Positions 1 to 64,000 are shown, counted from the first letter of the stretch. The stretch: 64,000 bases of DNA from an uncultured virus (IMG/VR IMGVR_UViG_3300034019_000699) (IMGVR_UViG_3300034019_000699), one strand, 5' to 3'. Translations and numbers: made by a program. Notes: a model not told the origin generated them from the sequence alone.

Positions 1-1302
1 GCAGGTTGTGACTATGCTGGAAATCCAAGAGTATGGGGACAAAATTTTAGTTGTAATCTTAATACATTTTCTTCTGGATCAGGACCAACTCAATCACAAA
101 TAAATGCTTACAATGATGCTGTTGCAGCACAGGCTATAGCACAAACAAACTATAACAATAAATTGGCAGTATACAATGACAAACTAAGCGTATACAACTC
201 TGAGAATACAACACTGTCATCAATGAATCAGGTTTTGCAAACCAAGACACAGGAACATCTTGATGCCATTTCAGATACAGAAGATGCTTTAGACTTGAAG
301 AATAGCAGAATAGAAATATATAATCAGTCAATAATTGATTTAAATAATGCTATTGGTGATGCATGGGATTATTATTATGAGCAGGCACAAAGAGAACTTA
401 ATGCTGCTATTGCTCAGGCAGCAGCCAATGCTGCAGCCAATCAGCCTACCCCAGAACCCACACCAGAACCTTCTCCAGAACCAACCGAAGAGCCAACAGA
501 TGAACCAACTCCAGAGCCTTCGCCAGATCCAACTGATGAGCCTACAGATGAACCAACGCCCGAACCTACCTCAGAGCCATCACCAGAGCCTACAGTAGAC
601 CCTACAGAAGAGCCTACACCTGAACCTACCCCAGAAGTTACCCCAGATCCAGAACCAACTGAAGAGCCAGTTGTAGAACCTACTGAAGAACCTACACCAG
701 AACCTTCACCAGAACCTGGACCAGATCCAGAGCCAGAAGATAATCCTTGGACTGAACCAGATGCAGAAATCAAAGATGAAGTATTAGCAGCCCTCATTCC
801 TGAAAAGGGAACTGGAACTTCAGAAGATTTATCTGGAGTTATTGCTAACCTTACAAGCAAGGATAATAAGTTAGTTACTCTTTCCCCTGAACAAATTACA
901 GCAGTAAGTCAAACACTCAAAGCATTGACGCAAGAAGCAAAAGTAGAAGTTGCAGAAGAACTTGGAATTGCTCCATCAGAAGTTGCAAAGATAGCAGAGA
1001 TAATGAAATCAGAACCTGCAGTAGCAGCAGCATTTGTTGAGTTCGCAGAAAGAGCAGGGGATGCAGGAGAAACACCAATGCCATTTACATTAGCAGATGC
1101 AGTAACAGAAGTACAAACAGAAGCATTCTTAGCAGATCCACTTGGAGCGGTATTCGAAGTGGATGTTACAGAACTCCTATCTAATTTCTCTGAGTTAGGT
1201 AGCGATATGACAGACGATCAGAGAGAAAAGGCCCAAGAAGTCATTATCCCAGTAATCATTGTTTCACAGATTGCAAATGTAATGATTGGGATGAGGAGGT
1301 AA
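1..1302 (+). CDS. 5'-truncated large protein with coiled-coil segment, Pro/Glu/Thr-rich (EPTP) linker and hydrophobic C-terminus
   Basis: Frame 1 is open from base 1 to the stop at 1302; EPTPEPS repeats at about 445-740; C-terminus VIIPVIIVSQIANVMIGMRR. Confidence 0.75.
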   Translation, partial: AGCDYAGNPRVWGQNFSCNLNTFSSGSGPTQSQINAYNDAVAAQAIAQTNYNNKLAVYNDKLSVYNSENTTLSSMNQVLQTKTQEHLDAISDTEDALDLKNSRIEIYNQSIIDLNNAIGDAWDYYYEQAQRELNAAIAQAAANAAANQPTPEPTPEPSPEPTEEPTDEPTPEPSPDPTDEPTDEPTPEPTSEPSPEPTVDPTEEPTPEPTPEVTPDPEPTEEPVVEPTEEPTPEPSPEPGPDPEPEDNPWTEPDAEIKDEVLAALIPEKGTGTSEDLSGVIANLTSKDNKLVTLSPEQITAVSQTLKALTQEAKVEVAEELGIAPSEVAKIAEIMKSEPAVAAAFVEFAERAGDAGETPMPFTLADAVTEVQTEAFLADPLGAVFEVDVTELLSNFSELGSDMTDDQREKAQEVIIPVIIVSQIANVMIGMRR

Positions 1303-1303
1303 T

Positions 1304-1510
1304 ATGAAAATAATCAAAAAGGTTGTGAAGGGATTCTTCACATGGCTTAAAGATGCAGGGGTGGAAGTAATTGCACAGGCCTTTACTCTCCTTGGCTTCT
1401 TCATCGCATGGCTAACTTTGACGGGATCAGCAAGAGACATTGTTGGTATTGCAGTACTTGCAACCACAGTGATATGGCTAATTACAATCCCGCTAAGAAA
1501 GGAGGACTAA
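1304..1510 (+). CDS. small two-TM membrane protein
   Basis: AGGAGG SD; two hydrophobic segments. Confidence 0.7.
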   Translation: MKIIKKVVKGFFTWLKDAGVEVIAQAFTLLGFFIAWLTLTGSARDIVGIAVLATTVIWLITIPLRKED

Positions 1511-1511
1511 A

Positions 1512-1724
1512 ATGAAAGATAAATTAATGTGGGTCATAACCCTAGGCATACTTGGCTTTATTGGCTTAGTAGTTCTTGGTGAATATGCCTCAATGCTCTT
1601 ACAGCAATCTTCAACGGGTGAAAAATTTGGAACCAATGAAGATGCTATCGCTTTAGTTCAAAATGCCTTAGTAGGTCTAATTGGAATTATTGGCGGATAT
1701 TTCGCTGGGAAAGGAGATAAATAA
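1512..1724 (+). CDS. small two-TM membrane protein
   Basis: GGAGG SD; two hydrophobic segments; stop overlaps next start. Confidence 0.7.
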   Translation: MKDKLMWVITLGILGFIGLVVLGEYASMLLQQSSTGEKFGTNEDAIALVQNALVGLIGIIGGYFAGKGDK

Positions 1725-2008
1725 TGGCAACTAAAAAGATAGTAGAAGCCCCTAAGAAAGAAAAACCACAAAAGGCTATATCAAATATATTGATGCGTAT
1801 AGTAGCAGTATTTGCTGCTTCAGGTTTATCAGTACTTGGTGCAGGAGCCGTAGTAGGAATTGACACCATACAAGCAGTAATGCTTGCAGGTCTATTAGGC
1901 GTAGCAACAGTCATTGAAAGGCTGGCAAGGGCTTTTTTGGACGATGGAAAACTCACATTGGCAGAGATCAATGATGCGTTTAAAACGGTAGACAAAAAGG
2001 CTAATTAG
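1724..2008 (+). CDS. holin-like membrane protein
   Basis: Two TM helices, charged C-terminus (DDGKLTLAEINDAF); holin function is inference. Confidence 0.55.
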   Translation: MATKKIVEAPKKEKPQKAISNILMRIVAVFAASGLSVLGAGAVVGIDTIQAVMLAGLLGVATVIERLARAFLDDGKLTLAEINDAFKTVDKKAN

Positions 2009-2024
2009 TCATTATTAAGCCTGC

Positions 2025-2054
2025 TTGACAGCCCCTTCAGGTGGATGGTATACT
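2025..2054 (+). promoter_or_regulatory. sigma70/SigA-type promoter
   Basis: TTGACA-N18-TATACT. Confidence 0.65.
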
Positions 2055-2083
2055 TAACTATACCTATCTGGAGGGGCTTTCGC

Positions 2084-2608
2084 ATGACCTGTATTGTTGT
2101 TTTAAAGCATGAAGACAAAGTTTATATGGCTGGAGATCGTGGAGCATCAGATGATGGAACCATTCTAGCACTTCAAGCACCAAAGGTTTGGAAGACTGGT
2201 CCCTATTTAATTGGGTATGCAGGATCAATGGACGGAGAAAGAATTCGTCACAACTTTAAACCAACTGCTCCTACTATTAAAGATACAGATAAATTTATGC
2301 ATACAAGATTTGTTAAAGAACTGCGTGACTTTTACAACGAGTTCTGGGTTGACACATCTAAAGAGGGAGACCTTGGTTTAATCATTGCAGTTCGTGGAGA
2401 ACTATACGAACACAGTTCTGGAGATATGTCTTTATCTAAGTACATGCTTCCTTATCTTGCCATGGGTTCTGGATCAGAGTATGCATATGGGGTTCTATAT
2501 GCAACAGATAAGCAAAAAAATGCAAGGAACAGAGTAATGCAAGCAGTAAATGCTGCTATCAAATTTAACCCATCATGTATGGGCCCAGTTGACATTGTCA
2601 GTGCTTAG
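2084..2608 (+). CDS. Ntn-hydrolase, proteasome beta/HslV-like protease
   Basis: Start revised to MTCIV (N-terminal Thr); AGDR, IGYAGS and AMGSGS motifs. Confidence 0.7.
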   Translation: MTCIVVLKHEDKVYMAGDRGASDDGTILALQAPKVWKTGPYLIGYAGSMDGERIRHNFKPTAPTIKDTDKFMHTRFVKELRDFYNEFWVDTSKEGDLGLIIAVRGELYEHSSGDMSLSKYMLPYLAMGSGSEYAYGVLYATDKQKNARNRVMQAVNAAIKFNPSCMGPVDIVSA

Positions 2609-2623
2609 GGGTATAATTATTAT

Positions 2624-2806
2624 ATGTTAGAAGAAATAGATCACGACGAATTTTCTATTTGGTTAGAAAATGGAATTGAGCGGGGATGGATAACAGAACC
2701 GTTCTGCAACACACACGATGGAGATCCATACATGACTGCTGAGGAACAGCAGGAATGGGAAGATGGCGGAGATCCATGTCAAGTAGTTTTTAAAATAAAA
2801 GAATAA
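2624..2806 (+). CDS. hypothetical acidic protein
   Basis: GGTATAAT 6 nt upstream of ATG (leaderless); CxxHDG motif. Confidence 0.65.
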   Translation: MLEEIDHDEFSIWLENGIERGWITEPFCNTHDGDPYMTAEEQQEWEDGGDPCQVVFKIKE

Positions 2807-2830
2807 ACAAACAACAAACAAGGAGAAAAA

Positions 2831-3703
2831 ATGAAGAAAGCACTACTAGCACTACTATCAGCATTACTTGTAATCACAGTAGTTCAGCCAGCACAGGCAC
2901 AAGATGAAAGAGTATTGGCAATTATTGACACTGCCATCAACTCTAATAACTTCCCTCAAATTATTCATGAGGTTTGCTTTACCACTGTAAAGTCAAAGGT
3001 TGTTTCTCAAAACATGTCTTGCCCTAATGGAGAACTATTTATGGAGGGCAAAGGAGCAGCATCTGCTCCATGGCCAACATCAATTAACAATGCTACCTAC
3101 CATGGTGATTCAATGGTAAAGTCTGCTCTTACCGTTAATCCAAATCTAAAAATTGTTTTCATTAGATTTAATGATGTTACAACACTTGGAAATTCAAGGG
3201 GAGATGCAAGAGCCTTAGCACTAGCATTTGATTGGGTATCAAAAAATGCTGCTAAGTATAGTATTGATGCTCTTTCAGTCAGTCAATCTTCAGTAAGTAC
3301 AGGAAACCTTAAACTATGCACAAGCGATACAGTAACTGTCAATGCAGTAGCATCTTTGACTGCAAATAATATTCCTGTTTTCGTTGCGGTAGGAAATGAT
3401 CGACGCAAAGATGTTGTAGGATTTCCTTCATGTGTTAATGGGGTCATCGGTGTAGGCGCATTAGGCAACGCAACGCAACTAGAAGGATTGACAAACACAG
3501 GTCCTGGACTTGATATGGTTGCTCCTGGTAAGGTTCGTATCACTAAGTACAATGGCTCTCCAACAGATACTGCTGGAAGTTCTGTGGCAACTGCAGTTTC
3601 TGCAGCCTCATATGTAAATCGCAACACCTTTAGCACTTTTGGAGAGTATTTGTCGTCTCTTTCAAAGATTGTAATAGGGTCTGCCTCTTACATTCGTAAT
3701 TAA
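2831..3703 (+). CDS. secreted subtilisin-like (S8) peptidase
   Basis: Signal peptide; IIDT, YHG, VAVGN and AGSSVATA motifs. Confidence 0.75.
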   Translation: MKKALLALLSALLVITVVQPAQAQDERVLAIIDTAINSNNFPQIIHEVCFTTVKSKVVSQNMSCPNGELFMEGKGAASAPWPTSINNATYHGDSMVKSALTVNPNLKIVFIRFNDVTTLGNSRGDARALALAFDWVSKNAAKYSIDALSVSQSSVSTGNLKLCTSDTVTVNAVASLTANNIPVFVAVGNDRRKDVVGFPSCVNGVIGVGALGNATQLEGLTNTGPGLDMVAPGKVRITKYNGSPTDTAGSSVATAVSAASYVNRNTFSTFGEYLSSLSKIVIGSASYIRN

Positions 3704-3708
3704 ATATC

Positions 3709-3735
3709 AGTCCTGGGTATGACTAAAAACTGCCC
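3709..3735 (+). ncRNA. conserved H-type pseudoknot motif, copy 1
   Basis: AGTC-CTGGGTAT-GACT-AAAAAC-TGCCC just after the peptidase stop. Confidence 0.6.
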
Positions 3736-3775
3736 ATGATATAATTATGGTGTCATATCAACAAGGAGGAATATT

Positions 3776-4396
3776 ATGGCAGTAAAAGGTTCAGTAGAAG
3801 CAATCGTTGAGGTTGCAAAGAAAGAAATAGGGACTATTGAAGGTCCTAAAGATAATGAAACAAAGTACGGTGCATGGATTAAGGTTAACTTCCAACCATG
3901 GTGCCAGTCCTTTGTTTCTTGGTGTGCATTTACTGCGGGAGTAAAATCATTCCCTAAGTCTGCATCAACAGTAGCAGCATCAGATTGGTTTAAGAAGGCT
4001 GAGCGTTGGTCAGATGCTCGTAACGATGATCCACAAGCAGGAGACTGGATTTATTTTGATTTCCCAGATGATGGTGTAAATCGTATTTCACATGTTGGTC
4101 TTTGCATTAAGAACAACGGTGATGGAACTATCCAAGTTATTGAAGGAAACACTTCAGGAACTGCAAAGGGAGATCAGCGCAACGGCGGAATGTGCGTAGA
4201 AAAAACTCGTGCATATGTAAAGAACAATAAGAAAAAGTTGATCAATGCTGTAGTTGGTTGGGGTCGTCCAGTTTATACTGGAGAAGAAAATGCTCCACTA
4301 CTAAGTAAAGCAGAAGCAACTACACCTACAAAGCCTGCTAAGAAAGCAGTAAAGAAGTCCGTTGGTGGCGGAGGAAAAGGTCATGTGGCACTATAA
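3776..4396 (+). CDS. CHAP/NlpC-P60 peptidoglycan amidase (endolysin-like)
   Basis: PWCQSFVSWC, SHVGL and IEGNT motifs; Lys-rich tail. Confidence 0.85.
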   Translation: MAVKGSVEAIVEVAKKEIGTIEGPKDNETKYGAWIKVNFQPWCQSFVSWCAFTAGVKSFPKSASTVAASDWFKKAERWSDARNDDPQAGDWIYFDFPDDGVNRISHVGLCIKNNGDGTIQVIEGNTSGTAKGDQRNGGMCVEKTRAYVKNNKKKLINAVVGWGRPVYTGEENAPLLSKAEATTPTKPAKKAVKKSVGGGGKGHVAL

Positions 4397-4614
4397 TGGA
4401 ATCTAAAAAGAAATCAGTACTAAAAACAATCAGTTGGCCATTTGTACATTTTACTTTTGTTGCTGGAATTTTATTTGCAGCAAGCCATATAATTTATGGT
4501 GAGGCTGAATGGGAGTATGTTGGACTATATGCACTTTCATACATGGCATTAGAAATGACATTCTATTACCTACATGAGAGAGTCTGGGCAAAGTTTGGAC
4601 ACAAGGTAAAATAA
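4396..4614 (+). CDS. DUF2061-like small membrane protein
   Basis: KSVLKTISW...YYLHERVW pattern. Confidence 0.7.
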   Translation: MESKKKSVLKTISWPFVHFTFVAGILFAASHIIYGEAEWEYVGLYALSYMALEMTFYYLHERVWAKFGHKVK

Positions 4615-4723
4615 TGCGTATTAAAATTATTAAGTTTGTAGTAAAGGCTTTAGGCTATGAATGGTCTGGAGATGAACTTAAACTGCCTGTTTGGTATGTG
4701 AAGGAAAAGAAAAAGAATAAATA

Positions 4724-5299
4724 ATGAAAATTATTGACAATAAAATTTTTATATTAGAAGATTTTATATCTCCTAATACTGCAAGTTTTATTGTAGAAAA
4801 TTTTTCTAAAGACTTAAAGCCAACACCACACACTGGTATTTATGGAAGTATTAGCAATAACGATGAGAATACACATAAAATTTGTGGCAAAAACAAGGTT
4901 ATAAATTATGATGGAACTAAAGATGTTGCAGTTGATCTACTTATGAGTCTTTTCCCTAGTATAGAAAAAACAATGTCTGAAATTTTTAAAAAAAATATCG
5001 TAATGAAATCCTTTTTTTATAGTCATATGAAATCTGGTGGGAAAAACTCTTTGCATTATGACAACTATGAGGATCAGTATACTAATGATTATTCTGGAAT
5101 ACTATATTTAGCAGACAGTTATACTGGAGGAGCAATAAATTTTCCCAACCAAGACTTAAAATTACATCCAAAGCCAGGAACATTTATATGTTTTCAGGGC
5201 ACGGAAGACATTCAACATGAGGTACAAGAAGTAATAGACGGAGATAGAGTAAATATTATATGTTTTTTTAAGGAAATGGATATATATGCCAGCATATGA
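4724..5299 (+). CDS. 2OG-Fe(II) oxygenase (prolyl-4-hydroxylase-like)
   Basis: LHYD...YLxDxYxGG...HEV...R. Confidence 0.85.
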   Translation: MKIIDNKIFILEDFISPNTASFIVENFSKDLKPTPHTGIYGSISNNDENTHKICGKNKVINYDGTKDVAVDLLMSLFPSIEKTMSEIFKKNIVMKSFFYSHMKSGGKNSLHYDNYEDQYTNDYSGILYLADSYTGGAINFPNQDLKLHPKPGTFICFQGTEDIQHEVQEVIDGDRVNIICFFKEMDIYASI

Positions 5300-5471
5300 G
5301 TATGACTGCATGGCCTGTGCCATGAGGTATACAAAAGTTAGAAGCATGTCAGAAGACGATCCAGGCTATAAATGTGATACTTGCAATAAAGACTTGGTTC
5401 GTGTATACTCAGATATAGGAGTTACATTCAATGGCTCTGGATTTTATAAAACCGACAATCGGAAGGTATAA
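5286..5471 (+). CDS. FmdB-family zinc-ribbon protein
   Basis: MPAYEYDCxxC...CxxC...FNGSGFYKTD. Confidence 0.85.
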   Translation: MPAYEYDCMACAMRYTKVRSMSEDDPGYKCDTCNKDLVRVYSDIGVTFNGSGFYKTDNRKV

Positions 5472-5472
5472 T

Positions 5473-5700
5473 ATGTTTACAATGCTTAAAGATGATGTAA
5501 AACCAGAATGGAAATTATCACCTTTAGATAGATGTGATAGGTGCAACGCAGAAGCCTTGGTTCAAGTAACTGGGCTAAATGGAGAACTATTGTTCTGTGG
5601 GCATCACTACAACAAGGTCATGGACAATGCTGTAGGATATGACAAAATGATGAAGTTTGCTATTACAATACTTGACGAACGAGAAAAGTTGGCGGTATAA
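5473..5700 (+). CDS. small Cys/His zinc-binding protein
   Basis: DRCDRC...LLFCGHH; start revised to ATG 5473. Confidence 0.65.
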   Translation: MFTMLKDDVKPEWKLSPLDRCDRCNAEALVQVTGLNGELLFCGHHYNKVMDNAVGYDKMMKFAITILDEREKLAV

Positions 5701-5702
5701 AA

Positions 5703-6110
5703 ATGTATGAATACTATGTAAGAAAAGTAGAGAACGTAGTAGATGGAGATACCATTGACGTTCTTATTGATTTAGGGTTTGATATTTTGTTTCAATCCCG
5801 TGTGAGATTGGCTGGTATTGATACCCCTGAGTCTCGTACGAAAGACCTAAAAGAAAAAGCACTTGGTCTTGAATCCAAAGAGTATTTAAAGAAGGCTCTA
5901 AAGGATGCTAAGTCTGTTGTAATTAAGACTGAAAAGATGAACTCATCTGAGAAGTATGGTCGCATTTTGGGCTGGCTATATGTTAATGGAGATACAGTGT
6001 CATTAAATGATATGATGATCAACGACGGCTATGCTTGGGGATACCTAGGTGATACTAAGGTAAAGGATTTTGACGCTTTGGTAAAGGCTAGAAAGAAGTC
6101 TGGCAAGTGA
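5703..6110 (+). CDS. thermonuclease (SNase-like)
   Basis: VVDGDTID, VRLAGIDTPE and EKYGRILG motifs. Confidence 0.85.
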   Translation: MYEYYVRKVENVVDGDTIDVLIDLGFDILFQSRVRLAGIDTPESRTKDLKEKALGLESKEYLKKALKDAKSVVIKTEKMNSSEKYGRILGWLYVNGDTVSLNDMMINDGYAWGYLGDTKVKDFDALVKARKKSGK

Positions 6111-6439
6111 GCGATGAAGATAAGATATTTAATAAGTTAATTTTAACTGGTGGACTTAAGTTTGCTGGCAAAGATCCAGATACGGGCGAAAATATGTATG
6201 TTAGAACAGAAATGTTAAAAGACATAGATCCTAATCTTGATCGAGAAATGACTTATTATTTTTCAGAGATAGCAATGAAGTTGTGGGAAAAAGGTTTTAT
6301 TGACATGGACATTACTTCCCCTAACCCAATTGTAAACATAAGCGAAAGGGCTTTTGATATAAACAAAATAAATGCCCTTGATCCTAACGAGAGAACAGCG
6401 CTTAAACAAATTATAAAAGTTCTTTTCGATAAACAATGA
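6107..6439 (+). CDS. hypothetical protein
   Basis: GTGA overlap with upstream stop. Confidence 0.6.
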   Translation: MSDEDKIFNKLILTGGLKFAGKDPDTGENMYVRTEMLKDIDPNLDREMTYYFSEIAMKLWEKGFIDMDITSPNPIVNISERAFDINKINALDPNERTALKQIIKVLFDKQ

Positions 6440-6451
6440 TAGAATTGTAGG

Positions 6452-6880
6452 ATGGATGCGTTTATGAATGGCGCTTTAGGGGCAGGATTGTTAAGTATAG
6501 TCATGCTTTTACTTTTGTCTGTTTATATAGTTAGGTTACGGTTAAACTCAAGGGAACCCCAGATAATTAGCCAAGCAATGCTTCAGCACAGGTTCTCTAG
6601 CGGAAATAGGTATTCAAGAAAATTTAATACGAAGAGTCAGTCTAAAAATCATGAAAAAGAAACAAATGTTAGAGTTATCATCGTAGATGGCCAGGCGTAC
6701 TGGATTAAAGATAACATTTTTTACAATGCCCCACTATTAAATGATATGGTTGATAAAGAGTCTGCACAAAGAGTTGACACAACTAACATGGATAAGGTAC
6801 AATTAGATCAGATGTTGTTCATACTGGACAAACTAAGAGAAGGGATAAGTGATGATAGTAGGGGTTCAAGGGACACCTAG
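6452..6880 (+). CDS. hypothetical protein with N-terminal TM
   Basis: TGATAGAAT upstream; hydrophobic N-terminus. Confidence 0.6.
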   Translation: MDAFMNGALGAGLLSIVMLLLLSVYIVRLRLNSREPQIISQAMLQHRFSSGNRYSRKFNTKSQSKNHEKETNVRVIIVDGQAYWIKDNIFYNAPLLNDMVDKESAQRVDTTNMDKVQLDQMLFILDKLREGISDDSRGSRDT

Positions 6881-7202
6881 TTTCAAAAACTATAATATTT
6901 TTCTTAGAGCAATGGCAGTTGCATTATCTGAATTAAAAGAAAACGAGAAAGATTTTTATTTATATACTGCTGGTCCAGGAAACATTAGTGCAATGGCATC
7001 AGAGTTTGTAAATCTTTCTGAAAGAGGAATGAAGGCTAGAGGAAAGTCTATTAAACTGTTTAGGGTTAGCCCTGAATGGATTGAAGAAAACATAGACAGT
7101 TTTAATCATTTTGCTTTTGTTGCTAATCCAAAAGAGCAAGTTTCTAAAGTAGTTAACTTGTCAAGATCAAAGAACATCAACACAAACGTATACAACTTTT
7201 AA
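6849..7202 (+). CDS. hypothetical protein, possible SLOG-like fold
   Basis: IVGVQGTPSFKNY N-terminus resembles SLOG/YspA families; weak. Confidence 0.5.
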   Translation: MMIVGVQGTPSFKNYNIFLRAMAVALSELKENEKDFYLYTAGPGNISAMASEFVNLSERGMKARGKSIKLFRVSPEWIEENIDSFNHFAFVANPKEQVSKVVNLSRSKNINTNVYNF

Positions 7203-7214
7203 GGAGTACACACA

Positions 7215-7427
7215 ATGATATCAATTAATTCTCTTGAAAAAATGGAAACAATCGTTTCTAAGAACAGCAACTTGTCCTGGGATGGGTGGGATGTTGTAGA
7301 GATGGTAAAGTCAAATAAGGCTTTTACATCAAAGCACGGAGCATTAAAAAATAATGCCTGGCATCTAAAAAAGATTTTTGTCGTTTCTAGAAGTGGATGG
7401 GAAATACCTGACAAGTATGTGAGGTAG
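7215..7427 (+). CDS. hypothetical protein
   Basis: AAGGAG SD; Trp-rich. Confidence 0.65.
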   Translation: MISINSLEKMETIVSKNSNLSWDGWDVVEMVKSNKAFTSKHGALKNNAWHLKKIFVVSRSGWEIPDKYVR

Positions 7428-7428
7428 T

Positions 7429-7710
7429 ATGAATAAGTATAAATGGAAAGACGATGCTGCATGCCTGGATTATGACACAAATGTGTTTTTTGACAAGTAT
7501 GAAGAAGATGAATTGCTAAGGCCTGCCGTAGATCTGTTATGTTCTACATGTCCTGTAAGAAAAGAATGTTTTTCTGTTGGTATTTCAGGAAAAGAATGGG
7601 GAGTTTGGGGCGGGGTATATTTAGAAAATGGAGAAATATCAAAAGAATTTTCTAGCCACAAGACAAAGACTGACTGGGGAACCACATGGCAATCCCTAAC
7701 AATGGAGTAA
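7429..7710 (+). CDS. whiB: WhiB-family Fe-S transcription factor
   Basis: W...AAC...FF...CxxCPVRKEC...WGVWGG. Confidence 0.93.
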   Translation: MNKYKWKDDAACLDYDTNVFFDKYEEDELLRPAVDLLCSTCPVRKECFSVGISGKEWGVWGGVYLENGEISKEFSSHKTKTDWGTTWQSLTME

Positions 7711-7711
7711 T

Positions 7712-7951
7712 ATGTATACAGATCAGATGAGAAGAGCCTTTAGGTCTTTGGACTGTCCAAAAGGATTTTCTTTGGAAGTAATAGATAACGACAGTTTTAT
7801 TACAGTCAAAGCAAAAGAAAAAGTTTTCATGTCTTTAGAAACAGTCGATCTTAAAAGACAGGCTGTAGAATATATGATTCGTGTTAAAAAGGCTTTAGAA
7901 GATAATGGGGCAATAGTCCTTTTAGTTAGAGAGGGTGGTAAAGAAGTATGA
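7712..7951 (+). CDS. hypothetical protein
   Basis: Coupled to whiB; GGAG SD. Confidence 0.65.
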   Translation: MYTDQMRRAFRSLDCPKGFSLEVIDNDSFITVKAKEKVFMSLETVDLKRQAVEYMIRVKKALEDNGAIVLLVREGGKEV

Positions 7952-8358
7952 TTGAATTAGTTTTAATTTTTATTCTGTCTATTCTTACTTCTTTGTTTTT
8001 ATATCTTTATTTAAAACAAATAAAAAATAACAAGGCTATTCTTGCCAATACACTAAAACTATTGCTGCATCAACAACAAGAACACGAAGCCAACAAAACA
8101 GATAAAGAAAAATCTAATGAAGATTTTTTAAAATTTGTTTCAGATTCTCGTGATTGGGCATATCAATACATAGAAGAAGTTCAGGCTGGCCTTAAGTCAT
8201 TTATTAATGAGGTTGGTCCCCAGGTTGAATACTATGATAGATATGGTGCAGCAGTAGATGGTATGGTTGCTCCACATGACTTCGCATTAAAAAAAATATC
8301 TTCAGAATTTAAAAAATTAAAAAACTTACTGCCAGAAGATTATGATAAAATAGTATAA
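7948..8358 (+). CDS. hypothetical membrane-anchored protein
   Basis: N-terminal TM; ATGA overlap. Confidence 0.65.
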   Translation: MIELVLIFILSILTSLFLYLYLKQIKNNKAILANTLKLLLHQQQEHEANKTDKEKSNEDFLKFVSDSRDWAYQYIEEVQAGLKSFINEVGPQVEYYDRYGAAVDGMVAPHDFALKKISSEFKKLKNLLPEDYDKIV

Positions 8359-9233
8359 TGAAATTTTATTATTTTGGTGGTGTGTTTCAAGAAGAAAGTC
8401 CTGAGTCAGCACACAATCTAGAAAAAAGCAATTTTTCTGGCGTGATGTATACTTATGATCCAACACAAGGGGACATGTTTATAAGGGTTGCAAGAGAAAT
8501 GAAACTAAACAAAAAAATAAAATATCTTATTGCAATCAGGCCACACACTATTTCTCCACAATACCTTAATGCAATTAGTCAATCAATGAGCGAAATAATG
8601 GAAAATAGGCTTCAAATAAATATTGTTCCAGGATACATCAAAGATCATGAACAGTCTATTGGTGGAATAGTTGGAAACGTAAATGATTTGTCTACTCCTT
8701 TAGAAAGATCAAAATATACTGTTGATTTTATTGAGTCTCTTGGCAAAATGATAAAAAGTATAGATCATTCTACTAACGCAGAAAACGAACCATTAAAAAA
8801 TAGCCTAGATATTTTTATTTCTACAACAAATAGTTATGTATTAGAAGCAGTAAAAAAGTATAATAACAAAATAATACTTCCATACCACATATATAAAAGA
8901 GGGTTTTGGTCAGATGTTCATAAAGATCCTTCATTAAAAATTCCTATCGATATCAAAGACACTGAAGTAATGATAACCATGACACCTATTATTAGAAAAA
9001 CTGAAGAAGAACTTAAATCATTGCACAACTACTCCTTAAGGCCAGTGTGGAGAAAAGGAGAAGTTCCAAAAGTAATAGATGACACGGAATACTTTACTCA
9101 TGAAAGTTTTGATGAGTTTGTTAATACTCTTGAGCAAGATGGCATAAACCATTTATTAATAAATGCTGTGCCAAGGCAAGAAAGGAATATTATTATTCCA
9201 TTTATCAAACAGTATTTGGATTCTAAACAATGA
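8358..9233 (+). CDS. luciferase-like (LLM) flavin monooxygenase-like protein, divergent
   Basis: IKYLIAIRPHTISPQYL...RLQINIVPG resembles SsuD/LLM N-terminal half. Confidence 0.6.
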   Translation: MKFYYFGGVFQEESPESAHNLEKSNFSGVMYTYDPTQGDMFIRVAREMKLNKKIKYLIAIRPHTISPQYLNAISQSMSEIMENRLQINIVPGYIKDHEQSIGGIVGNVNDLSTPLERSKYTVDFIESLGKMIKSIDHSTNAENEPLKNSLDIFISTTNSYVLEAVKKYNNKIILPYHIYKRGFWSDVHKDPSLKIPIDIKDTEVMITMTPIIRKTEEELKSLHNYSLRPVWRKGEVPKVIDDTEYFTHESFDEFVNTLEQDGINHLLINAVPRQERNIIIPFIKQYLDSKQ

Positions 9234-9391
9234 TAGAATTTAAGTCATACGACCAACTTTCTTTTGAACCATTAGGAACCTGCAGCGTTATTGGCTGCGA
9301 TGTTGATGGAGAAAAATTATTTAGCACTGAAACAAAAATTTTAGATATCTGTTTAAATCATTACACACAACTACAAAAATCGAGGGAATAA

Positions 9392-9577
9392 ATGAAAGAA
9401 ATATTACTATCACTATCAGTAGGGCTTACTTTAGGCATAATTATCCTATCAATAAGCGCAATATCCCCAATTAAGATTCCAATTCCTGCTCCCCCAGTTT
9501 TTGCTGGAGTTGCTGGTATAATTGGACTATGGCTTGCTCAACCAGTTTGGACAGCCATATCGAAGTTCATATCCTAG
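9392..9577 (+). CDS. XapX-domain (DUF1427-like) membrane protein
   Basis: LSLSVG...PIPAPPVFAGVAGIIGLWL. Confidence 0.75.
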   Translation: MKEILLSLSVGLTLGIIILSISAISPIKIPIPAPPVFAGVAGIIGLWLAQPVWTAISKFIS

Positions 9578-9587
9578 GAGGAATAAA

Positions 9588-9896
9588 ATGAATGAACAAA
9601 TTAAAAATGCACTAGCGTCATACGGACGATCAGTACTTGGAGCAGCAACAGCAATGTATGCCTCTGGTGTAACTGATCCACAGACACTAGCATACTCACT
9701 ACTTGGAGCACTTGTGCCCGTAGTATTGAGAGCAGCAAATCCATCTGATCCAGCGTTCGGTAGAATGCCATCAGTAAAAGACGTAGATGTTGCAGTTAAG
9801 AATGCAAAGGTAGTTAAGAAGACTGCCAAGAAGGCTCCAGCAAAGAAGTCAACTCGCAAGAGTGGCGGAGGCGGAACAAGCCATAACGTATTGTAA
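9588..9896 (+). CDS. membrane protein with Lys/Ala-rich tail (holin-like)
   Basis: AGGAGG SD before ATG 9588; ASYGRS...LRAANPSDPAFG. Confidence 0.6.
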   Translation: MNEQIKNALASYGRSVLGAATAMYASGVTDPQTLAYSLLGALVPVVLRAANPSDPAFGRMPSVKDVDVAVKNAKVVKKTAKKAPAKKSTRKSGGGGTSHNVL

Positions 9897-9917
9897 TCAA
9901 AAATACAAATAAGATTT

Positions 9918-9958
9918 GACGGTTGTTATTTGACAGCCGTCTTTTCTTATGCTATAAT
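9918..9958 (+). terminator. intrinsic terminator overlapping the hsp20 promoter
   Basis: GACGGTTGT/ACAGCCGTC hairpin plus TTTTCTT; contains TTGACA-N17-TATAAT. Confidence 0.6.
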
Positions 9959-10015
9959 ATTTATGCCTGCCCATATGGGGGGTAATTTAACTTATTCGCT
10001 TGAAAGGGGAATAAA

Positions 10016-10435
10016 ATGAAACAAACATGGTCAACACTGGATCTATTTAATGATCCTTTTTTTATTGGCTTCAACAGAGAGTTGAATCGCCTAAACAATG
10101 CATACAAAACAAACTCACAGTCATATCCACCTTATGATCTTATCAAACTAGATGAAGATACATATAGGATATCTCTTGCGGTTGCTGGTTTTTCCAAGGG
10201 AGATATTGATGTCTCAGTAGACAATGGAACTCTTATTATTAAGGGAGAGATTGTAGATGTAATAGATGCAGAGGTAGTCCATAAGGGTATAGCAGGACGA
10301 AAGTTCGTAAGATCTTTTGCTCTTGGTGAGTATATGGAAGTGACCTCGGCAGAACTAAAAGATGGCATGCTAAATGTAAATGTCATCAGGGTAGTTCCAG
10401 AAGAAAAGAAACCTAAGTCTATTAAAATTAAGTAG
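10016..10435 (+). CDS. hsp20: small heat-shock protein Hsp20 (IbpA-like)
   Basis: SYPPYDLIK...LAVAGF...HKGIAGRKFVRSF...DGML. Confidence 0.93.
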   Translation: MKQTWSTLDLFNDPFFIGFNRELNRLNNAYKTNSQSYPPYDLIKLDEDTYRISLAVAGFSKGDIDVSVDNGTLIIKGEIVDVIDAEVVHKGIAGRKFVRSFALGEYMEVTSAELKDGMLNVNVIRVVPEEKKPKSIKIK

Positions 10436-10450
10436 TATAATAGACAGTAT

Positions 10451-10551
10451 TCCGTCATGATACATGCAGTTGCTTATAGCAACCTTATTGCTGAGTACGG
10501 AGGACCAGGGTAATTACCTGGGGGACCTGAGCAAGTCTACTAAACTGCTCC
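10451..10551 (+). ncRNA. candidate structured RNA ending in pseudoknot copy 2
   Basis: TAGTATAAT upstream; stems TCCGT/ACGGA, GTTGCT/AGCAAC, CCAGG/CCTGG; GGAC-CTGAGCAA-GTCT-ACTAAAC-TGCTC at 10523-10550. Confidence 0.55.
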
Positions 10552-10573
10552 ATTATTATGTTACAATATAGTT

Positions 10574-10656
10574 GTCCCCATACAGGACCTTAGAGATGGC
10601 TTAGTTACCCATTGATATATACCGTGGCCTTCGTGCCTGAATTGCCTGTATGGGGC
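10574..10656 (+). ncRNA. candidate small RNA closed by an 11-bp stem
   Basis: TGTTACAAT upstream; CCCCATACAGG (10576) / CCTGTATGGGG (10645). Confidence 0.55.
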
Positions 10657-10694
10657 TTCTAATGCCCTTAAAAGGCTATATAATGGGTATATCT

Positions 10695-10970
10695 ATGACA
10701 GACAAAGAGTTGTCCGCTTACAATAAGAAACAGTTTAAGCAGAGACTTACAGAGATAAAAGAGGCTGCTGGTTGTGCTGATTGTGGGAATAAGAACCCTA
10801 TAGTCTTAGATTTTGATCACCTAGGAAATAAAAAATACAATGTTTCAAGGATGGTCCACGACGGGATGTCCTGGAAGGCCATTAAAAAAGAGATAGAAAA
10901 GTGCGAGGTAGTTTGTGCCAACTGCCACAGGATAAGGACTCATAATAGGTTTTTAGGTCTTACAAAGTGA
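10695..10970 (+). CDS. HNH endonuclease
   Basis: CADCG...LDFDH...CEVVCANCHRIRT. Confidence 0.85.
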   Translation: MTDKELSAYNKKQFKQRLTEIKEAAGCADCGNKNPIVLDFDHLGNKKYNVSRMVHDGMSWKAIKKEIEKCEVVCANCHRIRTHNRFLGLTK

Positions 10971-10982
10971 TATAATAGTTAG

Positions 10983-11960
10983 ATGTTAAAAGAAGGCGAC
11001 TTTGTTATGGGATCAACCTCTGAGGGGGTTATTCATGGCGTTATAGAGCACATTATGACTGAGGGTGGAATACTTGGTACTCCTGGATCAGAATATGCTT
11101 TGGTTTCAATGCCACCAGAAAACCCAGCAATGTCAGTTAGAATACACAAAGAAGAAAACGGTACATGGAAGCCAACAGCATACAGTATTGGCATGATGTA
11201 CAAGGATGCTGAAAAAGCAGATATGGATAATCATTCAATGGATTCAGAGGTTGCTATGGCAATGTACGATTCGCAGATGGGCAAGTCGTATAAAGAAGAA
11301 GAAAAGATTAAAAAAGAATACGAAGGCTGTGGCTGTCCAATGTGTAAAGAACTAAATGTTACATGCGAAGAATGTCCTCAGTGTCAGGCTGGAGAAATGA
11401 AATCAGATTGCTGTGGTAATGTAAGTAAGCAAGCACCTTGTTGGGATGGATATGTTCAAAGAGGAATGAAGCCAGGAGACAATGGTAAGCCAGTTCCTAA
11501 TTGTGTACCTGCTGCAAAAGCAGATGATCTATTTGAAGATGATGATACAGTTGAATACGAAACAGATTCAGTTTCAAAAGCGGACGGATACTCACCACCA
11601 GCAGGAGCAAGATCTGCTGCTCGTAGAGCAATTAAGTTTAAGGAAGATGGAAAAGCAAATGGTGCTGGAACTGCAGTTGGTTGGACTCGTGCAGGGCAGT
11701 TAGCAAGAGGAGAAACTATCTCTCTCAGTACTGTTAAGAGAATGTTCTCGTACTTCTCACGCCATGAAGTAGACAAGAAGGGTAAGGACTGGGGCAACTC
11801 AGCAAACCCATCTAACGGATATATTATGTGGCTTGCATGGGGTGGAGATGCAGGATTCTCTTGGTCAAGAGGAATTGTTAATCGTGAAAAAGATAAAGCA
11901 TTGTTTGCCGAATTTGGTAAAGATCATACCAAGGTACAAAGAGAAACACACACGATATAA
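10983..11960 (+). CDS. multi-module phage protein (Cys-rich; CWDGY..VPNCVP module; helical C-terminal module)
   Basis: Leaderless TGATATAAT promoter; C-terminal STVKRMFSYFSRHEVDK...WLAWGGDAG module recalled from phage head-associated proteins. Confidence 0.6.
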   Translation: MLKEGDFVMGSTSEGVIHGVIEHIMTEGGILGTPGSEYALVSMPPENPAMSVRIHKEENGTWKPTAYSIGMMYKDAEKADMDNHSMDSEVAMAMYDSQMGKSYKEEEKIKKEYEGCGCPMCKELNVTCEECPQCQAGEMKSDCCGNVSKQAPCWDGYVQRGMKPGDNGKPVPNCVPAAKADDLFEDDDTVEYETDSVSKADGYSPPAGARSAARRAIKFKEDGKANGAGTAVGWTRAGQLARGETISLSTVKRMFSYFSRHEVDKKGKDWGNSANPSNGYIMWLAWGGDAGFSWSRGIVNREKDKALFAEFGKDHTKVQRETHTI

Positions 11961-12287
11961 TGGGAAACAGAAAAGCATCTGGGAAGTTTAGGACAAAGCA
12001 TCCATTTAATCCTGTTCAGATTAAAGACGGAATGATTGTTCGTTTAAGAAAAGACGGGACAGTTAAAGCAGTCCTTGGTAAATATGGAGAGTATAAGAAG
12101 GATAAGGGCTAATTAGTTTTATTAAATAAGGCTATTAATTCAGCAGTGTATTTTTCATAATCCATTTCAACAATTAAGTTACCATCTATTAATTTATGAA
12201 TCTTGATGTCTTTTCCTATTTCAAAAAGAATATCTTTTATTTCTTTTTCTAGATCCATAAATCAATTATATCAGAGTAAAATTTAGG

Positions 12288-12350
12288 AGGGTGTGGTGTT
12301 GCAACATAGGCTATAAAAGTTTCCCGACAAATATAGGCTAACCACACCCT
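12288..12350 (-). ncRNA. candidate small RNA closed by a 10-bp stem
   Basis: Minus-strand TGATATAAT at 12358-12366; AGGGTGTGGT/ACCACACCCT; two AGCCTAT in the loop. Confidence 0.5.
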
Positions 12351-12368
12351 TGATACTATTATATCACC

Positions 12369-13793
12369 CTACCTACAGATTGTGAAGTTGTATTCTTTTT
12401 CCCATTTAACAATATCAGCCTCGTCATTTAGCAATGGCTGTCCCTTAATGTTAAGACTTGTGTTTAAAAGGACGGGAACACCAGTTTCAAGGTAAAATTT
12501 ATTGATTGCTCTCCATAGGCCACGGTGTTGATCTTTATTTACAGTCTGAACCCTTGAAGTTCCATCTGCATGAACTACAGATGGGATCTTTTCTGGTTGT
12601 AGACACTTGACGGTATATTGCATATAAGGGCTTGCAAAGTCCATATCAAACCATTTAGATGCACACTCTTCCATAACTACTGGAGCAAATGGACGAAACA
12701 ACTCTCTTTGTTTAATTAGATTGACTTTATCTTTAATGTTTGGATCTCTTGGATCTGCAAGTATGCTTCTATTTCCCAGTGCTCGTGGACCGTACTCGGC
12801 TCTACCTGTTGCTACTGCTACGATTCCATCTTTTAATATACCGTCCACAATTTGCTGAACAGGATACTTGCCTCCAAGATTATAGCCAAGATAAGGAGTC
12901 TTCCATTCAAGGTGCTTTCCGTATAGGGCTGCTGCTGCACCCAAAGAACTACCAGCATCTCCTGGGTTTGGCATGATCCAAATCATATCAAAAATATTCC
13001 ACAGCAATGTATTTGCTGAAGAGTTAAGGGCACAACCACCCATAAATACCAAATTCTTTTTACCAGTAATAGAGTATGCCATATGCATAAAGTCATTAAG
13101 TCTTTGTTGATATACTACTTGTACCGCTGCAGCAATATCAAACCTATCTTGTTCTGTAATAGTCATGCACCAGTCATTAATTCCTTTATGAAAGTTATAT
13201 TTTTGTTGATCATATTTTGGAAAATACTCATCTACTTCTTTATAATATCTTTTCCAATTTCCATAAGCAGCCATGCCCATCATAATATATTCTTCTTGAT
13301 TTGGCATTAGCCCAATCAACTTTGTAAATGCAGAATAAAATAATCCAAAACTAACAGGATAGTTTTGCTTATACTTTAGTTTAATCTTATCTCCTTCACC
13401 AACCCATATTGTAGATGTGTTGTATTCACCAATTGCATCAAGCACTACGATTGCAGCACTACTAAAGGCGCTTGTATAGTAGCCTGCTGCTGCATGGGAA
13501 TAGTGGTGGCTAAAAGATTTTCTTGGAATACTATCTATGCTAAACCTTGGCTTCCATTCCCCAGATCCACCCCTTAAAGCCAGCCTGGAGGCCTTTAGGA
13601 ATGGCTTTTCATAGTAGGCAATGTGATCTGGTCTACCATATTGTAAGGCATCTTTTATTAAACTATCATTCACATACCAGTCATTTTTTTGCTTGCTATA
13701 TCTTTCAGCATGCCCTGCAAAAAGTATCTCTCCATCTTCAATTAATGACACAGATGCGTCGTGAGAAGTTTCATTTATTCCCAATATTATCAT
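12369..13793 (-). CDS. carbamoyltransferase (NodU/CmcH/TobZ family)
   Basis: HDAS...AERYSK, HHYSHAA, GGCALN, EYGPRALGNRSIL, RPFAP, LLNTSLN. Confidence 0.93.
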   Translation of the reverse strand: MIILGINETSHDASVSLIEDGEILFAGHAERYSKQKNDWYVNDSLIKDALQYGRPDHIAYYEKPFLKASRLALRGGSGEWKPRFSIDSIPRKSFSHHYSHAAAGYYTSAFSSAAIVVLDAIGEYNTSTIWVGEGDKIKLKYKQNYPVSFGLFYSAFTKLIGLMPNQEEYIMMGMAAYGNWKRYYKEVDEYFPKYDQQKYNFHKGINDWCMTITEQDRFDIAAAVQVVYQQRLNDFMHMAYSITGKKNLVFMGGCALNSSANTLLWNIFDMIWIMPNPGDAGSSLGAAAALYGKHLEWKTPYLGYNLGGKYPVQQIVDGILKDGIVAVATGRAEYGPRALGNRSILADPRDPNIKDKVNLIKQRELFRPFAPVVMEECASKWFDMDFASPYMQYTVKCLQPEKIPSVVHADGTSRVQTVNKDQHRGLWRAINKFYLETGVPVLLNTSLNIKGQPLLNDEADIVKWEKEYNFTICR

Positions 13794-13871
13794 TAGTAAA
13801 TAAAGTTTTTCTTTTTTCTTTTTCTATTTTTAAAAAATAGAACTATTTTATAATACATCCATTTAATTTCA

Positions 13872-14855
13872 TTAATCATTTTTTATTTGTTCATACCTTT
13901 CAACAAATTTTTCTGCTATGTGCTGATGTACATGAATGCCCCAATGTCCCAATTTTTTTTTGCCATCATAATCCGCAGCCCAGTTATAGAGAACATTATC
14001 TTTAAAATCTTTATGACATTCTTTGTGTTTATTCTCCATTAAAAGATTAGTTTCAGAACTATATTTGTTTTTACTAAATACATTGTTTAAATATTGAAAT
14101 TCTCCCAATACATTTGATGTATTTATATAATTTTTTAATACATTTTTTGAGTTTTGTTTTATATGAGAGTTAATACCCTCATCGTCTTCATAAAAACTCC
14201 AAATTAGTTTTATATTATTAGACTCGCAATATTGTTCTAAAAATTTTACAAACATAAAATTATAAAACAAAACAAAATTTTTAGGAATTACACGAGACGG
14301 ATCGTGTGGCGCTTTAGAAAATTTTAATAAACCAGGTTCATAAAAATATGATACAGATATGCGAGGCGCTTCATCTTTTTTGGTTTCTAAAGAATTTCCT
14401 GTACTAAATTCAAATTTTCCTGGAGTTAAAACATATTCCATCCTATACAAAGGAAGTAGTGCTAGAATTATTTTAGGATTTCCTATTTCTTCAAAATATT
14501 TAAATGCTTTATATACCTGCCCCCCAGCGCTATCACCCATAATTGCCAATCTAGAATATTTTTTATTTAAATATTTGCAAACAAGATCAGGCCATGTGAA
14601 ATTATTTGGAATTCCAGTTCCAAATGTTTGAGAGCATCCTAATACTAAAACTTCGTTATCTTTGTCAAACTGATCCGACCTATACCCATGATTATTTATA
14701 TCATAATATACCACATCTACAGTATCAATCGGATTTGTCTGTCCTGCACCACGATCAATTTCTGCAACTGTAGATAATTGTGACAAGGTTCTATCAAATA
14801 AGCAAGTTTCTAAATAATTTTTTAAAAGTTCATCTTCTATAAGTATGGGATCCAT
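13872..14855 (-). CDS. SGNH/GDSL-like hydrolase-fold protein
   Basis: YDINNHGYRS...VLGCSQTFG...HWG; start revised to MDPIL. Confidence 0.6.
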   Translation of the reverse strand: MDPILIEDELLKNYLETCLFDRTLSQLSTVAEIDRGAGQTNPIDTVDVVYYDINNHGYRSDQFDKDNEVLVLGCSQTFGTGIPNNFTWPDLVCKYLNKKYSRLAIMGDSAGGQVYKAFKYFEEIGNPKIILALLPLYRMEYVLTPGKFEFSTGNSLETKKDEAPRISVSYFYEPGLLKFSKAPHDPSRVIPKNFVLFYNFMFVKFLEQYCESNNIKLIWSFYEDDEGINSHIKQNSKNVLKNYINTSNVLGEFQYLNNVFSKNKYSSETNLLMENKHKECHKDFKDNVLYNWAADYDGKKKLGHWGIHVHQHIAEKFVERYEQIKND

Positions 14856-14865
14856 TTTTTTTATT

Positions 14866-15291
14866 TTACAATTCTGATACCTGATAAGAACTAGGATAAT
14901 GGGTAATAGATCCATCTGTAGATATTAAAAATTTTTCAAAATTCCAGCCAATGTCTGCTCTACCAGTAACTTCTTTGCAGTACTTATATATTGGATGGGC
15001 ATTTGGTCCATTTACATCTACCTTTTTAGAAATTGTAAAGGTTACACCATAATTTGTTGTACAGAAATCTTTAATTTCTTGATCTGTACCTGGCTCTTGA
15101 TTGCCAAATTGATTACATGGAAACCCAATTACAACTGTATTTTCATTTTGTATTTTTTGCAAATCCGCATACTGTGTAGTATAGCCACAATGGCTTGCGG
15201 TATTTACTATTAATATATTTTTTCCTTTAAAATTATTTAGTTTTATTTCATTTCCAAAGTTATCAGTAAGTGATAAATCATATATGCTCAT
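14866..15291 (-). CDS. glutathione peroxidase family protein (Cys type)
   Basis: VNTASHCGYT, GFPCNQFGNQEP and WNFEKFL motifs. Confidence 0.93.
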   Translation of the reverse strand: MSIYDLSLTDNFGNEIKLNNFKGKNILIVNTASHCGYTTQYADLQKIQNENTVVIGFPCNQFGNQEPGTDQEIKDFCTTNYGVTFTISKKVDVNGPNAHPIYKYCKEVTGRADIGWNFEKFLISTDGSITHYPSSYQVSEL

Positions 15292-15358
15292 AAAAATTTC
15301 TCCTTTAAGGTCTATAGTTTAATTATACCATAAAGGAGAAATATTATATTTTAATATA

Positions 15359-16168
15359 TTAAACAGCAATTAGTTCTTGATCAACAGAATGAACATATGC
15401 TGGGTTTACAATTGATTTTTCTCCAGCCATCAATCTTTCGATATGATCACGAATAACTGCGTTTTCTTCGTTGAATATGTACTCAGATCTATCAGGACCC
15501 ATTTTAGGATCTTGTCCCTTTGCAATAAGGTCTTCTTTTAGTGTGCGCTCTACATCCCAGTTTAATGTTGTAGCAGGATAATGCTTAACTACATAACCAT
15601 CTTTGTCAATTAAATATTTTTCAAAGTTAGCATTCATCATAACTCCACCATCATGTTCGTTTAAGTAGCGTGATTCGTAATCTGTTTTTTCAACAATACC
15701 AAGTTCTTTTTTCTTTTCCATAATTGCTAAAACTTGTCTTGAAACTTCTAAATAAAGTTCGTGTCTTTCTCCAAATGGTTGACCATTTCCGTTAAGTCCT
15801 GGACCTTTGCCAAGCCATGGTGCTTCTAATGGAATATCTGCGGGATTAGATGTGATCATTTCTGAGAATGGGAATGTAACACCATAAACATCTTCTCCGT
15901 ATAACTTAGAATCCATACCACAAGTAATGCCTTGTGACCACTTTCCTTTTGTAATGCTTGGTCCACAAAAATCATTAGTAGGAATTGCTACAACGGTAAA
16001 GTCTTCTCCAGCCAGGTCTTCTTGAATCCATTCAATAGACTCCATTTGTCCAGCGTTACCACAACCAACAGTCGTATTGATTAATAGCACTGCCTTGCCC
16101 TTGAATTGCTGCAAAAAGTGTGGTTCTTTTTCTGCAGATGGTAATTCTATGTCATATATTGATTTCAT
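15359..16168 (-). CDS. divergent, extended glutathione peroxidase-like protein
   Basis: INTTVGCGNAGQ, AIPTNDFC and NFEKYLIDKDG motifs. Confidence 0.75.
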   Translation of the reverse strand: MKSIYDIELPSAEKEPHFLQQFKGKAVLLINTTVGCGNAGQMESIEWIQEDLAGEDFTVVAIPTNDFCGPSITKGKWSQGITCGMDSKLYGEDVYGVTFPFSEMITSNPADIPLEAPWLGKGPGLNGNGQPFGERHELYLEVSRQVLAIMEKKKELGIVEKTDYESRYLNEHDGGVMMNANFEKYLIDKDGYVVKHYPATTLNWDVERTLKEDLIAKGQDPKMGPDRSEYIFNEENAVIRDHIERLMAGEKSIVNPAYVHSVDQELIAV

Positions 16169-16210
16169 TTAAGACCTCCTAAAGGTTATGATAATATTAT
16201 AACACCCATT

Positions 16211-16894
16211 TTAGCAGTCTTCTGCGGTGCTAACTGGTGCCTTTTCAACATCTATAAACGAGTTTCCGTAAAGTGTGTGTCTTGAGTTAGGACCTAAAAC
16301 TCTTTTTACTCTGTGTTTGTATAGGTCTCCGTCTGCAATATGAGCAAGCATGCCAGCCTTTGGCTTAATTGTTATTGGAAGGTTTCCAAACTCTAACTCT
16401 CCACCATCAAAGTCGTCGTTAAGGTATAGGCTAAATGAACCCTGAATGTTTGCTTCAGCACCAGGATCCTGATGCCAATACATCGCAAAGTCTATATTTG
16501 TTGTATCAACTTTTGATTCTGTAAACCATTCTAAATCTAAGCGTTCTTGAATTTCTTCCTCTGTTAAATATTTAAATGTTTGTAGTGTTGCATGTCTTTT
16601 ATATCCTGGAGGTAAAACAGAATCAAGCCTATCCCAAATCCCCCCTGGATCAGAAAAAAGTGGAAGGCTGACTACTACTGAGTCCTTATCAGGAAATTTT
16701 ATATTTCCATCATCATGATAAGAAGGAACTATGTCTAAAAATTTGTTTAATATATTTTTGTATGGAGACCTCATTGTTGGGTACCATCCATTTGGGTCAT
16801 CGGTTTGTACTTTAAACCATGCCAACTCTTCTGTTGTTAAAAAATCTTCAATAACCCAAATTTTTTTGGCCTCGTCCAAATATATTTTATTCAT
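16211..16894 (-). CDS. 2OG-Fe(II) oxygenase
   Basis: WHQD...YLNDDFDGGEL...HRV...R. Confidence 0.85.
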   Translation of the reverse strand: MNKIYLDEAKKIWVIEDFLTTEELAWFKVQTDDPNGWYPTMRSPYKNILNKFLDIVPSYHDDGNIKFPDKDSVVVSLPLFSDPGGIWDRLDSVLPPGYKRHATLQTFKYLTEEEIQERLDLEWFTESKVDTTNIDFAMYWHQDPGAEANIQGSFSLYLNDDFDGGELEFGNLPITIKPKAGMLAHIADGDLYKHRVKRVLGPNSRHTLYGNSFIDVEKAPVSTAEDC

Positions 16895-16932
16895 AACAAT
16901 ATGATACCATAGTTTTTATTTTAAGCATTTTG

Positions 16933-17646
16933 TCAGCAGTCGTCCTTTGTGCTTAATGGAATTTCTGGTGTTGACCAGCATTGGCCATATAGCGTGTGCC
17001 TATCATTAGGGCCTAAAACTTTCTTAACTCTATGCTCAAACTCTTTTCCTACTGGTATATTTATTAGCATGCCAGCCTTTGGCTTGATAGCATGACCACT
17101 TTTAAACTCTATCTCTCCACCTTCAAAATCATCATTAAGATAAATAGAGTGTGAGGCTGTTCTGTTTTTATTTTTACCAGTGTCTTCCCAGTGCCAATCC
17201 ATCGCATAGTCAATGTCCTTAGCATCTTCTGGGTTAGATCTAATAGCATGCATTTCTGCATCACCAAGAGACATACTTTCGTCTCTATCTCTTTCTATTT
17301 CTTCATCAGTGCAATACTTAAAGGTTTGAATTCCGCTATTGGGTCCATAGCCTTCTGGGAGAACAGATTCTAATCTTTTCCAAATGCCGTCTTCTTTAGA
17401 AAAAATATCCCAAACTTCTTGAACTCTTACGCTATTTTCAGTGGGAATTGAAAGTGTCCCGTCTGGCTCATACTCTGGTATATGCATTGGCCATCTGTTT
17501 AATATGTTTTTGTATGGAGATCTCATAGTTTTGTACCAGGCACCTGGAGCATCCCAATATTTTTTTAATATATTTAGTTCTTCTTTAGTTAAAAAATCTT
17601 CTATAAACCAAACGCCATCGCCTTTATCTAAATATATTTTTTCCAT
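16933..17646 (-). CDS. 2OG-Fe(II) oxygenase, paralog of 16211-16894
   Basis: WHWE...YLNDDFEGGEI...HRV...R; shares TMRSPYKNILN. Confidence 0.85.
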   Translation of the reverse strand: MEKIYLDKGDGVWFIEDFLTKEELNILKKYWDAPGAWYKTMRSPYKNILNRWPMHIPEYEPDGTLSIPTENSVRVQEVWDIFSKEDGIWKRLESVLPEGYGPNSGIQTFKYCTDEEIERDRDESMSLGDAEMHAIRSNPEDAKDIDYAMDWHWEDTGKNKNRTASHSIYLNDDFEGGEIEFKSGHAIKPKAGMLINIPVGKEFEHRVKKVLGPNDRHTLYGQCWSTPEIPLSTKDDC

Positions 17647-17670
17647 TTATATATAATACCATACTTTTAG

Positions 17671-17743
17671 TATCTCCAACGGGATTCGAACCCGTGTTGC
17701 CACCGTGAAAGGGTGGAGTCCTAGGCCACTAGACCATGGAGAC
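17671..17743 (-). tRNA. tRNA-Glu(TTC)
   Basis: GTCTCCA...CCACC-CTTTCAC-GGTGG...GGTTCGAATCC; CCA not encoded. Confidence 0.93.
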
Positions 17744-17747
17744 ATAG

Positions 17748-17821
17748 TAGAGCAGGTAGGACTTGAACCTACGATAACCGAATTATGAGTTCGGGGCCTT
17801 AACCAACTTGGCTACTGCTCC
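17748..17821 (-). tRNA. tRNA with CAT anticodon (elongator Met or lysidine-modified Ile2)
   Basis: GGAGCAG...CCGAA-CTCATAA-TTCGG...GGTTCAAGTCC; lacks initiator GGG/CCC anticodon stem. Confidence 0.9.
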
Positions 17822-18021
17822 CCGTATTTTAGTTTGATATAGATCTTAGACCAGAAGAAATAATTTCTTGTCTTTTGGCAATTAGTTTGCGTTCATGTTT
17901 TGACAAGTATGGCTTATCTTTTAGTCTTTTCTTATTTTTTGCATAACGCTTTGCTTTGTGTTGAGATAACTTATTATTATTTTTTTTCATAGTCTAATCA
18001 TATCATAGTTGACTGTTCTAG

Positions 18022-18471
18022 TCAACCACGATCACCGTCCCAATCTCCTATTTTTGTAGTAGGAATTCCATTATCCTGCCACAATTTTATAACATATGGG
18101 TTGTCATCTATCGCATGAACAACATCCCAAAGTTCTGTAATCCTATTAAGGATATCCCTTTTGGTTTCGTAATCTGGCCTGTGATCATCGTCTGCCCTCA
18201 TAAAAAGTGCATGACACTTTATCTTATTTCTTGCAAGCCACAGAGAGGTTATACCACGATACTTTTCTTTTCTAGATGTAACAATTATTATAGAGTGGTC
18301 ATCACTAGCAGAATTATTTAGCATCTCAACAACTTCCACATTTGGCAGGGCATCAATAGAAGAATAATGAAAGGCATCGTAATCTTTATTGCCATTACGA
18401 ACATAGTGCAAGAACGGATCTACATTAGCAAGAGTTCCATCTACATCATAAATGTGTGCTGTAGGCTTCAA
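18022..18471 (-). CDS. HAD phosphatase (polynucleotide kinase 3'-phosphatase-like)
   Basis: YDVDGTL, VTSR, LFMR...RPDYETK, IDD. Confidence 0.85.
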   Translation of the reverse strand: MKPTAHIYDVDGTLANVDPFLHYVRNGNKDYDAFHYSSIDALPNVEVVEMLNNSASDDHSIIIVTSRKEKYRGITSLWLARNKIKCHALFMRADDDHRPDYETKRDILNRITELWDVVHAIDDNPYVIKLWQDNGIPTTKIGDWDGDRG

Positions 18472-18568
18472 TTATGCTCTTTCATATGTCTTGCTAGAGA
18501 CTCATTGGCCATGATTCCCCATCTTAGTTCCCACTCTTTTTTGCAAACAGAACATACAACCATTCTAC

Positions 18569-18925
18569 TCATATTCCGTTATCCTCCATATACTTTAATC
18601 TTTCTTCTGTGTCATTCACAGGACCACCTTCGTCTTCCCACTTTTCCCAATACGCAATACCATTTTCATCATAGTCATCCCACTCAGGACCAGACATGTC
18701 TACTTTAAAAGACAAAAGGTCTACCATATAGTATGTGCCCCATTTTTCATAAGGTTTGTTTAAATAGTGCCAAACTTTTGTATGAAACTTAAAACGAGGT
18801 CCAAAGTTTTCATCATCTTGTAGGTTAAATGCTTTAACTAAACTATTGCTTGAAATTTGACCACACAGATTTCCAATCCATCTTAATGGAACGATCTTAG
18901 TTTTTTCTACTCTTTGTGATATCAC
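18569..18925 (-). CDS. hypothetical protein
   Basis: 118-aa ORF in a minus-strand run. Confidence 0.55.
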   Translation of the reverse strand: MISQRVEKTKIVPLRWIGNLCGQISSNSLVKAFNLQDDENFGPRFKFHTKVWHYLNKPYEKWGTYYMVDLLSFKVDMSGPEWDDYDENGIAYWEKWEDEGGPVNDTEERLKYMEDNGI

Positions 18926-19202
18926 CTGTTACTCAAAATCTTTTTGGTTTTCAAACATGTTGGTCATATAATTGTTTTTGCCTCTTGCTATGTGTGCAGC
19001 AGCCATTCGCATGCCTATTGCATTTGTTACTGATGATTCAATAGGAAGGGCTTCAATCTCTCTTGCTATTTCTTCTCTTAGTGCCATTTCATCTATGCTC
19101 ATACTGTTTCCAATCTTTAGTTCTGATCAACTTTGTATGTCATTACAAAATAGCATACAACATATCCAGCAATAAAAGCAGGGATAAGAAAAAATAAACT
19201 AA

Positions 19203-19460
19203 TCATGTGCGTTCTCCTAAAGTATCTGTTTTGTGTAATTGTTTCCAATAAAAGTATGACCTCATATATACAATGGTATATGCAATTGCAGCAAAGATAA
19301 ATCCATACTGCTTAGTAACTATTGCGTAGTAGATCCACATAGCCTCATTAAGAGTGGCCCATAGCCATGCCCATATTTGTTTTCTGCCAATAAAATAGAT
19401 TGCTGCTACACCACTAGAAGCAAGTACCCATGAGGCATAGTCGTTCATCCATTGTTCCAT
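19203..19460 (-). CDS. PnuC-like small membrane protein
   Basis: Three TMs; GRKQIWAWLW...MWIYYA. Confidence 0.55.
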   Translation of the reverse strand: MEQWMNDYASWVLASSGVAAIYFIGRKQIWAWLWATLNEAMWIYYAIVTKQYGFIFAAIAYTIVYMRSYFYWKQLHKTDTLGERT

Positions 19461-20340
19461 ATGTCCAGTATACCTTACTTCAGTGGTTTGGTCAAGTTCT
19501 TCCCTTGGTTTTAAACCAAGAGCCTATAAATCCATTGATCACTCTTTGTCTTAGTTCTTCTGCAAATTTACCATGAGGAATTTCTGATCCTAGATACTCT
19601 TGTCCTGTTTCAAGGTCTATTAGTTTCCACTTAGCAGGAGCCTTAGTATGAATAATTAAATCAATTGGCTTGTCGTAGGAATCAACTTCTGATCCATCTT
19701 TAAGTTTTCTTTTGTTAATTTTTTAATCCTACCCTAAGACACTAGAGATACAGTAAAGTGCTTACCACAGACATCAGCAACGATGTATTTTTCATTTTTA
19801 ATGACTATATCGTAATACATTGCTTCTTGATCACAGAAAAAACATTTTGTTTTGGTCATAACCTTATTATATCATGAATAATACTATTTATTATCTGTAT
19901 CTACTTTATCTTTAGGAACCCAGACTTTTTTTCCATCTTTATAGACAGGCCAATAGCCCAAGGCTCTCCAGTCCATCTTCGTAATCTTAGGCTCTCTTGG
20001 CACACCACACCTTGTAATCACTCATAGTTTGATGAGTATCCCAGTACTCAATGTTTTCTTTGTCCATCCCGCAGGTTTTGCAGATCATTGTCTATGCCGT
20101 TTCTTATTGCCAAACTTAGCCTTTATGTCAGCCTTGGCTTTATCCACAATAGCCTTCGTAATCTCTTCAACAGTAAACTCTTGATCAAACTCTGCCTCGT
20201 TCATTTAAATAAATCCAATCCTATGTACCACTTAAATAAGTATAGACCAATCTCCCATTCATGTTTAATTGGATAGCCCCAGTCATGAACATATATTCCT
20301 AAAGAATAGTTGGCAGTCATCTTACCATAATGAAGTTTCA

Positions 20341-20547
20341 TTAGTATCCTCCAAGACACTCATTGCGTGTGTGATATAGTCTAATCTTTGTCAAAATTTT
20401 GCGGGATGGAGCAAACAAATCTTCCTTACAGCATCCACACTTCATATGCCATTCTCTAGCAAAGAAGTCATACACAGCACCCTTAGCGTTGGCGTACTTG
20501 TTGGCTACAAAGGTTTGAAATGGATCTGGTATTTCCATGTTTATCAT
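20341..20547 (-). CDS. hypothetical Cys/His protein
   Basis: CGCC...HTRNECLGGY. Confidence 0.55.
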   Translation of the reverse strand: MINMEIPDPFQTFVANKYANAKGAVYDFFAREWHMKCGCCKEDLFAPSRKILTKIRLYHTRNECLGGY

Positions 20548-20586
20548 ATATACATTGTATCTAATATATAACTATAAGTCAAGCCT

Positions 20587-21393
20587 TTATTCATAATGTT
20601 TATTTAACCAATCATTCTCTTTATATCTTGTTATGCTGTTGCCAACGACATAATTATCATATTTTTCTTTTCTTATTTGTGTCATTTCATCAACTGTATA
20701 GTCTATGATTTCAGATGACCAGGACTCATTCTTAATTGGAATTACCTGTGCATAAGGTGTACCTGCTGGGATTGTCCCATACCAGCCATCTTTAATGTAA
20801 AAAGGATAGTTTCCAGAAACTAAATACTTTGTTGCGGCATCGCTAAAGCCTGATATAGTTTTAAATGGAAGATCCTGTATGTTTATTGGGTGCGTAAAGA
20901 ACACAGTGTACCCTTTTGGAACTTCAAACCACCATGTTGGTCTCCAAACAAGAGTATATGGAGAGTAACCATCTGGGTGTGGTAAACCATCTTCAATCCC
21001 CCTATAGTCGCAAAAGCCTCTTGCTGGTCCACAATCTTTCCATTTTTCATCATACTCTATCATAGATTTTCCTCTTTGATGGTGATGAAGTCCTTCTTGA
21101 ATAGAACCATCATTTGGCTTAACCATTATATCGCAAGGAGTAAATAGATAATATCCAGACATAAAAATATCTAGCATTGCTGGACACGATTTCCAGGTTG
21201 GCATTCTATGAATTTTATCTCCATACCTATACAACTGATAAGTACCATCTTGATTTTTTTTAAACTTTTCTTTATCTAAAAACCATTGGGGAATATTATC
21301 TTTGACTGGCTCTGGCCTATAGTCCTTAGTAGTATTATTTGATGGGTGATATGAATGAAATTTTATTACATTGCTCATAACTAATTGTACCAA
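20587..21393 (-). CDS. conserved phage protein (TWKxCPA...IPAGTP family), paralog of 58804-59571
   Basis: Shared TWK.CPA.D, TPCD, P.GY...FT.P.N..DLPF and IPAGTPY.QV.P. Confidence 0.7.
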   Translation of the reverse strand: MVQLVMSNVIKFHSYHPSNNTTKDYRPEPVKDNIPQWFLDKEKFKKNQDGTYQLYRYGDKIHRMPTWKSCPAMLDIFMSGYYLFTPCDIMVKPNDGSIQEGLHHHQRGKSMIEYDEKWKDCGPARGFCDYRGIEDGLPHPDGYSPYTLVWRPTWWFEVPKGYTVFFTHPINIQDLPFKTISGFSDAATKYLVSGNYPFYIKDGWYGTIPAGTPYAQVIPIKNESWSSEIIDYTVDEMTQIRKEKYDNYVVGNSITRYKENDWLNKHYE

Positions 21394-21514
21394 ATTGTAT
21401 CAGGGTATGTCAAGCAAGTATGGCTGTAAGAAGAACAACGGCAACAACTAATATAAGTAAGTATTTAACGCCCTTTTCGGCTTTTTCTGTATTCATATAA
21501 CTATTATACCCTAT

Positions 21515-21754
21515 TTAAAGTTCTACGCTTTCTGTCCATATTAAACCACATTTGGTGCAGGTAATACCAGCATCTCTCATGTAGAAGGTATGTTTGCATG
21601 GAGCAAAGACAGTGTGATCCTTGTAGCCTTTATTGCGTTGTTGAATCTTAAACTTTCCATTCGGGTCATGGACATGGCACAAACCATTTTTGCGAAAATC
21701 CTCAACATCTATGTTGCAAGGAGTTTTCTTTTTGGTTAGTGCTTTACATCTCAT
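21515..21754 (-). CDS. small zinc-binding protein
   Basis: RCKALTKKKTPC...CHVH; CTKC. Confidence 0.55.
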   Translation of the reverse strand: MRCKALTKKKTPCNIDVEDFRKNGLCHVHDPNGKFKIQQRNKGYKDHTVFAPCKHTFYMRDAGITCTKCGLIWTESVEL

Positions 21755-21802
21755 AAATCAAGTATCTCAGATTTTGCGGGGGATGTCAAGTATAATAGAA
21801 CT

Positions 21803-22114
21803 ATGACCCTACTATATATACTCTATAGCCCCATATACAAGGCTATCAAGATAGGTATATCAGATGTCTCAGGCAGAAGGTTTGCAAGCCATAGGACCAA
21901 GGGTTGGATATTGATCAAGTATTGGGCATTTTCCGAACGGGATATGGCAAGAAGAGTCGAATCTACAGTACTAAAAACACTAAGGGAAAGATATGGTTAC
22001 TTTCTGGATAAGGCGGATATGCCTCAAAATGGATACACAGAGACCTTTGATGCTTCAAAGATAACCCGTAGGGCTTTGATCCGTATGGTTAACAAAACCA
22101 TAAAAAGTATTTAA
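21803..22114 (+). CDS. GIY-YIG/T5orf172-like nuclease-domain protein
   Basis: LYILY...IKIGIS...RR...E...GYTETF; leaderless TATAAT. Confidence 0.7.
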   Translation: MTLLYILYSPIYKAIKIGISDVSGRRFASHRTKGWILIKYWAFSERDMARRVESTVLKTLRERYGYFLDKADMPQNGYTETFDASKITRRALIRMVNKTIKSI

Positions 22115-22117
22115 TAT

Positions 22118-22726
22118 TTATATTTTTTCAATGCTTATATTGACAACCATGCTAAGCCTGTAGTCATGATGTTTTGGGTGTTCCCAGGTGTGAAAATAGT
22201 CTCCATCAAAAATTACTGCATGGCCTGCACCTGGAGAAAACCTTTTTTTCTCTAAGAGTTCTTCTTGAGTGTGTGGATGACCATCTGCTTTTAAATCAAA
22301 CATTATAGTATCTCCATCAGAGTCGTTAACAAAAAATAAAAAAATATAGTGTTTTTCTTTTCCTCTAAGATCTACATGAGGCATTGTAGGTCTTGGGTCA
22401 TTAGACATAAAGGTCATGTTAGTTCTAGTCCTATATATCTCTAAAAGTTTAAAGCCATGCTTTAGACAAAATTTTTCTACTAGCATTTTTGCCATCGGTC
22501 TTAATTGATCTGGAATGTGTAGATGATTATTTCCAGAAATCATTATAAGTCTATCAAAAAACCTATCACCAGTTATTCCAGTTATCCCATCCTCAGATGT
22601 TCCAATGGTATTATTTGGATCAAAATTAAATGGTGCCTGAGATATCTCTAAAAAAACACTATTTAACTCTTCTTTAGTTAAAAACTCTGTGTCGATAATA
22701 TAATCTGGAAAATTATTATCTATCAA
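22118..22726 (-). CDS. 2OG-Fe(II) oxygenase
   Basis: PHVD...FVNDSDGDT...FDGDYFH...R. Confidence 0.75.
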   Translation of the reverse strand: MIDNNFPDYIIDTEFLTKEELNSVFLEISQAPFNFDPNNTIGTSEDGITGITGDRFFDRLIMISGNNHLHIPDQLRPMAKMLVEKFCLKHGFKLLEIYRTRTNMTFMSNDPRPTMPHVDLRGKEKHYIFLFFVNDSDGDTIMFDLKADGHPHTQEELLEKKRFSPGAGHAVIFDGDYFHTWEHPKHHDYRLSMVVNISIEKI

Positions 22727-22796
22727 TTTTTACCCCTAATTCTTGCTTAACCAACAGTTTAAATTATATCACAATGCCTCACTTAAAGGTATCCAA

Positions 22797-22910
22797 TATC
22801 ATGATAAGTCAGATATGCCACAGGGGGGGTATACAGAAACATTTGATGCTAGTAGGATAACTCGTAAGGGTTTAATCCGTATGGTCAATAAGTTAATTAA
22901 AGATCAGTAA
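22797..22910 (+). pseudogene. 3' remnant of a second GIY-YIG-like gene
   Basis: Reads DKSDMPQGGYTETFDASRITRKGLIRMVNK versus DKADMPQNGYTETFDASKITRRALIRMVNK in 21803-22114. Confidence 0.8.
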
Positions 22911-23481
22911 ATCCTGCTCTTTTTAAAATGCCCCAATATTCTTTTGAATATACAAACCCAGAATAGGCTATCCTATCTTTGCCAATAACTTGTTTCACTG
23001 CATGACTGTACTCTTCGCTTGCTGGAAACACAATGAGAGTTCCTTTTTTAGGCATAAACTCAATTGGCTTATGCTCAAAGACTAACTCGCCTCCAGAGTA
23101 TCCATCATTTAAATATAACACAACTCCAAGAGTAATCCATCTTGATTCGTAATCGCATTCTGGGTGATTCTCGTAATGATATCCTAGCGCTAGGTGGTCA
23201 GATGTGGCTGGGCTGTACTTAGTCAGCATGTTTGTTCGTCTTAGTTTTTGATTTTCGTCATCAGTTACGAACCTAATCTTATCTTCTATGTTTTCTTTAA
23301 AATATTTAATTGATTCTTCTGACTTAAAAACAGATGTGTATATCTTTTCGTGCTGATCGTCTGCACCTCTTAACTTCCACTCTATGTCAGATGTAAGAAG
23401 TTCGTCGATTTCGGATTCGGCGATAAAATTGTCGATATAAAAAATGTTTTCTTCTATGTATGTTTTTTCGTGAATGTCCAT
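22897..23481 (-). CDS. 2OG-Fe(II) oxygenase
   Basis: YHYE...LYLNDGYSGGEL...HAV...R. Confidence 0.85.
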   Translation of the reverse strand: MDIHEKTYIEENIFYIDNFIAESEIDELLTSDIEWKLRGADDQHEKIYTSVFKSEESIKYFKENIEDKIRFVTDDENQKLRRTNMLTKYSPATSDHLALGYHYENHPECDYESRWITLGVVLYLNDGYSGGELVFEHKPIEFMPKKGTLIVFPASEEYSHAVKQVIGKDRIAYSGFVYSKEYWGILKRAGFTDL

Positions 23482-23567
23482 ATAATTTAATTATAGCATA
23501 GGGTCTTTAGAGTTCGGCGCAAAATAGAGATAACAAACCTTCCCATGCCCTAAAAGGGCAATATCGG

Positions 23568-23771
23568 TTAGTATTCTGTATCTGGCGCTTTACATTTACG
23601 AAGATAGTCCGCTCCATAATGATCTAGCATAAATAGGGTGATCTCAGCCTTATCGTTTGTAACCACAAAATCGTTACATTTATGGCAGTCCATTAATAGT
23701 CTTTCTTTTAGGGGTATTTCCCAGTCTACCTTATTGTCCAAATATTTGCGGGGATCAAAAGGTTTCATCAT
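23568..23771 (-). CDS. hypothetical protein
   Basis: 67-aa ORF with CxxC. Confidence 0.45.
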   Translation of the reverse strand: MMKPFDPRKYLDNKVDWEIPLKERLLMDCHKCNDFVVTNDKAEITLFMLDHYGADYLRKCKAPDTEY

Positions 23772-23816
23772 AATACCTATTATTCATATATCAATTATAC
23801 ATGATAGAATCAGGGT

Positions 23817-24137
23817 ATGAATAATGAAGTAAGACATATAGGTAGTAAAGTCATTATAGATATCGCTAATGCCGAAGATAGTCTAAGTGAAAGAAAGCCC
23901 CAAGGATGTAAGGCAAATGCCACCAATAGCCATGATGGCCAATGGGGTAAGATAGGGTTTTGCCCATGTGGAGAGTATATTGCTCATCAGAGCGATAGGC
24001 CATGCAAGGTTGCTGACACTATAACCAATGAGGAGTTTCTTCCTAAGCCAGATAACTGTACATGTAGGACAGAGGCATGTCCATGTGGTTCATTTGTGTC
24101 ACATAAGGCCATTGATCCATGTACCGCCAAAGAATAG
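23817..24137 (+). CDS. Cys-rich protein with two CPCG modules
   Basis: TGATAGAAT leaderless promoter; CPCG...H...PC twice. Confidence 0.6.
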   Translation: MNNEVRHIGSKVIIDIANAEDSLSERKPQGCKANATNSHDGQWGKIGFCPCGEYIAHQSDRPCKVADTITNEEFLPKPDNCTCRTEACPCGSFVSHKAIDPCTAKE

Positions 24138-24302
24138 GCTACTGGGACTCTGATAGGCCTTCGTAATACTCTGCAGATGCCTCAATAATCTGGTTTGCTA
24201 ATTTGATAGACAGGGCATCTTTATGCTTACCCTTTAAATGATCGTATAAGATGTCTGCAATAATCTCATGTAAGTTCATACCTACCCATTATAGCATTAT
24301 AG

Positions 24303-24958
24303 TTATCCACAGGCAAAACGATAATTTAGATAGGCTGAATTAGCCGAATTTCCAATCCCAAGCAGGATTATCTGGTAATCCCGTTACGTTTCCTGATCCC
24401 CCAGTTGATGGGTTCATGTGAACATGTGGTGCAAACATTGCGTGGTTCACATAGTGTTCATGATGCCAAGCCCAATGTGCGCCCATTGTAGTATCACTAA
24501 GAAGAATTAGAGCATAACATATACCACATAAGCCCACTGGTCCGACATAACCAAAATTAGGATTAGGGTTTTCAAATACAACTTGGCATGAAGATTTGAA
24601 CGCTTCCCAATCTCCAGTTATTAGATCACTCATTTTACTATTGTATCATATTAGGGTTTGTCAATATCCACCATATGGGGAGGTGTCTGGTGTATCGTAA
24701 TGTTTATATACCCTGGCATTTTGGACACTGCTTCGTAATGTCTTTTGTACCATAGGCTACTTGGAACATAGCCCCACAGTCAAAGCATAGGACATCTAAC
24801 ATTATCCAGTCATCCTAATTTGTTGGAGATAGGCCATATAGTTAAGAAAGATAAATAGGCCAAGCATTATGATCAGAAAAGGTTTCATGGTTTAATTATA
24901 GCAGTTATCCACAGGTTTGATAGCATAAAAATGTTAGTTATCCACAGGTTTATCCACA
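24303..24958 (+). promoter_or_regulatory. DnaA boxes (4)
   Basis: TTATCCACA at 24303, 24905, 24938, 24950. Confidence 0.65.
24340..24633 (-). CDS. hypothetical His/Cys protein
   Basis: TGATACAAT leaderless promoter; CGIC...HWAWHHEH. Confidence 0.55.
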   Translation of the reverse strand: MSDLITGDWEAFKSSCQVVFENPNPNFGYVGPVGLCGICYALILLSDTTMGAHWAWHHEHYVNHAMFAPHVHMNPSTGGSGNVTGLPDNPAWDWKFG

Positions 24959-25726
24959 GATAAATGTTACTGATTATTTAAATAGATAGTCTAGAAGTGG
25001 AGTGAAGTGGAGGATAGTGGAGAATGGCGCACTTTTATAGAAGGCGTTCGTAATGCCAAACCACCAAACCTCACACCTCCAAACCTCATACCACATATGC
25101 CCGATATTGTCAAACCTCACATCCCATTGTAAGGTTTGGGCATTATACATGCAAAACCTTGGTTTGTCAAGTCCTTGTATGCATGATTTTGCCCATAAAA
25201 AATCTCCCAAAACCAGGGAGAAATTGTCGATAATCGTAATGTTATTTTATAAAACCAATATGAAATTTATAGAAAACCAGGATAAAAGGTTTGTTATTCT
25301 ATAGGGGGTTGTTTTGTTCTTCTTGATCCCCCGCAATTTGCGACGGCATTGGGTAAGGCGCATCAATGATAGTACTATTAACGATTTCGGCAGGGGATCT
25401 AAAGAAAGGAAAGAACACCTTTAAGGTTACTATACTATATAACATACCTGTTATAGTACCTACTTTGTTTTCAATACGCTTTTCCATATCTCTTTCTTTT
25501 TCAGAGACATGATAGTGGTTTGAATATAGTTTAGCAAAGTGGTGTGGCATATATTAATTATACACCTGGTTTGACAAACCAAGGTTTCTATGGTATAAGG
25601 TTTGGGGATATAAAGGTTTGGATCGTAATGCTTCAGTGGGGGCTACGGTTTTGGGGTTCGTAATGTCTTTTCGTAATAAGGTTTAGAGGTTTGGTACTTG
25701 ACAAATATCCAAAAATATGTCACGTG
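24690..25726. repeat. low-coding region rich in TCGTAATG and AGGTTT/AAACC short repeats
   Basis: About six TCGTAATG and more than 15 GGTTT/AAACC occurrences in about 1 kb. Confidence 0.55.
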
Positions 25727-25732
25727 CGCTTT

Positions 25733-25996
25733 TCACTCATCATCTTCTAAAAGATCGGTGATATCTTCAAACCCTGTATCCTCAATATCTAAACCTAAGA
25801 TAAGCAGATCAAATGATTCGTTTATATATTTCTCTAGTGTTGGTGTGCTATTAATTATCCCCTCGGCATATGCAAAAGCAAGTGGCAAACCAAGATCATT
25901 GTATACAAAGAAATCTGCCAACTCTTCATCATCTTTATAATTTAACCAGAGTTGTCCTAAGATCAGGGCCTTACTTTCAAAAGTTGTTTTTGGCAT
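25733..25996 (-). CDS. hypothetical protein
   Basis: 87 aa, acidic C-terminus; overlaps upstream ORF. Confidence 0.65.
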   Translation of the reverse strand: MPKTTFESKALILGQLWLNYKDDEELADFFVYNDLGLPLAFAYAEGIINSTPTLEKYINESFDLLILGLDIEDTGFEDITDLLEDDE

Positions 25997-26183
25997 AATT
26001 TGTACCTTCCTTAGTCTCTTTGGCTGATTCTGCTATTACCTGTAATCTATTATACACGACATTGGGTTGGGACTTTGCTAAGTATTCCCCCACTAATTCC
26101 AAATCAACTCTGAGGTCGGAAATCTCATTGCCAAGTTTATTAGCAACCTTTTCCTCCGCTGTCAGTATTCGTCTTATACGCAT
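25977..26183 (-). CDS. hypothetical protein
   Basis: GGAGGAGG SD. Confidence 0.7.
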   Translation of the reverse strand: MRIRRILTAEEKVANKLGNEISDLRVDLELVGEYLAKSQPNVVYNRLQVIAESAKETKEGTNYAKNNF

Positions 26184-26271
26184 AGTCCTCCTCCATTATC
26201 TATTGTATCAAAAAGTAGGGGAAAGGGCAACCCCACGCTGCCCCTCCCCTGTAGGTCTAGGAGACCCAGTC

Positions 26272-26637
26272 CTAGACCTGCTCAACTAAAACTTTTGGAG
26301 CATATGCATTAATAAAGTCAACCCAGCCAATAACATTTCTATTATTGTCAATGATAGTTTCTTTAGCAATGTCGATGACTACCGTCGTTTCCCCCAGGTC
26401 ATAGTTACTCCCAGTGATTGAATAAATTCCAAACCCTGTCTCATCAAGAATAGAATCTTGCATAAGGTAACTAATCATCATACGATTGAAGTAAGCATAG
26501 TCTGACCACCTAGGCTTTGCATGCTGCAGGGCCATTGCTAGGTCCCGCTGCCATTCAGTCTCACCCCAGTGGCTATATAGGACCACATGGGCCTCATCTT
26601 CAACATCCTTAAATACAAAATTAATACGGGCTCCCAT
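26272..26637 (-). CDS. conserved phage hypothetical protein
   Basis: MGARINF...LYSHWG; AGGAG SD. Confidence 0.7.
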   Translation of the reverse strand: MGARINFVFKDVEDEAHVVLYSHWGETEWQRDLAMALQHAKPRWSDYAYFNRMMISYLMQDSILDETGFGIYSITGSNYDLGETTVVIDIAKETIIDNNRNVIGWVDFINAYAPKVLVEQV

Positions 26638-26782
26638 TAGTCATTCTCCTTAAAAGATACGATTGATAGTTGGCTTAGTACTTCATTGAGCAGCGCTTCT
26701 TCATCTTCTGCCTCTGCTTCATATCTAAATGTCATGTAATCGCCTGTTGGCTCAAAGATAACTTCTACTTTAAATTCTGACA

Positions 26783-27106
26783 TTATTCAATCTCACCTTC
26801 GAAATCAATAACTACCTTGCTAACTCGTCCGTCCTCGTTGAGTTGAACATAGACAGGGTAAAGTCCGTCACCATAGCCTGTGTTGAATACAACAGCAGAA
26901 CCGATACCAAGTTCGCCATAAGAATTAGAAATGGTTGTGGCGCAAGCGCCGTGATAAGAATAGTCGCCTTGCTTTCCGTCTAACTCGAATGCTTCTCCGT
27001 CATTGGTATTCCATTGGTCAAGGTAGCAGGGGTCGCCTACCATTGCTTGTCCGCTATCTACCGCAAATGAACCTGCTAATACAAGTTCGTCTAATACATA
27101 CTTCAT
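26783..27106 (-). CDS. DUF4241-like protein
   Basis: VDSGQAMVGDPCY...TGYGDGLYPVY. Confidence 0.7.
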   Translation of the reverse strand: MKYVLDELVLAGSFAVDSGQAMVGDPCYLDQWNTNDGEAFELDGKQGDYSYHGACATTISNSYGELGIGSAVVFNTGYGDGLYPVYVQLNEDGRVSKVVIDFEGEIE

Positions 27107-27558
27107 TGGGTCTCCTTTATTGTTAGTCCTACTAAGGTCATTTCATCAAGTGTAGCACATTCTGTGCATTTTTCCAAATCGTGGTCTTGGAAGGAATCTC
27201 TAATAAGATTATCAGGGTCTTCCAGTTCAGCATGGCAGTTCTCACAGAAGTACCAGTTATAGCCAATACGGATTTGAATGGTAGTGTCAGGTGGGCACGG
27301 TACCTCAGTAATGAAGTATCCTAATCTATTTACAAATCCCCAGCCAGACCAGATATAGGAGCCACCGTCATCGCCATCCCCATACATCCAGATTTTGTCA
27401 GGGGATTGAGATTTAACAAACTCTACCTCATCACCATATGTCTCAAACATAATGCCACCCTCCCCATTATCAAATGAGGCATTTGGGTCTATATGATTAG
27501 TGATTGGTTTGTATGTAGTTAGCCATTCATCAAATTCCATTTCAATAAACTTATCCAT
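27103..27558 (-). CDS. hypothetical protein with C-terminal CxxC pairs
   Basis: FETYG...GFVNRLGYFITE; CENC, CTEC. Confidence 0.65.
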   Translation of the reverse strand: MDKFIEMEFDEWLTTYKPITNHIDPNASFDNGEGGIMFETYGDEVEFVKSQSPDKIWMYGDGDDGGSYIWSGWGFVNRLGYFITEVPCPPDTTIQIRIGYNWYFCENCHAELEDPDNLIRDSFQDHDLEKCTECATLDEMTLVGLTIKETQ

Positions 27559-27823
27559 TTTTCTTAGCCCTATCACTAATAGCAAAGGATAGTTGATATG
27601 TTAGGGCATATACCCATGACAGAGCGTCCATTTGGCCTTCCCAGTATTTACGCTCCATAGAATCCATTGCCTCTTCTGTATATTCTTCTTGCTCAACAGC
27701 GGCATTGTATTCTTTTTCAGCCTCAAGCATGAGGTTCTTAAGTTCACCATGGAGGATGTCTGTGCCTGATTCTCCAAGGTCAATGAGTTTCTGTAGTCGT
27801 GGTTCTAGGTCTGTTGTCATCAT
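27551..27823 (-). CDS. hypothetical acidic protein
   Basis: ATG 6 nt after TATACT of the 27830 promoter. Confidence 0.65.
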   Translation of the reverse strand: MMTTDLEPRLQKLIDLGESGTDILHGELKNLMLEAEKEYNAAVEQEEYTEEAMDSMERKYWEGQMDALSWVYALTYQLSFAISDRAKKNG

Positions 27824-28029
27824 TACTCTAGTATACCCTCGGCCACTGACAAAATGTGGGAGGTGGCAATCATCTGTCCATTTAGAGATATATCCTCTAT
27901 CTCCAAGTCCCAGTATTCATCTGAGTTCATATCTTCAATTAGTATCATTTCAGATTTGAGTTTCTCAGAATCTTGCTCCAGCGATAGGAGGTGCAGTTTC
28001 ATGTATTCTTTAAGTGTGTTTAGGTCCAT
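27823..28029 (-). CDS. hypothetical acidic protein
   Basis: 68-aa ORF coupled to its neighbours. Confidence 0.55.
   Translation of the reverse strand: MDLNTLKEYMKLHLLSLEQDSEKLKSEMILIEDMNSDEYWDLEIEDISLNGQMIATSHILSVAEGILE
27830..27851 (-). promoter_or_regulatory. RecA-NDp/PafBC-type promoter
   Basis: TGTCAG-TGGCCGAGGG-TATACT. Confidence 0.7.
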
Positions 28030-28032
28030 ATA

Positions 28033-28272
28033 TTAATTATAGGGGTTTGAGTTGATTTTTACAACTTGGCGGGGTGTGACTTTAATCACAGGTTCATAGT
28101 CAGGGGTAGGATCCTCATCTACATGTGTAACAGTAGCATCCCATTTGCTTAATAGGATTACATGAGATGATGCATGGCAAATGCAGGCGGGATCAATCTG
28201 AGGCTCAACTGATGCAGTAATCTCTATAAGAGCATCACAGTCAGTACATAGATAAGTAAACTTAGTCCACAT
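28033..28272 (-). CDS. small zinc-ribbon-like protein
   Basis: YLCTDCD...CIC. Confidence 0.55.
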   Translation of the reverse strand: MWTKFTYLCTDCDALIEITASVEPQIDPACICHASSHVILLSKWDATVTHVDEDPTPDYEPVIKVTPRQVVKINSNPYN

Positions 28273-28509
28273 TAGCAGTCCTCACAAGTAGTATCGCCAT
28301 AGGTAATAGATACTCCACAGTCAGAGCACCAGGATTCATCATACATTCCCATTACTCACCCCAATACTTTATAATAGTATTCATAGTCATATGGAGATTA
28401 CAATCGCAATCCCCACCATTCATGTTCTCCATGAATTCAAAGTGCGATAGGTTGTCCTCATAGATTTCTGTTACCAGTTCATCTATGGTGTATGGTTTGT
28501 GGGTTGTGG

Positions 28510-28740
28510 TCATACTGTACAAGACTCCTGACATATGTGATAGGCTTTTAGAGATGATACTGTCAATTCTAACATTTCGTCAGGGTATCTGTCAAGCACC
28601 CAATTAAGTGCTTCACCAGCAGTATTGAAGTCAGAGGCAGTGCTACTTTCTCCATAGCCTTGTATAGTTGCTTCCCAGCAGTCAACGCCACCAGGGGAGC
28701 AGGAGTATTCCATTTCGTATATTTCTACATTTAGGGTCAT
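28510..28740 (-). CDS. hypothetical protein
   Basis: Leaderless behind TTGACA-N17-CATAAT (28747-28775). Confidence 0.6.
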   Translation of the reverse strand: MTLNVEIYEMEYSCSPGGVDCWEATIQGYGESSTASDFNTAGEALNWVLDRYPDEMLELTVSSLKAYHICQESCTV

Positions 28741-28900
28741 GTATTAATTATGACAGGAATCCTGGGAAATGTCAAGTCTATCGTAAAGATTTTTTGGTTT
28801 GATATTTTTGGGGATTTTTAATAGTCTTCGTAAAGATTTTTTAATTTGACATTTTTATGTCCGATATGTCTGAATTGTCCACACGTGCGGATTTTCTTTG

Positions 28901-28976
28901 CGATTCCGATGGGATTTGAACCCACGATCTCTACAGTGACAGTGTAGCGATTTAAACCAGACTAATCTACGGAACC
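28901..28976 (-). tRNA. tRNA-Asp(GTC)
   Basis: GGTTCCG...CTACA-CTGTCAC-TGTAG...GGTTCAAATCC...CGGAATCG. Confidence 0.9.
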
Positions 28977-28983
28977 AAATGGT

Positions 28984-29010
28984 GAGCAGTTTTTATTCTT
29001 ACTCAGGAAT
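28984..29010 (-). ncRNA. pseudoknot motif, copy 3
   Basis: ATTC-CTGAGTAA-GAAT-AAAAAC-TGCTC. Confidence 0.6.
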
Positions 29011-29018
29011 TTTTTTAA

Positions 29019-30035
29019 TTATGCAATCTGCAAAACATTTTGCACAACTTTTAGCAAACGATTCTTTTCTGCATTGATAGCAGGGTCAAATCCGCTTGCG
29101 CTTGCAAGGATAGATTCGTTAGAACCACCACGAGCAGAACGATACCAATCAAGGCGTTCAGTTAGTGCATTGAAAGCACCCCACGCATTACCAGCAATCA
29201 TTCCATTGAATTCGCCAGTGTAGATGTCATTGATAACATCAACCTTGTTTTCCCATTTCTTGAAAGCACCCTTAGAATCTTTTTCAGGCTTAGGGTATGC
29301 AGCAAGAATGATGTTGTTGAAATCTTGTGCGGTGATTTCTTTTTGAATCATAGCGTTAGCCATAACATCAAAAGAGTCCATGTACTTATGGGCAAGACCC
29401 AAAGTTTCACGAGCAACGGCAACCTTACCAGAAGCGGTCTGAGTGTGGCGAATCTTGAAAGATTGCTTGACACCATTCTTTTTCTTAGTAGTGTTTAGTG
29501 CAAGGTTAAGAGTGTTAGCGCATACAACACGAACAGGTGTGATACTTGCTTGAATAGCGATTGAGCCATCGTGTGATGTATTGATAAGTAGATAAGTCTT
29601 GACCTTATCTGCAACACCGCTAGGGTCTAAGATTGTTTCACGCTCTAGTGCTAATGCACCGAATACGACACGACCACCCTTGATTGAACCAGCGGTTTCC
29701 CAACGACCTCCGCCATCGAGAATGTTATCACCGAATGAAAATAAATCTTCATTCTGCATAACATGATAACGCTCACCAACGACACCAAGAATGTCGGTCT
29801 GAGAGTTGTCAGTAGGATTGGTACGCAATACATACTGATAGTTTTTGTCACTTGTTAAGTGTGATGGGGTTTCCAAATCCTCAAGACGAACATTCCAATT
29901 AGAAAGGCTTGCTAGGTCTAGCATTTCTTTTGTTGTTTTTTCCTCTGTGAATACGGTACCCAATCCATGCCAAGCGGGTTCACGAAATGATGCGAATGAA
30001 GCCTTACCATTTTGTGTTTCGATTTCATGTGCCAT
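29019..30035 (-). CDS. DUF932 family protein
   Basis: MAHEIE...PAWHGLG...ETAGSIKGG...NTSHDGS...TPVRVVCANTL...IRHT; AAAAAGGAG SD. Confidence 0.88.
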   Translation of the reverse strand: MAHEIETQNGKASFASFREPAWHGLGTVFTEEKTTKEMLDLASLSNWNVRLEDLETPSHLTSDKNYQYVLRTNPTDNSQTDILGVVGERYHVMQNEDLFSFGDNILDGGGRWETAGSIKGGRVVFGALALERETILDPSGVADKVKTYLLINTSHDGSIAIQASITPVRVVCANTLNLALNTTKKKNGVKQSFKIRHTQTASGKVAVARETLGLAHKYMDSFDVMANAMIQKEITAQDFNNIILAAYPKPEKDSKGAFKKWENKVDVINDIYTGEFNGMIAGNAWGAFNALTERLDWYRSARGGSNESILASASGFDPAINAEKNRLLKVVQNVLQIA

Positions 30036-30066
30036 GAGTTTTCTCCTTTTTTGTTGTTGAATTTTA

Positions 30067-30088
30067 AGTATAGCAGGACGGGCTGACA
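30067..30088 (-). promoter_or_regulatory. RecA-NDp/PafBC-type promoter
   Basis: TGTCAG-CCCGTCCTGC-TATACT. Confidence 0.7.
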
Positions 30089-30113
30089 AATGCAAATCGG
30101 GATAGTTAAACAT

Positions 30114-30196
30114 GGGACAAATTGGACATTCCTTAATGTGATTAAATTCACATGATCGTAAAAGTTATCCACAGACTTATCCACAGGCCCCACGTG
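30114..30196. promoter_or_regulatory. operator block: GGACA-N4-GGACA, CRP-type site, two DnaA boxes, CACGTG
   Basis: TGTGATTAAATTCACA 30137; TTATCCACA 30165 and 30177; CACGTG 30191. Confidence 0.7.
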
Positions 30197-30220
30197 TAAA
30201 TTTTGCGGGAATTAAAAGTT

Positions 30221-30247
30221 GAGCAGTTTTAAAACATGCTCAGGTTT
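30221..30247 (-). ncRNA. pseudoknot motif, copy 4
   Basis: AAAC-CTGAGCAT-GTTT-TAAAAC-TGCTC. Confidence 0.6.
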
Positions 30248-30262
30248 ATTAGTAGCCCCCTA

Positions 30263-30691
30263 CTAAATATCTATACGGTCCACACTGGATGATAACCATG
30301 TGACATCATCTGAATTGTAAGATACAGTATCGAAATCAATATCATGAATTAGATTCTGTGCACTTTCTTCATCTCGTGCATTGACTGTAATTGAATAAAG
30401 AACTGTGACTTCCAATTCAAATTCTTTTGTTAACTCAAATCCGCAAATATCTGCAATTGCTTGTGCAGTCTCTTCTGAAATGGTACCGTCGTCCAAGTTT
30501 TCTAAGGTCCACTCTTGCATTTCATTACGCATACGAGAGCGCTCTGCAGCCTCACCATATGAGCGCTGAGTTACTTTTTGAATGTGCTCTTCAAGTTGTT
30601 GAATGCGTTCTTTGTTTTGTACTAGAGTAGTTTCTAAAAACTCTCGTGTCATATAGTGTGTGTCTGTTGCTACTGTGATTGGTTGGTCCAT
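30263..30691 (-). CDS. hypothetical coiled-coil/acidic protein
   Basis: AGAGG SD; follows the 30723 promoter. Confidence 0.7.
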   Translation of the reverse strand: MDQPITVATDTHYMTREFLETTLVQNKERIQQLEEHIQKVTQRSYGEAAERSRMRNEMQEWTLENLDDGTISEETAQAIADICGFELTKEFELEVTVLYSITVNARDEESAQNLIHDIDFDTVSYNSDDVTWLSSSVDRIDI

Positions 30692-30722
30692 GGGGGCCTC
30701 TTTCTGTTAGTTGGTTAATTCA

Positions 30723-30744
30723 ATTGTACTGGGTGCCACTGACA
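30723..30744 (-). promoter_or_regulatory. RecA-NDp/PafBC-type promoter
   Basis: TGTCAG-TGGCACCCAG-TACAAT. Confidence 0.7.
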
Positions 30745-30765
30745 TTTGTCAAGATCCCTTGCGGG

Positions 30766-30792
30766 GAGTAGTTTATACACATACTCAGGTGT
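30766..30792 (-). ncRNA. pseudoknot motif, copy 5
   Basis: ACAC-CTGAGTAT-GTGT-ATAAAC-TACTC. Confidence 0.6.
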
Positions 30793-30847
30793 CTTATCTC
30801 AGGCATACCTACACATCAAGGCGTAGGGCTTAGCAGAGATAAATTAT

Positions 30848-31273
30848 TTAGAGATAACGAGCAACCGCATTGTAAGTGCTGGTGCTAACTACTTCCTCAT
30901 CTGTCATCTTGAGAATACGAATTGCGTTAGACATTTCATCTACCATCTCGTTGTAGGTGTGTCTGTGGATTTGCTCAAAATTACGCTCAGGTTCAGCAGG
31001 AAAGTTTGTTCCGCTTTCTACCTTGATGTCAAAATCAACATTGAGAGTTTTGTTCCACTCACGATAGTTCGTGCGTAGATTTTCTGCCTTTGAGATTTGA
31101 CTAATAGCATACTTTACTAATTGTTCGTTCCAAGCCTTTTGTGCTTCTTGGAACTTTGCTTCGTTCTCATCTTGTGTTTTGTAGTTAGCCTCTAGTTCTG
31201 CTAACTTAGTTTCTAGTGCGTTGATAACTCTCTGTGTAGGTATCTTTACGCTAATTGCTTTTCCTCTTGCCAT
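30848..31273 (-). CDS. conserved hypothetical coiled-coil protein
   Basis: AAAGGA SD; 141 aa. Confidence 0.7.
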   Translation of the reverse strand: MARGKAISVKIPTQRVINALETKLAELEANYKTQDENEAKFQEAQKAWNEQLVKYAISQISKAENLRTNYREWNKTLNVDFDIKVESGTNFPAEPERNFEQIHRHTYNEMVDEMSNAIRILKMTDEEVVSTSTYNAVARYL

Positions 31274-31314
31274 TGGGTCTGTTTCCTTTTCTTTGTTTTG
31301 TTAGGGGGTTGGTT

Positions 31315-31350
31315 GAGCAGTTTATTTATTATCTCATGCTCAGGAGATAA
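31315..31350 (-). ncRNA. pseudoknot motif, copy 6
   Basis: TTATCTC-CTGAGCAT-GAGATAA-TAAATAAAC-TGCTC. Confidence 0.62.
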
Positions 31351-31358
31351 TTGTCAAA

Positions 31359-31523
31359 CTACTTGGCTGTCCAAGTTGTGTATCGTGGCTTGCCATTTAC
31401 ATCTAACTTGACACGAACATTTCCGTTAGCCTGTGGTGTGATTTCTGTGATGATACCACTTACCTTTGACTTTTGAGTTGTGTAGGTGTCGCCTACTTTG
31501 TAAGTTGCGGTTGCTACTGACAT
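31359..31523 (-). CDS. small basic beta-rich protein (54 aa, absent from the ORF track)
   Basis: MSVATATYKVGDTYTTQKSKVSGII...; GAAGGA SD; TTGACA-N17-CATAAT upstream. Confidence 0.7.
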   Translation of the reverse strand: MSVATATYKVGDTYTTQKSKVSGIITEITPQANGNVRVKLDVNGKPRYTTWTAK

Positions 31524-31621
31524 TTGTTTCCTTCTTTCTGTTAGGGTTTTGCTTACTATCTAATTATGACATTTCTTGGGAAAAATGTCAAGTCTAATTT
31601 GAGATTTCTCAAATAGTGAGA

Positions 31622-31792
31622 TTACTTGCTGGTCTTGACCATAGCCAAACGGCGTGAGCCATTTGCTAGAACTAGACTAACTCTGGTAAGTTTATTAGAC
31701 ATTGGCTCAAAACTAGCAATACGACCTGTAATGCCTGTCTTGCTTGTCGTGAATAAATCACCAATTTGGTATTGGTATCCTCCAAGGGTCAT
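31622..31792 (-). CDS. small basic protein, paralog of 31359-31523 (56 aa, absent from the ORF track)
   Basis: MTLGGYQYQIGDLFTTSKTGITGRI...; same leader TAGATAGTAAGCAAAACCC. Confidence 0.7.
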   Translation of the reverse strand: MTLGGYQYQIGDLFTTSKTGITGRIASFEPMSNKLTRVSLVLANGSRRLAMVKTSK

Positions 31793-32026
31793 TGTTCTGC
31801 CTTTCTGTTGTGGGGTTTTGCTTACTATCTAATTCTAGCAGAAAAATGTCAAAAATACCAATTCAGCGGAGGATTTGGGGTGTGTCCTTAATCACATCTT
31901 AAAGGCGTGTCGTGACTTGACAGATCAAAGATTTTGCCCACGTGCCCTTTCGGGATTACTACTGATACAAAAATAAAATAAATAAAAAAAATGCTAAGAA
32001 CATCCATTGTGTTGAATTCATTTATC

Positions 32027-32749
32027 TCATTTCTTACTCGCAGAAAAAATTATGTCACTCTTAGAGTATACACAAAGTGAGCAAGAAACGCAAGCGCTTC
32101 CATTTGTTGAGATAAGCGGAATTTGTTTATTATTCTCAGGACACTTAGCAGCAGGCTTACCAATCATTTCTTTTACATCTGCTTGACCAATAGCAAAATT
32201 CTTAGCAAGGTATGCCATGCGTACGCCACTATTAATTTTTAGGTCTACTGCGGTTTTTACATTCTCGCTATCTGCAGAAAAGTATAGGCTTAGATTATCA
32301 ATACCCTTGAGCATTAGAGCAGCACTTGCTACACGAGTATAAACCCAAAATTGAATTTCAGGATGATTAAGTATTACATGCTTCCATGCGAATGTGTAGG
32401 TATCGTTAAAAAAGTCTCCGTCCCAATGAATACGGAATAGTTTAGGAGCGTCTTTCTTATTGCAGTCTGCAACAAAATCAACAATCATTTCTTCAAGCAA
32501 TGCTTTCATAGTATCATGGTCTGCGTCTTTAAGCAATGCCCAATTGTGTAATAGATTAGTTTTTACTGCGGGGAATAGTCTTTCGAGTTTTCCTGCGTAG
32601 CATACGCTTTCACATACGCTAGTGGCACCAGGGCACGAGAAAGCCTTTCCAGCAGGTAATCCAAATGTGTTTGCGATACTTGCTTGTTTTCCATTTTTTG
32701 TGACAAGGTTAGCCACCTTCCTATCTTTAGAGCGTTTTAGTTTAGTCAT
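32027..32749 (-). CDS. GP88-like protein (Cys-motif, radical-SAM-like)
   Basis: FGLPAG..SCPGAT..C...CYA; FRIHWDGDF; FWVYTR; C..C..C. Confidence 0.75.
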   Translation of the reverse strand: MTKLKRSKDRKVANLVTKNGKQASIANTFGLPAGKAFSCPGATSVCESVCYAGKLERLFPAVKTNLLHNWALLKDADHDTMKALLEEMIVDFVADCNKKDAPKLFRIHWDGDFFNDTYTFAWKHVILNHPEIQFWVYTRVASAALMLKGIDNLSLYFSADSENVKTAVDLKINSGVRMAYLAKNFAIGQADVKEMIGKPAAKCPENNKQIPLISTNGSACVSCSLCVYSKSDIIFSASKK

Positions 32750-32771
32750 GGGGTTCTACTTTCTTTCTTTA

Positions 32772-32793
32772 ATTATAGCGGAGGGGTCTGACA
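32772..32793 (-). promoter_or_regulatory. RecA-NDp/PafBC-type promoter
   Basis: TGTCAG-ACCCCTCCGC-TATAAT. Confidence 0.7.
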
Positions 32794-32944
32794 ATTTTTT
32801 TCTATTGTAGGTTTTCTTTGACGGAACACTTGAGGCAGCATTAGATCTACGCAACTCCATAAGTCTGCGTAATTCCTCGGGTGTTTTCTTTTGTGTCATA
32901 AACTAATCTTAGCATACATGGGATAAAAATGTCAAATCTTAAAA

Positions 32945-32971
32945 TGTGATAAAGATCACACGACGCACGTG
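32945..32971. promoter_or_regulatory. CRP-type palindrome and CACGTG upstream of a TTGACA promoter
   Basis: TGTGATAAAGATCACA 32945; CACGTG 32966. Confidence 0.65.
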
Positions 32972-33010
32972 GGCATTTTTATGCGGGGAAGTGCATAAAA
33001 ATACTTTTAG

Positions 33011-33253
33011 TTATTCTATTGTTTCAATAAAAACATACAACGGAATTAAATCAGTGTAAGAATAATTGGCAAAGTCTAATTCATCAAATTCATTCTTAGT
33101 CTGAATACTCCAATTATCTGCAGTTGAATCACTTTCAATAAACATAACTTCAACAATGTCATCACCGACTTTAATTAAATCGCCAATCATTAATTGATCT
33201 GGCTTGAGTTCATCTGCAAAGATTAGTTCCATGCTATTTATTGTATCAGACAT
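33011..33253 (-). CDS. hypothetical acidic protein
   Basis: GGAGG SD. Confidence 0.6.
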   Translation of the reverse strand: MSDTINSMELIFADELKPDQLMIGDLIKVGDDIVEVMFIESDSTADNWSIQTKNEFDELDFANYSYTDLIPLYVFIETIE

Positions 33254-33471
33254 TTTACTTTCCTCCTACTTTTCCGTCACGATAAAAAATCTTGGTGTGC
33301 ATTTTGCCATTAGGCTCTGAAAAATTGTAGGTTGCATAGTCATCTGCAAATCCCCAATCCACAATTTTATTCCACTCGGTCACTGCGCTAATTGCGTCTG
33401 AATAACGACCAACCCAATGAGGTGAAGTATCATTATCATAGGTTGCAGTAATTGCGTATGAGTATTCCATT

Positions 33472-33768
33472 TTAGTATTCCCTTTCAATAAGCCACGCAT
33501 TTAGGTGGTGTTGTTCAATTATTGCATAAGCGGGGGCAGTAGTCAAACCCTTATAGGTTATTCCTTCGGGCATAGGTATTTCCAAGTCCCATAGTCCTGC
33601 GTCATTTACTGCGTCAATAGCCTCAATACATACCGATACCATAGACTTAGGCACTGGCGGGTAGTGATTAGCAGATAAGTGAATACCTATCTGAGTTTCT
33701 AAATCAAGATGAATACCAAGATTATCAAGTGTTCCGTCTGCCATTTCTGTTGCAAAATTACTTCCCAT
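33472..33768 (-). CDS. hypothetical protein
   Basis: HLSANHYPPVP...IIEQHHLNAWL. Confidence 0.65.
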   Translation of the reverse strand: MGSNFATEMADGTLDNLGIHLDLETQIGIHLSANHYPPVPKSMVSVCIEAIDAVNDAGLWDLEIPMPEGITYKGLTTAPAYAIIEQHHLNAWLIEREY

Positions 33769-34001
33769 TATCGTGCTTCTCCGCTCATTAGTAGTTCAGG
33801 CTCACTTAGTAGCCCATTATCCCAAATAACACTTCCGTCATAGTCTAATAGTAATTCGTAGGGATTACACTCGCAAGTTTCTGAGTCAAAATCCTCGCCA
33901 TTTCCCCAATACAAATTACCTTGACCATTACAAGCATTACAATTCTGTATCGCTCTTAGTGCGTATTCTAATTTATCCATTTTTTCCTTCTTTCTGTTCA
34001 T
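33768..34001 (-). CDS. small zinc-finger protein (CxxCxGxG...CxC)
   Basis: CNACNGQG...TCECN. Confidence 0.6.
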   Translation of the reverse strand: MNRKKEKMDKLEYALRAIQNCNACNGQGNLYWGNGEDFDSETCECNPYELLLDYDGSVIWDNGLLSEPELLMSGEAR

Positions 34002-34007
34002 ACTGAA

Positions 34008-34029
34008 ATCCTATCAGATAGGGCTGACA
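34008..34029 (-). promoter_or_regulatory. RecA-NDp/PafBC-type promoter
   Basis: TGTCAG-CCCTATCTGA-TAGGAT. Confidence 0.7.
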
Positions 34030-34050
34030 TTTTCAACCCTACCCAACCAC

Positions 34051-34548
34051 TCACCAAGACGAATGGTACGAAAAGGACAAATTGGACAATTCGGGTAGAG
34101 CAAGAATACGCTCTAATTGTTCAATAGTATTCTCTAGGTCACGCCAATACCATTGATCGATATCTGTTCCACCAAAGAAAAATCCTTCTTGTGGTGGCAA
34201 TAGGCTAGGGTCTTTATTTTCTAAAGAGTGCTTACAAATCGCAAGCAATTCTATTAATTTATCTTGTGATACATAGTAGTCACCGCAGTCGTCAATTCCT
34301 TTTTGTACATTTTTGACAAACCAATTATGAATCTGATTAGCCTTGCGCCAATAAGCACAAGTCACTTCTACGCTTGCGCCATAGATATCTGTTGCGACAT
34401 TGGATAATTGTGTTAATTCCATTAGGTTGTTGAATTGCGGATATACCGCTTCAGGTGAGTCATAAGATAATTCGTCATTATCTCTTAGTGCGTTCCAATT
34501 CACTTTTTCCAAGTGTTTCTTGGCTAGTAAGTACATATCTAATCCCAT
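34051..34548 (-). CDS. conserved phage protein (MGLDMY...YWRKANQIHNWF)
   Basis: Motifs typical of a widespread uncharacterised phage family; GAAGG SD. Confidence 0.75.
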   Translation of the reverse strand: MGLDMYLLAKKHLEKVNWNALRDNDELSYDSPEAVYPQFNNLMELTQLSNVATDIYGASVEVTCAYWRKANQIHNWFVKNVQKGIDDCGDYYVSQDKLIELLAICKHSLENKDPSLLPPQEGFFFGGTDIDQWYWRDLENTIEQLERILALPELSNLSFSYHSSW

Positions 34549-34576
34549 TGGATTACCTTCTTTCTTTTAGGCTTCT

Positions 34577-34687
34577 AGCCTATCATTTCCTACTGACAAA
34601 ATCAAACCGACACGCCGTAAAATCTGGGGGAATATTAAAATGTGTCGTAAATCACCCTGTGTATAACCCTGTGGATAACCCCACGTG
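34577..34687 (-). promoter_or_regulatory. PafBC-type promoter plus operator block
   Basis: TGTCAG-TAGGAAATGA-TAGGCT 34577-34598; CGACACGCC 34608; CRP-like 34641; DnaA boxes 34658 and 34670; CACGTG 34682. Confidence 0.72.
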
Positions 34688-34695
34688 AAATTTTT

Positions 34696-34722
34696 GAGCA
34701 GTTTTAGATCATGCTCAGGATT
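34696..34722 (-). ncRNA. pseudoknot motif, copy 7
   Basis: ATC-CTGAGCAT-GAT-CTAAAAC-TGCTC. Confidence 0.6.
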
Positions 34723-34826
34723 TGAAAACTAGAATCCGTTTTCTTTTATGTCTTTAATTGCTAATCGCAATAAATAAAATGTTGAAATTAGCAAAGCAAG
34801 TTGCACAAGTGTTGTTAAAAATCTGC

Positions 34827-35027
34827 TCACGCATTTACCTCAATTCCTTTATAGCAAGCAAGAGCAAATCTATTTGCGTCAAATCTTGGATTATCAGTTT
34901 CAAACATTAGAGAAAATTCATCTACCAAATCAGCAAATAAAATTTCTCCTTGCTCATCAAAAACAGAAGTAGCAAAGTAATTGCTAAGAATTTCAGCAGT
35001 TGCGACATAGTCTTTTCGTGTCATCAT
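34827..35027 (-). CDS. hypothetical protein (TRKDY...DNPRFD..RF family)
   Basis: Similar motif at the C-terminus of 60971-61426 (SKEDY...DNWRFNADRF). Confidence 0.65.
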   Translation of the reverse strand: MMTRKDYVATAEILSNYFATSVFDEQGEILFADLVDEFSLMFETDNPRFDANRFALACYKGIEVNA

Positions 35028-35115
35028 TTATGAGCACACTCGCTTTCTATTTCGTGTCCAAATTCATCTACTAATTCCTCGTAGATTTCGTCTAAGTATT
35101 CTAAGTAATCGCTCA

Positions 35116-35322
35116 TTATTCAGCCACCTTTAGAGTAGCCCAAGAATTGCCCTTATTGACTTCATCAAGGACAGGACCGAGAGCAGGCGCAAGCAAATCT
35201 TTTAGCATACTTTCAAGAAAGTGAATTTGAATTTCACTATCTAATTCTAATAGTTGCTTAGCAGTTGGATTATTTTCATCTACCTCAGTTATGAAGTGGA
35301 GAGAGTGTTTAATTGTTTTCAT
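35116..35322 (-). CDS. hypothetical protein
   Basis: AGGA SD. Confidence 0.6.
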   Translation of the reverse strand: MKTIKHSLHFITEVDENNPTAKQLLELDSEIQIHFLESMLKDLLAPALGPVLDEVNKGNSWATLKVAE

Positions 35323-35341
35323 TTATTTTATTTCCTATTCT

Positions 35342-35533
35342 TTAATTTGAGGGGATAAGTGTGCCACGAAGTGTGCCACGAATTGAGAGAGTGTCGCAAG
35401 ACATTTTGACCGCAACGCCTACTGGTAATTGAGTAGGATAAGTTGAGATAAATTGAGCAACCGCACCTTTAGAGGGCAGGCTAATTTTTTTAGTAGAACC
35501 ATTAAAGGTTTCTAGTGTTATAGTGTAAGTCAT
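35342..35533 (-). CDS. hypothetical protein, paralog of 37793-37984
   Basis: TITLETFNGSTK...LPVGVAV; AAAGGAAG SD. Confidence 0.65.
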   Translation of the reverse strand: MTYTITLETFNGSTKKISLPSKGAVAQFISTYPTQLPVGVAVKMSCDTLSIRGTLRGTLIPSN

Positions 35534-35565
35534 TTTGACTTCCTTTCGTTTTTAGGTATAAGACT

Positions 35566-35587
35566 ATCTTATACTATGGGGCTGACA
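35566..35587 (-). promoter_or_regulatory. RecA-NDp/PafBC-type promoter
   Basis: TGTCAG-CCCCATAGTA-TAAGAT. Confidence 0.7.
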
Positions 35588-35588
35588 A

Positions 35589-35801
35589 TTAGTCTGCGTT
35601 TTTTACCGCTAGATAGCGATAGGTATCCTTTAGGTTAAATATTGAGGGATAGTGTGGGCGAACCTGAACCCGATAAGTATCACAATTAGCATACCAAACC
35701 TTATCGGTTTTTTCTGCGTCGATTATTTCGCCATTTATTGAGCGAGAATTGTAAGTCTTGCCAATTAGCAGACTTTCTACATTATAGACATTTGCTGACA
35801 T
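35589..35801 (-). CDS. hypothetical protein, paralog of 36458-36658
   Basis: YNVESLLIGKTY..RS..NGEI. Confidence 0.65.
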   Translation of the reverse strand: MSANVYNVESLLIGKTYNSRSINGEIIDAEKTDKVWYANCDTYRVQVRPHYPSIFNLKDTYRYLAVKNAD

Positions 35802-35832
35802 AGTGTCACTTCCTTTTTTTCTTTAGATAGTA

Positions 35833-36053
35833 AGTATAGCATTTTTGGCTGACATTATCAAATCCAAATTCGGACATTTCCGACATTTTGAATGTGATAC
35901 TCATCACACCGATTTTGCTATTTATTTAATTGTATAAGAGAATACTACCAGATAAATCTCAAAAAGTCAAGGCGACACGCCGTAAATGCGAGATTTATTT
36001 ATGTGACCTTAAACACATTTTGCTTGTGGATAACCTGTGGATAAGTGCACGTG
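35833..36053 (-). promoter_or_regulatory. PafBC-type promoter plus double operator block
   Basis: TGTCAG-CCAAAAATGC-TATACT 35833-35854; GGACA-N4-CGACA about 35872; CRP-type 35893 and 36002; CGACACGCC 35973; DnaA boxes 36025 and 36036; CACGTG 36048. Confidence 0.72.
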
Positions 36054-36269
36054 CAAAATTTGCAAAGTTTTTCTCTGCAATTTTGTTTTTATTTATTTTA
36101 TTTCTTTACACTTAAGTAGTCGCTAATATTTACATACACAATGTATGCAACATAGGCTAATACTGAAACAAAAATAATTTTCATTTATGATCTCCAATTT
36201 CATCTAGCAATTCCCAAAGTATTGGCTCTAATTCTTTAGCAACCAAATCTAATTTATCTTGTAAGTTTT

Positions 36270-36458
36270 TCATAGTGGCAAAATCTCTTTTCCATAGTAT
36301 CCAACTGCTTCAACTAAGTTAATTACACTTTTGTATTCATTACAATTAAAGCAAATTCTATTTTCTTTATTCATAGTGGTTGAGCAATAAACGCAGATAT
36401 TATCTTGAAGGTTAAATCCTAACGCTTCAATTTCATTAAGGGACATAGATATTTTCAT
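36270..36458 (-). CDS. small zinc-ribbon protein
   Basis: CVYC...CFNC. Confidence 0.55.
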   Translation of the reverse strand: MKISMSLNEIEALGFNLQDNICVYCSTTMNKENRICFNCNEYKSVINLVEAVGYYGKEILPL

Positions 36459-36658
36459 TAGTTATCCTCAACCTTCACGCTAATAGTAGCCCAATTATTG
36501 CCATTAAAGCGAATAGCAAAAGCCTTATAGCCTTCGGGAGTATAGACATCGCTTCTCTCAGTAGAGTAGTTAATTTCACCATTAAGGTGTTTTCTCACAA
36601 GAGAGCGAGGATAGTATTGCTGACCATAGAGCAGGTCATTTATTGAATAAGTTTTCAT
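36458..36658 (-). CDS. hypothetical protein
   Basis: GAAAGG SD; follows the 36692 promoter. Confidence 0.65.
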   Translation of the reverse strand: MKTYSINDLLYGQQYYPRSLVRKHLNGEINYSTERSDVYTPEGYKAFAIRFNGNNWATISVKVEDN

Positions 36659-36691
36659 TTAAGTTATTACCTTTCTTTTCTTTACTTAGTA

Positions 36692-36713
36692 AGTCTATCA
36701 GAAGCCTCTGACA
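36692..36713 (-). promoter_or_regulatory. RecA-NDp/PafBC-type promoter
   Basis: TGTCAG-AGGCTTCTGA-TAGACT. Confidence 0.7.
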
Positions 36714-36857
36714 TTTCCTTACACTTATTAGGGTTATCCCACCAAGGGAAGCCCTCATGGTAGGTAGCAGGGGCAAGGACTACCTGACCGCAAGGGCATA
36801 GGTTCATCATGCCTTTAGGGTAGTCGTGTATAGTAGCGAACCTATTCCAAATACTCA

Positions 36858-37064
36858 TTAGTTAGCAACCTGACAAGAACCGCTAAGAGATTTCCAAGCA
36901 GACCAACCGCTAAGGCGGTCTGGGTCTTCTACCCAATAAGAGGTTATGTCTAATTCGCAATTAGAGCAAGTCGCATAGCGGTCATACTCATCACTTACGA
37001 TAGATGATTTAATTGCTTCGTGTGTAGAGAAGCCTAGTTTTTTTAGTAGTGTTTGTTCGTTCAT
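36858..37064 (-). CDS. small Cys/Trp protein, paralog of 37476-37655
   Basis: CSNCELDITSYWVEDPDRLSGWSAW. Confidence 0.65.
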   Translation of the reverse strand: MNEQTLLKKLGFSTHEAIKSSIVSDEYDRYATCSNCELDITSYWVEDPDRLSGWSAWKSLSGSCQVAN

Positions 37065-37098
37065 TTTAGAACCAACCTTTCTTTTTCTTTATGTAGCA

Positions 37099-37120
37099 AG
37101 TCTAGCAGAGGGGTCTGACA
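37099..37120 (-). promoter_or_regulatory. RecA-NDp/PafBC-type promoter
   Basis: TGTCAG-ACCCCTCTGC-TAGACT. Confidence 0.7.
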
Positions 37121-37130
37121 AATCGGGGCA

Positions 37131-37184
37131 TTTATTCGCTAGGCTCACTGTGATTTATCTCACATTTATTTGCTAGGCTCACTG
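37131..37184. repeat. 20-bp direct repeat flanking a CRP-type palindrome
   Basis: TTTATTCGCTAGGCTCACTG (37131) and TTTATTTGCTAGGCTCACTG (37165). Confidence 0.8.
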
Positions 37185-37221
37185 CCCGATTTATCCCTTA
37201 TTTAGTTTTTCTTACTCCGTA

Positions 37222-37427
37222 AGTCTAACATAAAAATCTCAAAAAAGCAAATCGACACGCCGTACTACAAGTGTGTTTCTTATCACATTAGTTATCAACA
37301 GCCTGTGGATAAGTCCACGTGTGACACGTGCAAATTCGGACATTATGGACATGTGATTAGTATCACAAAAATAGTTTTCCGACACGCCCGAGAAACAGGT
37401 CAAAATGTCAGTGGTCTGTGTTAGACT
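37222..37427. promoter_or_regulatory. divergent control hub between the two early arms
   Basis: CGACACGCC 37253 and 37380; CRP-type 37272 and 37352; DnaA boxes 37292 (1 mismatch) and 37304; CACGTG 37316 and 37325; GGACA-N4-GGACA 37338; + strand TGTCAG-TGGTCTGTGT-TAGACT 37406-37427. Confidence 0.72.
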
Positions 37428-37475
37428 TACAGTAGTAAGAAAATGAGAAACTCTCATTAAGAAAGGTGGTCTCAA

Positions 37476-37655
37476 ATGACTACACTAACAATAACAAAAT
37501 GCGTAGAGCATAAGCCTATGCTATCCGCTATCTCCAATGTAGGAGATGAGCAATTCACTTTCTGTATGGATTGTGAAAATAACATAGAGCGTTGGTATAA
37601 CGATACCGACCCTGAAAGACTACCAATGTGGTCAGATTGGAGTGTATCTCTATGA
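37476..37655 (+). CDS. small Cys/Trp protein (59 aa, absent from the ORF track)
   Basis: GAAAGGTGG SD; CMDCENNIERWYNDTDPERLPMWSDW. Confidence 0.7.
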   Translation: MTTLTITKCVEHKPMLSAISNVGDEQFTFCMDCENNIERWYNDTDPERLPMWSDWSVSL

Positions 37656-37792
37656 TAAACTCAGTTAAAACTATTGATTGCTCTACCTGTTATGGTAGAG
37701 GCTACATATTTTTCGGGGACAATGATGATTGTGCCATTGAAACATGTGATTGCGTATTAAATGATGAACTAAATGTAGATTGGATTAACTAA
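37652..37792 (+). CDS. small zinc-finger protein, paralog of 33768-34001 (absent from the ORF track)
   Basis: ATGA overlap; CSTCYGRGYIFFGDNDDCAIETCDC. Confidence 0.65.
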   Translation: MINSVKTIDCSTCYGRGYIFFGDNDDCAIETCDCVLNDELNVDWIN

Positions 37793-37984
37793 ATGATAAA
37801 TGTAACACTAACAACAACAACAGGCTCCACTAAGGGCATGAGGTTTGATACTAAGAATGATGTCCTGCTATTCATTGAGAAGATGTCCGATACACTGCCT
37901 ATCGGTACAGCAGTGAATATTGACGCACCACTCATTGGAATACATAGTGGGTGGATACAGGGTAAGCGTCTACAAAACACATAG
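37793..37984 (+). CDS. hypothetical protein
   Basis: VTLTTTTGSTK...LPIGTAV. Confidence 0.65.
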   Translation: MINVTLTTTTGSTKGMRFDTKNDVLLFIEKMSDTLPIGTAVNIDAPLIGIHSGWIQGKRLQNT

Positions 37985-38001
37985 CCTTATCTATTAAAAG
38001 A

Positions 38002-38032
38002 TTAGTGGGTCTATGGGCTCACTATTTTTTTT
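38002..38032 (+). terminator. intrinsic terminator
   Basis: TAGTGGGTC-TATG-GGCTCACTA plus T8. Confidence 0.7.
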
Positions 38033-38136
38033 GATCATTTTTTGTTTATTTATGTATCATACATCTAAACAAAATATTCCAATTTACTCTAATTAAGAAA
38101 TCTGAAAACAAATCTGAATTATGATATACTTAAACC

Positions 38137-38709
38137 ATGAGAAAACAATACACACGAGTCCAATACGACGAAAACGGTTTAAAGCAATGCACAAATTGCC
38201 AGGAATACAAAGAGACATCTAACTTCCATAAATACTCTAAGGCTCAAGATAGTTTGAAACCTTGGTGTAAGGTTTGTGTAAGAGAATACGACTTGGCAGA
38301 AGATGATCCAAAAAGGGTTATGCCTAGAAAAAAGCAGGGGGAATTAATTCATTGTCGTAGATGTGAAAAATATCTAGATAAATCTAACTTCTGGCGTGGC
38401 TCAACATATTGTCGTCCATGCAAGGTTTATATAGGTATAAACTCTAACCTTAGAAATAAAAACCTGACTATAGAAAAATATTCAGAATTAGAAAAATCTC
38501 AAAATGGGGTTTGTAAAATTTGCGGGAATACAGATTATAAGCGTTTATCCGTAGACCATGATCATGCATGCTGTCCTGGAGAAAAAACTTGTGGAAACTG
38601 CACAAGAGGCTTATTGTGCTCTAGATGCAATAGAGCCCTAGGCTCTGTTAATGATGATGTAAAACTGTTACAAACTATGATACGATATTTAAATGGGGAT
38701 ATTAAATAA
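38137..38709 (+). CDS. endonuclease VII-domain protein with N-terminal zinc ribbons
   Basis: QNGVCKIC...LSVDHDH...RGLLCSRCNRALG. Confidence 0.88.
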   Translation: MRKQYTRVQYDENGLKQCTNCQEYKETSNFHKYSKAQDSLKPWCKVCVREYDLAEDDPKRVMPRKKQGELIHCRRCEKYLDKSNFWRGSTYCRPCKVYIGINSNLRNKNLTIEKYSELEKSQNGVCKICGNTDYKRLSVDHDHACCPGEKTCGNCTRGLLCSRCNRALGSVNDDVKLLQTMIRYLNGDIK

Positions 38710-38866
38710 CCTAGAAAATGCCTGTGGGGTTTATAGGGTTTTTCAGAATTGTGCTATAATAAGATCATGACAGAAGAAACCACATCTTTAAAACTTTGCT
38801 GTGATGCATGCACATGCACCAACTCTCACAGTTCTAAGCCACCAGTAGAAGAAGTAGAGTAATTCC

Positions 38867-39064
38867 ATGGGCATAGGGTTTTTAGATAACCTAGAAAATG
38901 CCTGGGATGAAAATCTATTTCTGGAATCAAAACCAATACCTGAAACAGACAACATGGGTAGAGAAAAGTTTTGGGAAGATCTAGGAAGACCAGAATATGA
39001 AAACCTGGCTGTAAAAATATTTTCAGAAACTTGTTGCAAAGATTGTAGTTGCAAAAATGGATAG
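38867..39064 (+). CDS. hypothetical protein
   Basis: 65 aa, CCKDCSC. Confidence 0.5.
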   Translation: MGIGFLDNLENAWDENLFLESKPIPETDNMGREKFWEDLGRPEYENLAVKIFSETCCKDCSCKNG

Positions 39065-39470
39065 CGATCAACAACAACTAACTATAGAGCAAGCACAAGC
39101 AATTTTATTATTTCAGATTGAGCAAAAACTCAGGGTACATATAGCAAAACAAGTTGAGAACAAATTCCACGGAATGTATCATGACGCATCACACGTAATA
39201 GCACAATACATACGTAACATGGTCTAAAAGTATTTAGATCCGTCTGACTCTTCTAAGTTTCCAGGGCAAGAAAATTAATCTTCAACTCTATCCAACTCCC
39301 ACATTCTAATATCTATAAACCCAATTCTAGATTTATCTGCTACTTCTTGGGAATCAGCCTCTATTGCAATACGAACACTTGTCTCTATATCAATTCCAGA
39401 GTTAAGTTTAGTGCCAGCATTCTTTTCATACATTTCCTCTATTACAGATAATATTGGTTTGTAATAATAC

Positions 39471-39662
39471 TTAGGCAATTGCTCCACCCTCTTTAAGTTT
39501 GTCATAAATGTTTGACATCATAAAACCAAGACTAGCCTGGCTCTGCTCAATTTGTTTTTCAAGATCTGCTGCATTTAATCCAGCCTGAAGACCCATTGCT
39601 CGGTTATCCTCATTAATGCTATTTAGCATAATATTTACTGCTTCGTCTTTTGTCATACCCAT
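39471..39662 (-). CDS. hypothetical protein
   Basis: Coupled to the upstream ORF; AAAAGGA SD. Confidence 0.55.
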   Translation of the reverse strand: MGMTKDEAVNIMLNSINEDNRAMGLQAGLNAADLEKQIEQSQASLGFMMSNIYDKLKEGGAIA

Positions 39663-40423
39663 TCCTTTTCTTGGTCGTAAGTTACAGAGTACTCCCCTGT
39701 AAATATTTCGGCGTACGAAATGATATCTCTATTATACCGTATAACGGTTTCTATGCCAACTTTGTCACATACATACTTAATACCCTTGACTAGTGGCTCA
39801 AACTTCATCCCCTGCCCTTCTAGGGCCTTATTTAAGGTATCCAGATATCTTTCCTTGCCATAACGTTTTGACACAAATGCTTGATCAACATATTCAAACC
39901 TTGCATCCCTATCATTATCTTTTGCAATGTCCGAATTGTCCATTATATACCTTAATGCAGGATGATCCATCCTATCAGACCAGTTTCGCATGTTAGGCTC
40001 ATATTTTTCCATATTGCGTAGTGTTGAATCAGCAAAGGCCATGCGTATTAGGTCTGTATTGGAGGTTTGAACCTCTGTTGCGAACGAAATCAAAAAAGCG
40101 GTTGCGAAAGGAAACTTGTCGCTATAAGTCGTTATGCCGAAATGTACATTCGGATTGAAAGACTCAGTTGACATACCGTCTTCTAATCGGCGCATATGAT
40201 TTCCGAGAGATACAAACTCTTGTCGATTCATATCGCAGTCGACGAACAAGCATTGCTCTGGATCTATCCCGTCGGCGAGACACAAAATGTTTTTGTCATA
40301 TGAACCCACTATTTTCGAACCGTTAAAACGCTCTATTAATTTTGCGGTCATAAAACCATCCATGTCGGGAGATATAATTAAATTTTGAGAATGCTCCAGT
40401 GTATCAAGTATGTCCGTTTTCAT
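39653..40423 (-). CDS. DHH-like phosphoesterase-fold protein
   Basis: ISPDMDG, LFVDCD and LGNH motifs; tentative. Confidence 0.55.
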   Translation of the reverse strand: MKTDILDTLEHSQNLIISPDMDGFMTAKLIERFNGSKIVGSYDKNILCLADGIDPEQCLFVDCDMNRQEFVSLGNHMRRLEDGMSTESFNPNVHFGITTYSDKFPFATAFLISFATEVQTSNTDLIRMAFADSTLRNMEKYEPNMRNWSDRMDHPALRYIMDNSDIAKDNDRDARFEYVDQAFVSKRYGKERYLDTLNKALEGQGMKFEPLVKGIKYVCDKVGIETVIRYNRDIISYAEIFTGEYSVTYDQEKEWV

Positions 40424-40457
40424 TTTTGTTAAATATACCCCTTATAATAATCTTATT

Positions 40458-40724
40458 ATGACAGTACAAGACTGGGCTTCGCTAATCGTAGCCATCTTAA
40501 CAATTGTATCATCAATCGCTTTTGGAATCAAGTGGCTAGTAAAACACTATCTAATCGAACTTAAACCAAATTCTGGATCCAGTCTAAGAGATGCTGTCAC
40601 AAGGCTAGAAATGGCTTTGGACGAACAAAGAGTTGACTCAATTAAATCCAGAAATCGTCAAGAAGAAAAGTTGGACGAGATGTATAAAATTTTAATTGAT
40701 CATATCGCTAACACTAAAAAATAA
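40458..40724 (+). CDS. TM plus coiled-coil protein
   Basis: Leaderless; TM then LKPNSGSSLRDAVTRLE. Confidence 0.7.
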   Translation: MTVQDWASLIVAILTIVSSIAFGIKWLVKHYLIELKPNSGSSLRDAVTRLEMALDEQRVDSIKSRNRQEEKLDEMYKILIDHIANTKK

Positions 40725-40927
40725 TTTGCTATATACTATATATAATATATAAAGATAGTTTTTAAAACTATAAAGATATCTTTCTTTCTTATATATATTT
40801 AAGTATACACTATCGCAATCCTGGCATATAAGACAAACCTTGACAAATCGGACATTACCTATTATAACAATTTGATAAACTTTTTATATCATGTCCGTTT
40901 TGTCCTTTATGGTATAATTTTCTTGTT

Positions 40928-40974
40928 GGCTAATACCTTGGTTTGTCCTATACCCACCGACCTTGGTATTAGTC
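40928..40974 (+). ncRNA. candidate small stem-closed RNA
   Basis: TGGTATAAT upstream; GGCTAATACC/GGTATTAGTC stem. Confidence 0.4.
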
Positions 40975-40997
40975 AATTTTTATGGTATAATCACAGT

Positions 40998-41393
40998 ATG
41001 CCTATTCACTCTTCTCTTGCTTTTGGTGCCGATCCAGTCACTATGCAGTGGAGCGTTGTTAGAGGAGATACTGGGACTCTAAGAGTAGAGTTCTATGAGG
41101 ATAATGAAGTAGATTATTATGATACTACTGGGTGGATTTTTAGAGCAACTGCTTATGATCAATCTGGTAATGTTTTAGATGCCCTGGATTGTGAGCCTTC
41201 AGATGGTTTTGTAGATATTACAGCCCATCCTTCGGTTACAAAAAATTGGGGATCTAAATATTCATCAATCGTGGCTCAACTACCATTTGATTTACAGGTA
41301 ATAATTCCACAAAATATTGAAGACACTGTTTGGACTCCTGTTATTGGAACCATTCAAGTATTAGGCGATGTTACCCCAGGAGGTACACTATAA
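40998..41393 (+). CDS. virion/tail-associated protein, paralog of 51883-52266
   Basis: FGADPVTMQWSVVRGDT; leaderless start revised to 40998. Confidence 0.65.
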   Translation: MPIHSSLAFGADPVTMQWSVVRGDTGTLRVEFYEDNEVDYYDTTGWIFRATAYDQSGNVLDALDCEPSDGFVDITAHPSVTKNWGSKYSSIVAQLPFDLQVIIPQNIEDTVWTPVIGTIQVLGDVTPGGTL

Positions 41394-41998
41394 TGGCAGT
41401 TATTAAGATTGTTCCAATGCCAGGCGCAGTTGGAGACAAGGGAGACGAAGGAGCCGTAGGCCCTCAAGGTCCACAAGGACAAACAGGACAAACAGGACAA
41501 AACGGACAAGATGCACTATGGTCATATCAAGGTGCATACAACCCATCTGCTGCTTATGCAGTTGGAGATGTCGTAGTTTATCAAGGACAACTTTATTATA
41601 CAAAGTCAGTAACAACTGCTGGAACACTTCCAACAGATACTGCAAAGTTTGATTTAATTGCATCAAAGGGTGCAGATGGACAACCAGGAACTGATGGTGC
41701 CCCAGGTGCAGATGGTTCAACTCCATTTACTTTGGTAGGTGCATATGACAATGGTGCATCTTACAATTTAGGAATTGCTGTTTATTATAATGGCGGTACA
41801 TATGTAAGAACTGGTAATCCACTTAATCCTGGATACCCTCCAGAAGTAGGTGCTATCAATGCTTCATGGACACCTATTGCAGAAAAAGGCGCAGATGCTG
41901 AATTGCCAACGGGAGCAACAGGAACATTCCAAACCTCAGACAGTAAAATAGTTTCAGTAGTCAACGGAATCATTACATCTATAGAGCCACTGACTTAA
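41393..41998 (+). CDS. collagen-repeat fibre protein with carbohydrate-binding-like modules
   Basis: GXY runs; YNPSAAYAVGDVVVYQGQLY. Confidence 0.75.
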   Translation: MAVIKIVPMPGAVGDKGDEGAVGPQGPQGQTGQTGQNGQDALWSYQGAYNPSAAYAVGDVVVYQGQLYYTKSVTTAGTLPTDTAKFDLIASKGADGQPGTDGAPGADGSTPFTLVGAYDNGASYNLGIAVYYNGGTYVRTGNPLNPGYPPEVGAINASWTPIAEKGADAELPTGATGTFQTSDSKIVSVVNGIITSIEPLT

Positions 41999-42018
41999 TA
42001 TAGTGAGATAATAACTCC

Positions 42019-42756
42019 ATGGCTGTTTCTAAATCTATGGACTTTCCAGGTGCAAAAAAATCATCTTATGCTGCACAAGTAGTTAGCCAAACCTCTCAAG
42101 TTACAGAAACACAGTTATACCCAGATTCTGCATTAAACTTTGTTCCAGTCCCTGGACCACAAGGCCCACCTGGGCCAGCAGGAAGAGATGGAGAAAGAGG
42201 CGAACAAGGTTCCACGGGAAACATTGGACCCAAAGGCGAAAGAGGCCTGCCAGGCAAAGATGGAGAAAGTTCTTTATCGGCATCTGGACAGCAGGCAGGT
42301 TGGGCATCATATACAAACAACGCAACCAAGCCTATAAAATTAGGAATTACCCAAGGTGATGATGGATGGGTCACTATTTGGCTTGACACTAAAGATAAAA
42401 CCCAGAATGAAAAATATATGCCAAAAGGCTGTACCAGTCTTTGGAACAGCCATCAACGAATGCTAAACTTTCACGGTATAAAAGAAGGGTCCCAAGTATT
42501 CGTAACATACAACTTCGAACTAACCACCTATACACCTAATACTGAGGTTTGGCTAAGGACATATTTTGCAAGCAAGGATCAGGAGTTTGTCCAGTTTGTT
42601 GGATCTTTAAAATATCAGAATGTTTATAATCTTTCTGCTACCCAGCAATTTTTTATAGAAGATTCTGTCATGTGGGGCAATGGTGCTATACCACAGATTA
42701 GAACAGACTTTGATGCATCAGTAATACTCAATTCTATCTACGTCAGCGTGGTATAA
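42019..42756 (+). CDS. collagen-repeat protein
   Basis: GPQGPPGPAGRDGERGEQG... then a globular domain. Confidence 0.8.
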   Translation: MAVSKSMDFPGAKKSSYAAQVVSQTSQVTETQLYPDSALNFVPVPGPQGPPGPAGRDGERGEQGSTGNIGPKGERGLPGKDGESSLSASGQQAGWASYTNNATKPIKLGITQGDDGWVTIWLDTKDKTQNEKYMPKGCTSLWNSHQRMLNFHGIKEGSQVFVTYNFELTTYTPNTEVWLRTYFASKDQEFVQFVGSLKYQNVYNLSATQQFFIEDSVMWGNGAIPQIRTDFDASVILNSIYVSVV

Positions 42757-42763
42757 TAAAACC

Positions 42764-43216
42764 ATGGCATTTCCAGCGACCTATGACTTTAACTACTATA
42801 AGGGTGATACTTTTGAATTTCGTATCTACCCGAAAAAGAACGATGGAACGGTTTTTGATTTAAGTACTTTTTATATTCCAACAAACTATGCCAACACTCC
42901 AGATGATGTAACAGATACTGTTGCTCCATATGATAGTGCTCAGTTTACTATTGCAAATGTTCGTGGTTCAGCAGGAGTCCCAATTAAATGTTTTGCTAGG
43001 GTATCAGATGACAATACTTTTGTCCAGTGTGCAATTAGACCAGCAGAAGGAAATCAATTAGTTGCTGGAACAGAATATGTGTATGACGTTGAAGTTAAAA
43101 AGCCAGCAGGTTCTGCAGGTAGCGGACAATATGAAATTGTTCAAACCTTGTTAACTGGAACAATAACAATTACAGATCAGGTTACAGGCGCTACGTCTGC
43201 AACTTCAGGTGCTTAA
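42764..43216 (+). CDS. virion/tail-associated protein
   Basis: YYKGDTF...YVYDVEV...LLTGTITITDQVT. Confidence 0.65.
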   Translation: MAFPATYDFNYYKGDTFEFRIYPKKNDGTVFDLSTFYIPTNYANTPDDVTDTVAPYDSAQFTIANVRGSAGVPIKCFARVSDDNTFVQCAIRPAEGNQLVAGTEYVYDVEVKKPAGSAGSGQYEIVQTLLTGTITITDQVTGATSATSGA

Positions 43217-43797
43217 TGGCAGACATCCTATTATCTACCGACGACTTAACAATTTTTGGGGGACCAGAAAACATAAGCCTTGACCTAGACATAGGACCAC
43301 AGGGTGATCGTGGAAGTATAATCATTGGTGTTCTTGGAGATCCAAGAGATACAGGTGTTGCATCTACTATTGTTCAAGATACCCAGGCTCTTGACATTGC
43401 TATAGACTATAACCCTTATTCGACAACTTATAAGACAGTTTTTCAAAAAGTTTCTACTGGAGGAGCATTACAGTGGACCCCTCTACTTACTTTAAAAACA
43501 AATTATTATTCATCTGTTAAAGATGTAACGGCTGTAAATGGAATTCTTACAATACCGCCAATTAATTTGACAGACATTGCAGACGAGATAAACCTTACAT
43601 CTGCAAACTTTAGTATTCAATATTCTATTTCATCACCAACAGGAGGACCTGCTTCAACAAGCCTTGTAGTCAGTGATGTAATAGATAGTCCAATTAGAGC
43701 ACTACCACTTCAAATAAAGGGTGTAGAATATATTGATAACACTTGGCAGCCAATGGCTGGTCCAAAGCGTGTTCATTTATTTATTACGGTGGTATAA
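43216..43797 (+). CDS. virion/tail-associated protein
   Basis: Coupled gene; DIGPQGDRGS. Confidence 0.6.
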   Translation: MADILLSTDDLTIFGGPENISLDLDIGPQGDRGSIIIGVLGDPRDTGVASTIVQDTQALDIAIDYNPYSTTYKTVFQKVSTGGALQWTPLLTLKTNYYSSVKDVTAVNGILTIPPINLTDIADEINLTSANFSIQYSISSPTGGPASTSLVVSDVIDSPIRALPLQIKGVEYIDNTWQPMAGPKRVHLFITVV

Positions 43798-43816
43798 TGG
43801 CAAGAGGTGATTTATA

Positions 43817-45859
43817 GTGGCAGAAGAGAATATTGACAACACCGTTAGTGGTAGCGGACTCTTCAATACCAAAATCCCTGGACTTTCAGACGCAGCCGAT
43901 ATTCAGGCAGCCCTAAGACTTTATCACTATGGATCTTATACTTATGATGGCGCCAACACAGATACTGGGCTTCTTTTAAATCCATCAATTGCAAAACACC
44001 TTCAAAACCTTGTAGATGCAGATACAGCCACTAATACATCACTAACAAACCACATATCAAATACCGAAAATGTCCACGGTATTGAGGATACAGCAGATTT
44101 AGCAACACAATCATTTGTCAATACAGCAATTACTAATGCTATAAGTGGTGCTACTGGAGGATACCCAGCCCTAGCAGGAGACGGTATTGATTGGAATTCT
44201 GTTGATTTACGATTTGATCTTGAACCACAACTATTAAATAATAATACTGTAATAACTAAGTCATCTGGATTTACTTTAGATCCCGTCGATGTTAATAAAA
44301 CTATTTTGCTTTCTACATCATCTCCAATGAATTTAACTATCCCACTAAACTCTTCTGTTAATATTCCTGTTGGATATAAGTACACTTTAGTTGAAATAGG
44401 ATCTGGTAAAACAACTTTTGTTCCAGCATCAGGTGTAACAATTAACAGCAAAAACTCACAACTATTTATTGATACACAGTATGGTCAGGCAACATTGGTA
44501 AAGGTTGATACAAATAGTTGGGTTGCTTATGGAGATATTTATGAAGGTGCTTCAAGCCCAACACCTGTAGCACCTACACCAGTTGCTCCTACTCCTGTAG
44601 CCCCTACTCCTACGCCTACTCCTGTAGCGCCTACTCCTGTAGCACCTACACCAGTTGCTCCTACTCCTGTAGCACCTACACCAGTTGCTCCTACTCCTGT
44701 AGCACCTACACCAGTAGCGCCTACTCCAGTAGCGCCTACTCCAGTAGCGCCTACTCCAGTAGCGCCTACTCCAGTAGCGCCTACTCCAGTAGCACCTACT
44801 CCAGTTGCTCCTACTCCTGTAGCACCTACACCAGTAGCGCCTACTCCAGTAGCACCTAATAATTTTGCTTATGCAACATTCTGTACTGATTCAGGACCAG
44901 ACCAAGCAGGAGAAGGTCTCAACTTTACAGATTGTGGAAGTTTAGAAGCCTTTATTAATGGAAACTTTGTTGGTGTAAATAGTCTTGTATGTCAGATAGG
45001 TTCTTACCCAGCACTTCCTACAAATTGCGGGGAAACTTCAGGAATTTGGTATACATTCTGTGGTAACGTATCAGCAGGATATAATCCAGGAACTGTTATC
45101 GGACCAATATTTGATTCATCACAAACATGTTCTCAAGCACTAGCAGAACAAACATCATATGGAGAAATTGGGTCAGGCTGGAACTGTGCAACTGGAACTT
45201 CTGGATCTTCTTCTGTACCAGCAGCAAATTGTGGAGCCACTCCTACTCCTGTAGCGCCTACACCAGTTGCTCCAACACCAGTAGCACCTACTCCAGTAGC
45301 ACCAACACCAGTTGCTCCAACACCAGTTGCTCCAACACCAGTTGCACCTACTCCTGTAGCGCCTACTCCAGTAGCACCAAGTTGTGTTCCAGCCGATGCA
45401 TGGTCATACAACCAGTCTAAGTGTCAGTCATGCGGATATTACTTCAGCACAGAATTTGGAGAGTGCTCAACAACTCCTTGGAACACGCCAACACCAGTTG
45501 CTCCAACACCAGTTGCTCCAACACCAGTTGCTCCAACACCAGTTGCACCTACTCCTGTAGCGCCTACTCCTGTAGCACCTACTCCTGTAGCGCCTACTCC
45601 TGTAGCACCTACACCAGTTGCTCCAACACCAGTAGCACCTACTCCAGTAGCACCTACACCTGTAGCCCCTACGCCAGTAGCACCTACACCAGTTGCTCCA
45701 ACACCAGTAGCACCTACACCTGTAGCAGCAACAGGAGTTCAGTGCACAGCCTTTGACATAAGTATTGGTGCATGCACTGGTGGAGGTTGCGATAATAGTG
45801 GCTGTGCTTCAGGTGGATCATGTAGTAATCCACAAAATTTTGCGGGATCAGGATGCTAA
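43817..45859 (+). CDS. tail fibre-like protein with (PTPVA)n blocks and Cys-rich domains
   Basis: N-terminal half shares VHGI.DTA and LTIPLNSS..PVG modules with 55101-56651; three PTPVA blocks, about 45 units. Confidence 0.8.
   Translation: MAEENIDNTVSGSGLFNTKIPGLSDAADIQAALRLYHYGSYTYDGANTDTGLLLNPSIAKHLQNLVDADTATNTSLTNHISNTENVHGIEDTADLATQSFVNTAITNAISGATGGYPALAGDGIDWNSVDLRFDLEPQLLNNNTVITKSSGFTLDPVDVNKTILLSTSSPMNLTIPLNSSVNIPVGYKYTLVEIGSGKTTFVPASGVTINSKNSQLFIDTQYGQATLVKVDTNSWVAYGDIYEGASSPTPVAPTPVAPTPVAPTPTPTPVAPTPVAPTPVAPTPVAPTPVAPTPVAPTPVAPTPVAPTPVAPTPVAPTPVAPTPVAPTPVAPTPVAPTPVAPTPVAPNNFAYATFCTDSGPDQAGEGLNFTDCGSLEAFINGNFVGVNSLVCQIGSYPALPTNCGETSGIWYTFCGNVSAGYNPGTVIGPIFDSSQTCSQALAEQTSYGEIGSGWNCATGTSGSSSVPAANCGATPTPVAPTPVAPTPVAPTPVAPTPVAPTPVAPTPVAPTPVAPTPVAPSCVPADAWSYNQSKCQSCGYYFSTEFGECSTTPWNTPTPVAPTPVAPTPVAPTPVAPTPVAPTPVAPTPVAPTPVAPTPVAPTPVAPTPVAPTPVAPTPVAPTPVAPTPVAPTPVAATGVQCTAFDISIGACTGGGCDNSGCASGGSCSNPQNFAGSGC
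44558..45727 (+). repeat. 15-bp coding tandem repeats (PTPVA)
   Basis: CCTACwCCwGTwGCn units at about 44558-44857, 45238-45380 and 45488-45727. Confidence 0.9.
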
Positions 45860-45877
45860 TAAAATGAAGGAGACAAT

Positions 45878-46288
45878 ATGTTAACAGACTCAAGTATTCT
45901 ATATTCTAGTTACGAAAATGGACCAGGAGGAGTTCCTTTAGTCTGGGTTATAGATGGTCAGTGTGTATATGATATTCCCACCTCAAATGAGCATGCAGAA
46001 ATGTTTGTGTTGAGTGATGAAGTTTTGGATATTTCTGAAGATTATCCAGACCATGAAGGCATTACCGTTAGATTTGTTAAAGATGGAGAAACGGTTAATG
46101 AACTTCAAACATCTGAGTATTTTGGAAGCATACTTCTTAGCAACCCACAGGTCTTAAGTCTTTTTGACTACCCTTATGGAAGATACGTAGTATCTCCAAA
46201 TGCTACATTTGATGGAGAAAAATTTATTATTTTGGGCAGAGATACTTCGTTGCTTATGCCGTGGCATCCAAGTCAAAATAAAGACTAA
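45878..46288 (+). CDS. hypothetical protein directly after the PTPVA fibre
   Basis: AAGGAG SD. Confidence 0.7.
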   Translation: MLTDSSILYSSYENGPGGVPLVWVIDGQCVYDIPTSNEHAEMFVLSDEVLDISEDYPDHEGITVRFVKDGETVNELQTSEYFGSILLSNPQVLSLFDYPYGRYVVSPNATFDGEKFIILGRDTSLLMPWHPSQNKD

Positions 46289-46334
46289 TAACTTTTAGTG
46301 TATAATAGTTTTATAACGACTAAAGGGGACAATA

Positions 46335-46565
46335 ATGTCAAAATCAAAATGGCAAGAATATAAAGAAAAAAATGGAGTTACTCCATTAGACATACTTAAT
46401 CCAAACACAAAACATGCCTCTGAAGATTTGGCAACCACAAGACTATCTATTTGTAAAGTATGTCCAGAATTAATTAAATTAACCACACAATGCAAAAAGT
46501 GTGGCTGCTTTATGGCTGCAAAAACAAAATTAGAAGCGGCAAAGTGTCCAATTGGAAAATGGTAA
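46335..46565 (+). CDS. small Cys-rich protein (DUF6171-like)
   Basis: RLSICKVCP...QCKKCGCFM..KT....A.CP.GKW. Confidence 0.7.
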   Translation: MSKSKWQEYKEKNGVTPLDILNPNTKHASEDLATTRLSICKVCPELIKLTTQCKKCGCFMAAKTKLEAAKCPIGKW

Positions 46566-46566
46566 A

Positions 46567-47169
46567 ATGGAAAAAAACGAATTATGCCCTGGAATTTTTG
46601 TTTATAGTAATGTTATAGAAAATTTTATTTTTGATTCTTTGATTGAAGATATTGAAGAAGGGATGAAATATCTCAATATACAGTGGCAACAGTCTCAGGT
46701 AGAACACAAAGAAGGCGTAACAGTTGACACTAATTCAAGAGATACACAAATTATTGGTGTAGAATATCGAGATCATATTGTTGAAAATTTTTCAACACCA
46801 CACGAAGCGTTTTACTTAAATCTTTCAAATATATTTTTTAAAGCGTTTAATCCAAGAGAACATGATTACAAGTCTATGTTTGGCTGCCAGACTACTTGGC
46901 ACGATCAGTACGGAATTTTAAAATACGGTGTTGGTCAAAAATTTACTAATCATATAGATGATCACATAAATCATCATAGAAGAATTTCTACAACGTTTTA
47001 TTTAAATGAAAATTATGAAGGTGGAGAAATTATTTTCCCTAGGTTTAATGTAAAATATAAACCGAAAAAAAATGAATTATTAGTTTTTCCTTCTACGTTT
47101 GTTTATAATCATTCAGTATCTCCAGTTCTTGAAGGAGAAAGATACGCAGTTGTTAGTTGGATGCGATGA
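46567..47169 (+). CDS. 2OG-Fe(II) oxygenase (prolyl-4-hydroxylase-like)
   Basis: LKYGVGQKFTNHID...YLNENYEGGEI...HSVSPV..GERY. Confidence 0.88.
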   Translation: MEKNELCPGIFVYSNVIENFIFDSLIEDIEEGMKYLNIQWQQSQVEHKEGVTVDTNSRDTQIIGVEYRDHIVENFSTPHEAFYLNLSNIFFKAFNPREHDYKSMFGCQTTWHDQYGILKYGVGQKFTNHIDDHINHHRRISTTFYLNENYEGGEIIFPRFNVKYKPKKNELLVFPSTFVYNHSVSPVLEGERYAVVSWMR

Positions 47170-47738
47170 AAGAGCCACAACTAGTTGATAAGATTTTAAG
47201 CAAAGAAGATTATGACAGGCTAAAGGATGCTTTGGTAAATCCTAAGAGTTTTGGGTTTGATCCTGGCTTTAGTAGATATTGTATTGGGGATGGTGGACTT
47301 CCGATTCTAAAAGAATTAGCAGACAAACTGGTTCCTATTGCAAGAGAAGCCTTTGATAGCGAAAGATTATTACCTACATATACATTATTTGCTCATTATG
47401 AGGGGCAAAATCCAGAACCAAGTTTGTACAAACACAAAGACGACAACGCATGCACCTACACTCTTGATATGTGTGTTTATCAGGTAGAGCCATGGGATAT
47501 TTACGTTGATGACAAGGCCTATACTCTTTATCCAAATCAAGCCTTGGCATACTATGGAAACGATCAGTTCCATTGGAGAGAAAAGTTTCCAAATCCCGAA
47601 ACAAATCATGTTGCAATGATTTTCTTTCATTTTGCAGAACCAGATCACTGGTGGTTTGTCAAGGGTCCAGAATATTTGCAGGTAGTAAGAAAACAAATTA
47701 CAGAAGAACAATGGAGACTCCAGTATGAAAACAAATAA
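47166..47738 (+). CDS. 2OG-Fe(II) oxygenase-like protein
   Basis: LYKHKD..AC...HWRE...IFFHF. Confidence 0.7.
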   Translation: MKEPQLVDKILSKEDYDRLKDALVNPKSFGFDPGFSRYCIGDGGLPILKELADKLVPIAREAFDSERLLPTYTLFAHYEGQNPEPSLYKHKDDNACTYTLDMCVYQVEPWDIYVDDKAYTLYPNQALAYYGNDQFHWREKFPNPETNHVAMIFFHFAEPDHWWFVKGPEYLQVVRKQITEEQWRLQYENK

Positions 47739-48762
47739 GATATTTTTTCAACACTGGAATCCTTGCGGGTTAATAAATCAAGTAATGAGTCTAGAGTTAG
47801 CAATAGGTATTTCACATGAAACAAATGCAACTGTTGTAGTTCATAATGCAAGCAACAAGGGTGATCATTTATTTGATTTTAGGACTGTTCCAATTCACAC
47901 TCCTTCAAGATTTCATAACATTCAAAGAAAAGGATTTACAAATCCAGACCAGTTTCCACATCTATTAGATTTATTAGACTTTGATTCAAATTTAATTGTA
48001 ATTGATCAAAAAATAGACAACTTTAAGCAAGAAGAATTAATAGTAGACGATATGTTAAATAACTACTACTACAGTAATAGCCCAGAAATAACAGAAGATG
48101 AACTGGCATTCGCTGAAGGTAGACAAAGATTGCCACTAGATAGACCAATACATCTAAAAGGAACATTAGGATGGTACTCAAGATTCTTCTATAACAGAAG
48201 CCCTGAACTAGACAAGGCATTATCTTTAGTTAGGTTTAAGAAAGAGTACACAGACTTGGCCAAAAAGATATCTAATTCTTTAGGCAGATTTCAAGGTATG
48301 CATTTAAGACTAACTGACCATGTGCACATGTTTGAAACTACTCAAGAAATGTTTGAGTCTTGGATTAATAACTTTGAGAAAAATAACTTGCCAATAGTTT
48401 TGTCAACAGATGAACCAGGGCATAAAATGGTTGAAGATAATAAGCATAGATTTATGCTATTAGATGAATACATTGTTAATAACTTTGCAGAAGACTTCAA
48501 ATCCTTACAATTTCAGGATGAAGTAGTTTTTGGTTTAATCTGTAATCTAGTTATGCATGATTCAGAAACTTTTGTTGGTACATCAGGAAGCACCTATACT
48601 GCATATATCCATAGAAATAGAAATCAAACTGGTATTGAAACTTGGAATTTCTTTGATAATCCAGAAACAACAGAAGGTCACCCATATTCTTGGAATGGTT
48701 ATCCACTAAACCCTGGCAGAAAAATGTGGTGGAGAGAATGGAAGGAGTCTAGATTAACATGA
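47725..48762 (+). CDS. O-fucosyltransferase-like glycosyltransferase (GT-B)
   Basis: GLINQ, GMHLRLTD, LSTD and FVGTSGSTYT motifs. Confidence 0.72.
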   Translation: MKTNKIFFQHWNPCGLINQVMSLELAIGISHETNATVVVHNASNKGDHLFDFRTVPIHTPSRFHNIQRKGFTNPDQFPHLLDLLDFDSNLIVIDQKIDNFKQEELIVDDMLNNYYYSNSPEITEDELAFAEGRQRLPLDRPIHLKGTLGWYSRFFYNRSPELDKALSLVRFKKEYTDLAKKISNSLGRFQGMHLRLTDHVHMFETTQEMFESWINNFEKNNLPIVLSTDEPGHKMVEDNKHRFMLLDEYIVNNFAEDFKSLQFQDEVVFGLICNLVMHDSETFVGTSGSTYTAYIHRNRNQTGIETWNFFDNPETTEGHPYSWNGYPLNPGRKMWWREWKESRLT

Positions 48763-49781
48763 AAACAGCATTAGTGCTTGGAGCAGGGGGCTTCATTGGA
48801 AGTCATATGGTAAAGCGTTTAAAGTCTGAAGGATATTGGGTTAGAGGTGTTGACTTAAAGAATCCAGATTTTTCAGATACTTATGCTGACGAGTTTATAG
48901 AAAGAGATCTATCTCTATATGATAATATGGAAAAAGTGATTCAGTTTAAAGGATATTCTGGTAACTTTTATAATGAAATTCCTTATAAGTTAATAGCATC
49001 CTTTGATGAAATATATCAGTTTGCAGCAGATATGGGCGGAGCAGGATATATTTTTACTGGAAATAATGATTCTCAAATTATGGAAAACTCTGCACTTATA
49101 AACCTTAATCTTTTAAGAGCACAATCAAGATTTAATGAAAAATATGCAATTAATAAAACCAAGATATTTTATTCAAGTTCTGCCTGCATGTATCCTGACT
49201 ACAAACAGTTAGATGTTAATAATCCTGGACTTAAAGAGTCTGATGCATACCCTGCAGATCCTGACAGCGAGTATGGCTGGGAGAAACTATTTAGTGAGAG
49301 AATGTTCTTAGCATTTAATAGAAACAACAAGATCCCTGTAGCCATTGCCAGATATCATAATATTTATGGACCAGAAGGAACTTGGGATGGTGGAAAAGAA
49401 AAAGCACCAGCAGCAATATGTAGAAAAGTTATTCAGTCAGATGGATTTATAGAAATTTGGGGGGATGGAGAACAAACCCGTTCATTCCTATATATAGATG
49501 AATGCATAGAGGCAACAAGAAGACTGATGGAATCAGATTTTACTGGGCCTGTTAATATTGGTTCTGAGGAAATGGTTACCATTAATCAACTTGTAGATAT
49601 TGCTTGTAGTATTGAAGGAAAAACTTTAAGCAAGATGCATATCCCAGGTCCTTTGGGTGTTAGAGGAAGAAACTCCAATAATGACTTAGTTAGAGATAAG
49701 TTAGATTGGGACTATTCCATGTCTCTTAAAGATGGAATAGAAAAAACTTATAACTGGATCAAGGATCAAATAAATGGATAA
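48759..49781 (+). CDS. NAD-dependent epimerase, GDP-mannose 3,5-epimerase-like
   Basis: GAGGFIG; FAADMGGAGYI; YSSSACMYP; YGWEK; EKAPAAICRK; GVRGRNS. Confidence 0.88.
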   Translation: MKTALVLGAGGFIGSHMVKRLKSEGYWVRGVDLKNPDFSDTYADEFIERDLSLYDNMEKVIQFKGYSGNFYNEIPYKLIASFDEIYQFAADMGGAGYIFTGNNDSQIMENSALINLNLLRAQSRFNEKYAINKTKIFYSSSACMYPDYKQLDVNNPGLKESDAYPADPDSEYGWEKLFSERMFLAFNRNNKIPVAIARYHNIYGPEGTWDGGKEKAPAAICRKVIQSDGFIEIWGDGEQTRSFLYIDECIEATRRLMESDFTGPVNIGSEEMVTINQLVDIACSIEGKTLSKMHIPGPLGVRGRNSNNDLVRDKLDWDYSMSLKDGIEKTYNWIKDQING

Positions 49782-50601
49782 GCAAGAAGTTGTAAAAGAA
49801 GTTTTTCTTCAAGATGGTATTGGAGCACAATTATGGAGAAAACTATACTTAATGTCCTATGCAAAATATTATAATTTGTTATTTGAAGATACACCAATTA
49901 CAGATTTCTTAATTCATGAGTCTGACAAAGTACACAGTGAAGAAGAAAAAATTGAATTTATAAATAAATTTAATACTATAATAAAAAATCCATGGGAAGG
50001 TATAGATTTTTCTAATCAAGACAATTTTGTTCTTTCCGAAAAGGTTGGACTGGGATACGAAAAACTACATCTAAATGCAGGAGTAGCCCCAGGACCCTGG
50101 CCATTTTTAGAAGTTGCCAAAGAATTTAGCACAATAGAACAAACTGAAAACAATGTAGTTATTCACATACGAAGAGGCAATGTGATTCCAGAAAATCCAA
50201 GGTGGGTAGATGAGTCTGTCTATATAGAAATGCTAAAACAATTACCAAACTTTCTAAAGAAAATAAACTTTGTTCCAGACAGAGTAATAATTTTAACAGA
50301 TGCTCCAGATTCAAACAAAAAGTTTAAGCCTATAAATCAAAATCAATTAGATAAGTGGAGACAGCCTTATTTGCACAAAGACGAAAACAATTCTTTTGAC
50401 ACAATTTCCTTAAACTTTGAATTACTTAAAGATGCTTATCTAGGTATTGAAATTTTAAATAGTTTAGATACTTACACAGCATTTACTATGATGGTGATGG
50501 CAAAAGTCTTAATAACTGGAAGATCTGCATTTAGTCAATCTGCTGGTCTGCTATCAAAAAATACTGTTTTGTCAGTTGACAACTATAGAAGTTTCTTTTA
50601 A
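49774..50601 (+). CDS. GT11-like (alpha-1,2-fucosyltransferase-like) glycosyltransferase
   Basis: DGIGAQL; IHIRRGN; ILTD; SAFS..A. Confidence 0.65.
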   Translation: MDKQEVVKEVFLQDGIGAQLWRKLYLMSYAKYYNLLFEDTPITDFLIHESDKVHSEEEKIEFINKFNTIIKNPWEGIDFSNQDNFVLSEKVGLGYEKLHLNAGVAPGPWPFLEVAKEFSTIEQTENNVVIHIRRGNVIPENPRWVDESVYIEMLKQLPNFLKKINFVPDRVIILTDAPDSNKKFKPINQNQLDKWRQPYLHKDENNSFDTISLNFELLKDAYLGIEILNSLDTYTAFTMMVMAKVLITGRSAFSQSAGLLSKNTVLSVDNYRSFF

Positions 50602-50657
50602 AGTGTGCAATAAAACACCCCCAGGGATTTCTCCAAGGGGGCATTTTTTTTTATATA

Positions 50658-51221
50658 TTACTTAGGAAATTTAGCCATCCACTCTTTGGTCCTTGGGGTA
50701 ATACCCTTCCATGAAGACCAGTCTTCTCCGCCCCTAGACATGTAGTATGCAATCTCAGCATTTTTGACGGGATTGAACAATTCAGCATTAGAGTCCAAAT
50801 CAAACTTATCCCTGCGGTCTGGGCCCAGTCTATCAATCATATTAATTTGGAACATTCCATAAGAGGAGTCCCCAGTCTTATGGTTGCCATTAAACGCCAA
50901 AGGCCTACCATTAGATTCTTTCTTGGCAATGGCCCAAGCCACTACAAGATCTTGCCCCTTAAACCCTATAAGGGAAAGGAGTTGCTTTAGTTCAATGTCG
51001 GTCAGAGATGTCTTATTCTCAAAACTCTCTAGCCTTTTTGCCTTAGAAACCAAAAAAACCTCTTTCGAGGCGTTTCCTTGCTCTTGAGCCTGTTCTATGC
51101 TCAAACTATTTTTGTCACCTATTCGTGTTTCAGCATTAGCAGCGTTTGACAAAGTCGCTACTAAAGTCAGTATGCTGAGTATGCTAATGATCTCTTTGTT
51201 TCTTTCGATAAATTTAATCAT
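50658..51221 (-). CDS. secreted lysozyme-like/lytic transglycosylase
   Basis: Signal/TM; AIAKKESNG...SYGMFQIN...NAEIA...WSSW; AAGGAGG SD before ATG 51221. Confidence 0.85.
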   Translation of the reverse strand: MIKFIERNKEIISILSILTLVATLSNAANAETRIGDKNSLSIEQAQEQGNASKEVFLVSKAKRLESFENKTSLTDIELKQLLSLIGFKGQDLVVAWAIAKKESNGRPLAFNGNHKTGDSSYGMFQINMIDRLGPDRRDKFDLDSNAELFNPVKNAEIAYYMSRGGEDWSSWKGITPRTKEWMAKFPK

Positions 51222-51324
51222 AGTTTCCTCCTTAGAAAACAATAACACCTTGGTAGGTGTTACTACCAAGTATAACATGAAATTTATTGAAAAGTCAAGT
51301 TTATAGGGTGGTATAATAAAGATT

Positions 51325-51870
51325 ATGCCACAAGCGTCATCTAACTATCCTACTATGCAATATCCTATTGCTTCAGATCCCGTGAATGTACACGGAGATT
51401 TTAAAGTATTAGTTGATGCTTTAAATAATATTCTTCCTCCCCTGGGATACGGCGCAGCATATCTTGATGTTAGAAATACTACAGGCACAGCAATTTCTCA
51501 GGGCATTCCAGTATTTATTAGTGGTAGTCTTTCTGGAAAATCATTAATTCAAAAATATGATCCATCAAGTGTATCTCATAATCCAGATGTTCCAATTTTA
51601 GGTTTAGTAAAAAATGATATTCCAAATAATTCTAATGGTTTGGTTATTGTCTCTGGAGTTATTCAAATGAATACAACAGGTTTGGGTTCTGCTGGAACAA
51701 AAATTTATGTAGACAATACTGGAACCCTTGTTGCGGGTCGTCCATCAACTGGTCCAGCAAGATATATAGCAGTTGTTGCTATTCAGGCAACGCTTGCTGA
51801 AGGTGGAATGCTAATTGTTCAAACAAAGGGTAACGGTACATGGGGAGCCCTTAAAGACGGGTTGTCGTGA
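51325..51870 (+). CDS. virion structural protein
   Basis: Leaderless; VRNTTG.AI..G.PVFISG module. Confidence 0.6.
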   Translation: MPQASSNYPTMQYPIASDPVNVHGDFKVLVDALNNILPPLGYGAAYLDVRNTTGTAISQGIPVFISGSLSGKSLIQKYDPSSVSHNPDVPILGLVKNDIPNNSNGLVIVSGVIQMNTTGLGSAGTKIYVDNTGTLVAGRPSTGPARYIAVVAIQATLAEGGMLIVQTKGNGTWGALKDGLS

Positions 51871-51882
51871 TATAATAACATT

Positions 51883-52266
51883 ATGGCTACCTTTAGAAAC
51901 CAACCCACAGACTCTTATGCATTAGGTGCAGCACCTCCAGAAATTCGTTGGACTGTTGTTCGTGGAGATTCTGCAGCATTTCGTGTTTATGTAACTAACG
52001 ATGCAAGAGAGCCACTGCTTCTTGATGACTGGGAAGTTGATATGGACATTCGTCGTAATGGAGCACTTATTGTTTCTTTATCTCCTCAGCCAATTGAGTT
52101 TCAAGATACAGAGGGGAGTTTCACGGTAAACATTACATCTTCTCAATCAGAACTTCTTGAGACGGGAGACATCTTTGACATCCAACTTACAGAACTTTTA
52201 TCAGAGGGCAGAGTTTGGACGGTAGCCAAAGGGTCAATGGTTATCATTGAAGATGTAACAAATTAA
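51883..52266 (+). CDS. virion/tail-associated protein
   Basis: WTVVRGDS...FDIQL...WTVAKG. Confidence 0.65.
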   Translation: MATFRNQPTDSYALGAAPPEIRWTVVRGDSAAFRVYVTNDAREPLLLDDWEVDMDIRRNGALIVSLSPQPIEFQDTEGSFTVNITSSQSELLETGDIFDIQLTELLSEGRVWTVAKGSMVIIEDVTN

Positions 52267-52511
52267 TGACAACAAACCTAACCCCACTATCACAAGAGTT
52301 TTACAGAACAACACATAGGCTTGCTCACACACAAATCAAAGACCTTGATGTCAAAAGAATAAGGATAGATCACTTCCAGCCAAAGGCTAGAGTTGAAGAG
52401 GTTTTGCCATTTAGAGTTCAGTTTATTAACGTAAGTGTGTTTGGATATTCTAAAACTAATCCCCCGCCAATTCCGCTACAGGTAATTGGCTATAGCAACT
52501 ATATTCTTTAA
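52266..52511 (+). CDS. hypothetical protein
   Basis: Coupled start; PPPIPLQVIG. Confidence 0.6.
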   Translation: MTTNLTPLSQEFYRTTHRLAHTQIKDLDVKRIRIDHFQPKARVEEVLPFRVQFINVSVFGYSKTNPPPIPLQVIGYSNYIL

Positions 52512-52544
52512 TAGTATTATTAAAAGGGGTGTTATAATTACCAC

Positions 52545-52991
52545 ATGGCGAAAATATCAATTTCAAACGTAAAGTCTCTCTTTGAAACAGGAGATAGGCC
52601 TACTCAAGAAAATTATGAAGATTTAATTGATACCGCAACTGCCCAAGCAACAGATTTGGGTTCTTATGGTAACAATGAAAATACAATCACTGGTATTGAG
52701 AACGTAACTGTAATTGATAACTTTGATGCTACAGTTTGGCGTATGGTTAAGTATATTATTTCAATATCCAAGACCACAGCAGGGGACAACAAGTTCTATG
52801 CAACCGAACTAACAATTCTCGTTGACGGTGCAAATGTATCAGTCAGCGAATACGGAACAATAGACAATGATGGGAATATTGGCACCATAAGCGTCTCTCG
52901 CACTGGAAATACCGTGGCTATTACAGTCACTCCAGATCCTGCGATCAAGCCAGTCACTGCACGGTTCGCCCGTATAGGACTTAAGGCATAA
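52545..52991 (+). CDS. tail-associated protein
   Basis: FETGDRPTQENYEDLID; C-terminal module related to the end of 53008-54561. Confidence 0.65.
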   Translation: MAKISISNVKSLFETGDRPTQENYEDLIDTATAQATDLGSYGNNENTITGIENVTVIDNFDATVWRMVKYIISISKTTAGDNKFYATELTILVDGANVSVSEYGTIDNDGNIGTISVSRTGNTVAITVTPDPAIKPVTARFARIGLKA

Positions 52992-53007
52992 CTAAGGAGA
53001 TAATAAA

Positions 53008-54561
53008 ATGGCAACAGTAGTAAAAGACTTTAAAGTAAAGAATGGTCTCATTGTCGAAGGCACAACAGCAACAGTAAACAATTTTGACGTTCTTACTAAG
53101 AAAACAGACGATCAAACATACATCGTCAATTTAATTGGTGGTACAGCCACCTCAGCAAACGAAGCAAACAAGGTTGTAAAGCGTGATGCTTCAGGCAACT
53201 TTGCAGCAGGAACAATTACAGCAAACCTAACTGGTGCTGTAACTGGTAACGCTTCAACAGCAACAACTCTTGAAACTTCTCGTACAATTGAACTTACTGG
53301 AGATGTAACTGGTCAAGTTAACTTCAATGGTTCACAAAATGTTCAAATTTCAACAACTCTTAATGGCTCTTTTGCAACAGATGCAGAAGTTGCTACAGCA
53401 AAGGGCGAAGCAATTGATGCTGCAGCAGCATACACAGACACTCGTGAAGGTCTAATCACAACTGCTTATCAGTCATACGCTGACACAGCAGAAGCAGATG
53501 CTAAGGCATACACAGACACTCGTGAAGGTCTAATCACAACTGCTTATCAGTCATACGCTGACACAGCAGAAGCAGATGCAGTAACAACTGCAAACGCTTA
53601 CACAGATGCTGAAATTGCAGCACTTGTAGATTCAGCACCAGAACTTCTTGATACACTCAATGAACTGGCAGCAGCAATTGGAGACAATCCAAACTATGCA
53701 ACAGATCTTGCTACATCAGTAGGAACAAAGGTTTCAAAGGCTGGCGATACAATGACTGGACTTCTTGTCCTTTCAGCAGATCCATCAGCAAACCTTGGAG
53801 CAGCAACTAAGCAGTATGTAGATACAGCAGAATCAGACGCAAATGCATACACAGACACTCGTGAAGGTCTAATCACAACTGCTTATCAGTCATACGCTGA
53901 CACAGCAGAAGCAGATGCTAAGACATATGCAGATGGTCTTGCTTCAACAATTAACGGAACTATTGCAGCACTTGATACAGACGATGTAGCAGAAGGTTCA
54001 AACTTTTACTACACTGCTGCTCGTGCAAAGGCAGAGGCAGCAACGCTTCTTGCAAATGCAATAAAGACAAACATTACAATTACCAAGGATGGATCAGATA
54101 ATCTAACAATTACCGCAGAAAACGGTGTTGCAGATTCTTCAACTACAGACCTTGCAGAAGGAACAAACCTTTATTTTACAAATGCTCGTGCAGTAACCGC
54201 TCTTGAGGCAGTCACACCTGACTTCCCTGCAGTAGAGATTGCAAGCATTGCAAAGCAGGTAGCAGCAGAAGCATCTGTTGAAACTGCAAGCACAAACACA
54301 GCAGTGTCATGGGCCAAGGCTTCATATCGCTCTGCTGAATTCTTGGTTAAGATTGCTAATGGATCTCACACAGATGTTTCAAAGGTTATCCTAACACTTG
54401 ACACTTCAGACAATGTCGCTATCACAGAATACGCAATGGTTGGAACAAATGGTTCTCTTGGATCAGTTTCAGCAGATGTTTCTGGTAACGATGTTCGTCT
54501 TCGTGTTACAACAGCCAACAACACCTCAGTAGTAGGCGTTGTCGGAACACTTTTAAAGTAA
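53008..54561 (+). CDS. tail fibre protein with internal repeats
   Basis: KDFKVKNGL; LDTLNELAAAIGD; three copies of AYTDTREGLITTAYQSYADTAEADA. Confidence 0.8.
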   Translation: MATVVKDFKVKNGLIVEGTTATVNNFDVLTKKTDDQTYIVNLIGGTATSANEANKVVKRDASGNFAAGTITANLTGAVTGNASTATTLETSRTIELTGDVTGQVNFNGSQNVQISTTLNGSFATDAEVATAKGEAIDAAAAYTDTREGLITTAYQSYADTAEADAKAYTDTREGLITTAYQSYADTAEADAVTTANAYTDAEIAALVDSAPELLDTLNELAAAIGDNPNYATDLATSVGTKVSKAGDTMTGLLVLSADPSANLGAATKQYVDTAESDANAYTDTREGLITTAYQSYADTAEADAKTYADGLASTINGTIAALDTDDVAEGSNFYYTAARAKAEAATLLANAIKTNITITKDGSDNLTITAENGVADSSTTDLAEGTNLYFTNARAVTALEAVTPDFPAVEIASIAKQVAAEASVETASTNTAVSWAKASYRSAEFLVKIANGSHTDVSKVILTLDTSDNVAITEYAMVGTNGSLGSVSADVSGNDVRLRVTTANNTSVVGVVGTLLK

Positions 54562-54595
54562 TAAAAAAATAAATAGTTGGAAGAAGGAGTAGTAA

Positions 54596-55045
54596 ATGGC
54601 AACAGTCAATAAGGACTTTAAAGTCAAGAATGGACTCCAGGTCGCAGGATCTGGTAGTTTTGGAGGGACTTTAACAGTCGCAGAGCCAACAGAGGCTACA
54701 CATGTAGCAACTAAGGCATATGTTGACAATCGCTCAATGGCTGTTGGCAGCACTGCTCCTTCTTCACCAACTAATGGAACAATGTGGTTAGACACTCTAA
54801 CAAATAGAGTGAACTTTTATTACAATGGAGTTTGGTATACCCAAGCAACTATTGATGATACAAACAATCTTCCACAACATATTCACGATACTGCAATTGA
54901 TGGAACTGGTTTCATAGTATCTCAGTTTTATGAAGGCGGATCGTTTAATAGCCCATTGGGCATAGGTTTGGATGCAGGTGGCCCCTCTACAACAGAGTGG
55001 ACAGTTGTATTCGATGGCGGTAGTGTAGTAGATAACTTTAATTAA
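54596..55045 (+). CDS. tail fibre-associated protein
   Basis: KDFKVKNGL; ATKAYVD; APSSPTNGTMWLDT. Confidence 0.7.
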   Translation: MATVNKDFKVKNGLQVAGSGSFGGTLTVAEPTEATHVATKAYVDNRSMAVGSTAPSSPTNGTMWLDTLTNRVNFYYNGVWYTQATIDDTNNLPQHIHDTAIDGTGFIVSQFYEGGSFNSPLGIGLDAGGPSTTEWTVVFDGGSVVDNFN

Positions 55046-55100
55046 AAAATTGATGTTATAATAAGACTAGTTCATGGGCAGACCCCATAAGGAGATATAA

Positions 55101-56651
55101 ATGGCAACAAGAATGCAACAGCGCAGAGGTACTGCAGCCCAATGGACGGCTGCCAATCCAGTATTAGCAGCAGGTGAAATCGGTTTTGAAACCGACACAA
55201 GTAAATTTAAAATGGGTAACGGGTCCTCAGCATGGACTGCTCTAACATATTTTGCTAACGCAGCAGAATTAGCAGCCATTATTGATGGTGCCCCAGATCT
55301 TCTAAATACTCTTAATGAACTAGCAGCATCCATTGGAGATGACCCAGCATTTTTAACAACAATAGCAACAAATCTGAGCAATCACGCAACAGATACAACA
55401 GTAATTCACGGAATTGCAGATACAGCACAACTTGCAACCTTGTCTTCAGTTAATGAAGCAATTTCTGATTCACTTGGGACACACACTGCAGACACAACCC
55501 TTGTTCATGGTATTGCCGATACTTCACTTCTTGTAACAACAGCAGATCTCAACACATCGGTTGGTACAACAGCAAGTGATGCAGCAGCAGCACTTTCTGC
55601 ACATAATTCAGATACAACTCTAGTTCATGGTATTGCTGATACATCTCTTCTTGCAACTACAGGAGATGTTGAAACAGCATCATCCGATGCAGCAGCAGCA
55701 CTTTCTGCACATAATTCAGATACAACTCTAGTTCATGGTATTGCTGATACATCTCTTCTTGCAACTACAGGAGATGTTGAAACAGCATCATCCGATGCAG
55801 CAGCAGCACTTCTTGCACACGGACTATTAACTGAAAATGTTCATGGAATTTTAAATACAGCAGATCTAGCAACAACATCATTTGTTACAGACGCAGTCGA
55901 AGGCGCAGCAGTAGATCAGTCATCACTGGCTGGAACTGGAATTGACTGGAACTCTGTTGACATTAGATTTGATATTGATTCAACTGTAGCAACTAAGACA
56001 TACGCAGATGATGCAGTATCAACACACAATGACGACACAACAAATGTACACGGCATTGCAGACACATCACTTCTTGCAACAACTGCAGATGTAGCAGCAG
56101 TTACAAAAACCACTCTAGGTCTTGGAAATGTTGACAATACATCAGATGCTGACAAGCCAGTTTCAACAGCAACTGTAACAGCAATCGCAACAGCAAAGTC
56201 TGAAGCAATTGCAGAAGTAACAGCAGTTATTGATGGTGCACCAAACGCACTTAACACCCTTAACGAACTTGCTGCAGCACTTGGCGATGATGCTAACTTT
56301 GCTTCAACAGTTACAACATCACTTGCAACAAAGGTAGATTCATACACACCAATTACACAAAAGACAGCATCTTATACTCTATCAACGCTAGATCACAGAG
56401 ATGATTTAATTGAAATGGGTTCAGCATCAGCACTTACATTAACAATCCCACTAAATTCATCAATTGCTTACCCAGTTGGAACATCACTAGATATCCTTCA
56501 AACTGGTGCAGGTCAAGTAACGATTGCTGGAGCAGCAGGAGTTACCGTAAATGCAACACCAGGTCTTAAGTTGAGAACTCAGTGGTCATCTGCAACTCTT
56601 TTCAAGAGAGCAGAAAACACATGGGTTGTCTACGGCGACTTGACAGCGTAA
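55101..56651 (+). CDS. tail fibre protein with Mtd/hyaluronidase-type N-terminal domain
   Basis: RMQQRRGTAAQW.AANPVLAAGEIGFETDT; VHGIADT repeats including an exact 108-bp duplication. Confidence 0.82.
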   Translation: MATRMQQRRGTAAQWTAANPVLAAGEIGFETDTSKFKMGNGSSAWTALTYFANAAELAAIIDGAPDLLNTLNELAASIGDDPAFLTTIATNLSNHATDTTVIHGIADTAQLATLSSVNEAISDSLGTHTADTTLVHGIADTSLLVTTADLNTSVGTTASDAAAALSAHNSDTTLVHGIADTSLLATTGDVETASSDAAAALSAHNSDTTLVHGIADTSLLATTGDVETASSDAAAALLAHGLLTENVHGILNTADLATTSFVTDAVEGAAVDQSSLAGTGIDWNSVDIRFDIDSTVATKTYADDAVSTHNDDTTNVHGIADTSLLATTADVAAVTKTTLGLGNVDNTSDADKPVSTATVTAIATAKSEAIAEVTAVIDGAPNALNTLNELAAALGDDANFASTVTTSLATKVDSYTPITQKTASYTLSTLDHRDDLIEMGSASALTLTIPLNSSIAYPVGTSLDILQTGAGQVTIAGAAGVTVNATPGLKLRTQWSSATLFKRAENTWVVYGDLTA

Positions 56652-56683
56652 TACAAAATTCAATAAGAAATTAGGAGATACAA

Positions 56684-57556
56684 ATGGCAGCAGGTAAGAA
56701 ATCAGGGAGAAAGTCCCAAGCGTCAAATGACTTTTTGGAGCCATTAAAGCCAACAATTACTAGTGCTACAAACGTAGGAACAGGTCGTGCGTTTAATAAT
56801 GGTGCAGTTACTGTTGCATTTTCTTTGCCTGCACTTTCTCCAGCAGCCACATCTTTTACAGTAACAGCAAGCACAGGACAGACAGCAACTGGAGCATCTT
56901 CTCCACTAACCGTAACTGGAATTGCTTCTTCAGCAGCACCAACATTTACAGTAACAGCAACTAACGCAGCAGGAACCTCTGCTGCTTCTGATCCATCTGC
57001 TGCAGTAACGGTAACAACAGTTCCAGCAACTCCCTCTGCTCCTACTGCTACGACTGGAGTAGACTTAGATACAGTATCTTGGACAGCCCCTAATAATGGT
57101 GGATCTGCGATTACTTCGTATACTTGGGCGTCTTCAGATGGGAAGGGTGCAACTCTTAATGCAACCTCTACCACTGTAGTTCAAGAAGGAAGCACTTCAC
57201 AAACATATACTGTTTATGCAACAAATGCAAATGGAAACTCTTTGGTTTCTCCTGCATCTAATTCTGTTACCACTACCCCGCCATTTTTCCCTCCATTCTT
57301 CCCACCATTCTTCCCATTCTTCCCTCCATTTTTCCCTCCATTCTTCCCATTCTTCCCACCGTTCTTCCCATTCTTCCCATTCTTCCCATTCTTCCCACCG
57401 TTCTTCCCATTCTTCCCATTCTTCCCACCATTCTTCCCGTTCTTCCCATTCTTCCCATTCTTCCCACCGTTCTTCCCATTCTTCCCATTCTTCCCACCAT
57501 TTTTCCCACCACGCTTTGGAGGATGCGACTGCGTCTGTAATGGACTCTGTGTCTAA
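56684..57556 (+). CDS. fibronectin-III-like protein with a 78-aa Pro/Phe-only tract and Cys tail
   Basis: TVTATNAAGTS, VSWTAP.NGGSAITSY, ATNANGNS; (PPFF/PFF)n; RFGGCDCVCNGLCV. Confidence 0.8.
   Translation: MAAGKKSGRKSQASNDFLEPLKPTITSATNVGTGRAFNNGAVTVAFSLPALSPAATSFTVTASTGQTATGASSPLTVTGIASSAAPTFTVTATNAAGTSAASDPSAAVTVTTVPATPSAPTATTGVDLDTVSWTAPNNGGSAITSYTWASSDGKGATLNATSTTVVQEGSTSQTYTVYATNANGNSLVSPASNSVTTTPPFFPPFFPPFFPFFPPFFPPFFPFFPPFFPFFPFFPFFPPFFPFFPFFPPFFPFFPFFPFFPPFFPFFPFFPPFFPPRFGGCDCVCNGLCV
57278..57511 (+). repeat. CCATTCTTC-type coding microrepeat (PFF/PPFF)
   Basis: 9- and 12-bp units; synonymous variation keeps P/F. Confidence 0.9.
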
Positions 57557-57591
57557 CATGGTATACTTTATTAAAATAAAAGGAGATAAAA

Positions 57592-58038
57592 ATGTATAGT
57601 GCAATAGTAAAAAATGATGATCAAACCTGGGATATATTTTTTGATTTTAATTATTATTCAATGGTTAGGTTGTCATCCCTAAAAGAAGCATGGGATAGCG
57701 AATTGCCTATAGTTCCTATGGAAATAACTGCATACAAAAACACAGCGTTGATAGGTGCTTTCTGGGACGGATCTTCTTTTTCTGGAGGTCATGAGTTAGA
57801 TGGCATACACTATAAAGCGCTACCAGATACAGTAGAGTTTTGGGAATCTCATAAAGTTTACGGATTTTTGTGTGATAATGTTTTGATTGCTATGATAGTT
57901 ACAACAAATGATACAGATTTTGCAGAACTTGTTGCTGCTGCTTTTGAAGGAGAAGTTAAATTTATTAAGCATGAAGGGCTTCCTTTTGGCAAAAGCATTA
58001 AGTATAATACTGAAACGAGAGAGAGTTCTTTAGCATAA
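57592..58038 (+). CDS. hypothetical protein directly after the PFF protein
   Basis: AAGGAG SD; IGAFWDGSSFSGG. Confidence 0.7.
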   Translation: MYSAIVKNDDQTWDIFFDFNYYSMVRLSSLKEAWDSELPIVPMEITAYKNTALIGAFWDGSSFSGGHELDGIHYKALPDTVEFWESHKVYGFLCDNVLIAMIVTTNDTDFAELVAAAFEGEVKFIKHEGLPFGKSIKYNTETRESSLA

Positions 58039-58090
58039 ATTATTATTTCCTATTTGTGATATAATATATACATAGAGTAAAGGAAAAAGT

Positions 58091-58804
58091 ATGACAATTT
58101 ATGATGAAAATGAAACTCCATGGTTTACTAAAGATAGATCAGAAACATCACTAAATAGGTATTCATCAAGGAATATCGGCAACAACATCTTAGTTGAAAA
58201 TCCAGCCCTAGGAATTAATTTATACAGAAATGTATTTTCAAAAGAAGATTCTGAAAGATATATTAAAATTCTTGAATCTAATTTAGGCGGTAATGGTAAA
58301 TACAAATGGTCAGAGGCAAAAGTAACCAACTCTGATGTTCCAATTAAAAAGGCTAGAGATGCTGTAGACTTTAGATTTAAGCAAGAAAACTTAGGTCCAA
58401 GAGACGAACACAATGCTGAACTTTTAGACTTACATGAAGAAATATATCAAAAGTTAAAGTTTTGCGTTGATGATTATGCACGGTATTGGGGAATAAATGT
58501 CATATACTATGAAGCCTTTAACTTTGTAAAATATGAAGGAGAAGGAACACACTTCAATATTCATGCAGACCATGGACCAATGTATAACTGTACAGTGTCT
58601 GCCGTTGTCTATATAAATGAAGATTACGAGGGGGGAGAGATTAGGTTTCCGAGAATGGATAACTACACTCATACTCCAAAAATAGGAGACATTGTTCTTT
58701 GTCCATCTAACTATATTTATGAGCATGCATCTTTGCCAATGAAAGAAGGAACTAAATATTGTGTTGTCGTAATGACAGACATTAATGAACTGGGACACAA
58801 GTAG
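58091..58804 (+). CDS. 2OG-Fe(II) oxygenase
   Basis: HADHG...YINEDYEGGEI...HAS. Confidence 0.88.
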   Translation: MTIYDENETPWFTKDRSETSLNRYSSRNIGNNILVENPALGINLYRNVFSKEDSERYIKILESNLGGNGKYKWSEAKVTNSDVPIKKARDAVDFRFKQENLGPRDEHNAELLDLHEEIYQKLKFCVDDYARYWGINVIYYEAFNFVKYEGEGTHFNIHADHGPMYNCTVSAVVYINEDYEGGEIRFPRMDNYTHTPKIGDIVLCPSNYIYEHASLPMKEGTKYCVVVMTDINELGHK

Positions 58805-59571
58805 TGTCTTTAGTTGCAAAGTTTACAGCATTCAGGCCTTGGATAAACAAAGAGGATATCTCTGTTCCTGTTCCTACACAAAAAGAAATACCAGACTGGT
58901 ATAAGGATGCAGATAGATTTGCAAAAATGCCAAACGGAGAATACTATAAAGCAACAAAAGAGGTTTGTCCATTTCCCAAAGAAGGAACAACAGATGACTA
59001 TGGAAAGATCCCAACATGGAAAGCGTGTCCTGCAATTATGGATGCGTTTGCGACAGGATATGTATTTAAAACTCCTTGTGATCTAACATTTGCTAAAAAT
59101 TCTCAGGGAATAATTAATGTAACAATTAATGACCCTAAGTATAAAGACTTTTGTACTCAAAGACCTCCAATGCCACAATTCGAACATCCAAAAGGATACT
59201 ACCAACACCATTTTGCCTGGAGTTCTCCGTGGGGCCTAGAACTTCCAGAAGGATATAGTGCATTATTTATGACTCCAATGAACAGGTTTGATCTTCCATT
59301 TTTAAATACAACTGGAATTGTTGACTCTGACAAAGTTCATCTTCTTGGAAGTTTTCCATTTTTTATTGCAGATGGTTGGGAAGGCACTATTCCAGCAGGA
59401 ACCCCATATTTGCAAGTCCTTCCATTTAAAAGAGAAAATTGGGATCATGATATAGAGATTTCAGATCAATCTTCTATATATGGTAAAATGGTAGATAACG
59501 CAAAGTTCTATCGTCAACCTGACGGGGGCGTATATATTAAAAAAGTTTGGTCACGCAGAGAGTATAAATAG
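58804..59571 (+). CDS. conserved phage protein (TWKACPA family)
   Basis: Paralog of 20587-21393. Confidence 0.7.
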   Translation: MSLVAKFTAFRPWINKEDISVPVPTQKEIPDWYKDADRFAKMPNGEYYKATKEVCPFPKEGTTDDYGKIPTWKACPAIMDAFATGYVFKTPCDLTFAKNSQGIINVTINDPKYKDFCTQRPPMPQFEHPKGYYQHHFAWSSPWGLELPEGYSALFMTPMNRFDLPFLNTTGIVDSDKVHLLGSFPFFIADGWEGTIPAGTPYLQVLPFKRENWDHDIEISDQSSIYGKMVDNAKFYRQPDGGVYIKKVWSRREYK

Positions 59572-59580
59572 GAGATACAA

Positions 59581-60264
59581 ATGCAAACATGGACAGATAA
59601 AGAAAGTCTTGGAAATGGAATAACCTGTTATAGAGGGGTTATTAAAAAAGAGTTTGATGTAGTCAATAGGCTTGAAAATACTTTAGGTTCTGTTGCTGGG
59701 TACGGAGAGTTGTCTACAGAAGGTAAAAGATATCACTGGATGCCAGCATATGTTGGTTATCAACAACTTATGCCAGACTACAGAGACTGTGTAGATTTTA
59801 AATTTAAAAAAACAGACATTGAACAAGATAAAAGTGAAGAGTCTTTAAAGTTGCAGTCTCTTTGGCAGGACATCTATGATGCACAATCTGCAGCAGTAGA
59901 GGACTACAGACGAGACTACAACATTATGCCACTTAAATATTGGGAAGCCTTTAATTTTATTAAATATGGTCCAGGCCAACACTTTAAAGAGCATCATGAT
60001 CATGGATACTCCTACAACTGTACTGTTTCGTTGGTCGCTTATGTAAATGATGACTATGAGGGTGGAGAGTTATTTTTTAGACTACAGGGTTTAAACATTA
60101 AGCCAAAGGCTGGAGATCTTTACATCTTCCCATCTAACTTTATGTATCCTCATCAGGCTATGCCAGTTCATTCTGGAACTAAATACTCTATTGTTACCAT
60201 GCTTGACTATAGTAAAAAGTATCATACGCCAGACATGTATGATCCTAAATGGGATAATGAATAG
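59581..60264 (+). CDS. 2OG-Fe(II) oxygenase
   Basis: HHDHG...YVNDDYEGGEL...HQA. Confidence 0.88.
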   Translation: MQTWTDKESLGNGITCYRGVIKKEFDVVNRLENTLGSVAGYGELSTEGKRYHWMPAYVGYQQLMPDYRDCVDFKFKKTDIEQDKSEESLKLQSLWQDIYDAQSAAVEDYRRDYNIMPLKYWEAFNFIKYGPGQHFKEHHDHGYSYNCTVSLVAYVNDDYEGGELFFRLQGLNIKPKAGDLYIFPSNFMYPHQAMPVHSGTKYSIVTMLDYSKKYHTPDMYDPKWDNE

Positions 60265-60974
60265 TGTATAACATAATAGTTGAAAAAATGCCAGGGTGTA
60301 TTTTTGAAATAAATCCAATGTCAATAAAAAGAGATTGGATGGATGCTACATCAGAAAACCATGCTTATAGATGTTTCCCAGTAACGCAAGCAAATGTCGT
60401 TGGCTACAGTCTTTCTTGTAAAGAGGATATTGAGTTTATTTGGGACGGGATAAACGATCAAACTCAAGATCATGTAACAATATTTAATCCAGAAAGATCA
60501 TATTCTGGAAGAGGTCAGTCATCAGTAAGCCTAGACACAGGGTTAATATTTAGAACTATAGAAGAACTCAGCATCCTCACTATAAATCCAGTAAATTATT
60601 TTAATGATGAGTTTGAAACGATGTCATCCTTAATAAGTACTTCTTTTTATGACAACCCCTTGCCGTTAGCAATTAAAGCAAGGTTTGCAAATAAAAGGGT
60701 AACAATTAAGGCTGGAACTCCAGTAGCAACAATAATACCAATATCCTTAACAGGCTTAAACAATACTGAAATTAATATTATAAAGTATCAAGATAATGAC
60801 AAAAAAAGAGAGCAAGCAAACAGGTCTTATGGAGAGGCTGCACAAGTTCTTAATTCTTCGGGAGAATGGACAGACTGGTATAGAAACGCTGTAAATGAAA
60901 AACAAGAATCTCTGGGCTCTCATGAAACAAAAACTTTAAAACTCATTGTAAAAGATAGTTCTGGTGAGTTATGA
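60264..60974 (+). CDS. DUF6065-like protein
   Basis: RDWMD....HAYRCFP..AN..G. Confidence 0.65.
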   Translation: MYNIIVEKMPGCIFEINPMSIKRDWMDATSENHAYRCFPVTQANVVGYSLSCKEDIEFIWDGINDQTQDHVTIFNPERSYSGRGQSSVSLDTGLIFRTIEELSILTINPVNYFNDEFETMSSLISTSFYDNPLPLAIKARFANKRVTIKAGTPVATIIPISLTGLNNTEINIIKYQDNDKKREQANRSYGEAAQVLNSSGEWTDWYRNAVNEKQESLGSHETKTLKLIVKDSSGEL

Positions 60975-61426
60975 GTGAACTAAATCCAACACATGAAGAT
61001 ATAGTAAGCGAATATATAAAAAATGCCAAAGAAGGAAAGGTTGGCCATTACATGATAACAGTTGCTAGAGATGGGGAGTCTCCAGTACGGTCTATAATAT
61101 CATTTGACAACATAGACGAGGCATTTAAAGGTTACTCAATGTATGAAGATGCTGGGTTTGCAAAAGATTATCTTACAGTTTCCCTATATCAGCCATCAGG
61201 AATAGTCACTACAAAAGTTTTAAAAAGAAATCATGCTGGAGATCCTTCGTTTGTTAGGCAAAATTATATTGATACGGTTGAAGCCTTGCACTCTGTTAAA
61301 CATAAGTTAAGCAAAGAAGACTACGAAGAGATGTGTATTAAAATTGTTACCTCATTTGCAAAAGACAACTGGAGATTTAATGCAGACAGGTTTTTAAAAC
61401 AACTAGAAATAGAAAGGACATTGTAG
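60971..61426 (+). CDS. hypothetical protein
   Basis: ATGA overlap; DNWRFNADRF C-terminus. Confidence 0.65.
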   Translation: MSELNPTHEDIVSEYIKNAKEGKVGHYMITVARDGESPVRSIISFDNIDEAFKGYSMYEDAGFAKDYLTVSLYQPSGIVTTKVLKRNHAGDPSFVRQNYIDTVEALHSVKHKLSKEDYEEMCIKIVTSFAKDNWRFNADRFLKQLEIERTL

Positions 61427-61452
61427 GATAAACCCTATGATATAATCTTATT

Positions 61453-62127
61453 ATGGACAAAGAAAAAGCCACTGTTGTAGTTAGAAAGCCATCGATAACC
61501 CCGTCTGGCTGGTTTGGCGATAGTAAAGATATGATCGTAGAGTTAGAAAACTTTATGACACAAGAAGAGATTGAGTTTTTAGAAAAGGCTGCAAAGTCTT
61601 TAACTATTTGGGATGTAACAGAAAGCCATGTAAACGAAAATGGAACTGTTGTTTATGATTCAGAATACTGGAAAGACAGAGTTGCAACCAGTCCAACACT
61701 TAACAAAAATGATCCATCAATTGCTCCAGTAATCGCAGGACTTTTTGAAAGGTTAAAGCCTATAGTAGAAGATTTTTATAAAGTAAAGGTTATCCCTACT
61801 GGAACAACAATTGTAAAATGGCTTCCAGGACAATTTCAAAAACCGCATGCAGACAAAGAGTTGCACGAAGGCCCAGATGCTGGCCTACCAAATGATTTTC
61901 CAAACTATGATCTTTCAAGTTTGTTTTATTTAAACGATGACTACGAAGGTGGAGAACTATACTTTCCACTGCAAGAAGTGCAGTTTAAACCTAAAAAAGG
62001 CGCTGCATACTTTTTCCCAGGTGACAAGAACTATATCCACGGGGTAACAGAAATTAAAAGTGGTTTAAGATTTACCTGTCCTTTCTTTTGGGAAATTACA
62101 GAGCATACAGGAGATCGAAAGCCATGA
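61453..62127 (+). CDS. 2OG-Fe(II) oxygenase
   Basis: PHADKE...YLNDDYEGGELYF...HGV...R. Confidence 0.9.
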   Translation: MDKEKATVVVRKPSITPSGWFGDSKDMIVELENFMTQEEIEFLEKAAKSLTIWDVTESHVNENGTVVYDSEYWKDRVATSPTLNKNDPSIAPVIAGLFERLKPIVEDFYKVKVIPTGTTIVKWLPGQFQKPHADKELHEGPDAGLPNDFPNYDLSSLFYLNDDYEGGELYFPLQEVQFKPKKGAAYFFPGDKNYIHGVTEIKSGLRFTCPFFWEITEHTGDRKP

Positions 62128-62993
62128 TAGCAATGTCTTCAAAAAGTTTGGATTCTGTTGAGTTGTATCCTAAAATAATTGTGTATAAGAATTTATTTAA
62201 AGATATTGCAAAAACTACAAAATTACTTGAAGAAGAAAGCGAAGACGGTTTGTTTTCGCCATGGACAAAATGGTCTAATTTTGGAGAATATCTCAATCCG
62301 TTGTTTAAAAATGACCCTTTCCAACTATTAATAGGCATGATAAGAGTAATAAAAACAACAAATTTAAAACAAGAAGAACATAAAAATGCAATATTGGAAC
62401 TTTATGAAAATTTCTATATAGCAACAAAAGACTACGCAAATAGGTTTGATATTGAGATAGATGATCAAAAAATTGTAAAAACACACGAGGGCCAAGACAT
62501 AAAAGAATGGGTGATTAATGGTCCATCAATAGCAAGATACAGAACAGACATCACAGATCCAGTTGCAATGACGTATCATTCTGACTATATCCGTGAGCCA
62601 ATCACTAGTCCAGGGCATAAATATGTCATAACGGCCCTGACATACTTTAATGATAATTATTCTGGCGGTGAAATTGATTTTATTGTTGATGGAGAAGCCT
62701 ACATGTATAAACCACAGGCTGGAGATGTTTTGGTATTTCCTTCAGGGCATCCACAAATTTTAACTAAAGAGGGAAAGATATACCTACACGGAGTTATGCC
62801 AGCGCAAGGTTTTAAGAAGTATATCTCCAGAATGTATTGGATGAAATACGAACCAGGAGAATCCGCATGGTTTGAACAAGAAGAAAAGTTTGGAAAAGAA
62901 GTCTGGAACAAAATGCAAGAAAAGATTATGGAAGAGTTTAGAAATGCTCATCCAAATAAACATAGTGCTGAAAGGGAGAAAAGAATATCATGA
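62124..62993 (+). CDS. 2OG-Fe(II) oxygenase
   Basis: YHSD...YFNDNYSGGEI...HGV. Confidence 0.85.
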   Translation: MIAMSSKSLDSVELYPKIIVYKNLFKDIAKTTKLLEEESEDGLFSPWTKWSNFGEYLNPLFKNDPFQLLIGMIRVIKTTNLKQEEHKNAILELYENFYIATKDYANRFDIEIDDQKIVKTHEGQDIKEWVINGPSIARYRTDITDPVAMTYHSDYIREPITSPGHKYVITALTYFNDNYSGGEIDFIVDGEAYMYKPQAGDVLVFPSGHPQILTKEGKIYLHGVMPAQGFKKYISRMYWMKYEPGESAWFEQEEKFGKEVWNKMQEKIMEEFRNAHPNKHSAEREKRIS

Positions 62994-63739
62994 ATCTAGA
63001 AAACAAAAACAGAATAACTAAAGATATAGTTGTTTATGAAAACTTCATTGATGCAGATACTGCTGAAAAACTTGTAAAAGTTTTAGATAAACATGTCGAG
63101 GTTGGAACAATCACATGGATGCCAATATCATTCTACGAATCCTATTCTTCTGTATTACCACAAGATGATGATGAGCATGTTATTGCAGAAGGTCTTCCTA
63201 CTACTATTTTTTCAGACATGAAGCAGGGGATAATTGAAGCAGTAGCAAGTGTTCATGACCTTGATCCAAAGATAATTTCTCAAATTGGATATCATACTCA
63301 AAAGTGGGAGCCAGGAGCATACGCAAGAAAACATTCCGACAATACCGATGAGCACGGACACTCTGGTGCCTTTACAAGGAGTAGATATGCTGCATTCTTA
63401 TATCTAAATGATAATTTTGAAGGAGGAATGTTGCAGTTCCCAGATCAAGACATAAGCATACAGCCCAAAGTTGGAATGCTTGCTGCATTTGACGGGGGAT
63501 TTAACAACATGCACGAAGTAACCCTTATCACTAGTGGAGTTAGATACACCATAGGTTCTTTTTGGGATGATCGAGAAGAAGATGCATACCCACAAGAAGT
63601 AAGAGATGCATGGGCAGCAGAAATGAAAGAAACTAGAGCGCATCAAGAAATTGAAAGAGCCGAGTGGCAAGAACTCTTAAAACAGGGTTGGAAACTTGAT
63701 GCTAATGGAAATAAATATAAAGCAGATGATTTAAAATGA
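62990..63739 (+). CDS. 2OG-Fe(II) oxygenase
   Basis: KHSDN...YLNDNFEGG...HEV...RY. Confidence 0.9.
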   Translation: MNLENKNRITKDIVVYENFIDADTAEKLVKVLDKHVEVGTITWMPISFYESYSSVLPQDDDEHVIAEGLPTTIFSDMKQGIIEAVASVHDLDPKIISQIGYHTQKWEPGAYARKHSDNTDEHGHSGAFTRSRYAAFLYLNDNFEGGMLQFPDQDISIQPKVGMLAAFDGGFNNMHEVTLITSGVRYTIGSFWDDREEDAYPQEVRDAWAAEMKETRAHQEIERAEWQELLKQGWKLDANGNKYKADDLK

Positions 63740-64000
63740 ATGTTTTTTTAAAAAAAGAGTTCGATGATGCTGGATATAACACTGAGGTTTTCCATGACCA
63801 GGTTTTGTTTATTTATGATTTTTTAAAAGACGGAGAGTTAGAAATTTTATGGAACATAATTAATACCACTGACAACGCAGACTGGTCAATAGAGTATACT
63901 AAAAATCTTGCCAGGTTTTGCATGGAAAAATTTGGAAGGGACGATGTTGAAAATTTAATTTCAGAAGGTAAATTTGAAAAAACTCTTGGATGGGAAGATA
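63736..64000 (+). CDS. 3'-truncated ORF, probably another oxygenase
   Basis: ATGA overlap; VLFIYDFL..E resembles the N-termini of neighbouring oxygenases. Confidence 0.5.
   Translation, partial: MNVFLKKEFDDAGYNTEVFHDQVLFIYDFLKDGELEILWNIINTTDNADWSIEYTKNLARFCMEKFGRDDVENLISEGKFEKTLGWED

Follow-up and report, generated by a model that had tools for sequence, protein, structure and literature searches.

What is the short repeat that recurs between genes of an uncultured virus, a lake phage (IMG/VR IMGVR_UViG_3300034019_000699), and what might it do there? Within the 64,000 nt analysed, here called the window, a reading made from the sequence alone had noticed seven copies of a compact H-type pseudoknot of about 27 nt, with compensatory changes in its two stems, P1 and P2. 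Using the pattern CCTGRGYAW-N(3-12)-AAACTRCYC, exactly seven matches were found in the window, at 3712 and 10526 on the plus strand and at 28984, 30221, 30766, 31315 and 34696 on the minus strand, and none in 100 dinucleotide-preserving shuffles. A covariance model of 127 instances, run on the whole window with filters off, picked out the same seven copies with 34.2-50.9 bits, the next match reaching 9.9 bits (E 0.81). Number, places and sequences of the copies were thus as the sequence-only reading had given them:

3709..3735, plus strand: copy 1; P1 AGTC/GACT; P2 GGGUA/UGCCC with one U-G; 37.6 bits
10523..10550, plus strand: copy 2; P1 GGAC/GUCU with one G-U; L3 of 7 nt; 34.2 bits
28984..29010, minus strand: copy 3; P1 AUUC/GAAU; 50.2 bits
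30221..30247, minus strand: copy 4; P1 AAAC/GUUU; 50.9 bits
30766..30792, minus strand: copy 5; P1 ACAC/GUGU; P2 GAGUA/UACUC; 40.0 bits
31315..31350, minus strand: copy 6; P1 of 7 bp; L3 of 10 nt; 38.4 bits
34696..34722, minus strand: copy 7; P1 of 3 bp, fourth position A opposite C; 43.0 bits

Four neighbouring features are referred to below:

28900..28976, minus strand: tRNA-Asp (GTC), 7 nt downstream of copy 3
29019..30035, minus strand: DUF932 gene, upstream of copy 3; start at 30035 inferred from alignment with gp197 of phage Trina
30723..30752, minus strand: promoter-like site (TTGACA, 18 nt, TACAAT; 11/12), 14 nt downstream of copy 5
34729..34830, minus strand: hydrophobic small ORF of 33 aa, a mechanical ORF and putative gene only

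All seven copies are intergenic, lying between ORFs, and all share the strand of the flanking genes, as had been claimed; the ORF map of the window runs on the plus strand to about 12.1 kb, on the minus strand to about 40.4 kb and on the plus strand thereafter. P1 is indeed compensatory in the window, its length ranging from three pairs in copy 7 to seven in copy 6. The earlier description of the copies as lying shortly after a stop codon applies to five of them (gaps of 5, 8, 15, 11 and 6 nt at sites 1, 3, 4, 6 and 7) and not to sites 2 and 5, which are separated from the last called gene by 87 and 55 nt. Copy 1, with its gap counted from stop to P1, follows TAA of ORF 2831-3703, and its end is 40 nt from the ATG of an endolysin-like ORF at 3776. 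Two other hairpins intervene between the Hsp20 stop and copy 2. Copy 3 follows TAA of the DUF932 gene and is succeeded by ACCAUUU and then by tRNA-Asp, in agreement with the tRNA placed 7 nt behind one copy by the sequence-only reading. Upstream of copy 4 are tandem TAG stops of ORF 30263-30691, the gap being occupied by a 6-bp hairpin. Other hairpins also separate copy 5 from ORF 30848-31273, and on its downstream side a CCC-GCAA-GGG hairpin precedes the promoter-like site. Copy 6, located 8-11 nt past TAG of ORF 31359-31523 (11 nt to the nominal 4-nt P1), is overlapped by a second promoter-like site (TTGACA, 18 nt, GATAAT). Copy 7 follows TAG of the 33-aa ORF.

The fold consists, in order, of P1 (variable in its 3-4 pairs, with a closing C-G), L1 (CU), the 5' strand of P2 (GAGYA), a 1-nt junction, P1', L3 (NW-AAAC) and the 3' strand of P2 (URCUC), usually followed by A. 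A search of public viral contigs, of the kind suggested by the sequence-only reading, retrieved hundreds more copies; the family is large and has members in phages and in some integrated mobile elements. In the alignment of 127 instances, 97.3% of cells pair as against 80.6% in shuffles, and the covariation score is 0.433 as against 0.126 (reached by none of 500 shuffles). When the partner is slid by 1-3 columns, pairing falls to 24-42%. Compensatory changes occur at all nine base pairs of both stems: each P1 position displays 4-6 pair types, and P2 variants alter both sides together.

Pairing was further assessed by fixing one side to a variant, leaving the partner free and counting the partner bases. 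With G14 fixed, the partner was C in 65 and U in 4 of 69 matches; with A15, A13 and G17 it was U in 58/61, U in 54/70 and C in 5/5, respectively, and with G in the closing pair, C in 31 and U in 2 of 34. In matches devoid of P1 pairing, partner bases were random. At pair 16-36, U-G occurs 20 times and C-A never among 88 instances with full P1 (33 versus 5 in the variant test). Since G-U is common and C-A rare, the sense strand is the one that folds.

Conservation also extends to unpaired positions. AAAC is retained in 79 of 82 matches when L3 is left free, and L1 CU is present in all model matches shown. CUG and AAAC, described earlier as invariant, are so in the window, but elsewhere in the family A may replace the G of CUG and then faces U. 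The second L3 base tracks the middle P1 pair, being A in 73 and U in 8 cases with A-U or U-A, and A in 52 and U in 146 with G-C or C-G; this association (Fisher p = 7e-24) persists in three strata of flank GC. Taken alone, the helices have median energies of -1.8 kcal/mol (P1) and -3.7 kcal/mol (P2) in 344 copies. Insertions (4, 9 and 16 nt) are confined to the junction loop, and sequence conservation stops at the 27-nt limits of the knot. The nine-pair covariation, the preference for G-U over C-A and the junction-loop insertions strongly support what the sequence-only reading had proposed, a compact pseudoknot formed by the sense strand and placed on the 3' side of cistrons. Comparative analysis thereby shows the element to be a sequence-conserved RNA of about 27 nt folding into an H-type pseudoknot.

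Occurrence on either strand had been named beforehand as a sign of a DNA site. Instead, the knot shares the orientation of the upstream gene in 93 of 100 cases and that of the downstream gene in 90 of 102, and the transcribed message of the upstream gene includes it. Of 92 gaps between stop and P1, none measures 0-4 nt and 39 measure 5-9 nt; a single gap of -3 depends on a questionable ORF of 62 codons. If the outermost pair that could form is taken as the limit, the smallest gap is 4 nt. Upstream stops are TAA in 38/52, tandem in some, and the next start follows at widely varying distance (8-420 nt, median about 80). In 14 of 127 cases a tRNA gene begins 5-14 nt past the knot, so that RNA there must be cut just behind it; these neighbours represent mostly one homologous tRNA-Asp locus. 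The base following the knot is A in 67-73%, and G accounts for only 4-12% at +2 to +9. The sequence-only reading had offered an exonuclease block, a processing signal, a ribozyme or ligand or protein binding as functions; it is towards a role at the 3' end that position and flanks point.

Two cultured phages, Rhodococcus phage Trina and Methylophilales phage Melnitz-3, carry the knot in the same context, as a single copy each. In Trina it lies behind a DUF932 gene as in the window (the DUF932 proteins are 43% identical), with a different P1 and the GGGUA/UGCCC variant of P2. In Melnitz-3 it is found 5 nt past an annotated stop.

Comparison with known RNA classes, proposed by the sequence-only reading, returned no family. 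Using Rfam 15, the whole window at gathering score yielded three tRNAs and nothing else, the segment 30180-31400 (three copies) at E<=10 only two unrelated weak matches on the opposite strand, and twenty variant loci at E<=5 no match. Neither the window nor these loci matched RF00522 (preQ1-I) at any threshold tried, and the copies sit behind stop codons of unrelated genes, not in a 5' leader of queuosine or transport genes; a preQ1-I riboswitch is thus unlikely. Literature searches gave no description of this pseudoknot, which is real and apparently undescribed. The stable G+C-rich hairpin of an intrinsic terminator is absent, as terminator scans called none of the seven sites and the helices are weak. 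Spacing would fit a stimulator of -1 frameshifting or readthrough, but the stops are mostly TAA and partly in tandem, and the 52 upstream sequences listed have no heptamer in common; beyond the stop upstream of copy 1, the reading frame closes after 11 codons. A ribozyme is unsupported, the conserved sequence ending at 27 nt. Stoperators and start-associated sequences of actinophages are fixed DNA protein-binding repeats; structure-preserving changes in P1 and P2 speak against repeats of this kind.

Probably, each message has its end capped or marked by the knot. As the best of several readings, we tentatively propose that it is a 3'-end module, or cap, of the upstream cistron, a possible reading to which we give somewhat less than even weight. 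A terminating ribosome would shield the message to about 5 nt past the stop, and the knot would start directly behind it, so that no bare RNA would be left between ORF and fold. This footprint argument uses a ribosomal helicase site at about +11 relative to the P site and the 5-9 nt spacers of frameshift signals. The transcript would be cut or ended in the G-poor, pyrimidine- and U-rich 8-9 nt 3' of the knot. L1, lying in the deep groove of P2, and the adenines of AAAC, lying in the minor groove of P1, would stiffen the knot so that it blocks 3'-to-5' exonucleases. Each cistron would keep a defined and protected 3' end, and transcription could still continue into a following gene or tRNA. Against this, PNPase and RNase II are usually stopped by hairpins more stable than P1 or P2 alone, and the RNA runs found, all of them contigs of relatives, display no RNA ends. 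Because extra hairpins adjoin several copies, the knot may not be the barrier itself, and a role as general stabiliser is odd given the one copy each in Trina and Melnitz-3. A specific partner is hinted at, since near-invariant CU, AAAC and P2 sequence exceed the needs of a plain barrier.

Other readings of the same features were considered. The knot may fold in the exit channel of RNA polymerase over a weak U- and pyrimidine-rich hybrid and cause pausing or partial termination between promoter-gene cassettes, which we regard as rather unlikely. A U tract lies directly behind 104 of 344 copies (13-30/344 at control offsets), depletion of G spans about 9 nt, the length of the hybrid, and four successive window genes have a consensus-like promoter in front and a knot behind. 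A preQ1-type pseudoknot stabilises a polymerase pause, which also counts in favour of attenuation. Similarly placed T4-type promoter-early stem-loops (PeSLs) lowered reporter expression (PMC2839356). However, 70% of copies lack the U tract, its presence is unrelated to next-gene distance (medians 132 and 118.5 nt, p = 0.59), the helices are weak, and the window has canonical terminator-like hairpins elsewhere (9918-9941, 38003-38024 and 50618-50639). A tRNA 7 nt behind the knot, or a Shine-Dalgarno sequence and start 8-40 nt behind it, leaves no room for a promoter, and polymerase must therefore read through in many cases. Promoter scans were overall not above shuffles (24 versus 19.5 in the scan that gave the site behind copy 5); extended -10-like words 3' of copies 1 and 2 were recognised by eye only and were not called by a scan. 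The near-invariant unpaired bases and the covariation of L3 with P1 speak for an aptamer, in which a small molecule or a phage or host protein would bind a P1/P2 junction pocket (L1 CU, L3 AAAC), lock the fold and so decide what happens to many messages at once. Folds that depend on a partner typically have marginal helix energies, and part order and A-rich tail (...AAAC-U) recall the preQ1-I aptamer. Still, this has a low probability in our view: no Rfam family, preQ1 included, matches, the upstream genes are unrelated (protease-like, Hsp20, DUF932, small ORFs), the site is behind ORFs and not in 5' leaders, no expression platform is present, and a non-systematic look found no candidate binding protein.

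It is improbable, albeit conceivable, that the knot mimics a tRNA acceptor, with RNase P cutting between L1 and P2, or with RNase Z, exonucleases and CCA-adding enzyme making a tRNA-like 3' end. Its strand order is that of the TYMV acceptor pseudoknot, P2 is preceded by U and opens with a G-C pair, and A frequently follows the helix. ACC is the commonest triplet after the knot (20/127, 16%), ACCA follows some copies, and tRNA genes adjoin as described above. Against this, the stacked helix is just 9 pairs long, nothing corresponds to a T-arm, ACC is in the minority and near-absent in three sub-families (1/46, 1/41 and 0/30), the tRNA neighbours come mostly from a single locus, and both conserved P2 sequence and the tie to stop codons would be left unexplained. 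A DNA element, either an intergenic repeat cassette for recombination (PeSL-like gene shuffling) or a protein-binding site, is very improbable. The repeats do lie in a variable early region, a relative's contig (RNA run X15) joins 30142 to 34670, skipping 4,527 nt between the spacers of copies 4 and 7, and PeSLs are a precedent (PMC2839356). But the joint in this contig falls in DnaA-box-like repeats outside the knot, the variable P1 splits homology into runs of about 10 nt, and orientation tracks genes. Compensation at nine pairs, tolerance of G-U (A-C on the other strand) and length change in one loop argue for a folded single strand. Beyond the 3'-end cap, we consider a wider and rather speculative reading, in which the knot would represent a new RNA class, widespread in phages and mobile elements. 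Placed exactly where the terminating ribosome ends, this minimal pseudoknot may bind a cellular machine or small signal molecule in its conserved CU and AAAC pocket. Candidate partners would be the entry site of the ribosome, RNA polymerase, an enzyme of tRNA processing or a metabolite. If so, a single factor could decide at the 3' ends what becomes of many phage messages, in the manner of a 3'-UTR riboswitch or ribosome-coupled switch; to our knowledge, no RNA switch of this kind is known in bacteria.

Among known systems, the preQ1-I aptamer, about 30 nt long and marginally stable, is an H-type pseudoknot whose A-rich 3' tail (...AAAC-U) forms P2 with the hairpin loop. The phage knot matches it in type, size, stability and tail, whereas its L2 is 1 nt without the ligand-pairing C, and it is multi-copy, placed behind ORFs and unlinked to queuosine genes. 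The luteovirus-type -1 frameshift pseudoknot (BWYV) lies 5-9 nt behind the ribosomal A-site codon and has a short stem, a 2-nt L1 and a second stem, with one base extruded at the junction and an A-rich loop occupying the minor groove. Size and plan are nearly identical, including this spacing, but the phage knot follows a stop (mostly TAA, sometimes doubled) and no slippery heptamer. In the acceptor-arm pseudoknot of plant-virus tRNA-like structures such as that of TYMV, A/CC(A) comes after the 3' strand of the second stem; strand order is shared, the phage knot continuing with A and in a minority with CC(A). Unlike the TYMV structure, it is internal to polycistronic messages of DNA phages, lacks T-arm and anticodon-arm equivalents and has ACC in only 16%. 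RNase III sites between the cistrons of T7 early mRNA, and other 3' stabilising hairpins such as REP elements, define and protect 3' ends of cistrons while transcription continues; the former are long imperfect hairpins cut by RNase III, the latter plain stable stem-loops. These too are sense-strand RNA structures, several of them between early genes, but the phage structure is a nine-pair pseudoknot with no known nuclease. T4-type PeSLs consist of a promoter and a stable stem-loop with G/C run, shown to terminate (PMC2839356, PMC4122927), and their stem-loops cut reporter expression like a strong terminator (PMC2839356). They resemble the knot in being repeated, intergenic and in sense, in a variable early region behind stops of small ORFs, often with adjoining sigma-70-like promoters and tied to gain and loss of gene blocks (PMC2839356, PMC4122927). 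A true PeSL-like composite is present in the window at 9918-9958, and promoter-like sites lie over or just 3' of copies 5 and 6, where the fold is not a stable stem-loop. In contrast to PeSLs, the knot is a weak pseudoknot of 27 nt with conserved loop and tail, which a promoter may adjoin or not.

Re-reading of the sequence confirmed all seven copies of the knot, a ~27-nt H-type RNA pseudoknot (stem P1, loop L1 CU, stem P2 GAGYA/URCUC, a one-base junction and loop L3 NW-AAAC), that the sequence-only reading had placed in the window:

3709..3735 (+), copy 1, 5 nt past a stop codon
10523..10550 (+), copy 2, 87 nt past the last gene, other hairpins between
28984..29010 (-), copy 3, 8 nt past a stop codon, start of tRNA-Asp 7 nt 3' of the copy
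30221..30247 (-), copy 4, 15 nt past a stop codon
30766..30792 (-), copy 5, 55 nt past the last gene, other hairpins between
31315..31350 (-), copy 6, 11 nt past a stop codon
34696..34722 (-), copy 7, 6 nt past the stop of a 33-aa ORF

The consensus pattern of that reading matches the window seven times and 0 of 100 dinucleotide-preserving shuffles. Covariance model R1, trained on 127 instances with only P1 as structure and applied without filters to the entire window, recovers the same seven copies at 34.2-50.9 bits. Since the next-best match scores just 9.9 bits, the window contains no decayed copies. All seven are intergenic and share the strand of their flanking genes, so that the sense-strand location stands, as does the position ahead of tRNA-Asp. 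Location shortly after a stop codon, claimed for every copy that does not end a candidate ncRNA, holds for copies 1, 3, 4, 6 and 7 (5-15 nt) and fails for copies 2 and 5. No Rfam family matches the knot: at gathering thresholds the entire window yields three tRNAs and nothing at the knot copies, and when the cut-off is relaxed to E<=10 for 1.2 kb containing three copies, two unrelated weak matches appear on the opposite strand.

Some copies have peculiar surroundings. An accessory hairpin at copy 4, 30250-30265 (-), has a 6-bp stem and GGGG loop, begins in tandem TAG stops and is kept in three related loci. Directly 3' of copy 5, a CCC-GCAA-GGG tetraloop hairpin, 30756-30765 (-), is kept in L070, one of the 20-kb loci of knot-bearing public viral contigs. 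The hydrophobic 33-aa ORF that ends before copy 7, 34729-34830 (-), overlaps the stop of the preceding 66-aa ORF by 4 nt and may encode a small membrane peptide.

Covariation in both stems, proposed from the window alone, was borne out by alignment scores as well as by scans with open partners. In an alignment of 127 rows, 97.3% of cells are paired compared with 80.6% in shuffles, and the covariation score of 0.433 (0.126 in shuffles) was reached in 0 of 500 shuffles. When 3' partners are shifted by 1-3 columns, pairing falls to 24-42%. Because this set was selected for P1 pairing and most of P2 was fixed, extra tests were performed in which one side of a pair was set to a rare base and its partner left free; counts were made where all three variable P1 pairs form.

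Partners in open-partner scans, among the matches listed (P2 pairs numbered as in the alignment; the closing pair is the C-G end of P1)
P2 pair 14-38, G fixed: partner C 65, U 4 of 69
P2 pair 15-37, A fixed: partner U 58 of 61
P2 pair 13-39, A fixed: partner U 54 of 70
P2 pair 17-35, G fixed: partner C 5 of 5
P1 closing pair, G fixed: partner C 31, U 2 of 34

In matches of the same scans without P1 pairing, partners are random. R1 matches in the 20-kb loci that fall outside the seed pattern display the same double changes, and their insertions of 4, 9 and 16 nt (L390:432-473, L284:9984-10030 and L332:12264-12317, respectively) are confined to the normally one-base junction loop. The longest of these insertions could form a small hairpin of its own. 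P1 and P2 pairs rank top in mutual information. Pair 16-36 is often U-G and rarely C-A (20 vs 0 and 33 vs 5 in two scans, among the matches listed); since these would be A-C and G-U on the other strand, it is the sense strand that folds.

Loop L3, when left fully free, contains AAAC in 79 of 82 of the matches listed. In L304:7711-7749 and L327:12194-12232, AAAC-U is replaced by AAAA-G, and the last P2 pair is then A opposite G. The second base of L3 is associated with the middle P1 pair: A-U or U-A occurs with 73 A and 8 U, G-C or C-G with 52 A and 146 U (Fisher p = 7e-24), and the association is present in each of three flank G+C strata. It fits a putative contact of L3 with the P1 minor groove. 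Each helix is weak alone, with median energies of -1.8 kcal/mol for P1 and -3.7 kcal/mol for P2. On comparative evidence, the predicted structure is as good as proven.

The search of phage metagenomes retrieved hundreds of further knots from public viral contigs. The first scan, with one P2 pair left free, detected at least 136 stretches; among the matches listed, four P1 pairs form in 88 and three in 28 of 138 distinct instances, and spacing is identical in 74 of the 88 with full P1. As a control for chance, the same pattern gave 119 matches in bacterial and archaeal genomes, only 10 of which combine full P1 with canonical spacing, and gap lengths were flat. Distinct pooled viral instances with at least three of four P1 pairs and all five P2 pairs number at least 344; nearly every viral scan gives a lower bound, and the family is thus larger.

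A model search of 14 cultured phages was positive for two, with one copy each. In Rhodococcus phage Trina, a knot with different P1 and the GGGUA/UGCCC form of P2 begins 6 nt past the annotated stop of gp197. Gp197 is homologous to the DUF932 protein of the window (43% identity), and the knot lies behind the DUF932 gene in both phages. Melnitz-3, a marine T4-like phage whose host is a proteobacterium of the Methylophilales, carries the AAGCA/UGCUU form 5 nt past an annotated stop; 17 nt beyond the knot come the Shine-Dalgarno site and the start of the gene that follows. No knot was detected at E<=0.01 in Jay2Jay, L5, BillNye, TunaTartare, Annadreamy, Peregrin, Dropshot, AnarQue, Shade, JAMaL, phiN3 and Hendrix. 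Among bacteria, ten genomes carry a canonical knot, with 1-4 copies per genome. In two of these, small genomes with the title Saccharimonadales or a similar one, copies lie beside serine recombinase, Replic_Relax and DUF3768 genes and thus apparently within integrated mobile elements.

The window has a G+C content of 37.5% and encodes tail fibres, endolysin, Hsp20, a WhiB-like protein and many 2OG-Fe(II) oxygenase paralogues. Genes that surround the copies have actinobacteriophage genes as nearest named relatives; they include those for a DUF932 and a GP88-family protein with 51-54% identity to proteins of Streptomyces and Mycobacterium phages. Because of these relatives and the presence of window DNA in lake-water metagenome runs, the host is probably a low-G+C freshwater actinobacterium. 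The nearest viral record contains four knot copies. Six RNA runs contain only 6-15% of the window's words, and the four examined gave contigs of relatives with 90-99% identity.

One relative's contig (RNA run X15) joins window position 30142 to 34670 and omits 4,527 nt, the genes between two spacers bearing DnaA-box-like nonamer pairs, which suggests block loss or gain via recombination between repeated spacers. These pairs are located at 30165-30185 (-), where TGTGGATAA occurs twice behind copy 4, and at 34658-34678 (-), where TTATCCACA and TTATACACA, the reverse orientation, occur behind copy 7. The word AAATTT(A)CACGTGGGG is common to both sites, 5' of each pair. The DUF932 ORF, 29019-30113 (-), probably starts at 30035 rather than 30113, since Trina gp197 begins to align at residue 27 and the inner start is closely preceded by a promoter-like site (30089-30061) and a Shine-Dalgarno-like word. 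At least ten ORFs, at 46552-63739 (+) and 16211-23481 (-), have matches in the oxygenase PHROG family and alternate with phrog_7084 paralogues in an unusually large array.

Position relative to genes was analysed in the 20-kb loci, with the longest non-overlapping ORFs as a crude gene call. The knot has the same orientation as the upstream gene in 93 of 100 cases and as the downstream gene in 90 of 102; 87 of 103 copies lie outside called ORFs, though 82% of the DNA is coding. The gap between the stop of an open frame of 60 codons or more and the nominal P1 start is 0-4 nt in 0 of 92 copies and 5-9 nt in 39, with a long tail. A single case at -3 depends on a frame of 62 codons, and 9 of 101 copies have no qualifying stop within 160 nt; if the gap is taken up to the outermost pair that could form, its minimum is 4 nt. 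Since this gap is sharp and the spacing to the following start varies widely (8-420 nt), the knot is tied to the end of the preceding gene and not to the following one. Stops before the knot are TAA in 38 of 52 cases, TAG in 11 and TGA in 3, some of them doubled. Readthrough or frameshifting was rejected: stops are mostly TAA and some are tandem, a common slippery heptamer is missing from the 52 upstream sequences listed, and the frame at copy 1 is shut after 11 codons.

The base right after P2 is A in 67-73% of copies, and from +2 to +9 G accounts for only 4-12%, with U and C abundant. A terminator-style U tract follows 104 of 344 copies, compared with 13-30 of 344 at control offsets; its state has no predictive value for distance to the next gene, and a separate terminator subset was rejected. 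Also rejected was a helix between A-rich 5' and U-rich 3' flanks (mean duplex energy -1.285, against -1.268, sd 0.073, with permuted partners). ACC is the commonest triplet after the knot (20 of 127) and nearly missing from three sub-families. A tRNA gene, mostly tRNA-Asp, begins 5-14 nt 3' of 14 of 127 copies. In the early region of the window, four consecutive genes each have a consensus-like promoter 5' and a knot copy 3', and one promoter-like site overlies copy 6; over the window as a whole, promoter scans did not exceed shuffles. Canonical terminator-like hairpins are present elsewhere in the window. One composite resembling the promoter-early stem-loop (PeSL) cassettes of T4-type phages, 9918-9958 (+), consists of a 10-bp terminator-like hairpin and U tract and closely precedes the Hsp20 gene; the -35 of a sigma-70 promoter with perfect consensus (12 of 12) lies within the hairpin's loop and 3' arm.

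What is observed is a conserved sense-strand pseudoknot, predicted by sequence comparison, directly 3' of stop codons and followed by a G-poor, U/C-rich tail. Our best-supported guess, a tentative one, is that it may serve as a 3'-end module of the preceding cistron. The helicase site of the ribosome lies ~11 nt from the P-site codon, and spacers of frameshift signals measure 5-9 nt. In the light of these figures, the 5-nt floor could be the distance that lets a downstream structure stay folded while the A site holds the preceding codon. Placed as near the stop as the ribosome permits, the knot would leave no bare RNA; its tail would be where a cut or stop occurs, and 3' exonucleases would be halted by the knot. 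In copies followed by tRNA the cut would be made by RNase P. If the host is an actinobacterium, an RNase E that cleaves 5' of cytidines (PMC10641625) would find a fitting substrate in the A-C-C tail. As the Melnitz-3 copy demonstrates, the knot is not limited to such hosts.

Against a 3'-end module stand the weak helices, the single copies of Trina and Melnitz-3 and the conserved unpaired bases, which suggest a specific partner. Such a partner would be at home in an aptamer for a ligand or protein, a function that we consider doubtful. Attenuation of polymerase by the knot, on which the excess of U tracts bears, is likewise unlikely. Mimicry of a tRNA acceptor, to be viewed alongside the copies that precede tRNA genes, seems improbable, and a cassette acting at the DNA level, set against folding of the sense strand, is very improbable indeed.

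No description of the motif was found in Rfam 15 or in the literature searched; a catalogue of 10,006 viral RNA candidates (PMC10690425), only partly searchable, may hold a nameless entry. RNA motifs this small and this covarying, spread across phages of unrelated hosts, here an actinobacterium (Rhodococcus) and a proteobacterium (Methylophilales), are rare finds. The sharp 5-nt limit would tie the folded RNA to the stretch of message that a terminating ribosome covers. It offers a testable handle on how phages control 3' ends and lifetimes of cistrons in polycistronic messages, the setting of individual cistron ends being a little-understood aspect of how bacteria express their genes. With two cultured phage-host pairs, bench tests are now feasible. 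Should the knot turn out to act as a compact barrier or as an attenuator, its 27 nt would also be a part ready for use in operon tuning.

In plan and size, luteovirus frameshift pseudoknots and the preQ1-I aptamer are among the structures closest to the knot; the preQ1 covariance model gives no match. In genomic role, PeSL cassettes and intercistronic stabilising structures come closest. On the features compared, the knot does not clearly belong to any of these classes.

Follow-up and report, generated by a model that had tools for sequence, protein, structure and literature searches.

PafBC-type promoters in a small-gene block of an uncultured lake actinophage: a host switch probably borrowed by the phage

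Phages are known to sense damage to host DNA by way of the LexA repressor, and also to redirect the sigma factor with adaptors of their own. Indeed, genes of coliphage 186 (tum) and of Bacillus phage GIL01 are wired to this host SOS repressor. Such phages couple their expression to the host DNA-damage signal via the site of a host regulator, as the phage described here probably does; theirs, however, is a repressor site linked to prophage induction, whereas the present locus bears promoters of an activator type and belongs to a phage family in which no integrase was found (profile scan, complete relative). In the middle promoters of T4 (a MotA box at -30 plus a -10 element), a box some 11-13 nt from the -10 likewise replaces the -35, the adaptor acting on sigma region 4 (PMC8635444). 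The T4 adaptor, MotA/AsiA, is phage-encoded, whereas no such protein was found here and the box is that of a host regulon. The WYL repressors BrxR and CapW also tie WYL-domain, ssDNA-sensing control to phage infection, but they are encoded beside the systems they control, whereas here the promoter type of a global activator appears to have been copied by a phage (PMC9122601, PMC9122588).

The PafBC (RecA-NDp) promoters, known from Mycobacterium as well as other Actinobacteria, have the layout of the phage sites, with the same 22 nt made up of TGTC(A/G)G, 10 nt and TAnnnT (PMC8635444). As printed, the PafBC motif is tGTCgg(N10)tA(N3)T, with the box at -23 to -28 and its GTC read by residues R46 and R50 of PafB (PMC8635444). 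PafBC works by sigma adaptation at actinobacterial promoters (PMC8635444; PMC11804915). The phage motif has this published geometry, as a preliminary description of the DNA had held; in both, the GTC is invariant and the box lies at about -28 to -23, and the lack of a strong -35 in the PafBC promoters may extend to the phage sites (PMC8635444). Unlike those PafBC promoters, these sites are phage-borne, stand in arrays of about a dozen, combine a stronger extended -10 with the lack of a LexA operator (TCGAAC-N4-GTTCGA has no match in the DNA analysed at ≤2 mismatches), and drive small genes of unknown function rather than repair genes. Full-text literature searches found no report of phage promoters of the PafBC type; PMC12848934 cites a paper from 2025 that deals with pafBC and resistance to mycobacteriophages.

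The stretch of DNA analysed (hereafter the window) comprises 64,000 nt of an uncultured virus, IMGVR_UViG_3300034019_000699, and is part of a lake phage of ~110 kb, a lytic-looking actinophage that encodes WhiB. The window contains 14 matches to TGTCAG-N10-TAnnnT, whereas 100 shuffles averaged 0.87 and none attained 14 (the largest count was 4). With spacers of N6 to N15 the counts were 0, 0, 2, 1, 14, 0, 0, 0, 0 and 2; the 10-nt spacing is therefore specific, given 0-2 matches at the neighbouring spacings. The hexamer TGTCAG by itself is not enriched in the window (41 occurrences versus 33.7 expected). A pattern search of the window returned all 11 sites first described, at the same coordinates and on the same strands, together with three that the preliminary description lacked (35779, 2596 and 63853). 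Each of the 11 aims at a downstream gene, whose start codon lies 6-50 nt past the -10 and in most cases is accompanied by a ribosome-binding site. In agreement with the preliminary description, the sites are not recent duplicates, because the sequence outside both boxes averages only 36% identity (range 20-53%, 55 pairs).

The promoters are held by a block of 26 mostly small genes (26783..37064, minus strand; 54-338 aa), and all but one are on the minus strand. The leftmost (TGTCAGtggccgagggTATACT, 27830..27851) is leaderless, the ATG of gene 27551-27823 lying 6 nt past the -10. The DUF932 gene is headed by the promoter at 30067..30088 and starts at 30035, behind AAGGAG and 31 nt past the -10, the longest-ORF start at 30113 being an over-extension. 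Next comes the promoter at 30723..30744, which also has TTGACA 2 nt upstream and serves gene 30263-30691 (142 aa, acidic; motif in 56/63 orthologues), followed by that of the GP88-family gene 32027-32749 (32772..32793; 39/62 orthologues). A unit of four genes (33768-34001, 33472-33768, 33255-33500 and 33011-33253) is served from 34008..34029, with the motif in 5/12 orthologues and a possible second leaderless start of its first gene exactly 6 nt past the -10. Single genes follow the sites at 34577..34598 (gene 34051-34548; 11/12 orthologues) and 35833..35854 (gene 35589-35801; 53/54), while those at 35566..35587 and 36692..36713 head the units 35342-35533, 35116-35322, 34827-35027 (50/55) and 36458-36658, 36270-36458 (4/4). 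Finally, a divergent hub fires leftward from 37099..37120 (36858-37064 and 36682-36858; 4/4 orthologues) and rightward from 37406..37427 on the plus strand (37476-37655 and the next small genes; 25/37). As for the three additional matches, that at 35779..35800 (-) overlaps the start codon of 35589-35801 and is probably a coding coincidence rather than a promoter; that at 63853..63874 (-) is antisense to local plus-strand genes and probably due to chance. The third (2596..2617, +) sits within a perfect TTGACA-17-TATAAT promoter of the leaderless ORF 2624-2806, with the ATG 6 nt past the -10, and the motif is absent from the homologous loci of 4/4 complete relatives.

Pfam and PHROGs recognise only DUF932, GP88, DUF4241 and a few families of unknown function in the block, and 16 of its 26 products have a pI below 5.5. 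A second promoter class, canonical TTGACA/TTGTAA-N17/18-(TGn)-10 without TGTCAG, is represented by seven minus-strand sites between 28036 and 32935 (28036-28064, 28566-28595, 28747-28775, 31328-31357, 31563-31591, 31824-31852 and 32906-32935). In addition, six CRP/GlxR-like palindromes, GTGA-N6-TCAC, lie at 28076, 30138, 32946, 35894, 37150 and 37353 (span 28076..37366), where 0.77 would be expected; measured from the assumed start sites of four PafBC-type promoters, their centres are 64.5, 74.5, 74.5 and 84.5 nt upstream, and two lie 53.5 nt upstream of canonical promoters (arithmetic from coordinates). The block resembles the terminal-repeat arm of the Streptomyces cluster BE phages (Samisti12, Stanwilliamsviridae), whose DUF932 protein is 51-53% identical to that of our phage and in which small leftward genes likewise form an array, every one of them headed by a separate promoter that ends in TGnTAGACT. 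The BE promoters differ, however, in having a -35 of TAGACA and an 18-nt spacer, and only one TGTCRG-N10 match occurs in 50 kb. The block genes may be of early type, a label that they owe only to their size and to this synteny.

No near-identical DNA was found in the cultured-phage collection. Small parts of the stretch are present in eight RNA runs, and the four examined are Logan contigs, which give no starts, strands or levels. A motif scan of related contigs (80 loci), as had been proposed, revealed 555 gene-strand sites but only 50 on the opposite strand, with spacings other than N10 giving 2-158; the peak at N16 is consistent with a further TAnnnT immediately following the -10, an arrangement seen in the DUF932 promoter. 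In a complete relative (G004, 111,870 bp), 14 of 15 matches (13 unique) fall within one 10.5-kb small-gene block. When orthologous promoters were collected without regard to the motif, the exact motif was present upstream of DUF932 in 72 of 80 cases, and of the eight exceptions five have TGTCGG instead, a change at the R position of the published motif; TGTC is kept in 78/80, and TGTT is found in 2. Within the 384 unique sites, the -35 positions hold ≤0.25 bit in the logo (T at 0.45-0.49 at two positions), and an extended -10 TGn is present in about two thirds (T 0.64, G 0.68). The TGTCAG promoters may therefore fire without PafBC, given how common the extended -10 is and the weak T-T at the -35.

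The host was sought by several routes. Five MAGs include contigs of the phage family; two of these MAGs are Actinomycetota, both of one order, and three are non-actinobacterial. Such binning is weak evidence, and it makes the streamlined Actinomycetota order holding both MAGs a candidate host order; the preliminary description had named Ca. Nanopelagicales as a possible host clade. The shared-DNA search gave only tRNA-like matches (75-88% identity) with this order, the remaining rows being contigs of the G007 MAG, probably its binned phage contigs, and one 46-base match in G035. Looking up the phage glutathione peroxidase in an atlas gave no information on host taxa. Tandem WYL genes (pafB-pafC, 300-350 aa) are present in 30 of 31 genomes of the candidate order; this is the regulator that was to be looked for in the predicted host clade. 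In the one pair examined, which adjoins tatC, the PafB-like protein matches M. smegmatis PafB (E 4e-39) and keeps RMFERDK with the DNA-reading arginines, and its partner matches M. smegmatis PafC (E 9e-22; Pfam HTH_PafC).

The recA loci of this order carry TGTC[AG]G-N10-TAnnnT in 26/30 cases, typically as TTGTCAGTGGCGCCTGCTACCTT, and a LexA-like box abuts it in 24 of the 26. In two genomes apiece, this box also heads DUF6504 and a DEDDh exonuclease. Phage and host boxes have flanks in common (W at -1, t at +6, G/C at +7, T after the -10), and an ORF start lies 6-7 nt past the -10 in 16/52 host-order sites versus 108/3335 for any TAnnnT. Genome-wide, the 48 matches in five host-order genomes are barely above the 30 of the reversed pattern. 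TGTCAG had also been considered as a dialect of the candidate order; this was ruled out, 5/25 recA loci sampled across the phylum also reading TGTCAG.

We consider it probable, at roughly 0.6, that the eleven sites are real hybrid promoters that copy the PafBC-type boxes of the host and are read by host PafBC with ssDNA, which is to say that the phage probably borrows the PafBC switch of its host. In such promoters, a TGTCAG box at roughly -28 to -23 would substitute for a good -35 and be coupled with a SigA-type -10 (TAnnnT, usually extended by TGn), an architecture that actinobacterial RNA polymerase reads only with PafBC inserted. PafBC, a WYL heterodimer presumed to be always present in the host cell, would be loaded with ssDNA that arises as the ends of phage DNA are processed, as the phage replicates and recombines, or as nucleases or outside damage strike, and would insert between sigma region 4 and the DNA. 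It would then turn on or boost the phage units in step with host recA, repair and defence-island genes, while the extended -10 probably supplies a basal level without PafBC. What the analysis shows is the motif, its conservation, its confinement to one block, its match to the recA promoter of the candidate order and the presence of pafBC there; the binder, trigger, timing and host in this account are what we infer. PafBC requires ssDNA, and an injected double-stranded genome need not offer any, which speaks against this reading. The proposal in the preliminary description that phage genes are wired to the host ssDNA sensor survives in part: the motif geometry, its conservation in the family, pafBC and the TGTCAG recA box in the candidate order, and the lack of a phage reader among the families searched all agree with it, but the extended -10, the -35-like TTGAnn and the swaps with canonical promoters argue against control by PafBC only.

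Could the phage encode the reader itself? A phage activator might bridge TGTCAG to sigma region 4 in the manner of MotA/AsiA, being made from the canonical promoters of the same block, so that the units would form a middle class timed by the phage; convergence on geometry, or deliberate mimicry, would then account for the resemblance to the host PafBC box. The distribution of the motif suits this idea. In a strict-pattern viral scan, no phage family but this one had arrays (67/80 loci are homologous to it and the other 13 have 1-2 sites), a control with N11 spacing giving single matches only and 0/80 loci with the correctly spaced motif; two cultured DUF932 phages, Samisti12 and Nigel, have no arrays. 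Family-only arrays fit a family-specific phage factor as well as they fit PafBC. Moreover, the canonical promoter class could express such a factor first, and most block proteins have no known family. Against this, Pfam and PHROGs scans of 120 window ORFs and 114 ORFs of the complete relative G004 contain no sigma, HTH, MotA or AsiA family, the only regulator-type families being WhiB and an FmdB-like zinc ribbon, and a WYL protein is absent from 5/5 complete relatives. Two conserved candidates were also folded: g30848 is predicted as a long helix with a small domain (no PDB match at E≤0.001), and g31359/g31622 as small beta-barrels with weak SH3/Tudor-like matches (g31359 without a PDB match at E≤0.001). 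An identical box with the same flanking preferences also precedes recA of the candidate order, a promoter to which phages are irrelevant. On balance, a phage-encoded activator seems unlikely.

Still less probable, in our estimation, is that these are plain SigA promoters in which TGTCAG is a family-specific, strength-tuning spacer or the site of some other host protein, with no link to DNA damage. An invariant hexamer at a single fixed spacing is unlike a spacer, the box equals that of the damage-regulated, LexA-operator-bearing recA promoter of the candidate hosts, and at 5-14 copies per host-order genome it is too rare to be their general promoter form. What this explanation does account for is the extended -10, the -35-like hexamer in about half of the window sites (TTGAnn 1-2 nt upstream of the box in ~6/12), and the free exchange of TGTCAG-type and canonical -35/-10 promoters by orthologous genes (g30848, 29/71; g31359, 24 versus 25 of 67). 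That the boxes are mainly a sink, whose replicated sites draw PafBC, and with it polymerase, off host repair and defence promoters while small-gene transcription is secondary, would suit the contrast between 12 sites within 10 kb of the phage and 5-14 in a whole host-order genome, as well as the clustering of host sites in a defence island, but is very improbable, since each site stands where it would drive a gene (ribosome-binding site or leaderless start), which a sink does not need.

If host PafBC does read the phage promoters, it is conceivable, though rather doubtful, that phage and host contend over one alarm, with the PafBC box standing both on host recA and a cluster of defence-island genes and on a dozen or so phage units, whose products are small and mostly acidic. 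The ssDNA sensing that arms the defences would then also express phage takeover or counter-defence genes, and the replicating promoter array would compete for limited PafBC. The host activator would then play the part of "MotA" for the phage, a timer that neither party encodes for that purpose.

Should the PafBC reading be true, copying the promoter type of an ssDNA-sensing WYL activator would be a third route for phages, besides LexA and sigma adaptors of their own, and PafBC would gain a role in infection. With the PafBC-type box as a marker, the hosts of uncultured actinophages could also be predicted cheaply by computation. Lastly, the roughly two dozen small proteins of the block would be good candidates for counter-defence, because their synthesis would coincide exactly with the alarm of the host.

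The 64-kb window contains 14 matches to the motif TGTCAG-N10-TAnnnT, against a mean of 0.87 in 100 dinucleotide-preserving shuffles, none of which reached 14. The TGTCAG hexamer by itself is not enriched (41 versus 33.7) and spacers of N6 to N15 yielded 0, 0, 2, 1, 14, 0, 0, 0, 0 and 2 matches, respectively. All eleven sites that the preliminary description had placed between 27830 and 37427 were recovered in the pattern scan, together with three further matches, at 35779(-), 63853(-) and 2596(+). The first of these shares bases with a start codon and probably reflects coding coincidence, while the second is antisense and probably also due to chance. The match at 2596(+) lies in a TTGACA-17-TATAAT consensus promoter with an ATG 6 nt past the -10, and the motif is absent from the homologous place in four complete relatives.

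A motif-anchored alignment places a start codon 6-50 nt downstream of each of the eleven sites, most of which are also followed by a purine-rich ribosome-binding site. The site at 27830 has its ATG 6 nt past the -10, which is a leaderless arrangement; the same distance is seen at 34008, where an in-frame ATG also follows a ribosome-binding site seven codons on, leaving the leaderless status of this start ambiguous. TGn precedes the -10 in six of the eleven sites, and a TTGAnn hexamer lies 1-2 nt upstream of TGTCAG in about 6 of 12. Identity outside the boxes averages only 36% (range 20-53%), so the sites are not recent copies of one another, in agreement with the preliminary description. In the case of the DUF932 gene (29019-30113), the longest ORF reaches 26 codons too far upstream: the true start is at 30035, behind AAGGAG, and the PafBC-type promoter lies inside the over-extended part.

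In the complete relative G004, 14 of the 15 motif matches (13 unique) fall within a single block of ~10.5 kb, with one in the other 100 kb. Across 80 loci of DUF932-bearing viral contigs (1.29 Mb in total), there are 555 motif matches on the DUF932 strand versus 50 on the opposite one, while other spacings gave 2-158 matches; the N16 peak among them fits a second TAnnnT directly behind the -10, as in the DUF932 promoter. When orthologous upstream regions were picked by the downstream protein alone, ignoring the motif, the exact motif was found upstream of 72 of 80 DUF932 orthologues, and in 56/63, 53/54, 50/55, 39/62, 32/53, 11/12 and 5/12 members of the other orthologue sets. The eight DUF932 promoters without it carry TGTCGG (five), TGTCAC (one) or TGTTAG (two). 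Built from 384 unique sites, the sequence logo is A-W-W-TGTCAG-t-(C/G)(C/G)...a-T-G-n-TAnAaT-T, with at most 0.25 bit at the -35 positions.

The window has a GC content of ~37%, three tRNAs, and Pfam matches to WhiB, a CHAP lysin, an SLT lysozyme, endonuclease VII, DUF932, GP88, a cement protein and Mtd-type tail proteins. DUF932 relatives at 85-100% identity are encoded on 404 viral contigs of up to 118 kb. G004 (111,870 bp, end overlap 99 bp) encodes DnaB, primase, Pol III alpha, RecA, a class II RNR, portal and protease; integrase, sigma factor, WYL and HTH families were looked for in this genome and none was found. The overwhelming majority of DUF932 homologues in cultured phages belong to actinophages (566 records, including Mycobacterium 219, Streptomyces 116, Microbacterium 55 and Arthrobacter 50). 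Gene content and these homologues together therefore indicate that the source virus is an actinophage in which no lysogeny gene was found. The window also encodes an HslV/proteasome-like peptidase (2045-2608; Pfam Proteasome, E 2e-5; PHROG 'peptidase HslV family', E 4e-24), shared with G004. Spread over 4724-63739 are at least 13 2OG-Fe(II) oxygenase paralogues by Pfam, seven of them consecutive at 58091-63739, besides two glutathione-peroxidase-like genes, one carbamoyltransferase and HSP20.

The published PafBC study (PMC8635444) gives tGTCgg(N10)tA(N3)T as the in vivo consensus, with its upstream part at -23 to -28 and no -35 element; its GTC triplet is read by R46 and R50 of PafB, and the authors liken the mechanism to that of T4 MotA/AsiA. 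The geometry of the phage motif is exactly that of this published motif, which upholds the proposed likeness to RecA-NDp/PafBC promoters. Phage-family contigs were binned in five GTDB MAGs (Nitrososphaera, Beijerinckiaceae, Bacteroidia and two Actinomycetota), and both Actinomycetota MAGs belong to one order, of which 31 sampled genomes measure 1.2-2.2 Mb, many as a single contig. This order fits the description of Ca. Nanopelagicales as streamlined and low-GC in PMC10202952, which also covers their cultivation; from this fit we infer its identity. WYL genes are present in 31/31 genomes, with two tandem ORFs of 300-350 aa in 30, in line with the suggestion that the host clade would carry pafBC. 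In G016, a genome of this order, the first ORF is a full-length match to the M. smegmatis chain of 7p5x/9fnd (E 4e-39), with RMFERDK, corresponding to R46 and R50, retained; the second matches PafC (E 9e-22) with Pfam HTH_PafC, WYL and WCX, and tatC is the next gene.

Boxes of the form TGTC[AG]G-N10-TAnnnT occur at 26 of 30 recA loci of the candidate order, 23 with A and three with G, typically as TTGTCAGTGGCGCCTGCTACCTT. In 24 of these 26 (L099-L124), a LexA-like TCGAACAnnTGTTCG begins directly behind the -10, which identifies this as a damage promoter and implies that activation and repression overlap on one recA promoter. The box is rare genome-wide, at 5-14 per genome versus 4-9 for the reversed pattern (five genomes). 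At 16 of 52 unique host sites, an ORF no shorter than 70 aa begins 6-7 nt past the -10, versus 108 of 3335 when every TAnnnT in that DNA is counted. Among the genes behind the host boxes are recA, DUF6504, a DEDDh exonuclease, CarD, DNA methylases, a trypsin-like peptidase and TPR proteins. In G016, eight of eleven TGTCAG-N10-TAnnnT sites fall inside a 36-kb island (G016:C1:436001-472000; L199, L200) containing ParDE, Fic, a DndB-like protein, a DrmD-like SNF2 helicase (PADLOC E 2e-127), a GmrSD/HEC-06 type IV enzyme, two C5 methylases and HNH, with leaderless genes behind at least three of its boxes; comparable clusters lie at 386-470 kb in three other genomes. Judging from these gene neighbourhoods, the host seems to place defence genes on PafBC-type promoters.

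A second, canonical promoter class, TTGACA-17/18-TGn-10, lies at 28036-32935 in the window, in the block that also holds the PafBC-type promoters, and occurs among the 80 related loci. Six CRP/GlxR-like GTGA-N6-TCAC palindromes (0.77 expected) all fall within the small-gene block (28076-37366), and four PafBC-type promoters have one centred 64.5, 74.5, 74.5 or 84.5 nt ahead of their assumed start; for two canonical promoters, the upstream distance computed from coordinates is 53.5 nt. The genes at 31359-31523 and 31622-31792, which lie behind similar canonical promoters and leaders, encode paralogous basic proteins of 54 and 56 aa (pI 9.9 and 10.6), modelled by AlphaFold (pLDDT 86) as a small four-strand beta-barrel with weak SH3/Tudor-like neighbours only. 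Contig depth in two RNA-library runs from different studies is highest over 30840-31990, although depth cannot rank genes. In the terminal-repeat arm of Streptomyces phage Samisti12 (L087, 900-9700), a promoter of the form gTAGACA-N18-TGcTAGACT lies ahead of nearly every small gene, each with a GC-rich hairpin and a GGCCCGGACA-like word upstream.

Several observations speak against a simple PafBC reading. TGTCAG is not unique to the candidate host order, the PafBC-type promoters have good extended -10 elements, and promoter class swaps at orthologous genes: relatives alternate between PafBC-type and canonical TTGACA-17/18 promoters, with 29 of 71 g30848 orthologues being PafBC-type and, for g31359, 24 PafBC-type versus 25 canonical of 67. 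A shared-DNA comparison found no host-derived DNA linking the phage to the candidate order. In a strict-pattern scan of viral contigs, moreover, the arrays were confined to relatives of the phage, and they are absent from two cultured DUF932 phages. These observations therefore leave room for a phage-encoded, family-specific factor that reads the box; we rank it next after PafBC but consider it unlikely, as the Pfam and PHROGs scans found no regulator family for such a reader, and the models of g30848 and g31359, though confident (pLDDT 83 and 86), lack a significant PDB neighbour.

The original observation is thus confirmed and extended, and phage promoters of the PafBC type are not in print as far as full-text literature searches show. 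The best explanation, to which we assign a probability of roughly 0.6, is that the eleven sites represent a PafBC-type promoter class that the phage would have borrowed from its host.

Follow-up and report, generated by a model that had tools for sequence, protein, structure and literature searches.

The intergenic blocks described here are, on balance of probability, composite cassettes with a regulatory role in the hyperplastic early-gene region of an approximately 110-kb lake actinophage, in which host factors would make early transcription dependent on host state. The window, meaning the whole 64-kb stretch of DNA that was analysed, is part of this genome, which encodes whiB and for which IMG/VR lists at least 417 relatives. 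A cassette would begin with an RNA pseudoknot, at which the transcription unit upstream has its 3' end, and finish with one or two promoters, of the -35/-10 or the -26-element type. The operators would lie between, with a pair of DnaA boxes distal, then a CRP-family palindrome held on one helix face relative to the -10, and TGTC elements directly next to the promoter. These sites may be read by the DnaA, the PafBC and a CRP-family protein of the host, or by similar proteins, and early transcription would then follow the state of the host.

The host phylum is likely Actinobacteria, judging from WhiB, which is present in the window and in all five complete relatives, from the GP88 and DUF932 families identified in the window, and from Streptomyces phages as the best tblastn matches (51-52% identity). 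The original prediction that this is a freshwater actinophage is borne out. Dozens of small proteins that belong to no family are encoded in the early region, several being Cys-rich, and a family search returned nothing for most of the small Cys-rich ones. The region is also mosaic, with single genes present in anywhere from 0 to 77 of 77 relatives (like all counts over relatives here, not phylogenetically independent) and alignment ends that fall on gene borders.

Every motif class is found in the window above the expectation from dinucleotide shuffles, and the cassette motifs are restricted to the early-gene region. CACGTG occurs 9 times against 4.1 expected, eight times at 28882-37330 and once at 25721. 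There are 11 perfect copies of the DnaA box, TTATCCACA, six of which lie within the region of interest (30165, 30177, 34670, 36025, 36036 and 37304), and partners with one mismatch at 34658 and 37292 are 11-12 bp off a perfect box. A separate group of four perfect boxes (24303-24958) adjoins six repeats of CATTACGA, itself present 11 times against 0.9 expected. With up to one mismatch allowed, CGACACGCC is found 7 times against 1.7 (all five perfect copies within 31904-37388), TGTGA-N6-TCACA 9 times against 3.0 (all within 28075-37367), and GGACA-N4-GGACA 16 times against 2.1. Three of the 16 GGACA matches (41477-41508) were rejected as cassette sites, being GGA-CAA-ACA repeats within the coding sequence of a collagen-like gene for a tail fibre. 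TGTCRG-N10-TANNNT has 16 matches against 1.2 expected, 11 of them on the minus strand at 27830-37120. Similar confinement is seen in a complete relative of 111,870 bp, where a stretch of about 16 kb holds 14 of 16 -26-type promoters, 13 of 15 CRP-type sites, 10 of 13 perfect DnaA boxes and 4 of 5 CGACACGCC sites; the 99-bp overlap of its ends looks like an assembly overlap. The cassettes and related units of the window are made up as follows.

30036..30262, minus: cassette 1, upstream of the DUF932 gene
30216-30251, minus: pseudoknot
30191-30196, minus: CACGTG
30177-30185 and 30165-30173: DnaA boxes
30137-30152, minus: CRP-type site
30115-30128, minus: TGTCC-N4-TGTCC
30067-30088, minus: -26-type promoter
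34549..34727, minus: cassette 2, upstream of a 165-aa gene
34691-34726, minus: pseudoknot
34682-34687, minus: CACGTG
34670-34678 and 34658-34666: DnaA boxes, the second TTATACACA
about 34639-34654, minus: CRP-type site with two mismatches
34608-34616: CGACACGCC
34577-34598, minus: promoter, TTGATT plus TGTCAG-N10-TAGGCT
35802..36097, minus: cassette 3, a double cassette
36048-36053, minus: CACGTG
36036-36044 and 36025-36033: DnaA boxes
36002-36017, minus: first CRP-type site
35973-35981: CGACACGCC, 2 bp from the -35
35942-35970, minus: sigma-70-type promoter
35893-35908, minus: second CRP-type site
35872-35885, minus: TGTCC repeat
35833-35854, minus: -26-type promoter
37065..37321, minus: cassette 4, leftward arm of a divergent region
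37316-37321, minus: CACGTG
37304-37312 and 37292-37300: DnaA boxes, an inverted pair, the second TTATCAACA
37272-37287, minus: first CRP-type site
37253-37261: CGACACGCC
37222-37250, minus: promoter, TTGCTT-17-TAGACT
37149-37164, minus: second CRP-type site, flanked by the repeat CAGTGAGCCTAGC
37099-37120, minus: -26-type promoter
37325..37475, plus: rightward arm, gene start at 37476
37325-37330, plus: CACGTG
37338-37351, plus: GGACA-N4-GGACA
37352-37367, plus: CRP-type site
37380-37388: CGACACGCC
37406-37427, plus: -26-type promoter, TGTCAGTGG-N7-TAGACT
31793..32026, minus: partial cassette
31939-31944, minus: CACGTG
31904-31912, opposite orientation: CGACACGCC
31881-31896, minus: CRP-type site
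31832-31861, minus: promoter, TTGGTA-18-TAGAAT
32900..33010, minus: partial cassette
32966-32971, minus: CACGTG
32945-32960, minus: CRP-type site
32906-32935, minus: sigma-70-type promoter
28741..29018, minus: 3' end of the DUF932 unit
28979-29014, minus: pseudoknot
28900-28976, minus: tRNA-Asp
28882-28887, minus: CACGTG, overlapping TTGTCCACA at 28875-28883
28858-28880: GGACA-like repeats
same unit, minus: AAAAAATCTTTACGA, two copies
28747-28775, minus: sigma-70-type promoter
30692..30847, minus: short intergenic unit
same unit, minus: degenerate pseudoknot-like CCTGAG...ACTACTCC
same unit, minus: tetraloop hairpin CCC-GCAA-GGG
30723-30752, minus: TTGACA-18-TACAAT, spacer containing TGTCAGTGG

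If H denotes the pseudoknot, E CACGTG, D or d a DnaA box, C the CRP-type site, G or g CGACACGCC, K or k the GGACA/TGTCC repeat, S a sigma-70-type promoter and P a -26-type promoter, the four minus-strand blocks read H E d d C k P (30244-30067), H E D D g P with a two-mismatch C site in between (34719-34577), E D D C g S C k P (36053-35779) and E D d C g (S) C P (37321-37099). The motifs are present where they had been predicted, in the predicted order and far above chance. The predicted partial versions also exist (28858-28887, 31881-31944 and 32945-32971), that at 31944 reading E G C. The plus-strand arm at 37325-37427, which had been described as mirrored, reads E K C G P and is not a true mirror, because it has no DnaA boxes, has K ahead of C, and retains for K and G the absolute orientation of the leftward cassettes. 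Sequence between the motifs had been called non-conserved; the spacers do drift between orthologues. Blocks 3 and 4 have the promoter-spacer sequence TTTTTGAGATTT in common; they count as paralogues and not as independent instances.

The promoters of the cassettes are of two kinds, a -35/-10 type and a -26-element type, TGTCAG-N10-TAnnnT, of which further copies are found outside the cassettes.

27830..27851, minus: -26-type promoter, TGTCAGTGG-N7-TATACT, beyond the range first predicted
32772..32793, minus: -26-type promoter before the GP88-family gene
34008..34029, minus: -26-type promoter, with GGACAAATTGGACA upstream at 34075-34088
35566..35587, minus: -26-type promoter in a 55-bp gap ahead of a 63-aa gene

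In its GTC core and exact spacing, the -26 type matches PafBC (RecA-NDp) promoters, whose motif is tGTCgg(N10)tA(N3)T with the 5' part at -23 to -28 (Muller et al. 2021, PMC8635444); the host is presumed to have PafBC and a CRP of its own. The RecA-NDp promoter is said to extend to other Actinobacteria (PMC8223512). The phage element differs in having A, not G, as its fifth base, and it precedes early genes, not DNA-repair genes. By our reading, a -35-like TTGnnn accompanies about half of the -26-type promoters in the window, which counts against PafBC, as its promoters are described as having no -35 (PMC8635444). Among the literature matches listed, judged by title and abstract opening, none placed a PafBC-type promoter in a phage. 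By our reading of the listed sites, TGTCAGTG is carried by 5 of the 16 TGTCRG-N10-TANNNT sites, and we take it to fit the older RecA-NDp consensus.

The operators keep characteristic positions. The DnaA boxes are promoter-distal, two consensus copies about one helical turn apart; CGACACGCC lies 2 bp from the -35; and the TGTCC repeat is found some 40-50 bp upstream of the -10. In relatives, the distance from the centre of the CRP-type site to the -10 falls into classes of 42, 52, 62-63 and 72-73, steps of about 10.3 bp, with a Rayleigh R that is highest, at 0.57, when the period is 10-10.5 bp over 287 distinct contexts, which are not independent. A hand count for the eight CRP-type sites of the window gave 41.5, 51.5, 52.5, 52.5, 62.5, 62.5, 62.5 and 72.5, while the same count for the DnaA boxes revealed no phasing. 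The CRP-type positions differ by about 3 bp from those of classical class I sites in E. coli, which counts against a CRP reading. For the GACAC element, the tie to cell division (WhiA) is at most tentative. In bacteria, DnaA also works as a transcription factor, from boxes or clusters of boxes that lie upstream of promoters and away from an origin; those promoters serve cellular genes, whereas the ones here precede phage early genes. No phage programme of DnaA-regulated promoters was found in the literature covered. That the sites resemble those of host factors, as originally predicted, is upheld by their match to the DnaA box, the CRP-type palindrome and PafBC promoter geometry (PMC8635444).

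Domain searches of all five complete relatives detected no WYL, Bac_DnaA_C (DnaA domain IV) or HTH_Crp_2 domain and, for Sigma70_r4, nothing above the cut-off, and from this we infer that host factors read the sites. What the sequence shows is the motifs with their enrichment, confinement, conservation and phasing, the RNA covariation and the mosaicism; which proteins bind, in which direction they act and what the pseudoknot does are inferred. The Cys-rich small early proteins could be the actual binders, which counts against a role for host factors. It is conceivable, if unlikely, that phage early proteins of unrecognised family read the cassettes in order to shut off or re-time early promoters, in the manner of large lytic phages with their temporal programmes, with the likeness to host sites arising by coincidence or mimicry. 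Dozens of candidates exist among the family-less small early proteins, several being Cys-rich, and the TGTC elements, CACGTG, CATTACGA and CAGTGAGCC have no assignable host factor. CACGTG is moreover lineage-specific, as expected of a fast-evolving pair of phage factor and site. However, the TTATCCACA 9-mer is invariant in the window and in relatives and is the universal DnaA consensus, the -26-type promoter agrees with a class of host promoters both in sequence and in its exact spacing, and no DnaA-, CRP-, WYL- or sigma-like domain was detected in the five complete relatives.

Conservation in orthologues falls on the motifs. Among 51 unique sequences upstream of DUF932 that are orthologous to cassette 1, H is present in 49, P in 49, K in 48, C in 36, at least one DnaA box in 24, G in 20 and E in 7. 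Two DnaA boxes are retained in only 10 of the 51, so that the distal modules turn over. Across four distinct orthologues of the cassette 3 footprint, identity is 0.87 in motif columns and 0.62 elsewhere. In 11 distinct orthologues of cassette 4, the DnaA boxes, CGACACGCC, the promoter hexamers and both half-sites of each CRP-type site are kept, while the spacers of the CRP-type sites are not, and neither is CACGTG. CACGTG, which had been counted as a part of the cassette, is thus not conserved (7 of 51 above), and 0 of its 7 copies in the complete relative lie inside the cassette region. As for the fixed order that had been predicted, D precedes C by 209:17, C precedes K by 73:7 and K precedes P by 78:0 in 371 distinct clusters of relatives, so that the order is fixed in part, and distal modules are swapped between relatives. 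On the reading preferred here, the order is not a free-standing grammar; it follows from cassette geometry and from common descent by duplication and recombination.

The 36-nt H-type RNA pseudoknot has strong covariation support and is strictly strand-specific. In its alignment 99.3% of cells are paired, a value reached by 0 of 500 shuffles; the pairs of stem 1 are AU, UA, GC and CG and those of stem 2 GC/AU/GU and CG/UG, so that the 3' pseudoknot originally predicted is real. There are 233 distinct copies on the transcribed strand and 1 match on the other, and about half of the distinct copies lie 0-19 nt past a stop codon. Four matches are found in the window and six in the complete relative. 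One copy departs from the others.

31310..31351, minus: pseudoknot, loop 3 longer by 6 nt
31328-31357, minus: promoter-like TTGACA-18-GATAAT, overlapping this pseudoknot

The element probably forms or protects 3' ends. No Rfam family matches it. Other small pseudoknots of H-type, such as preQ1-I riboswitches and that in the gene 32 leader of phage T4, are alike in having a size of about 34-36 nt, a stem 1 of 3-5 bp, a loop 1 of 2 nt, a stem 2 of 5 bp paired with the loop and an A-rich loop 3. Unlike these, the window element is directly 3' of stop codons and not in leaders, is multi-copy per genome, and has a peculiar loop, CUGAG(C/U)A.

Alternatively, replicating phage DNA may multiply the sites and soak up host regulators, for example to block host replication initiation, promoter effects being secondary. 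The perfect DnaA boxes (11 in 64 kb, 13 in the complete relative) all lie in non-coding DNA of the presumptively first-active region. We think such titration improbable, as the sites stand in fixed relation to promoters, many orthologous cassettes have no DnaA boxes, a few dozen sites per genome would be a modest sink unless copy number were high, and nothing relevant stood among the listed matches of a literature search on titration. The main reading has against it that pairs of DnaA boxes with a 12-bp distance are a generic element, met with in many IMG/VR contigs that are unrelated (G+C 0.29-0.62); the unphased positions of the DnaA boxes and the turnover of the distal modules tell against it too. 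The boxes could also serve DNA entry or replication, as anchors to membrane DnaA, injection pause sites or origins. In 25 T5-like phages, 8 specifically arranged DnaA boxes lie in the first-step-transfer region and have been proposed to stop DNA injection, a model that is itself a hypothesis (Davison 2020, bioRxiv 10.1101/866236), and the four-box cluster at 24303-24958 is separate and sits beside its six CATTACGA repeats. This is very improbable: in the region of interest the boxes are pairs before promoters, distributed over 7 kb. They do not form a single array within a long untranslated segment, and an AT-rich unwinding element is not evident next to them.

The closest known parallels in outline are the PeSLs, composite promoter-terminator cassettes of T4-type phages (PMC2839356, Arbiol et al. 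2010; PMC4122927, Comeau et al. 2014). As there, small terminator and promoter modules are repeated across hyperplastic regions of small genes of unknown function, modules are conserved while the intervening genes are swapped, and the early promoters are those read by host RNA polymerase. Since PeSL-mediated shuffling has been described (PMC2839356, PMC4122927), the cassettes might mainly be recombination linkers whose shared order, inherited from an ancestral cassette, has little regulatory meaning. The region is indeed mosaic gene by gene among 77 relatives, blocks 3 and 4 are paralogous, and cassette pieces are retained in 20-41 relatives against 0-6 for neighbouring genes (segment 37100-37250 of cassette 4 in 36-41 of 77, its adjoining genes in 0-6 of 77). 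We nevertheless give this little credence as the main function, because conservation is focused on motifs and half-sites and not evenly spread, the CRP-type site is helically phased, and alignment ends also accumulate at cassette-free plain gene junctions such as 33250; linkage is in any case compatible with a regulatory role. The regulatory cassettes proposed here differ from PeSLs in host phylum and phage lineage, in a 3' element that is an H-type pseudoknot and not a plain stem-loop terminator, in adding DnaA boxes, a CRP-type site and TGTC elements, and in having promoters of a second class, with a -26 element. With T5-like phages they share consensus host DnaA boxes that keep a conserved arrangement in non-coding DNA of the earliest-expressed region, although T5 has a single 8-box array, which lies in the terminal repeat within a long part that is untranslated, and not box pairs before many promoters (bioRxiv 10.1101/866236).

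Because it resembles T4-type PeSL cassettes and T5 DnaA-box arrays, the architecture is not unprecedented, and the claim that no such grammar had been described in a phage was too strong (PMC2839356, PMC4122927, bioRxiv 10.1101/866236). The original interpretation is supported in part, by the host-consensus matches, conservation, phasing and the domain searches; it falls short on CACGTG and fixed order, and is overstated on commitment to infection and decoy action. From sequence, a multi-input sensor of host state is a plausible reading and a decoy a weaker one. Early cassettes built of reusable parts are thus known in outline from other phages, while the parts are new here.

The control units described here lie in a leftward array of small genes (23.4-37.1 kb), followed by a rightward gene set from 37476, in a window of about 37-38% G+C. 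Most genes of the 26-38.5 kb region lack a Pfam family. Tail-fibre-like genes and many 2OG-Fe(II) oxygenases are recognisable in the window, and at least ten paralogues of the latter are scattered at 4724-5299, 16211-17646, 22897-23481, 46552-47169, and 58091-63739. The features used below are as follows, with motif order given in the direction of transcription (H, pseudoknot; E, CACGTG; D, DnaA box; C, CRP-type palindrome; G, CGACACGCC; K, TGTCC repeat, i.e., GGACA-N4-GGACA; S, -35/-10 promoter; P, TGTCAG-N10-TAnnnT promoter).

7429-7710, WhiB gene
29019-30035, DUF932 gene
30036-30262, - strand, cassette 1, H-E-D-D-C-K-P
32027-32749, GP88 gene
34549-34727, - strand, cassette 2, H-E-D-D-(c)-G-P
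35802-36097, - strand, cassette 3, E-D-D-C-G-S-C-K-P
37065-37321, - strand, cassette 4, E-D-D-C-G-(S)-C-P
37325-37475, + strand, rightward arm, divergent from cassette 4
38137-38709, endonuclease VII gene

A tblastn search with the DUF932 protein returned 566 phage records, led by Streptomyces phages at 51-52% identity. The region itself had no megablast match among 50,697 phage records, which leaves no cultured close relative to work with. Relatives of the DUF932 gene are encoded in 417 IMG/VR stretches, the best 80 of which (90-100% protein identity to DUF932) served as the relatives discussed here. Five relatives rated 100% complete span 108-118 kb, each with a WhiB gene. The region is also nearly whole in Logan contigs from 14 lake-water DNA runs (14 study codes), five of them possibly the source of the window DNA itself. 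The lineage is common in lakes. Together, WhiB, GP88, DUF932, the Streptomyces phage hits, and the lake-water metagenomes bear out the earlier guess of a freshwater actinophage.

All of the motif classes named in the original prediction were recovered where it had placed them, each above shuffle expectation. CACGTG occurs 9 times in the window (4.1 expected), and with up to one mismatch there are 9 copies of TGTGA-N6-TCACA (3.0 expected, all within 28075-37367), 16 of GGACA-N4-GGACA (2.1 expected), and 7 of CGACACGCC (1.7 expected), whose five perfect copies all fall at 31904-37388. The DnaA box, defined as the 9-mer TTATCCACA or a one-mismatch variant, has 11 perfect copies within the window, and boxes are kept in orthologues. 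Three of the GGACA-N4-GGACA hits, at 41477-41508, are collagen-like Gly-X-Y coding repeats of a tail-fibre-like gene (41330-41998) and are unrelated to the cassettes. CGACACGCC contains GACAC, and the target of WhiA is a short GACAC motif; in cassettes 2 to 4, CGACACGCC is preceded by TTACG(A/G). Cassettes 3 and 4 are paralogues, with promoter-spacer sequence in common.

These motifs had been proposed to follow one fixed order, and in the relatives a strict grammar of this kind breaks down: only some pairs are ordered, and distal modules are exchanged. Among 371 distinct clusters of at least three motif hits (77 loci and the window), DnaA boxes precede CRP-type sites by 209 to 17, CRP-type sites precede the TGTCC repeat by 73 to 7, and the repeat precedes the TGTCAG-type promoter by 78 to 0, all counts being inflated by shared descent. 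The pseudoknot and CACGTG come first in clusters of relatives. The position of CGACACGCC floats (before the CRP-type site 105:51, after the DnaA box 77:50 in the same clusters, likewise inflated by descent), and within the window the block at 31944 reads E-G-C. Upstream of DUF932, where 51 unique sequences could be compared, the pseudoknot (49), the TGTCAG-type promoter (49), and the TGTCC repeat (48) are nearly constant, in contrast to the CRP-type site (36), CGACACGCC (20), CACGTG (7), and DnaA boxes (at least one in 24, two in 10). The promoter-proximal half of the unit is thus stable, and the distal half is swapped between alternative modules.

In a complete relative of 111,870 bp, a single stretch of about 16 kb holds 14 of the genome's 16 TGTCAG-type promoters, 13 of 15 CRP-type sites, 10 of 13 perfect DnaA boxes, and 4 of 5 CGACACGCC copies, but none of its seven CACGTG copies. 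Eleven distinct orthologues of cassette 4 keep the DnaA boxes, CGACACGCC, the promoter hexamers, and both half-sites of the CRP-type palindromes, with the six bases between left free; CACGTG is not kept. Rare or lying elsewhere in relatives, CACGTG is an addition specific to the lineage rather than a core part. Where this phage has CACGTG, relatives with clusters of type 'HSP' carry GC-rich boxes such as CCCGTTCGGG and GGGCGCCC. An unbiased 8-mer enrichment recovered words of the pseudoknot and of CGACACGC in a list made up mostly of tRNA fragments and other repeats; DnaA and CRP words were absent among the 70 rows listed.

The rightward arm had been described as a mirrored cassette. It reads E-K-C-G-P and contains no DnaA boxes, and since the TGTCC repeat and CGACACGCC are not inverted, the arm is no true mirror. 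Other repeats accompany the control units. At 37130-37195 a direct repeat, CAGTGAGCCTAGC(A/G)AATAAATG, lies on both sides of the CRP-type site at 37149-37164 and is kept in orthologues, and the promoter at 28747-28775 is preceded by two copies of AAAAAATCTTTACGA(A/T)AGACT at 28790-28850. Further left are four perfect DnaA boxes (24303, 24905, 24938, and 24950), two of which adjoin extended -10 promoters (TGTGGATAAC-TGCTATAAT). Beside the boxes are six - strand repeats of CATTACGA (24695-25665), a word found 11 times in the window against 0.9 expected, accompanied by repeated AAACCTT words. This stretch is a second kind of control region, which could be an origin or another promoter class.

The best-supported single element is the 3' pseudoknot, whose reality is upheld by covariation and strand specificity. 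Searching the window and 77 loci with a pattern for its conserved loop and tail gave 209 distinct instances. For the alignment, 140 sequences were drawn, including the window's four, and six of odd length were removed, leaving 134. The structure .....(((..[[[[[.))).............]]]]]..... has 99.3% of its cells paired, a value reached by none of 500 shuffles. One pair of stem 1, which lies outside the search pattern, is AU in 60 sequences, UA in 34, GC in 25, and CG in 12; in stem 2 one pair is GC in 117, AU in 11, and GU in 6, and another is CG in 95 and UG in 39. Such G-U pairs argue for an RNA element, not a DNA one. Copies on the transcribed strand come in 233 distinct contexts, versus one hit on the other strand; about half of them lie 0-19 nt after a stop codon, and in 152 of the 233 a promoter-like sequence separates the element from the next gene. 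Covariance models of Rfam 15 run over 22000-42000 (E<=1) returned tRNA only, leaving the pseudoknot without a match, and the sole Rfam hit at 30195-30275 was a chance miRNA match (E=4.3). The pseudoknot is a new RNA class. The copy at 28979-29014 ends 2 nt before tRNA-Asp (28900-28976), and in several relatives the apparent 5' end of a tRNA gene directly follows the pseudoknot; in such places, once the tRNA 5' end was processed, the upstream RNA would end in the pseudoknot. At 30755-30775 a CCC-GCAA-GGG hairpin (GNRA tetraloop) stands after a pseudoknot-like element and before TTGACA.

What had been annotated simply as a promoter comprises two classes, the ordinary -35/-10 type and the TGTCAG-N10-TAnnnT type. 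The pattern TGTCRG-N10-TANNNT matches 16 times in the window against 1.18 expected, with 11 matches on the - strand (27830-37120) and one on the + strand at 37406. The motif of the actinobacterial regulator PafBC is given as tGTCgg(N10)tA(N3)T, its 5' part lying at -23 to -28 in place of a -35 element (PMC8635444), and a review extends this RecA-NDp promoter type past mycobacteria into other Actinobacteria (PMC8223512). The phage promoters have exactly this geometry, with GTC at about -26. PafBC promoters lack a -35, whereas a TTGnnn stands 17-18 bp before the -10 at roughly half of the window's sites (e.g., at 30096, 30752, 34036, and 35861) and is missing at the remainder, so the match to the PafBC family is incomplete. 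Judged by title and abstract opening, no paper among the matches listed deals with PafBC-type promoters in a phage, subscription journals lying outside the coverage. The window also encodes a 187-aa protein (2045-2608) with a weak match to the proteasome subunit family, above cut-off (PF00227, 24.7 bits; cut-off 22.4), a curious gene for a phage with promoters like those of the regulator encoded in the Pup-proteasome locus.

The CRP-type site, CGACACGCC, and the TGTCC repeat keep regular distances from the promoters. The centre of the CRP-type site lies 42, 52, 62-63, or 72-73 bp from the -10, with a minority at 57-58, and periodicity is strongest at 10-10.5 bp (R = 0.57 over 287 distinct but related contexts); by hand count, the window's own eight sites fall on the same lattice. 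Both the 16-bp CRP/FNR-type palindrome, TGTGA-N6-TCACA, and placement on one helix face relative to the promoter are present. CGACACGCC stands 2 bp from the -35 of the ordinary promoters, whose TGTCAG-type counterparts have the TGTCC repeat about 40-50 bp before the -10. Conservation, phasing, and spacing of this kind are hallmarks of operators working with RNA polymerase.

None of the five complete relatives encodes a WYL domain, the DnaA DNA-binding domain (Bac_DnaA_C), HTH_Crp_2, or a sigma region 4 above cut-off. Any binder of the DnaA boxes would therefore be the host's, and from these absences we infer that the sites are read by factors of the host, namely DnaA, a CRP-family protein, and PafBC. 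Most early proteins here are without a family, and they could include other DNA binders. Hosts were sought by scanning 185,579 species genomes for the phage WhiB, which gave 12 loci; the best were short contigs in metagenome-assembled genomes labelled as unrelated taxa, probably mis-binned phage DNA, and these were rejected as hosts. Of 201 genomes sampled from one phylum, 197 gave a RecA, and in the 20 smallest genomes among the matches listed TGTCNG-N10-TANNNT occurs upstream of recA in 1 of 20, a figure uninformative on the real host's PafBC; the low-GC genomes among the 20 were unlike the expected host group.

The cassettes had been read either as a multi-input sensor of host state or as a decoy array titrating host regulators. 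The sensor reading is a plausible hypothesis. The decoy reading finds little specific support; a literature search on titration of DnaA boxes by phages found nothing relevant. At least 119 IMG/VR stretches contain two DnaA boxes 12 bp apart, and 34 of 80 examined have another cassette motif, at G+C contents of 0.29-0.62, so the pair alone is not diagnostic. It is possible, though we consider it unlikely, that the sensor reading applies in its fullest form, with the whole early programme of a lytic actinophage tied to three host sensors at once. DnaA would then report replication status, the CRP-family protein the cAMP or energy state, and PafBC single-stranded DNA; incoming or replicating phage DNA would supply the single-stranded signal that turns on the PafBC-type promoters, those without a -35 being fired through borrowed PafBC sigma adaptation, and the self-contained pseudoknot would mark the end of each early transcript.

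RNA-library contigs from four runs, 90-99% alike to the window over 28700-37700, cover parts of the region (e.g., 29000-30200 and 31360-31645); such contigs are blind to transcript starts, ends, strand, and level, and may include DNA carry-over. Two contig joints, 30142 to 34670 and 35535 to 37126, fall in cassettes and give a weak hint of cassette-to-cassette junctions, the contigs being from relatives at a minimum likeness of 90 and the joints having short sides. Two paralogous genes at 31359-31792 (54 and 56 aa) have one promoter apiece, and contigs over 31360-31645 reach a greater word depth than any others on the stretch in three lake RNA libraries, contig depth being a poor measure of expression.

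The 26-38.5 kb region is mosaic gene by gene, and the number of relatives that share a given gene runs from 0 to all 77. Alignments end at gene borders, with pile-ups at cassettes and also at plain gene junctions. Of the cassette pieces, that at 37100-37250 occurs in 36-41 of the 77 relatives and that at 35900-36050 in 20-28, while the genes between them (36270-37064) occur in 0-6. One of the closest parallels is the PeSL cassette of T4-type phages, which likewise sits among the small, variable genes of hyperplastic regions. PeSLs combine a strong sigma-70-like early promoter with a terminating stem-loop, where the present units combine promoter-like elements with a pseudoknot. Recombination between PeSLs yields indels and replacements. 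In the present region alignment ends gather at cassettes and plain gene junctions alike, and relatives differ in the distal modules swapped in at the DUF932 locus. The PeSL phages are T4-like myoviruses, in contrast to this whiB-, GP88-, and DUF932-encoding actinophage. An oriC-type origin has several boxes and an AT-rich unwinding element, whereas the boxes of 28855-37427 are paired before promoters. T5-like phages carry a specifically ordered DnaA-box series in their earliest-entering DNA, for which another role has been proposed (bioRxiv 10.1101/866236). The T5-type injection stop is one ordered series of eight boxes in a long untranslated terminal-repeat stretch, as opposed to the dispersed pairs seen here.

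The units make up a family of composite cassettes for early-gene regulation. Three of their components are new and noteworthy: the pseudoknot class, the phased CRP-type sites with paired DnaA boxes, and the putative PafBC-type promoters. With them, the concept of mobile promoter-terminator cassettes that drive gene shuffling, developed for T4-type phages of Gram-negative hosts, would reach actinophages as well. Because freshwater low-GC actinobacteria and their phages resist cultivation, reading cis-regulatory logic from sequence offers one of the few ways into the control of infection. The cassettes predict PafBC-type activation of phage promoters by the host, binding of DnaA and a CRP-family protein upstream of these promoters, and formation or protection of 3' ends by the pseudoknot, three concrete predictions that can be tested one by one.
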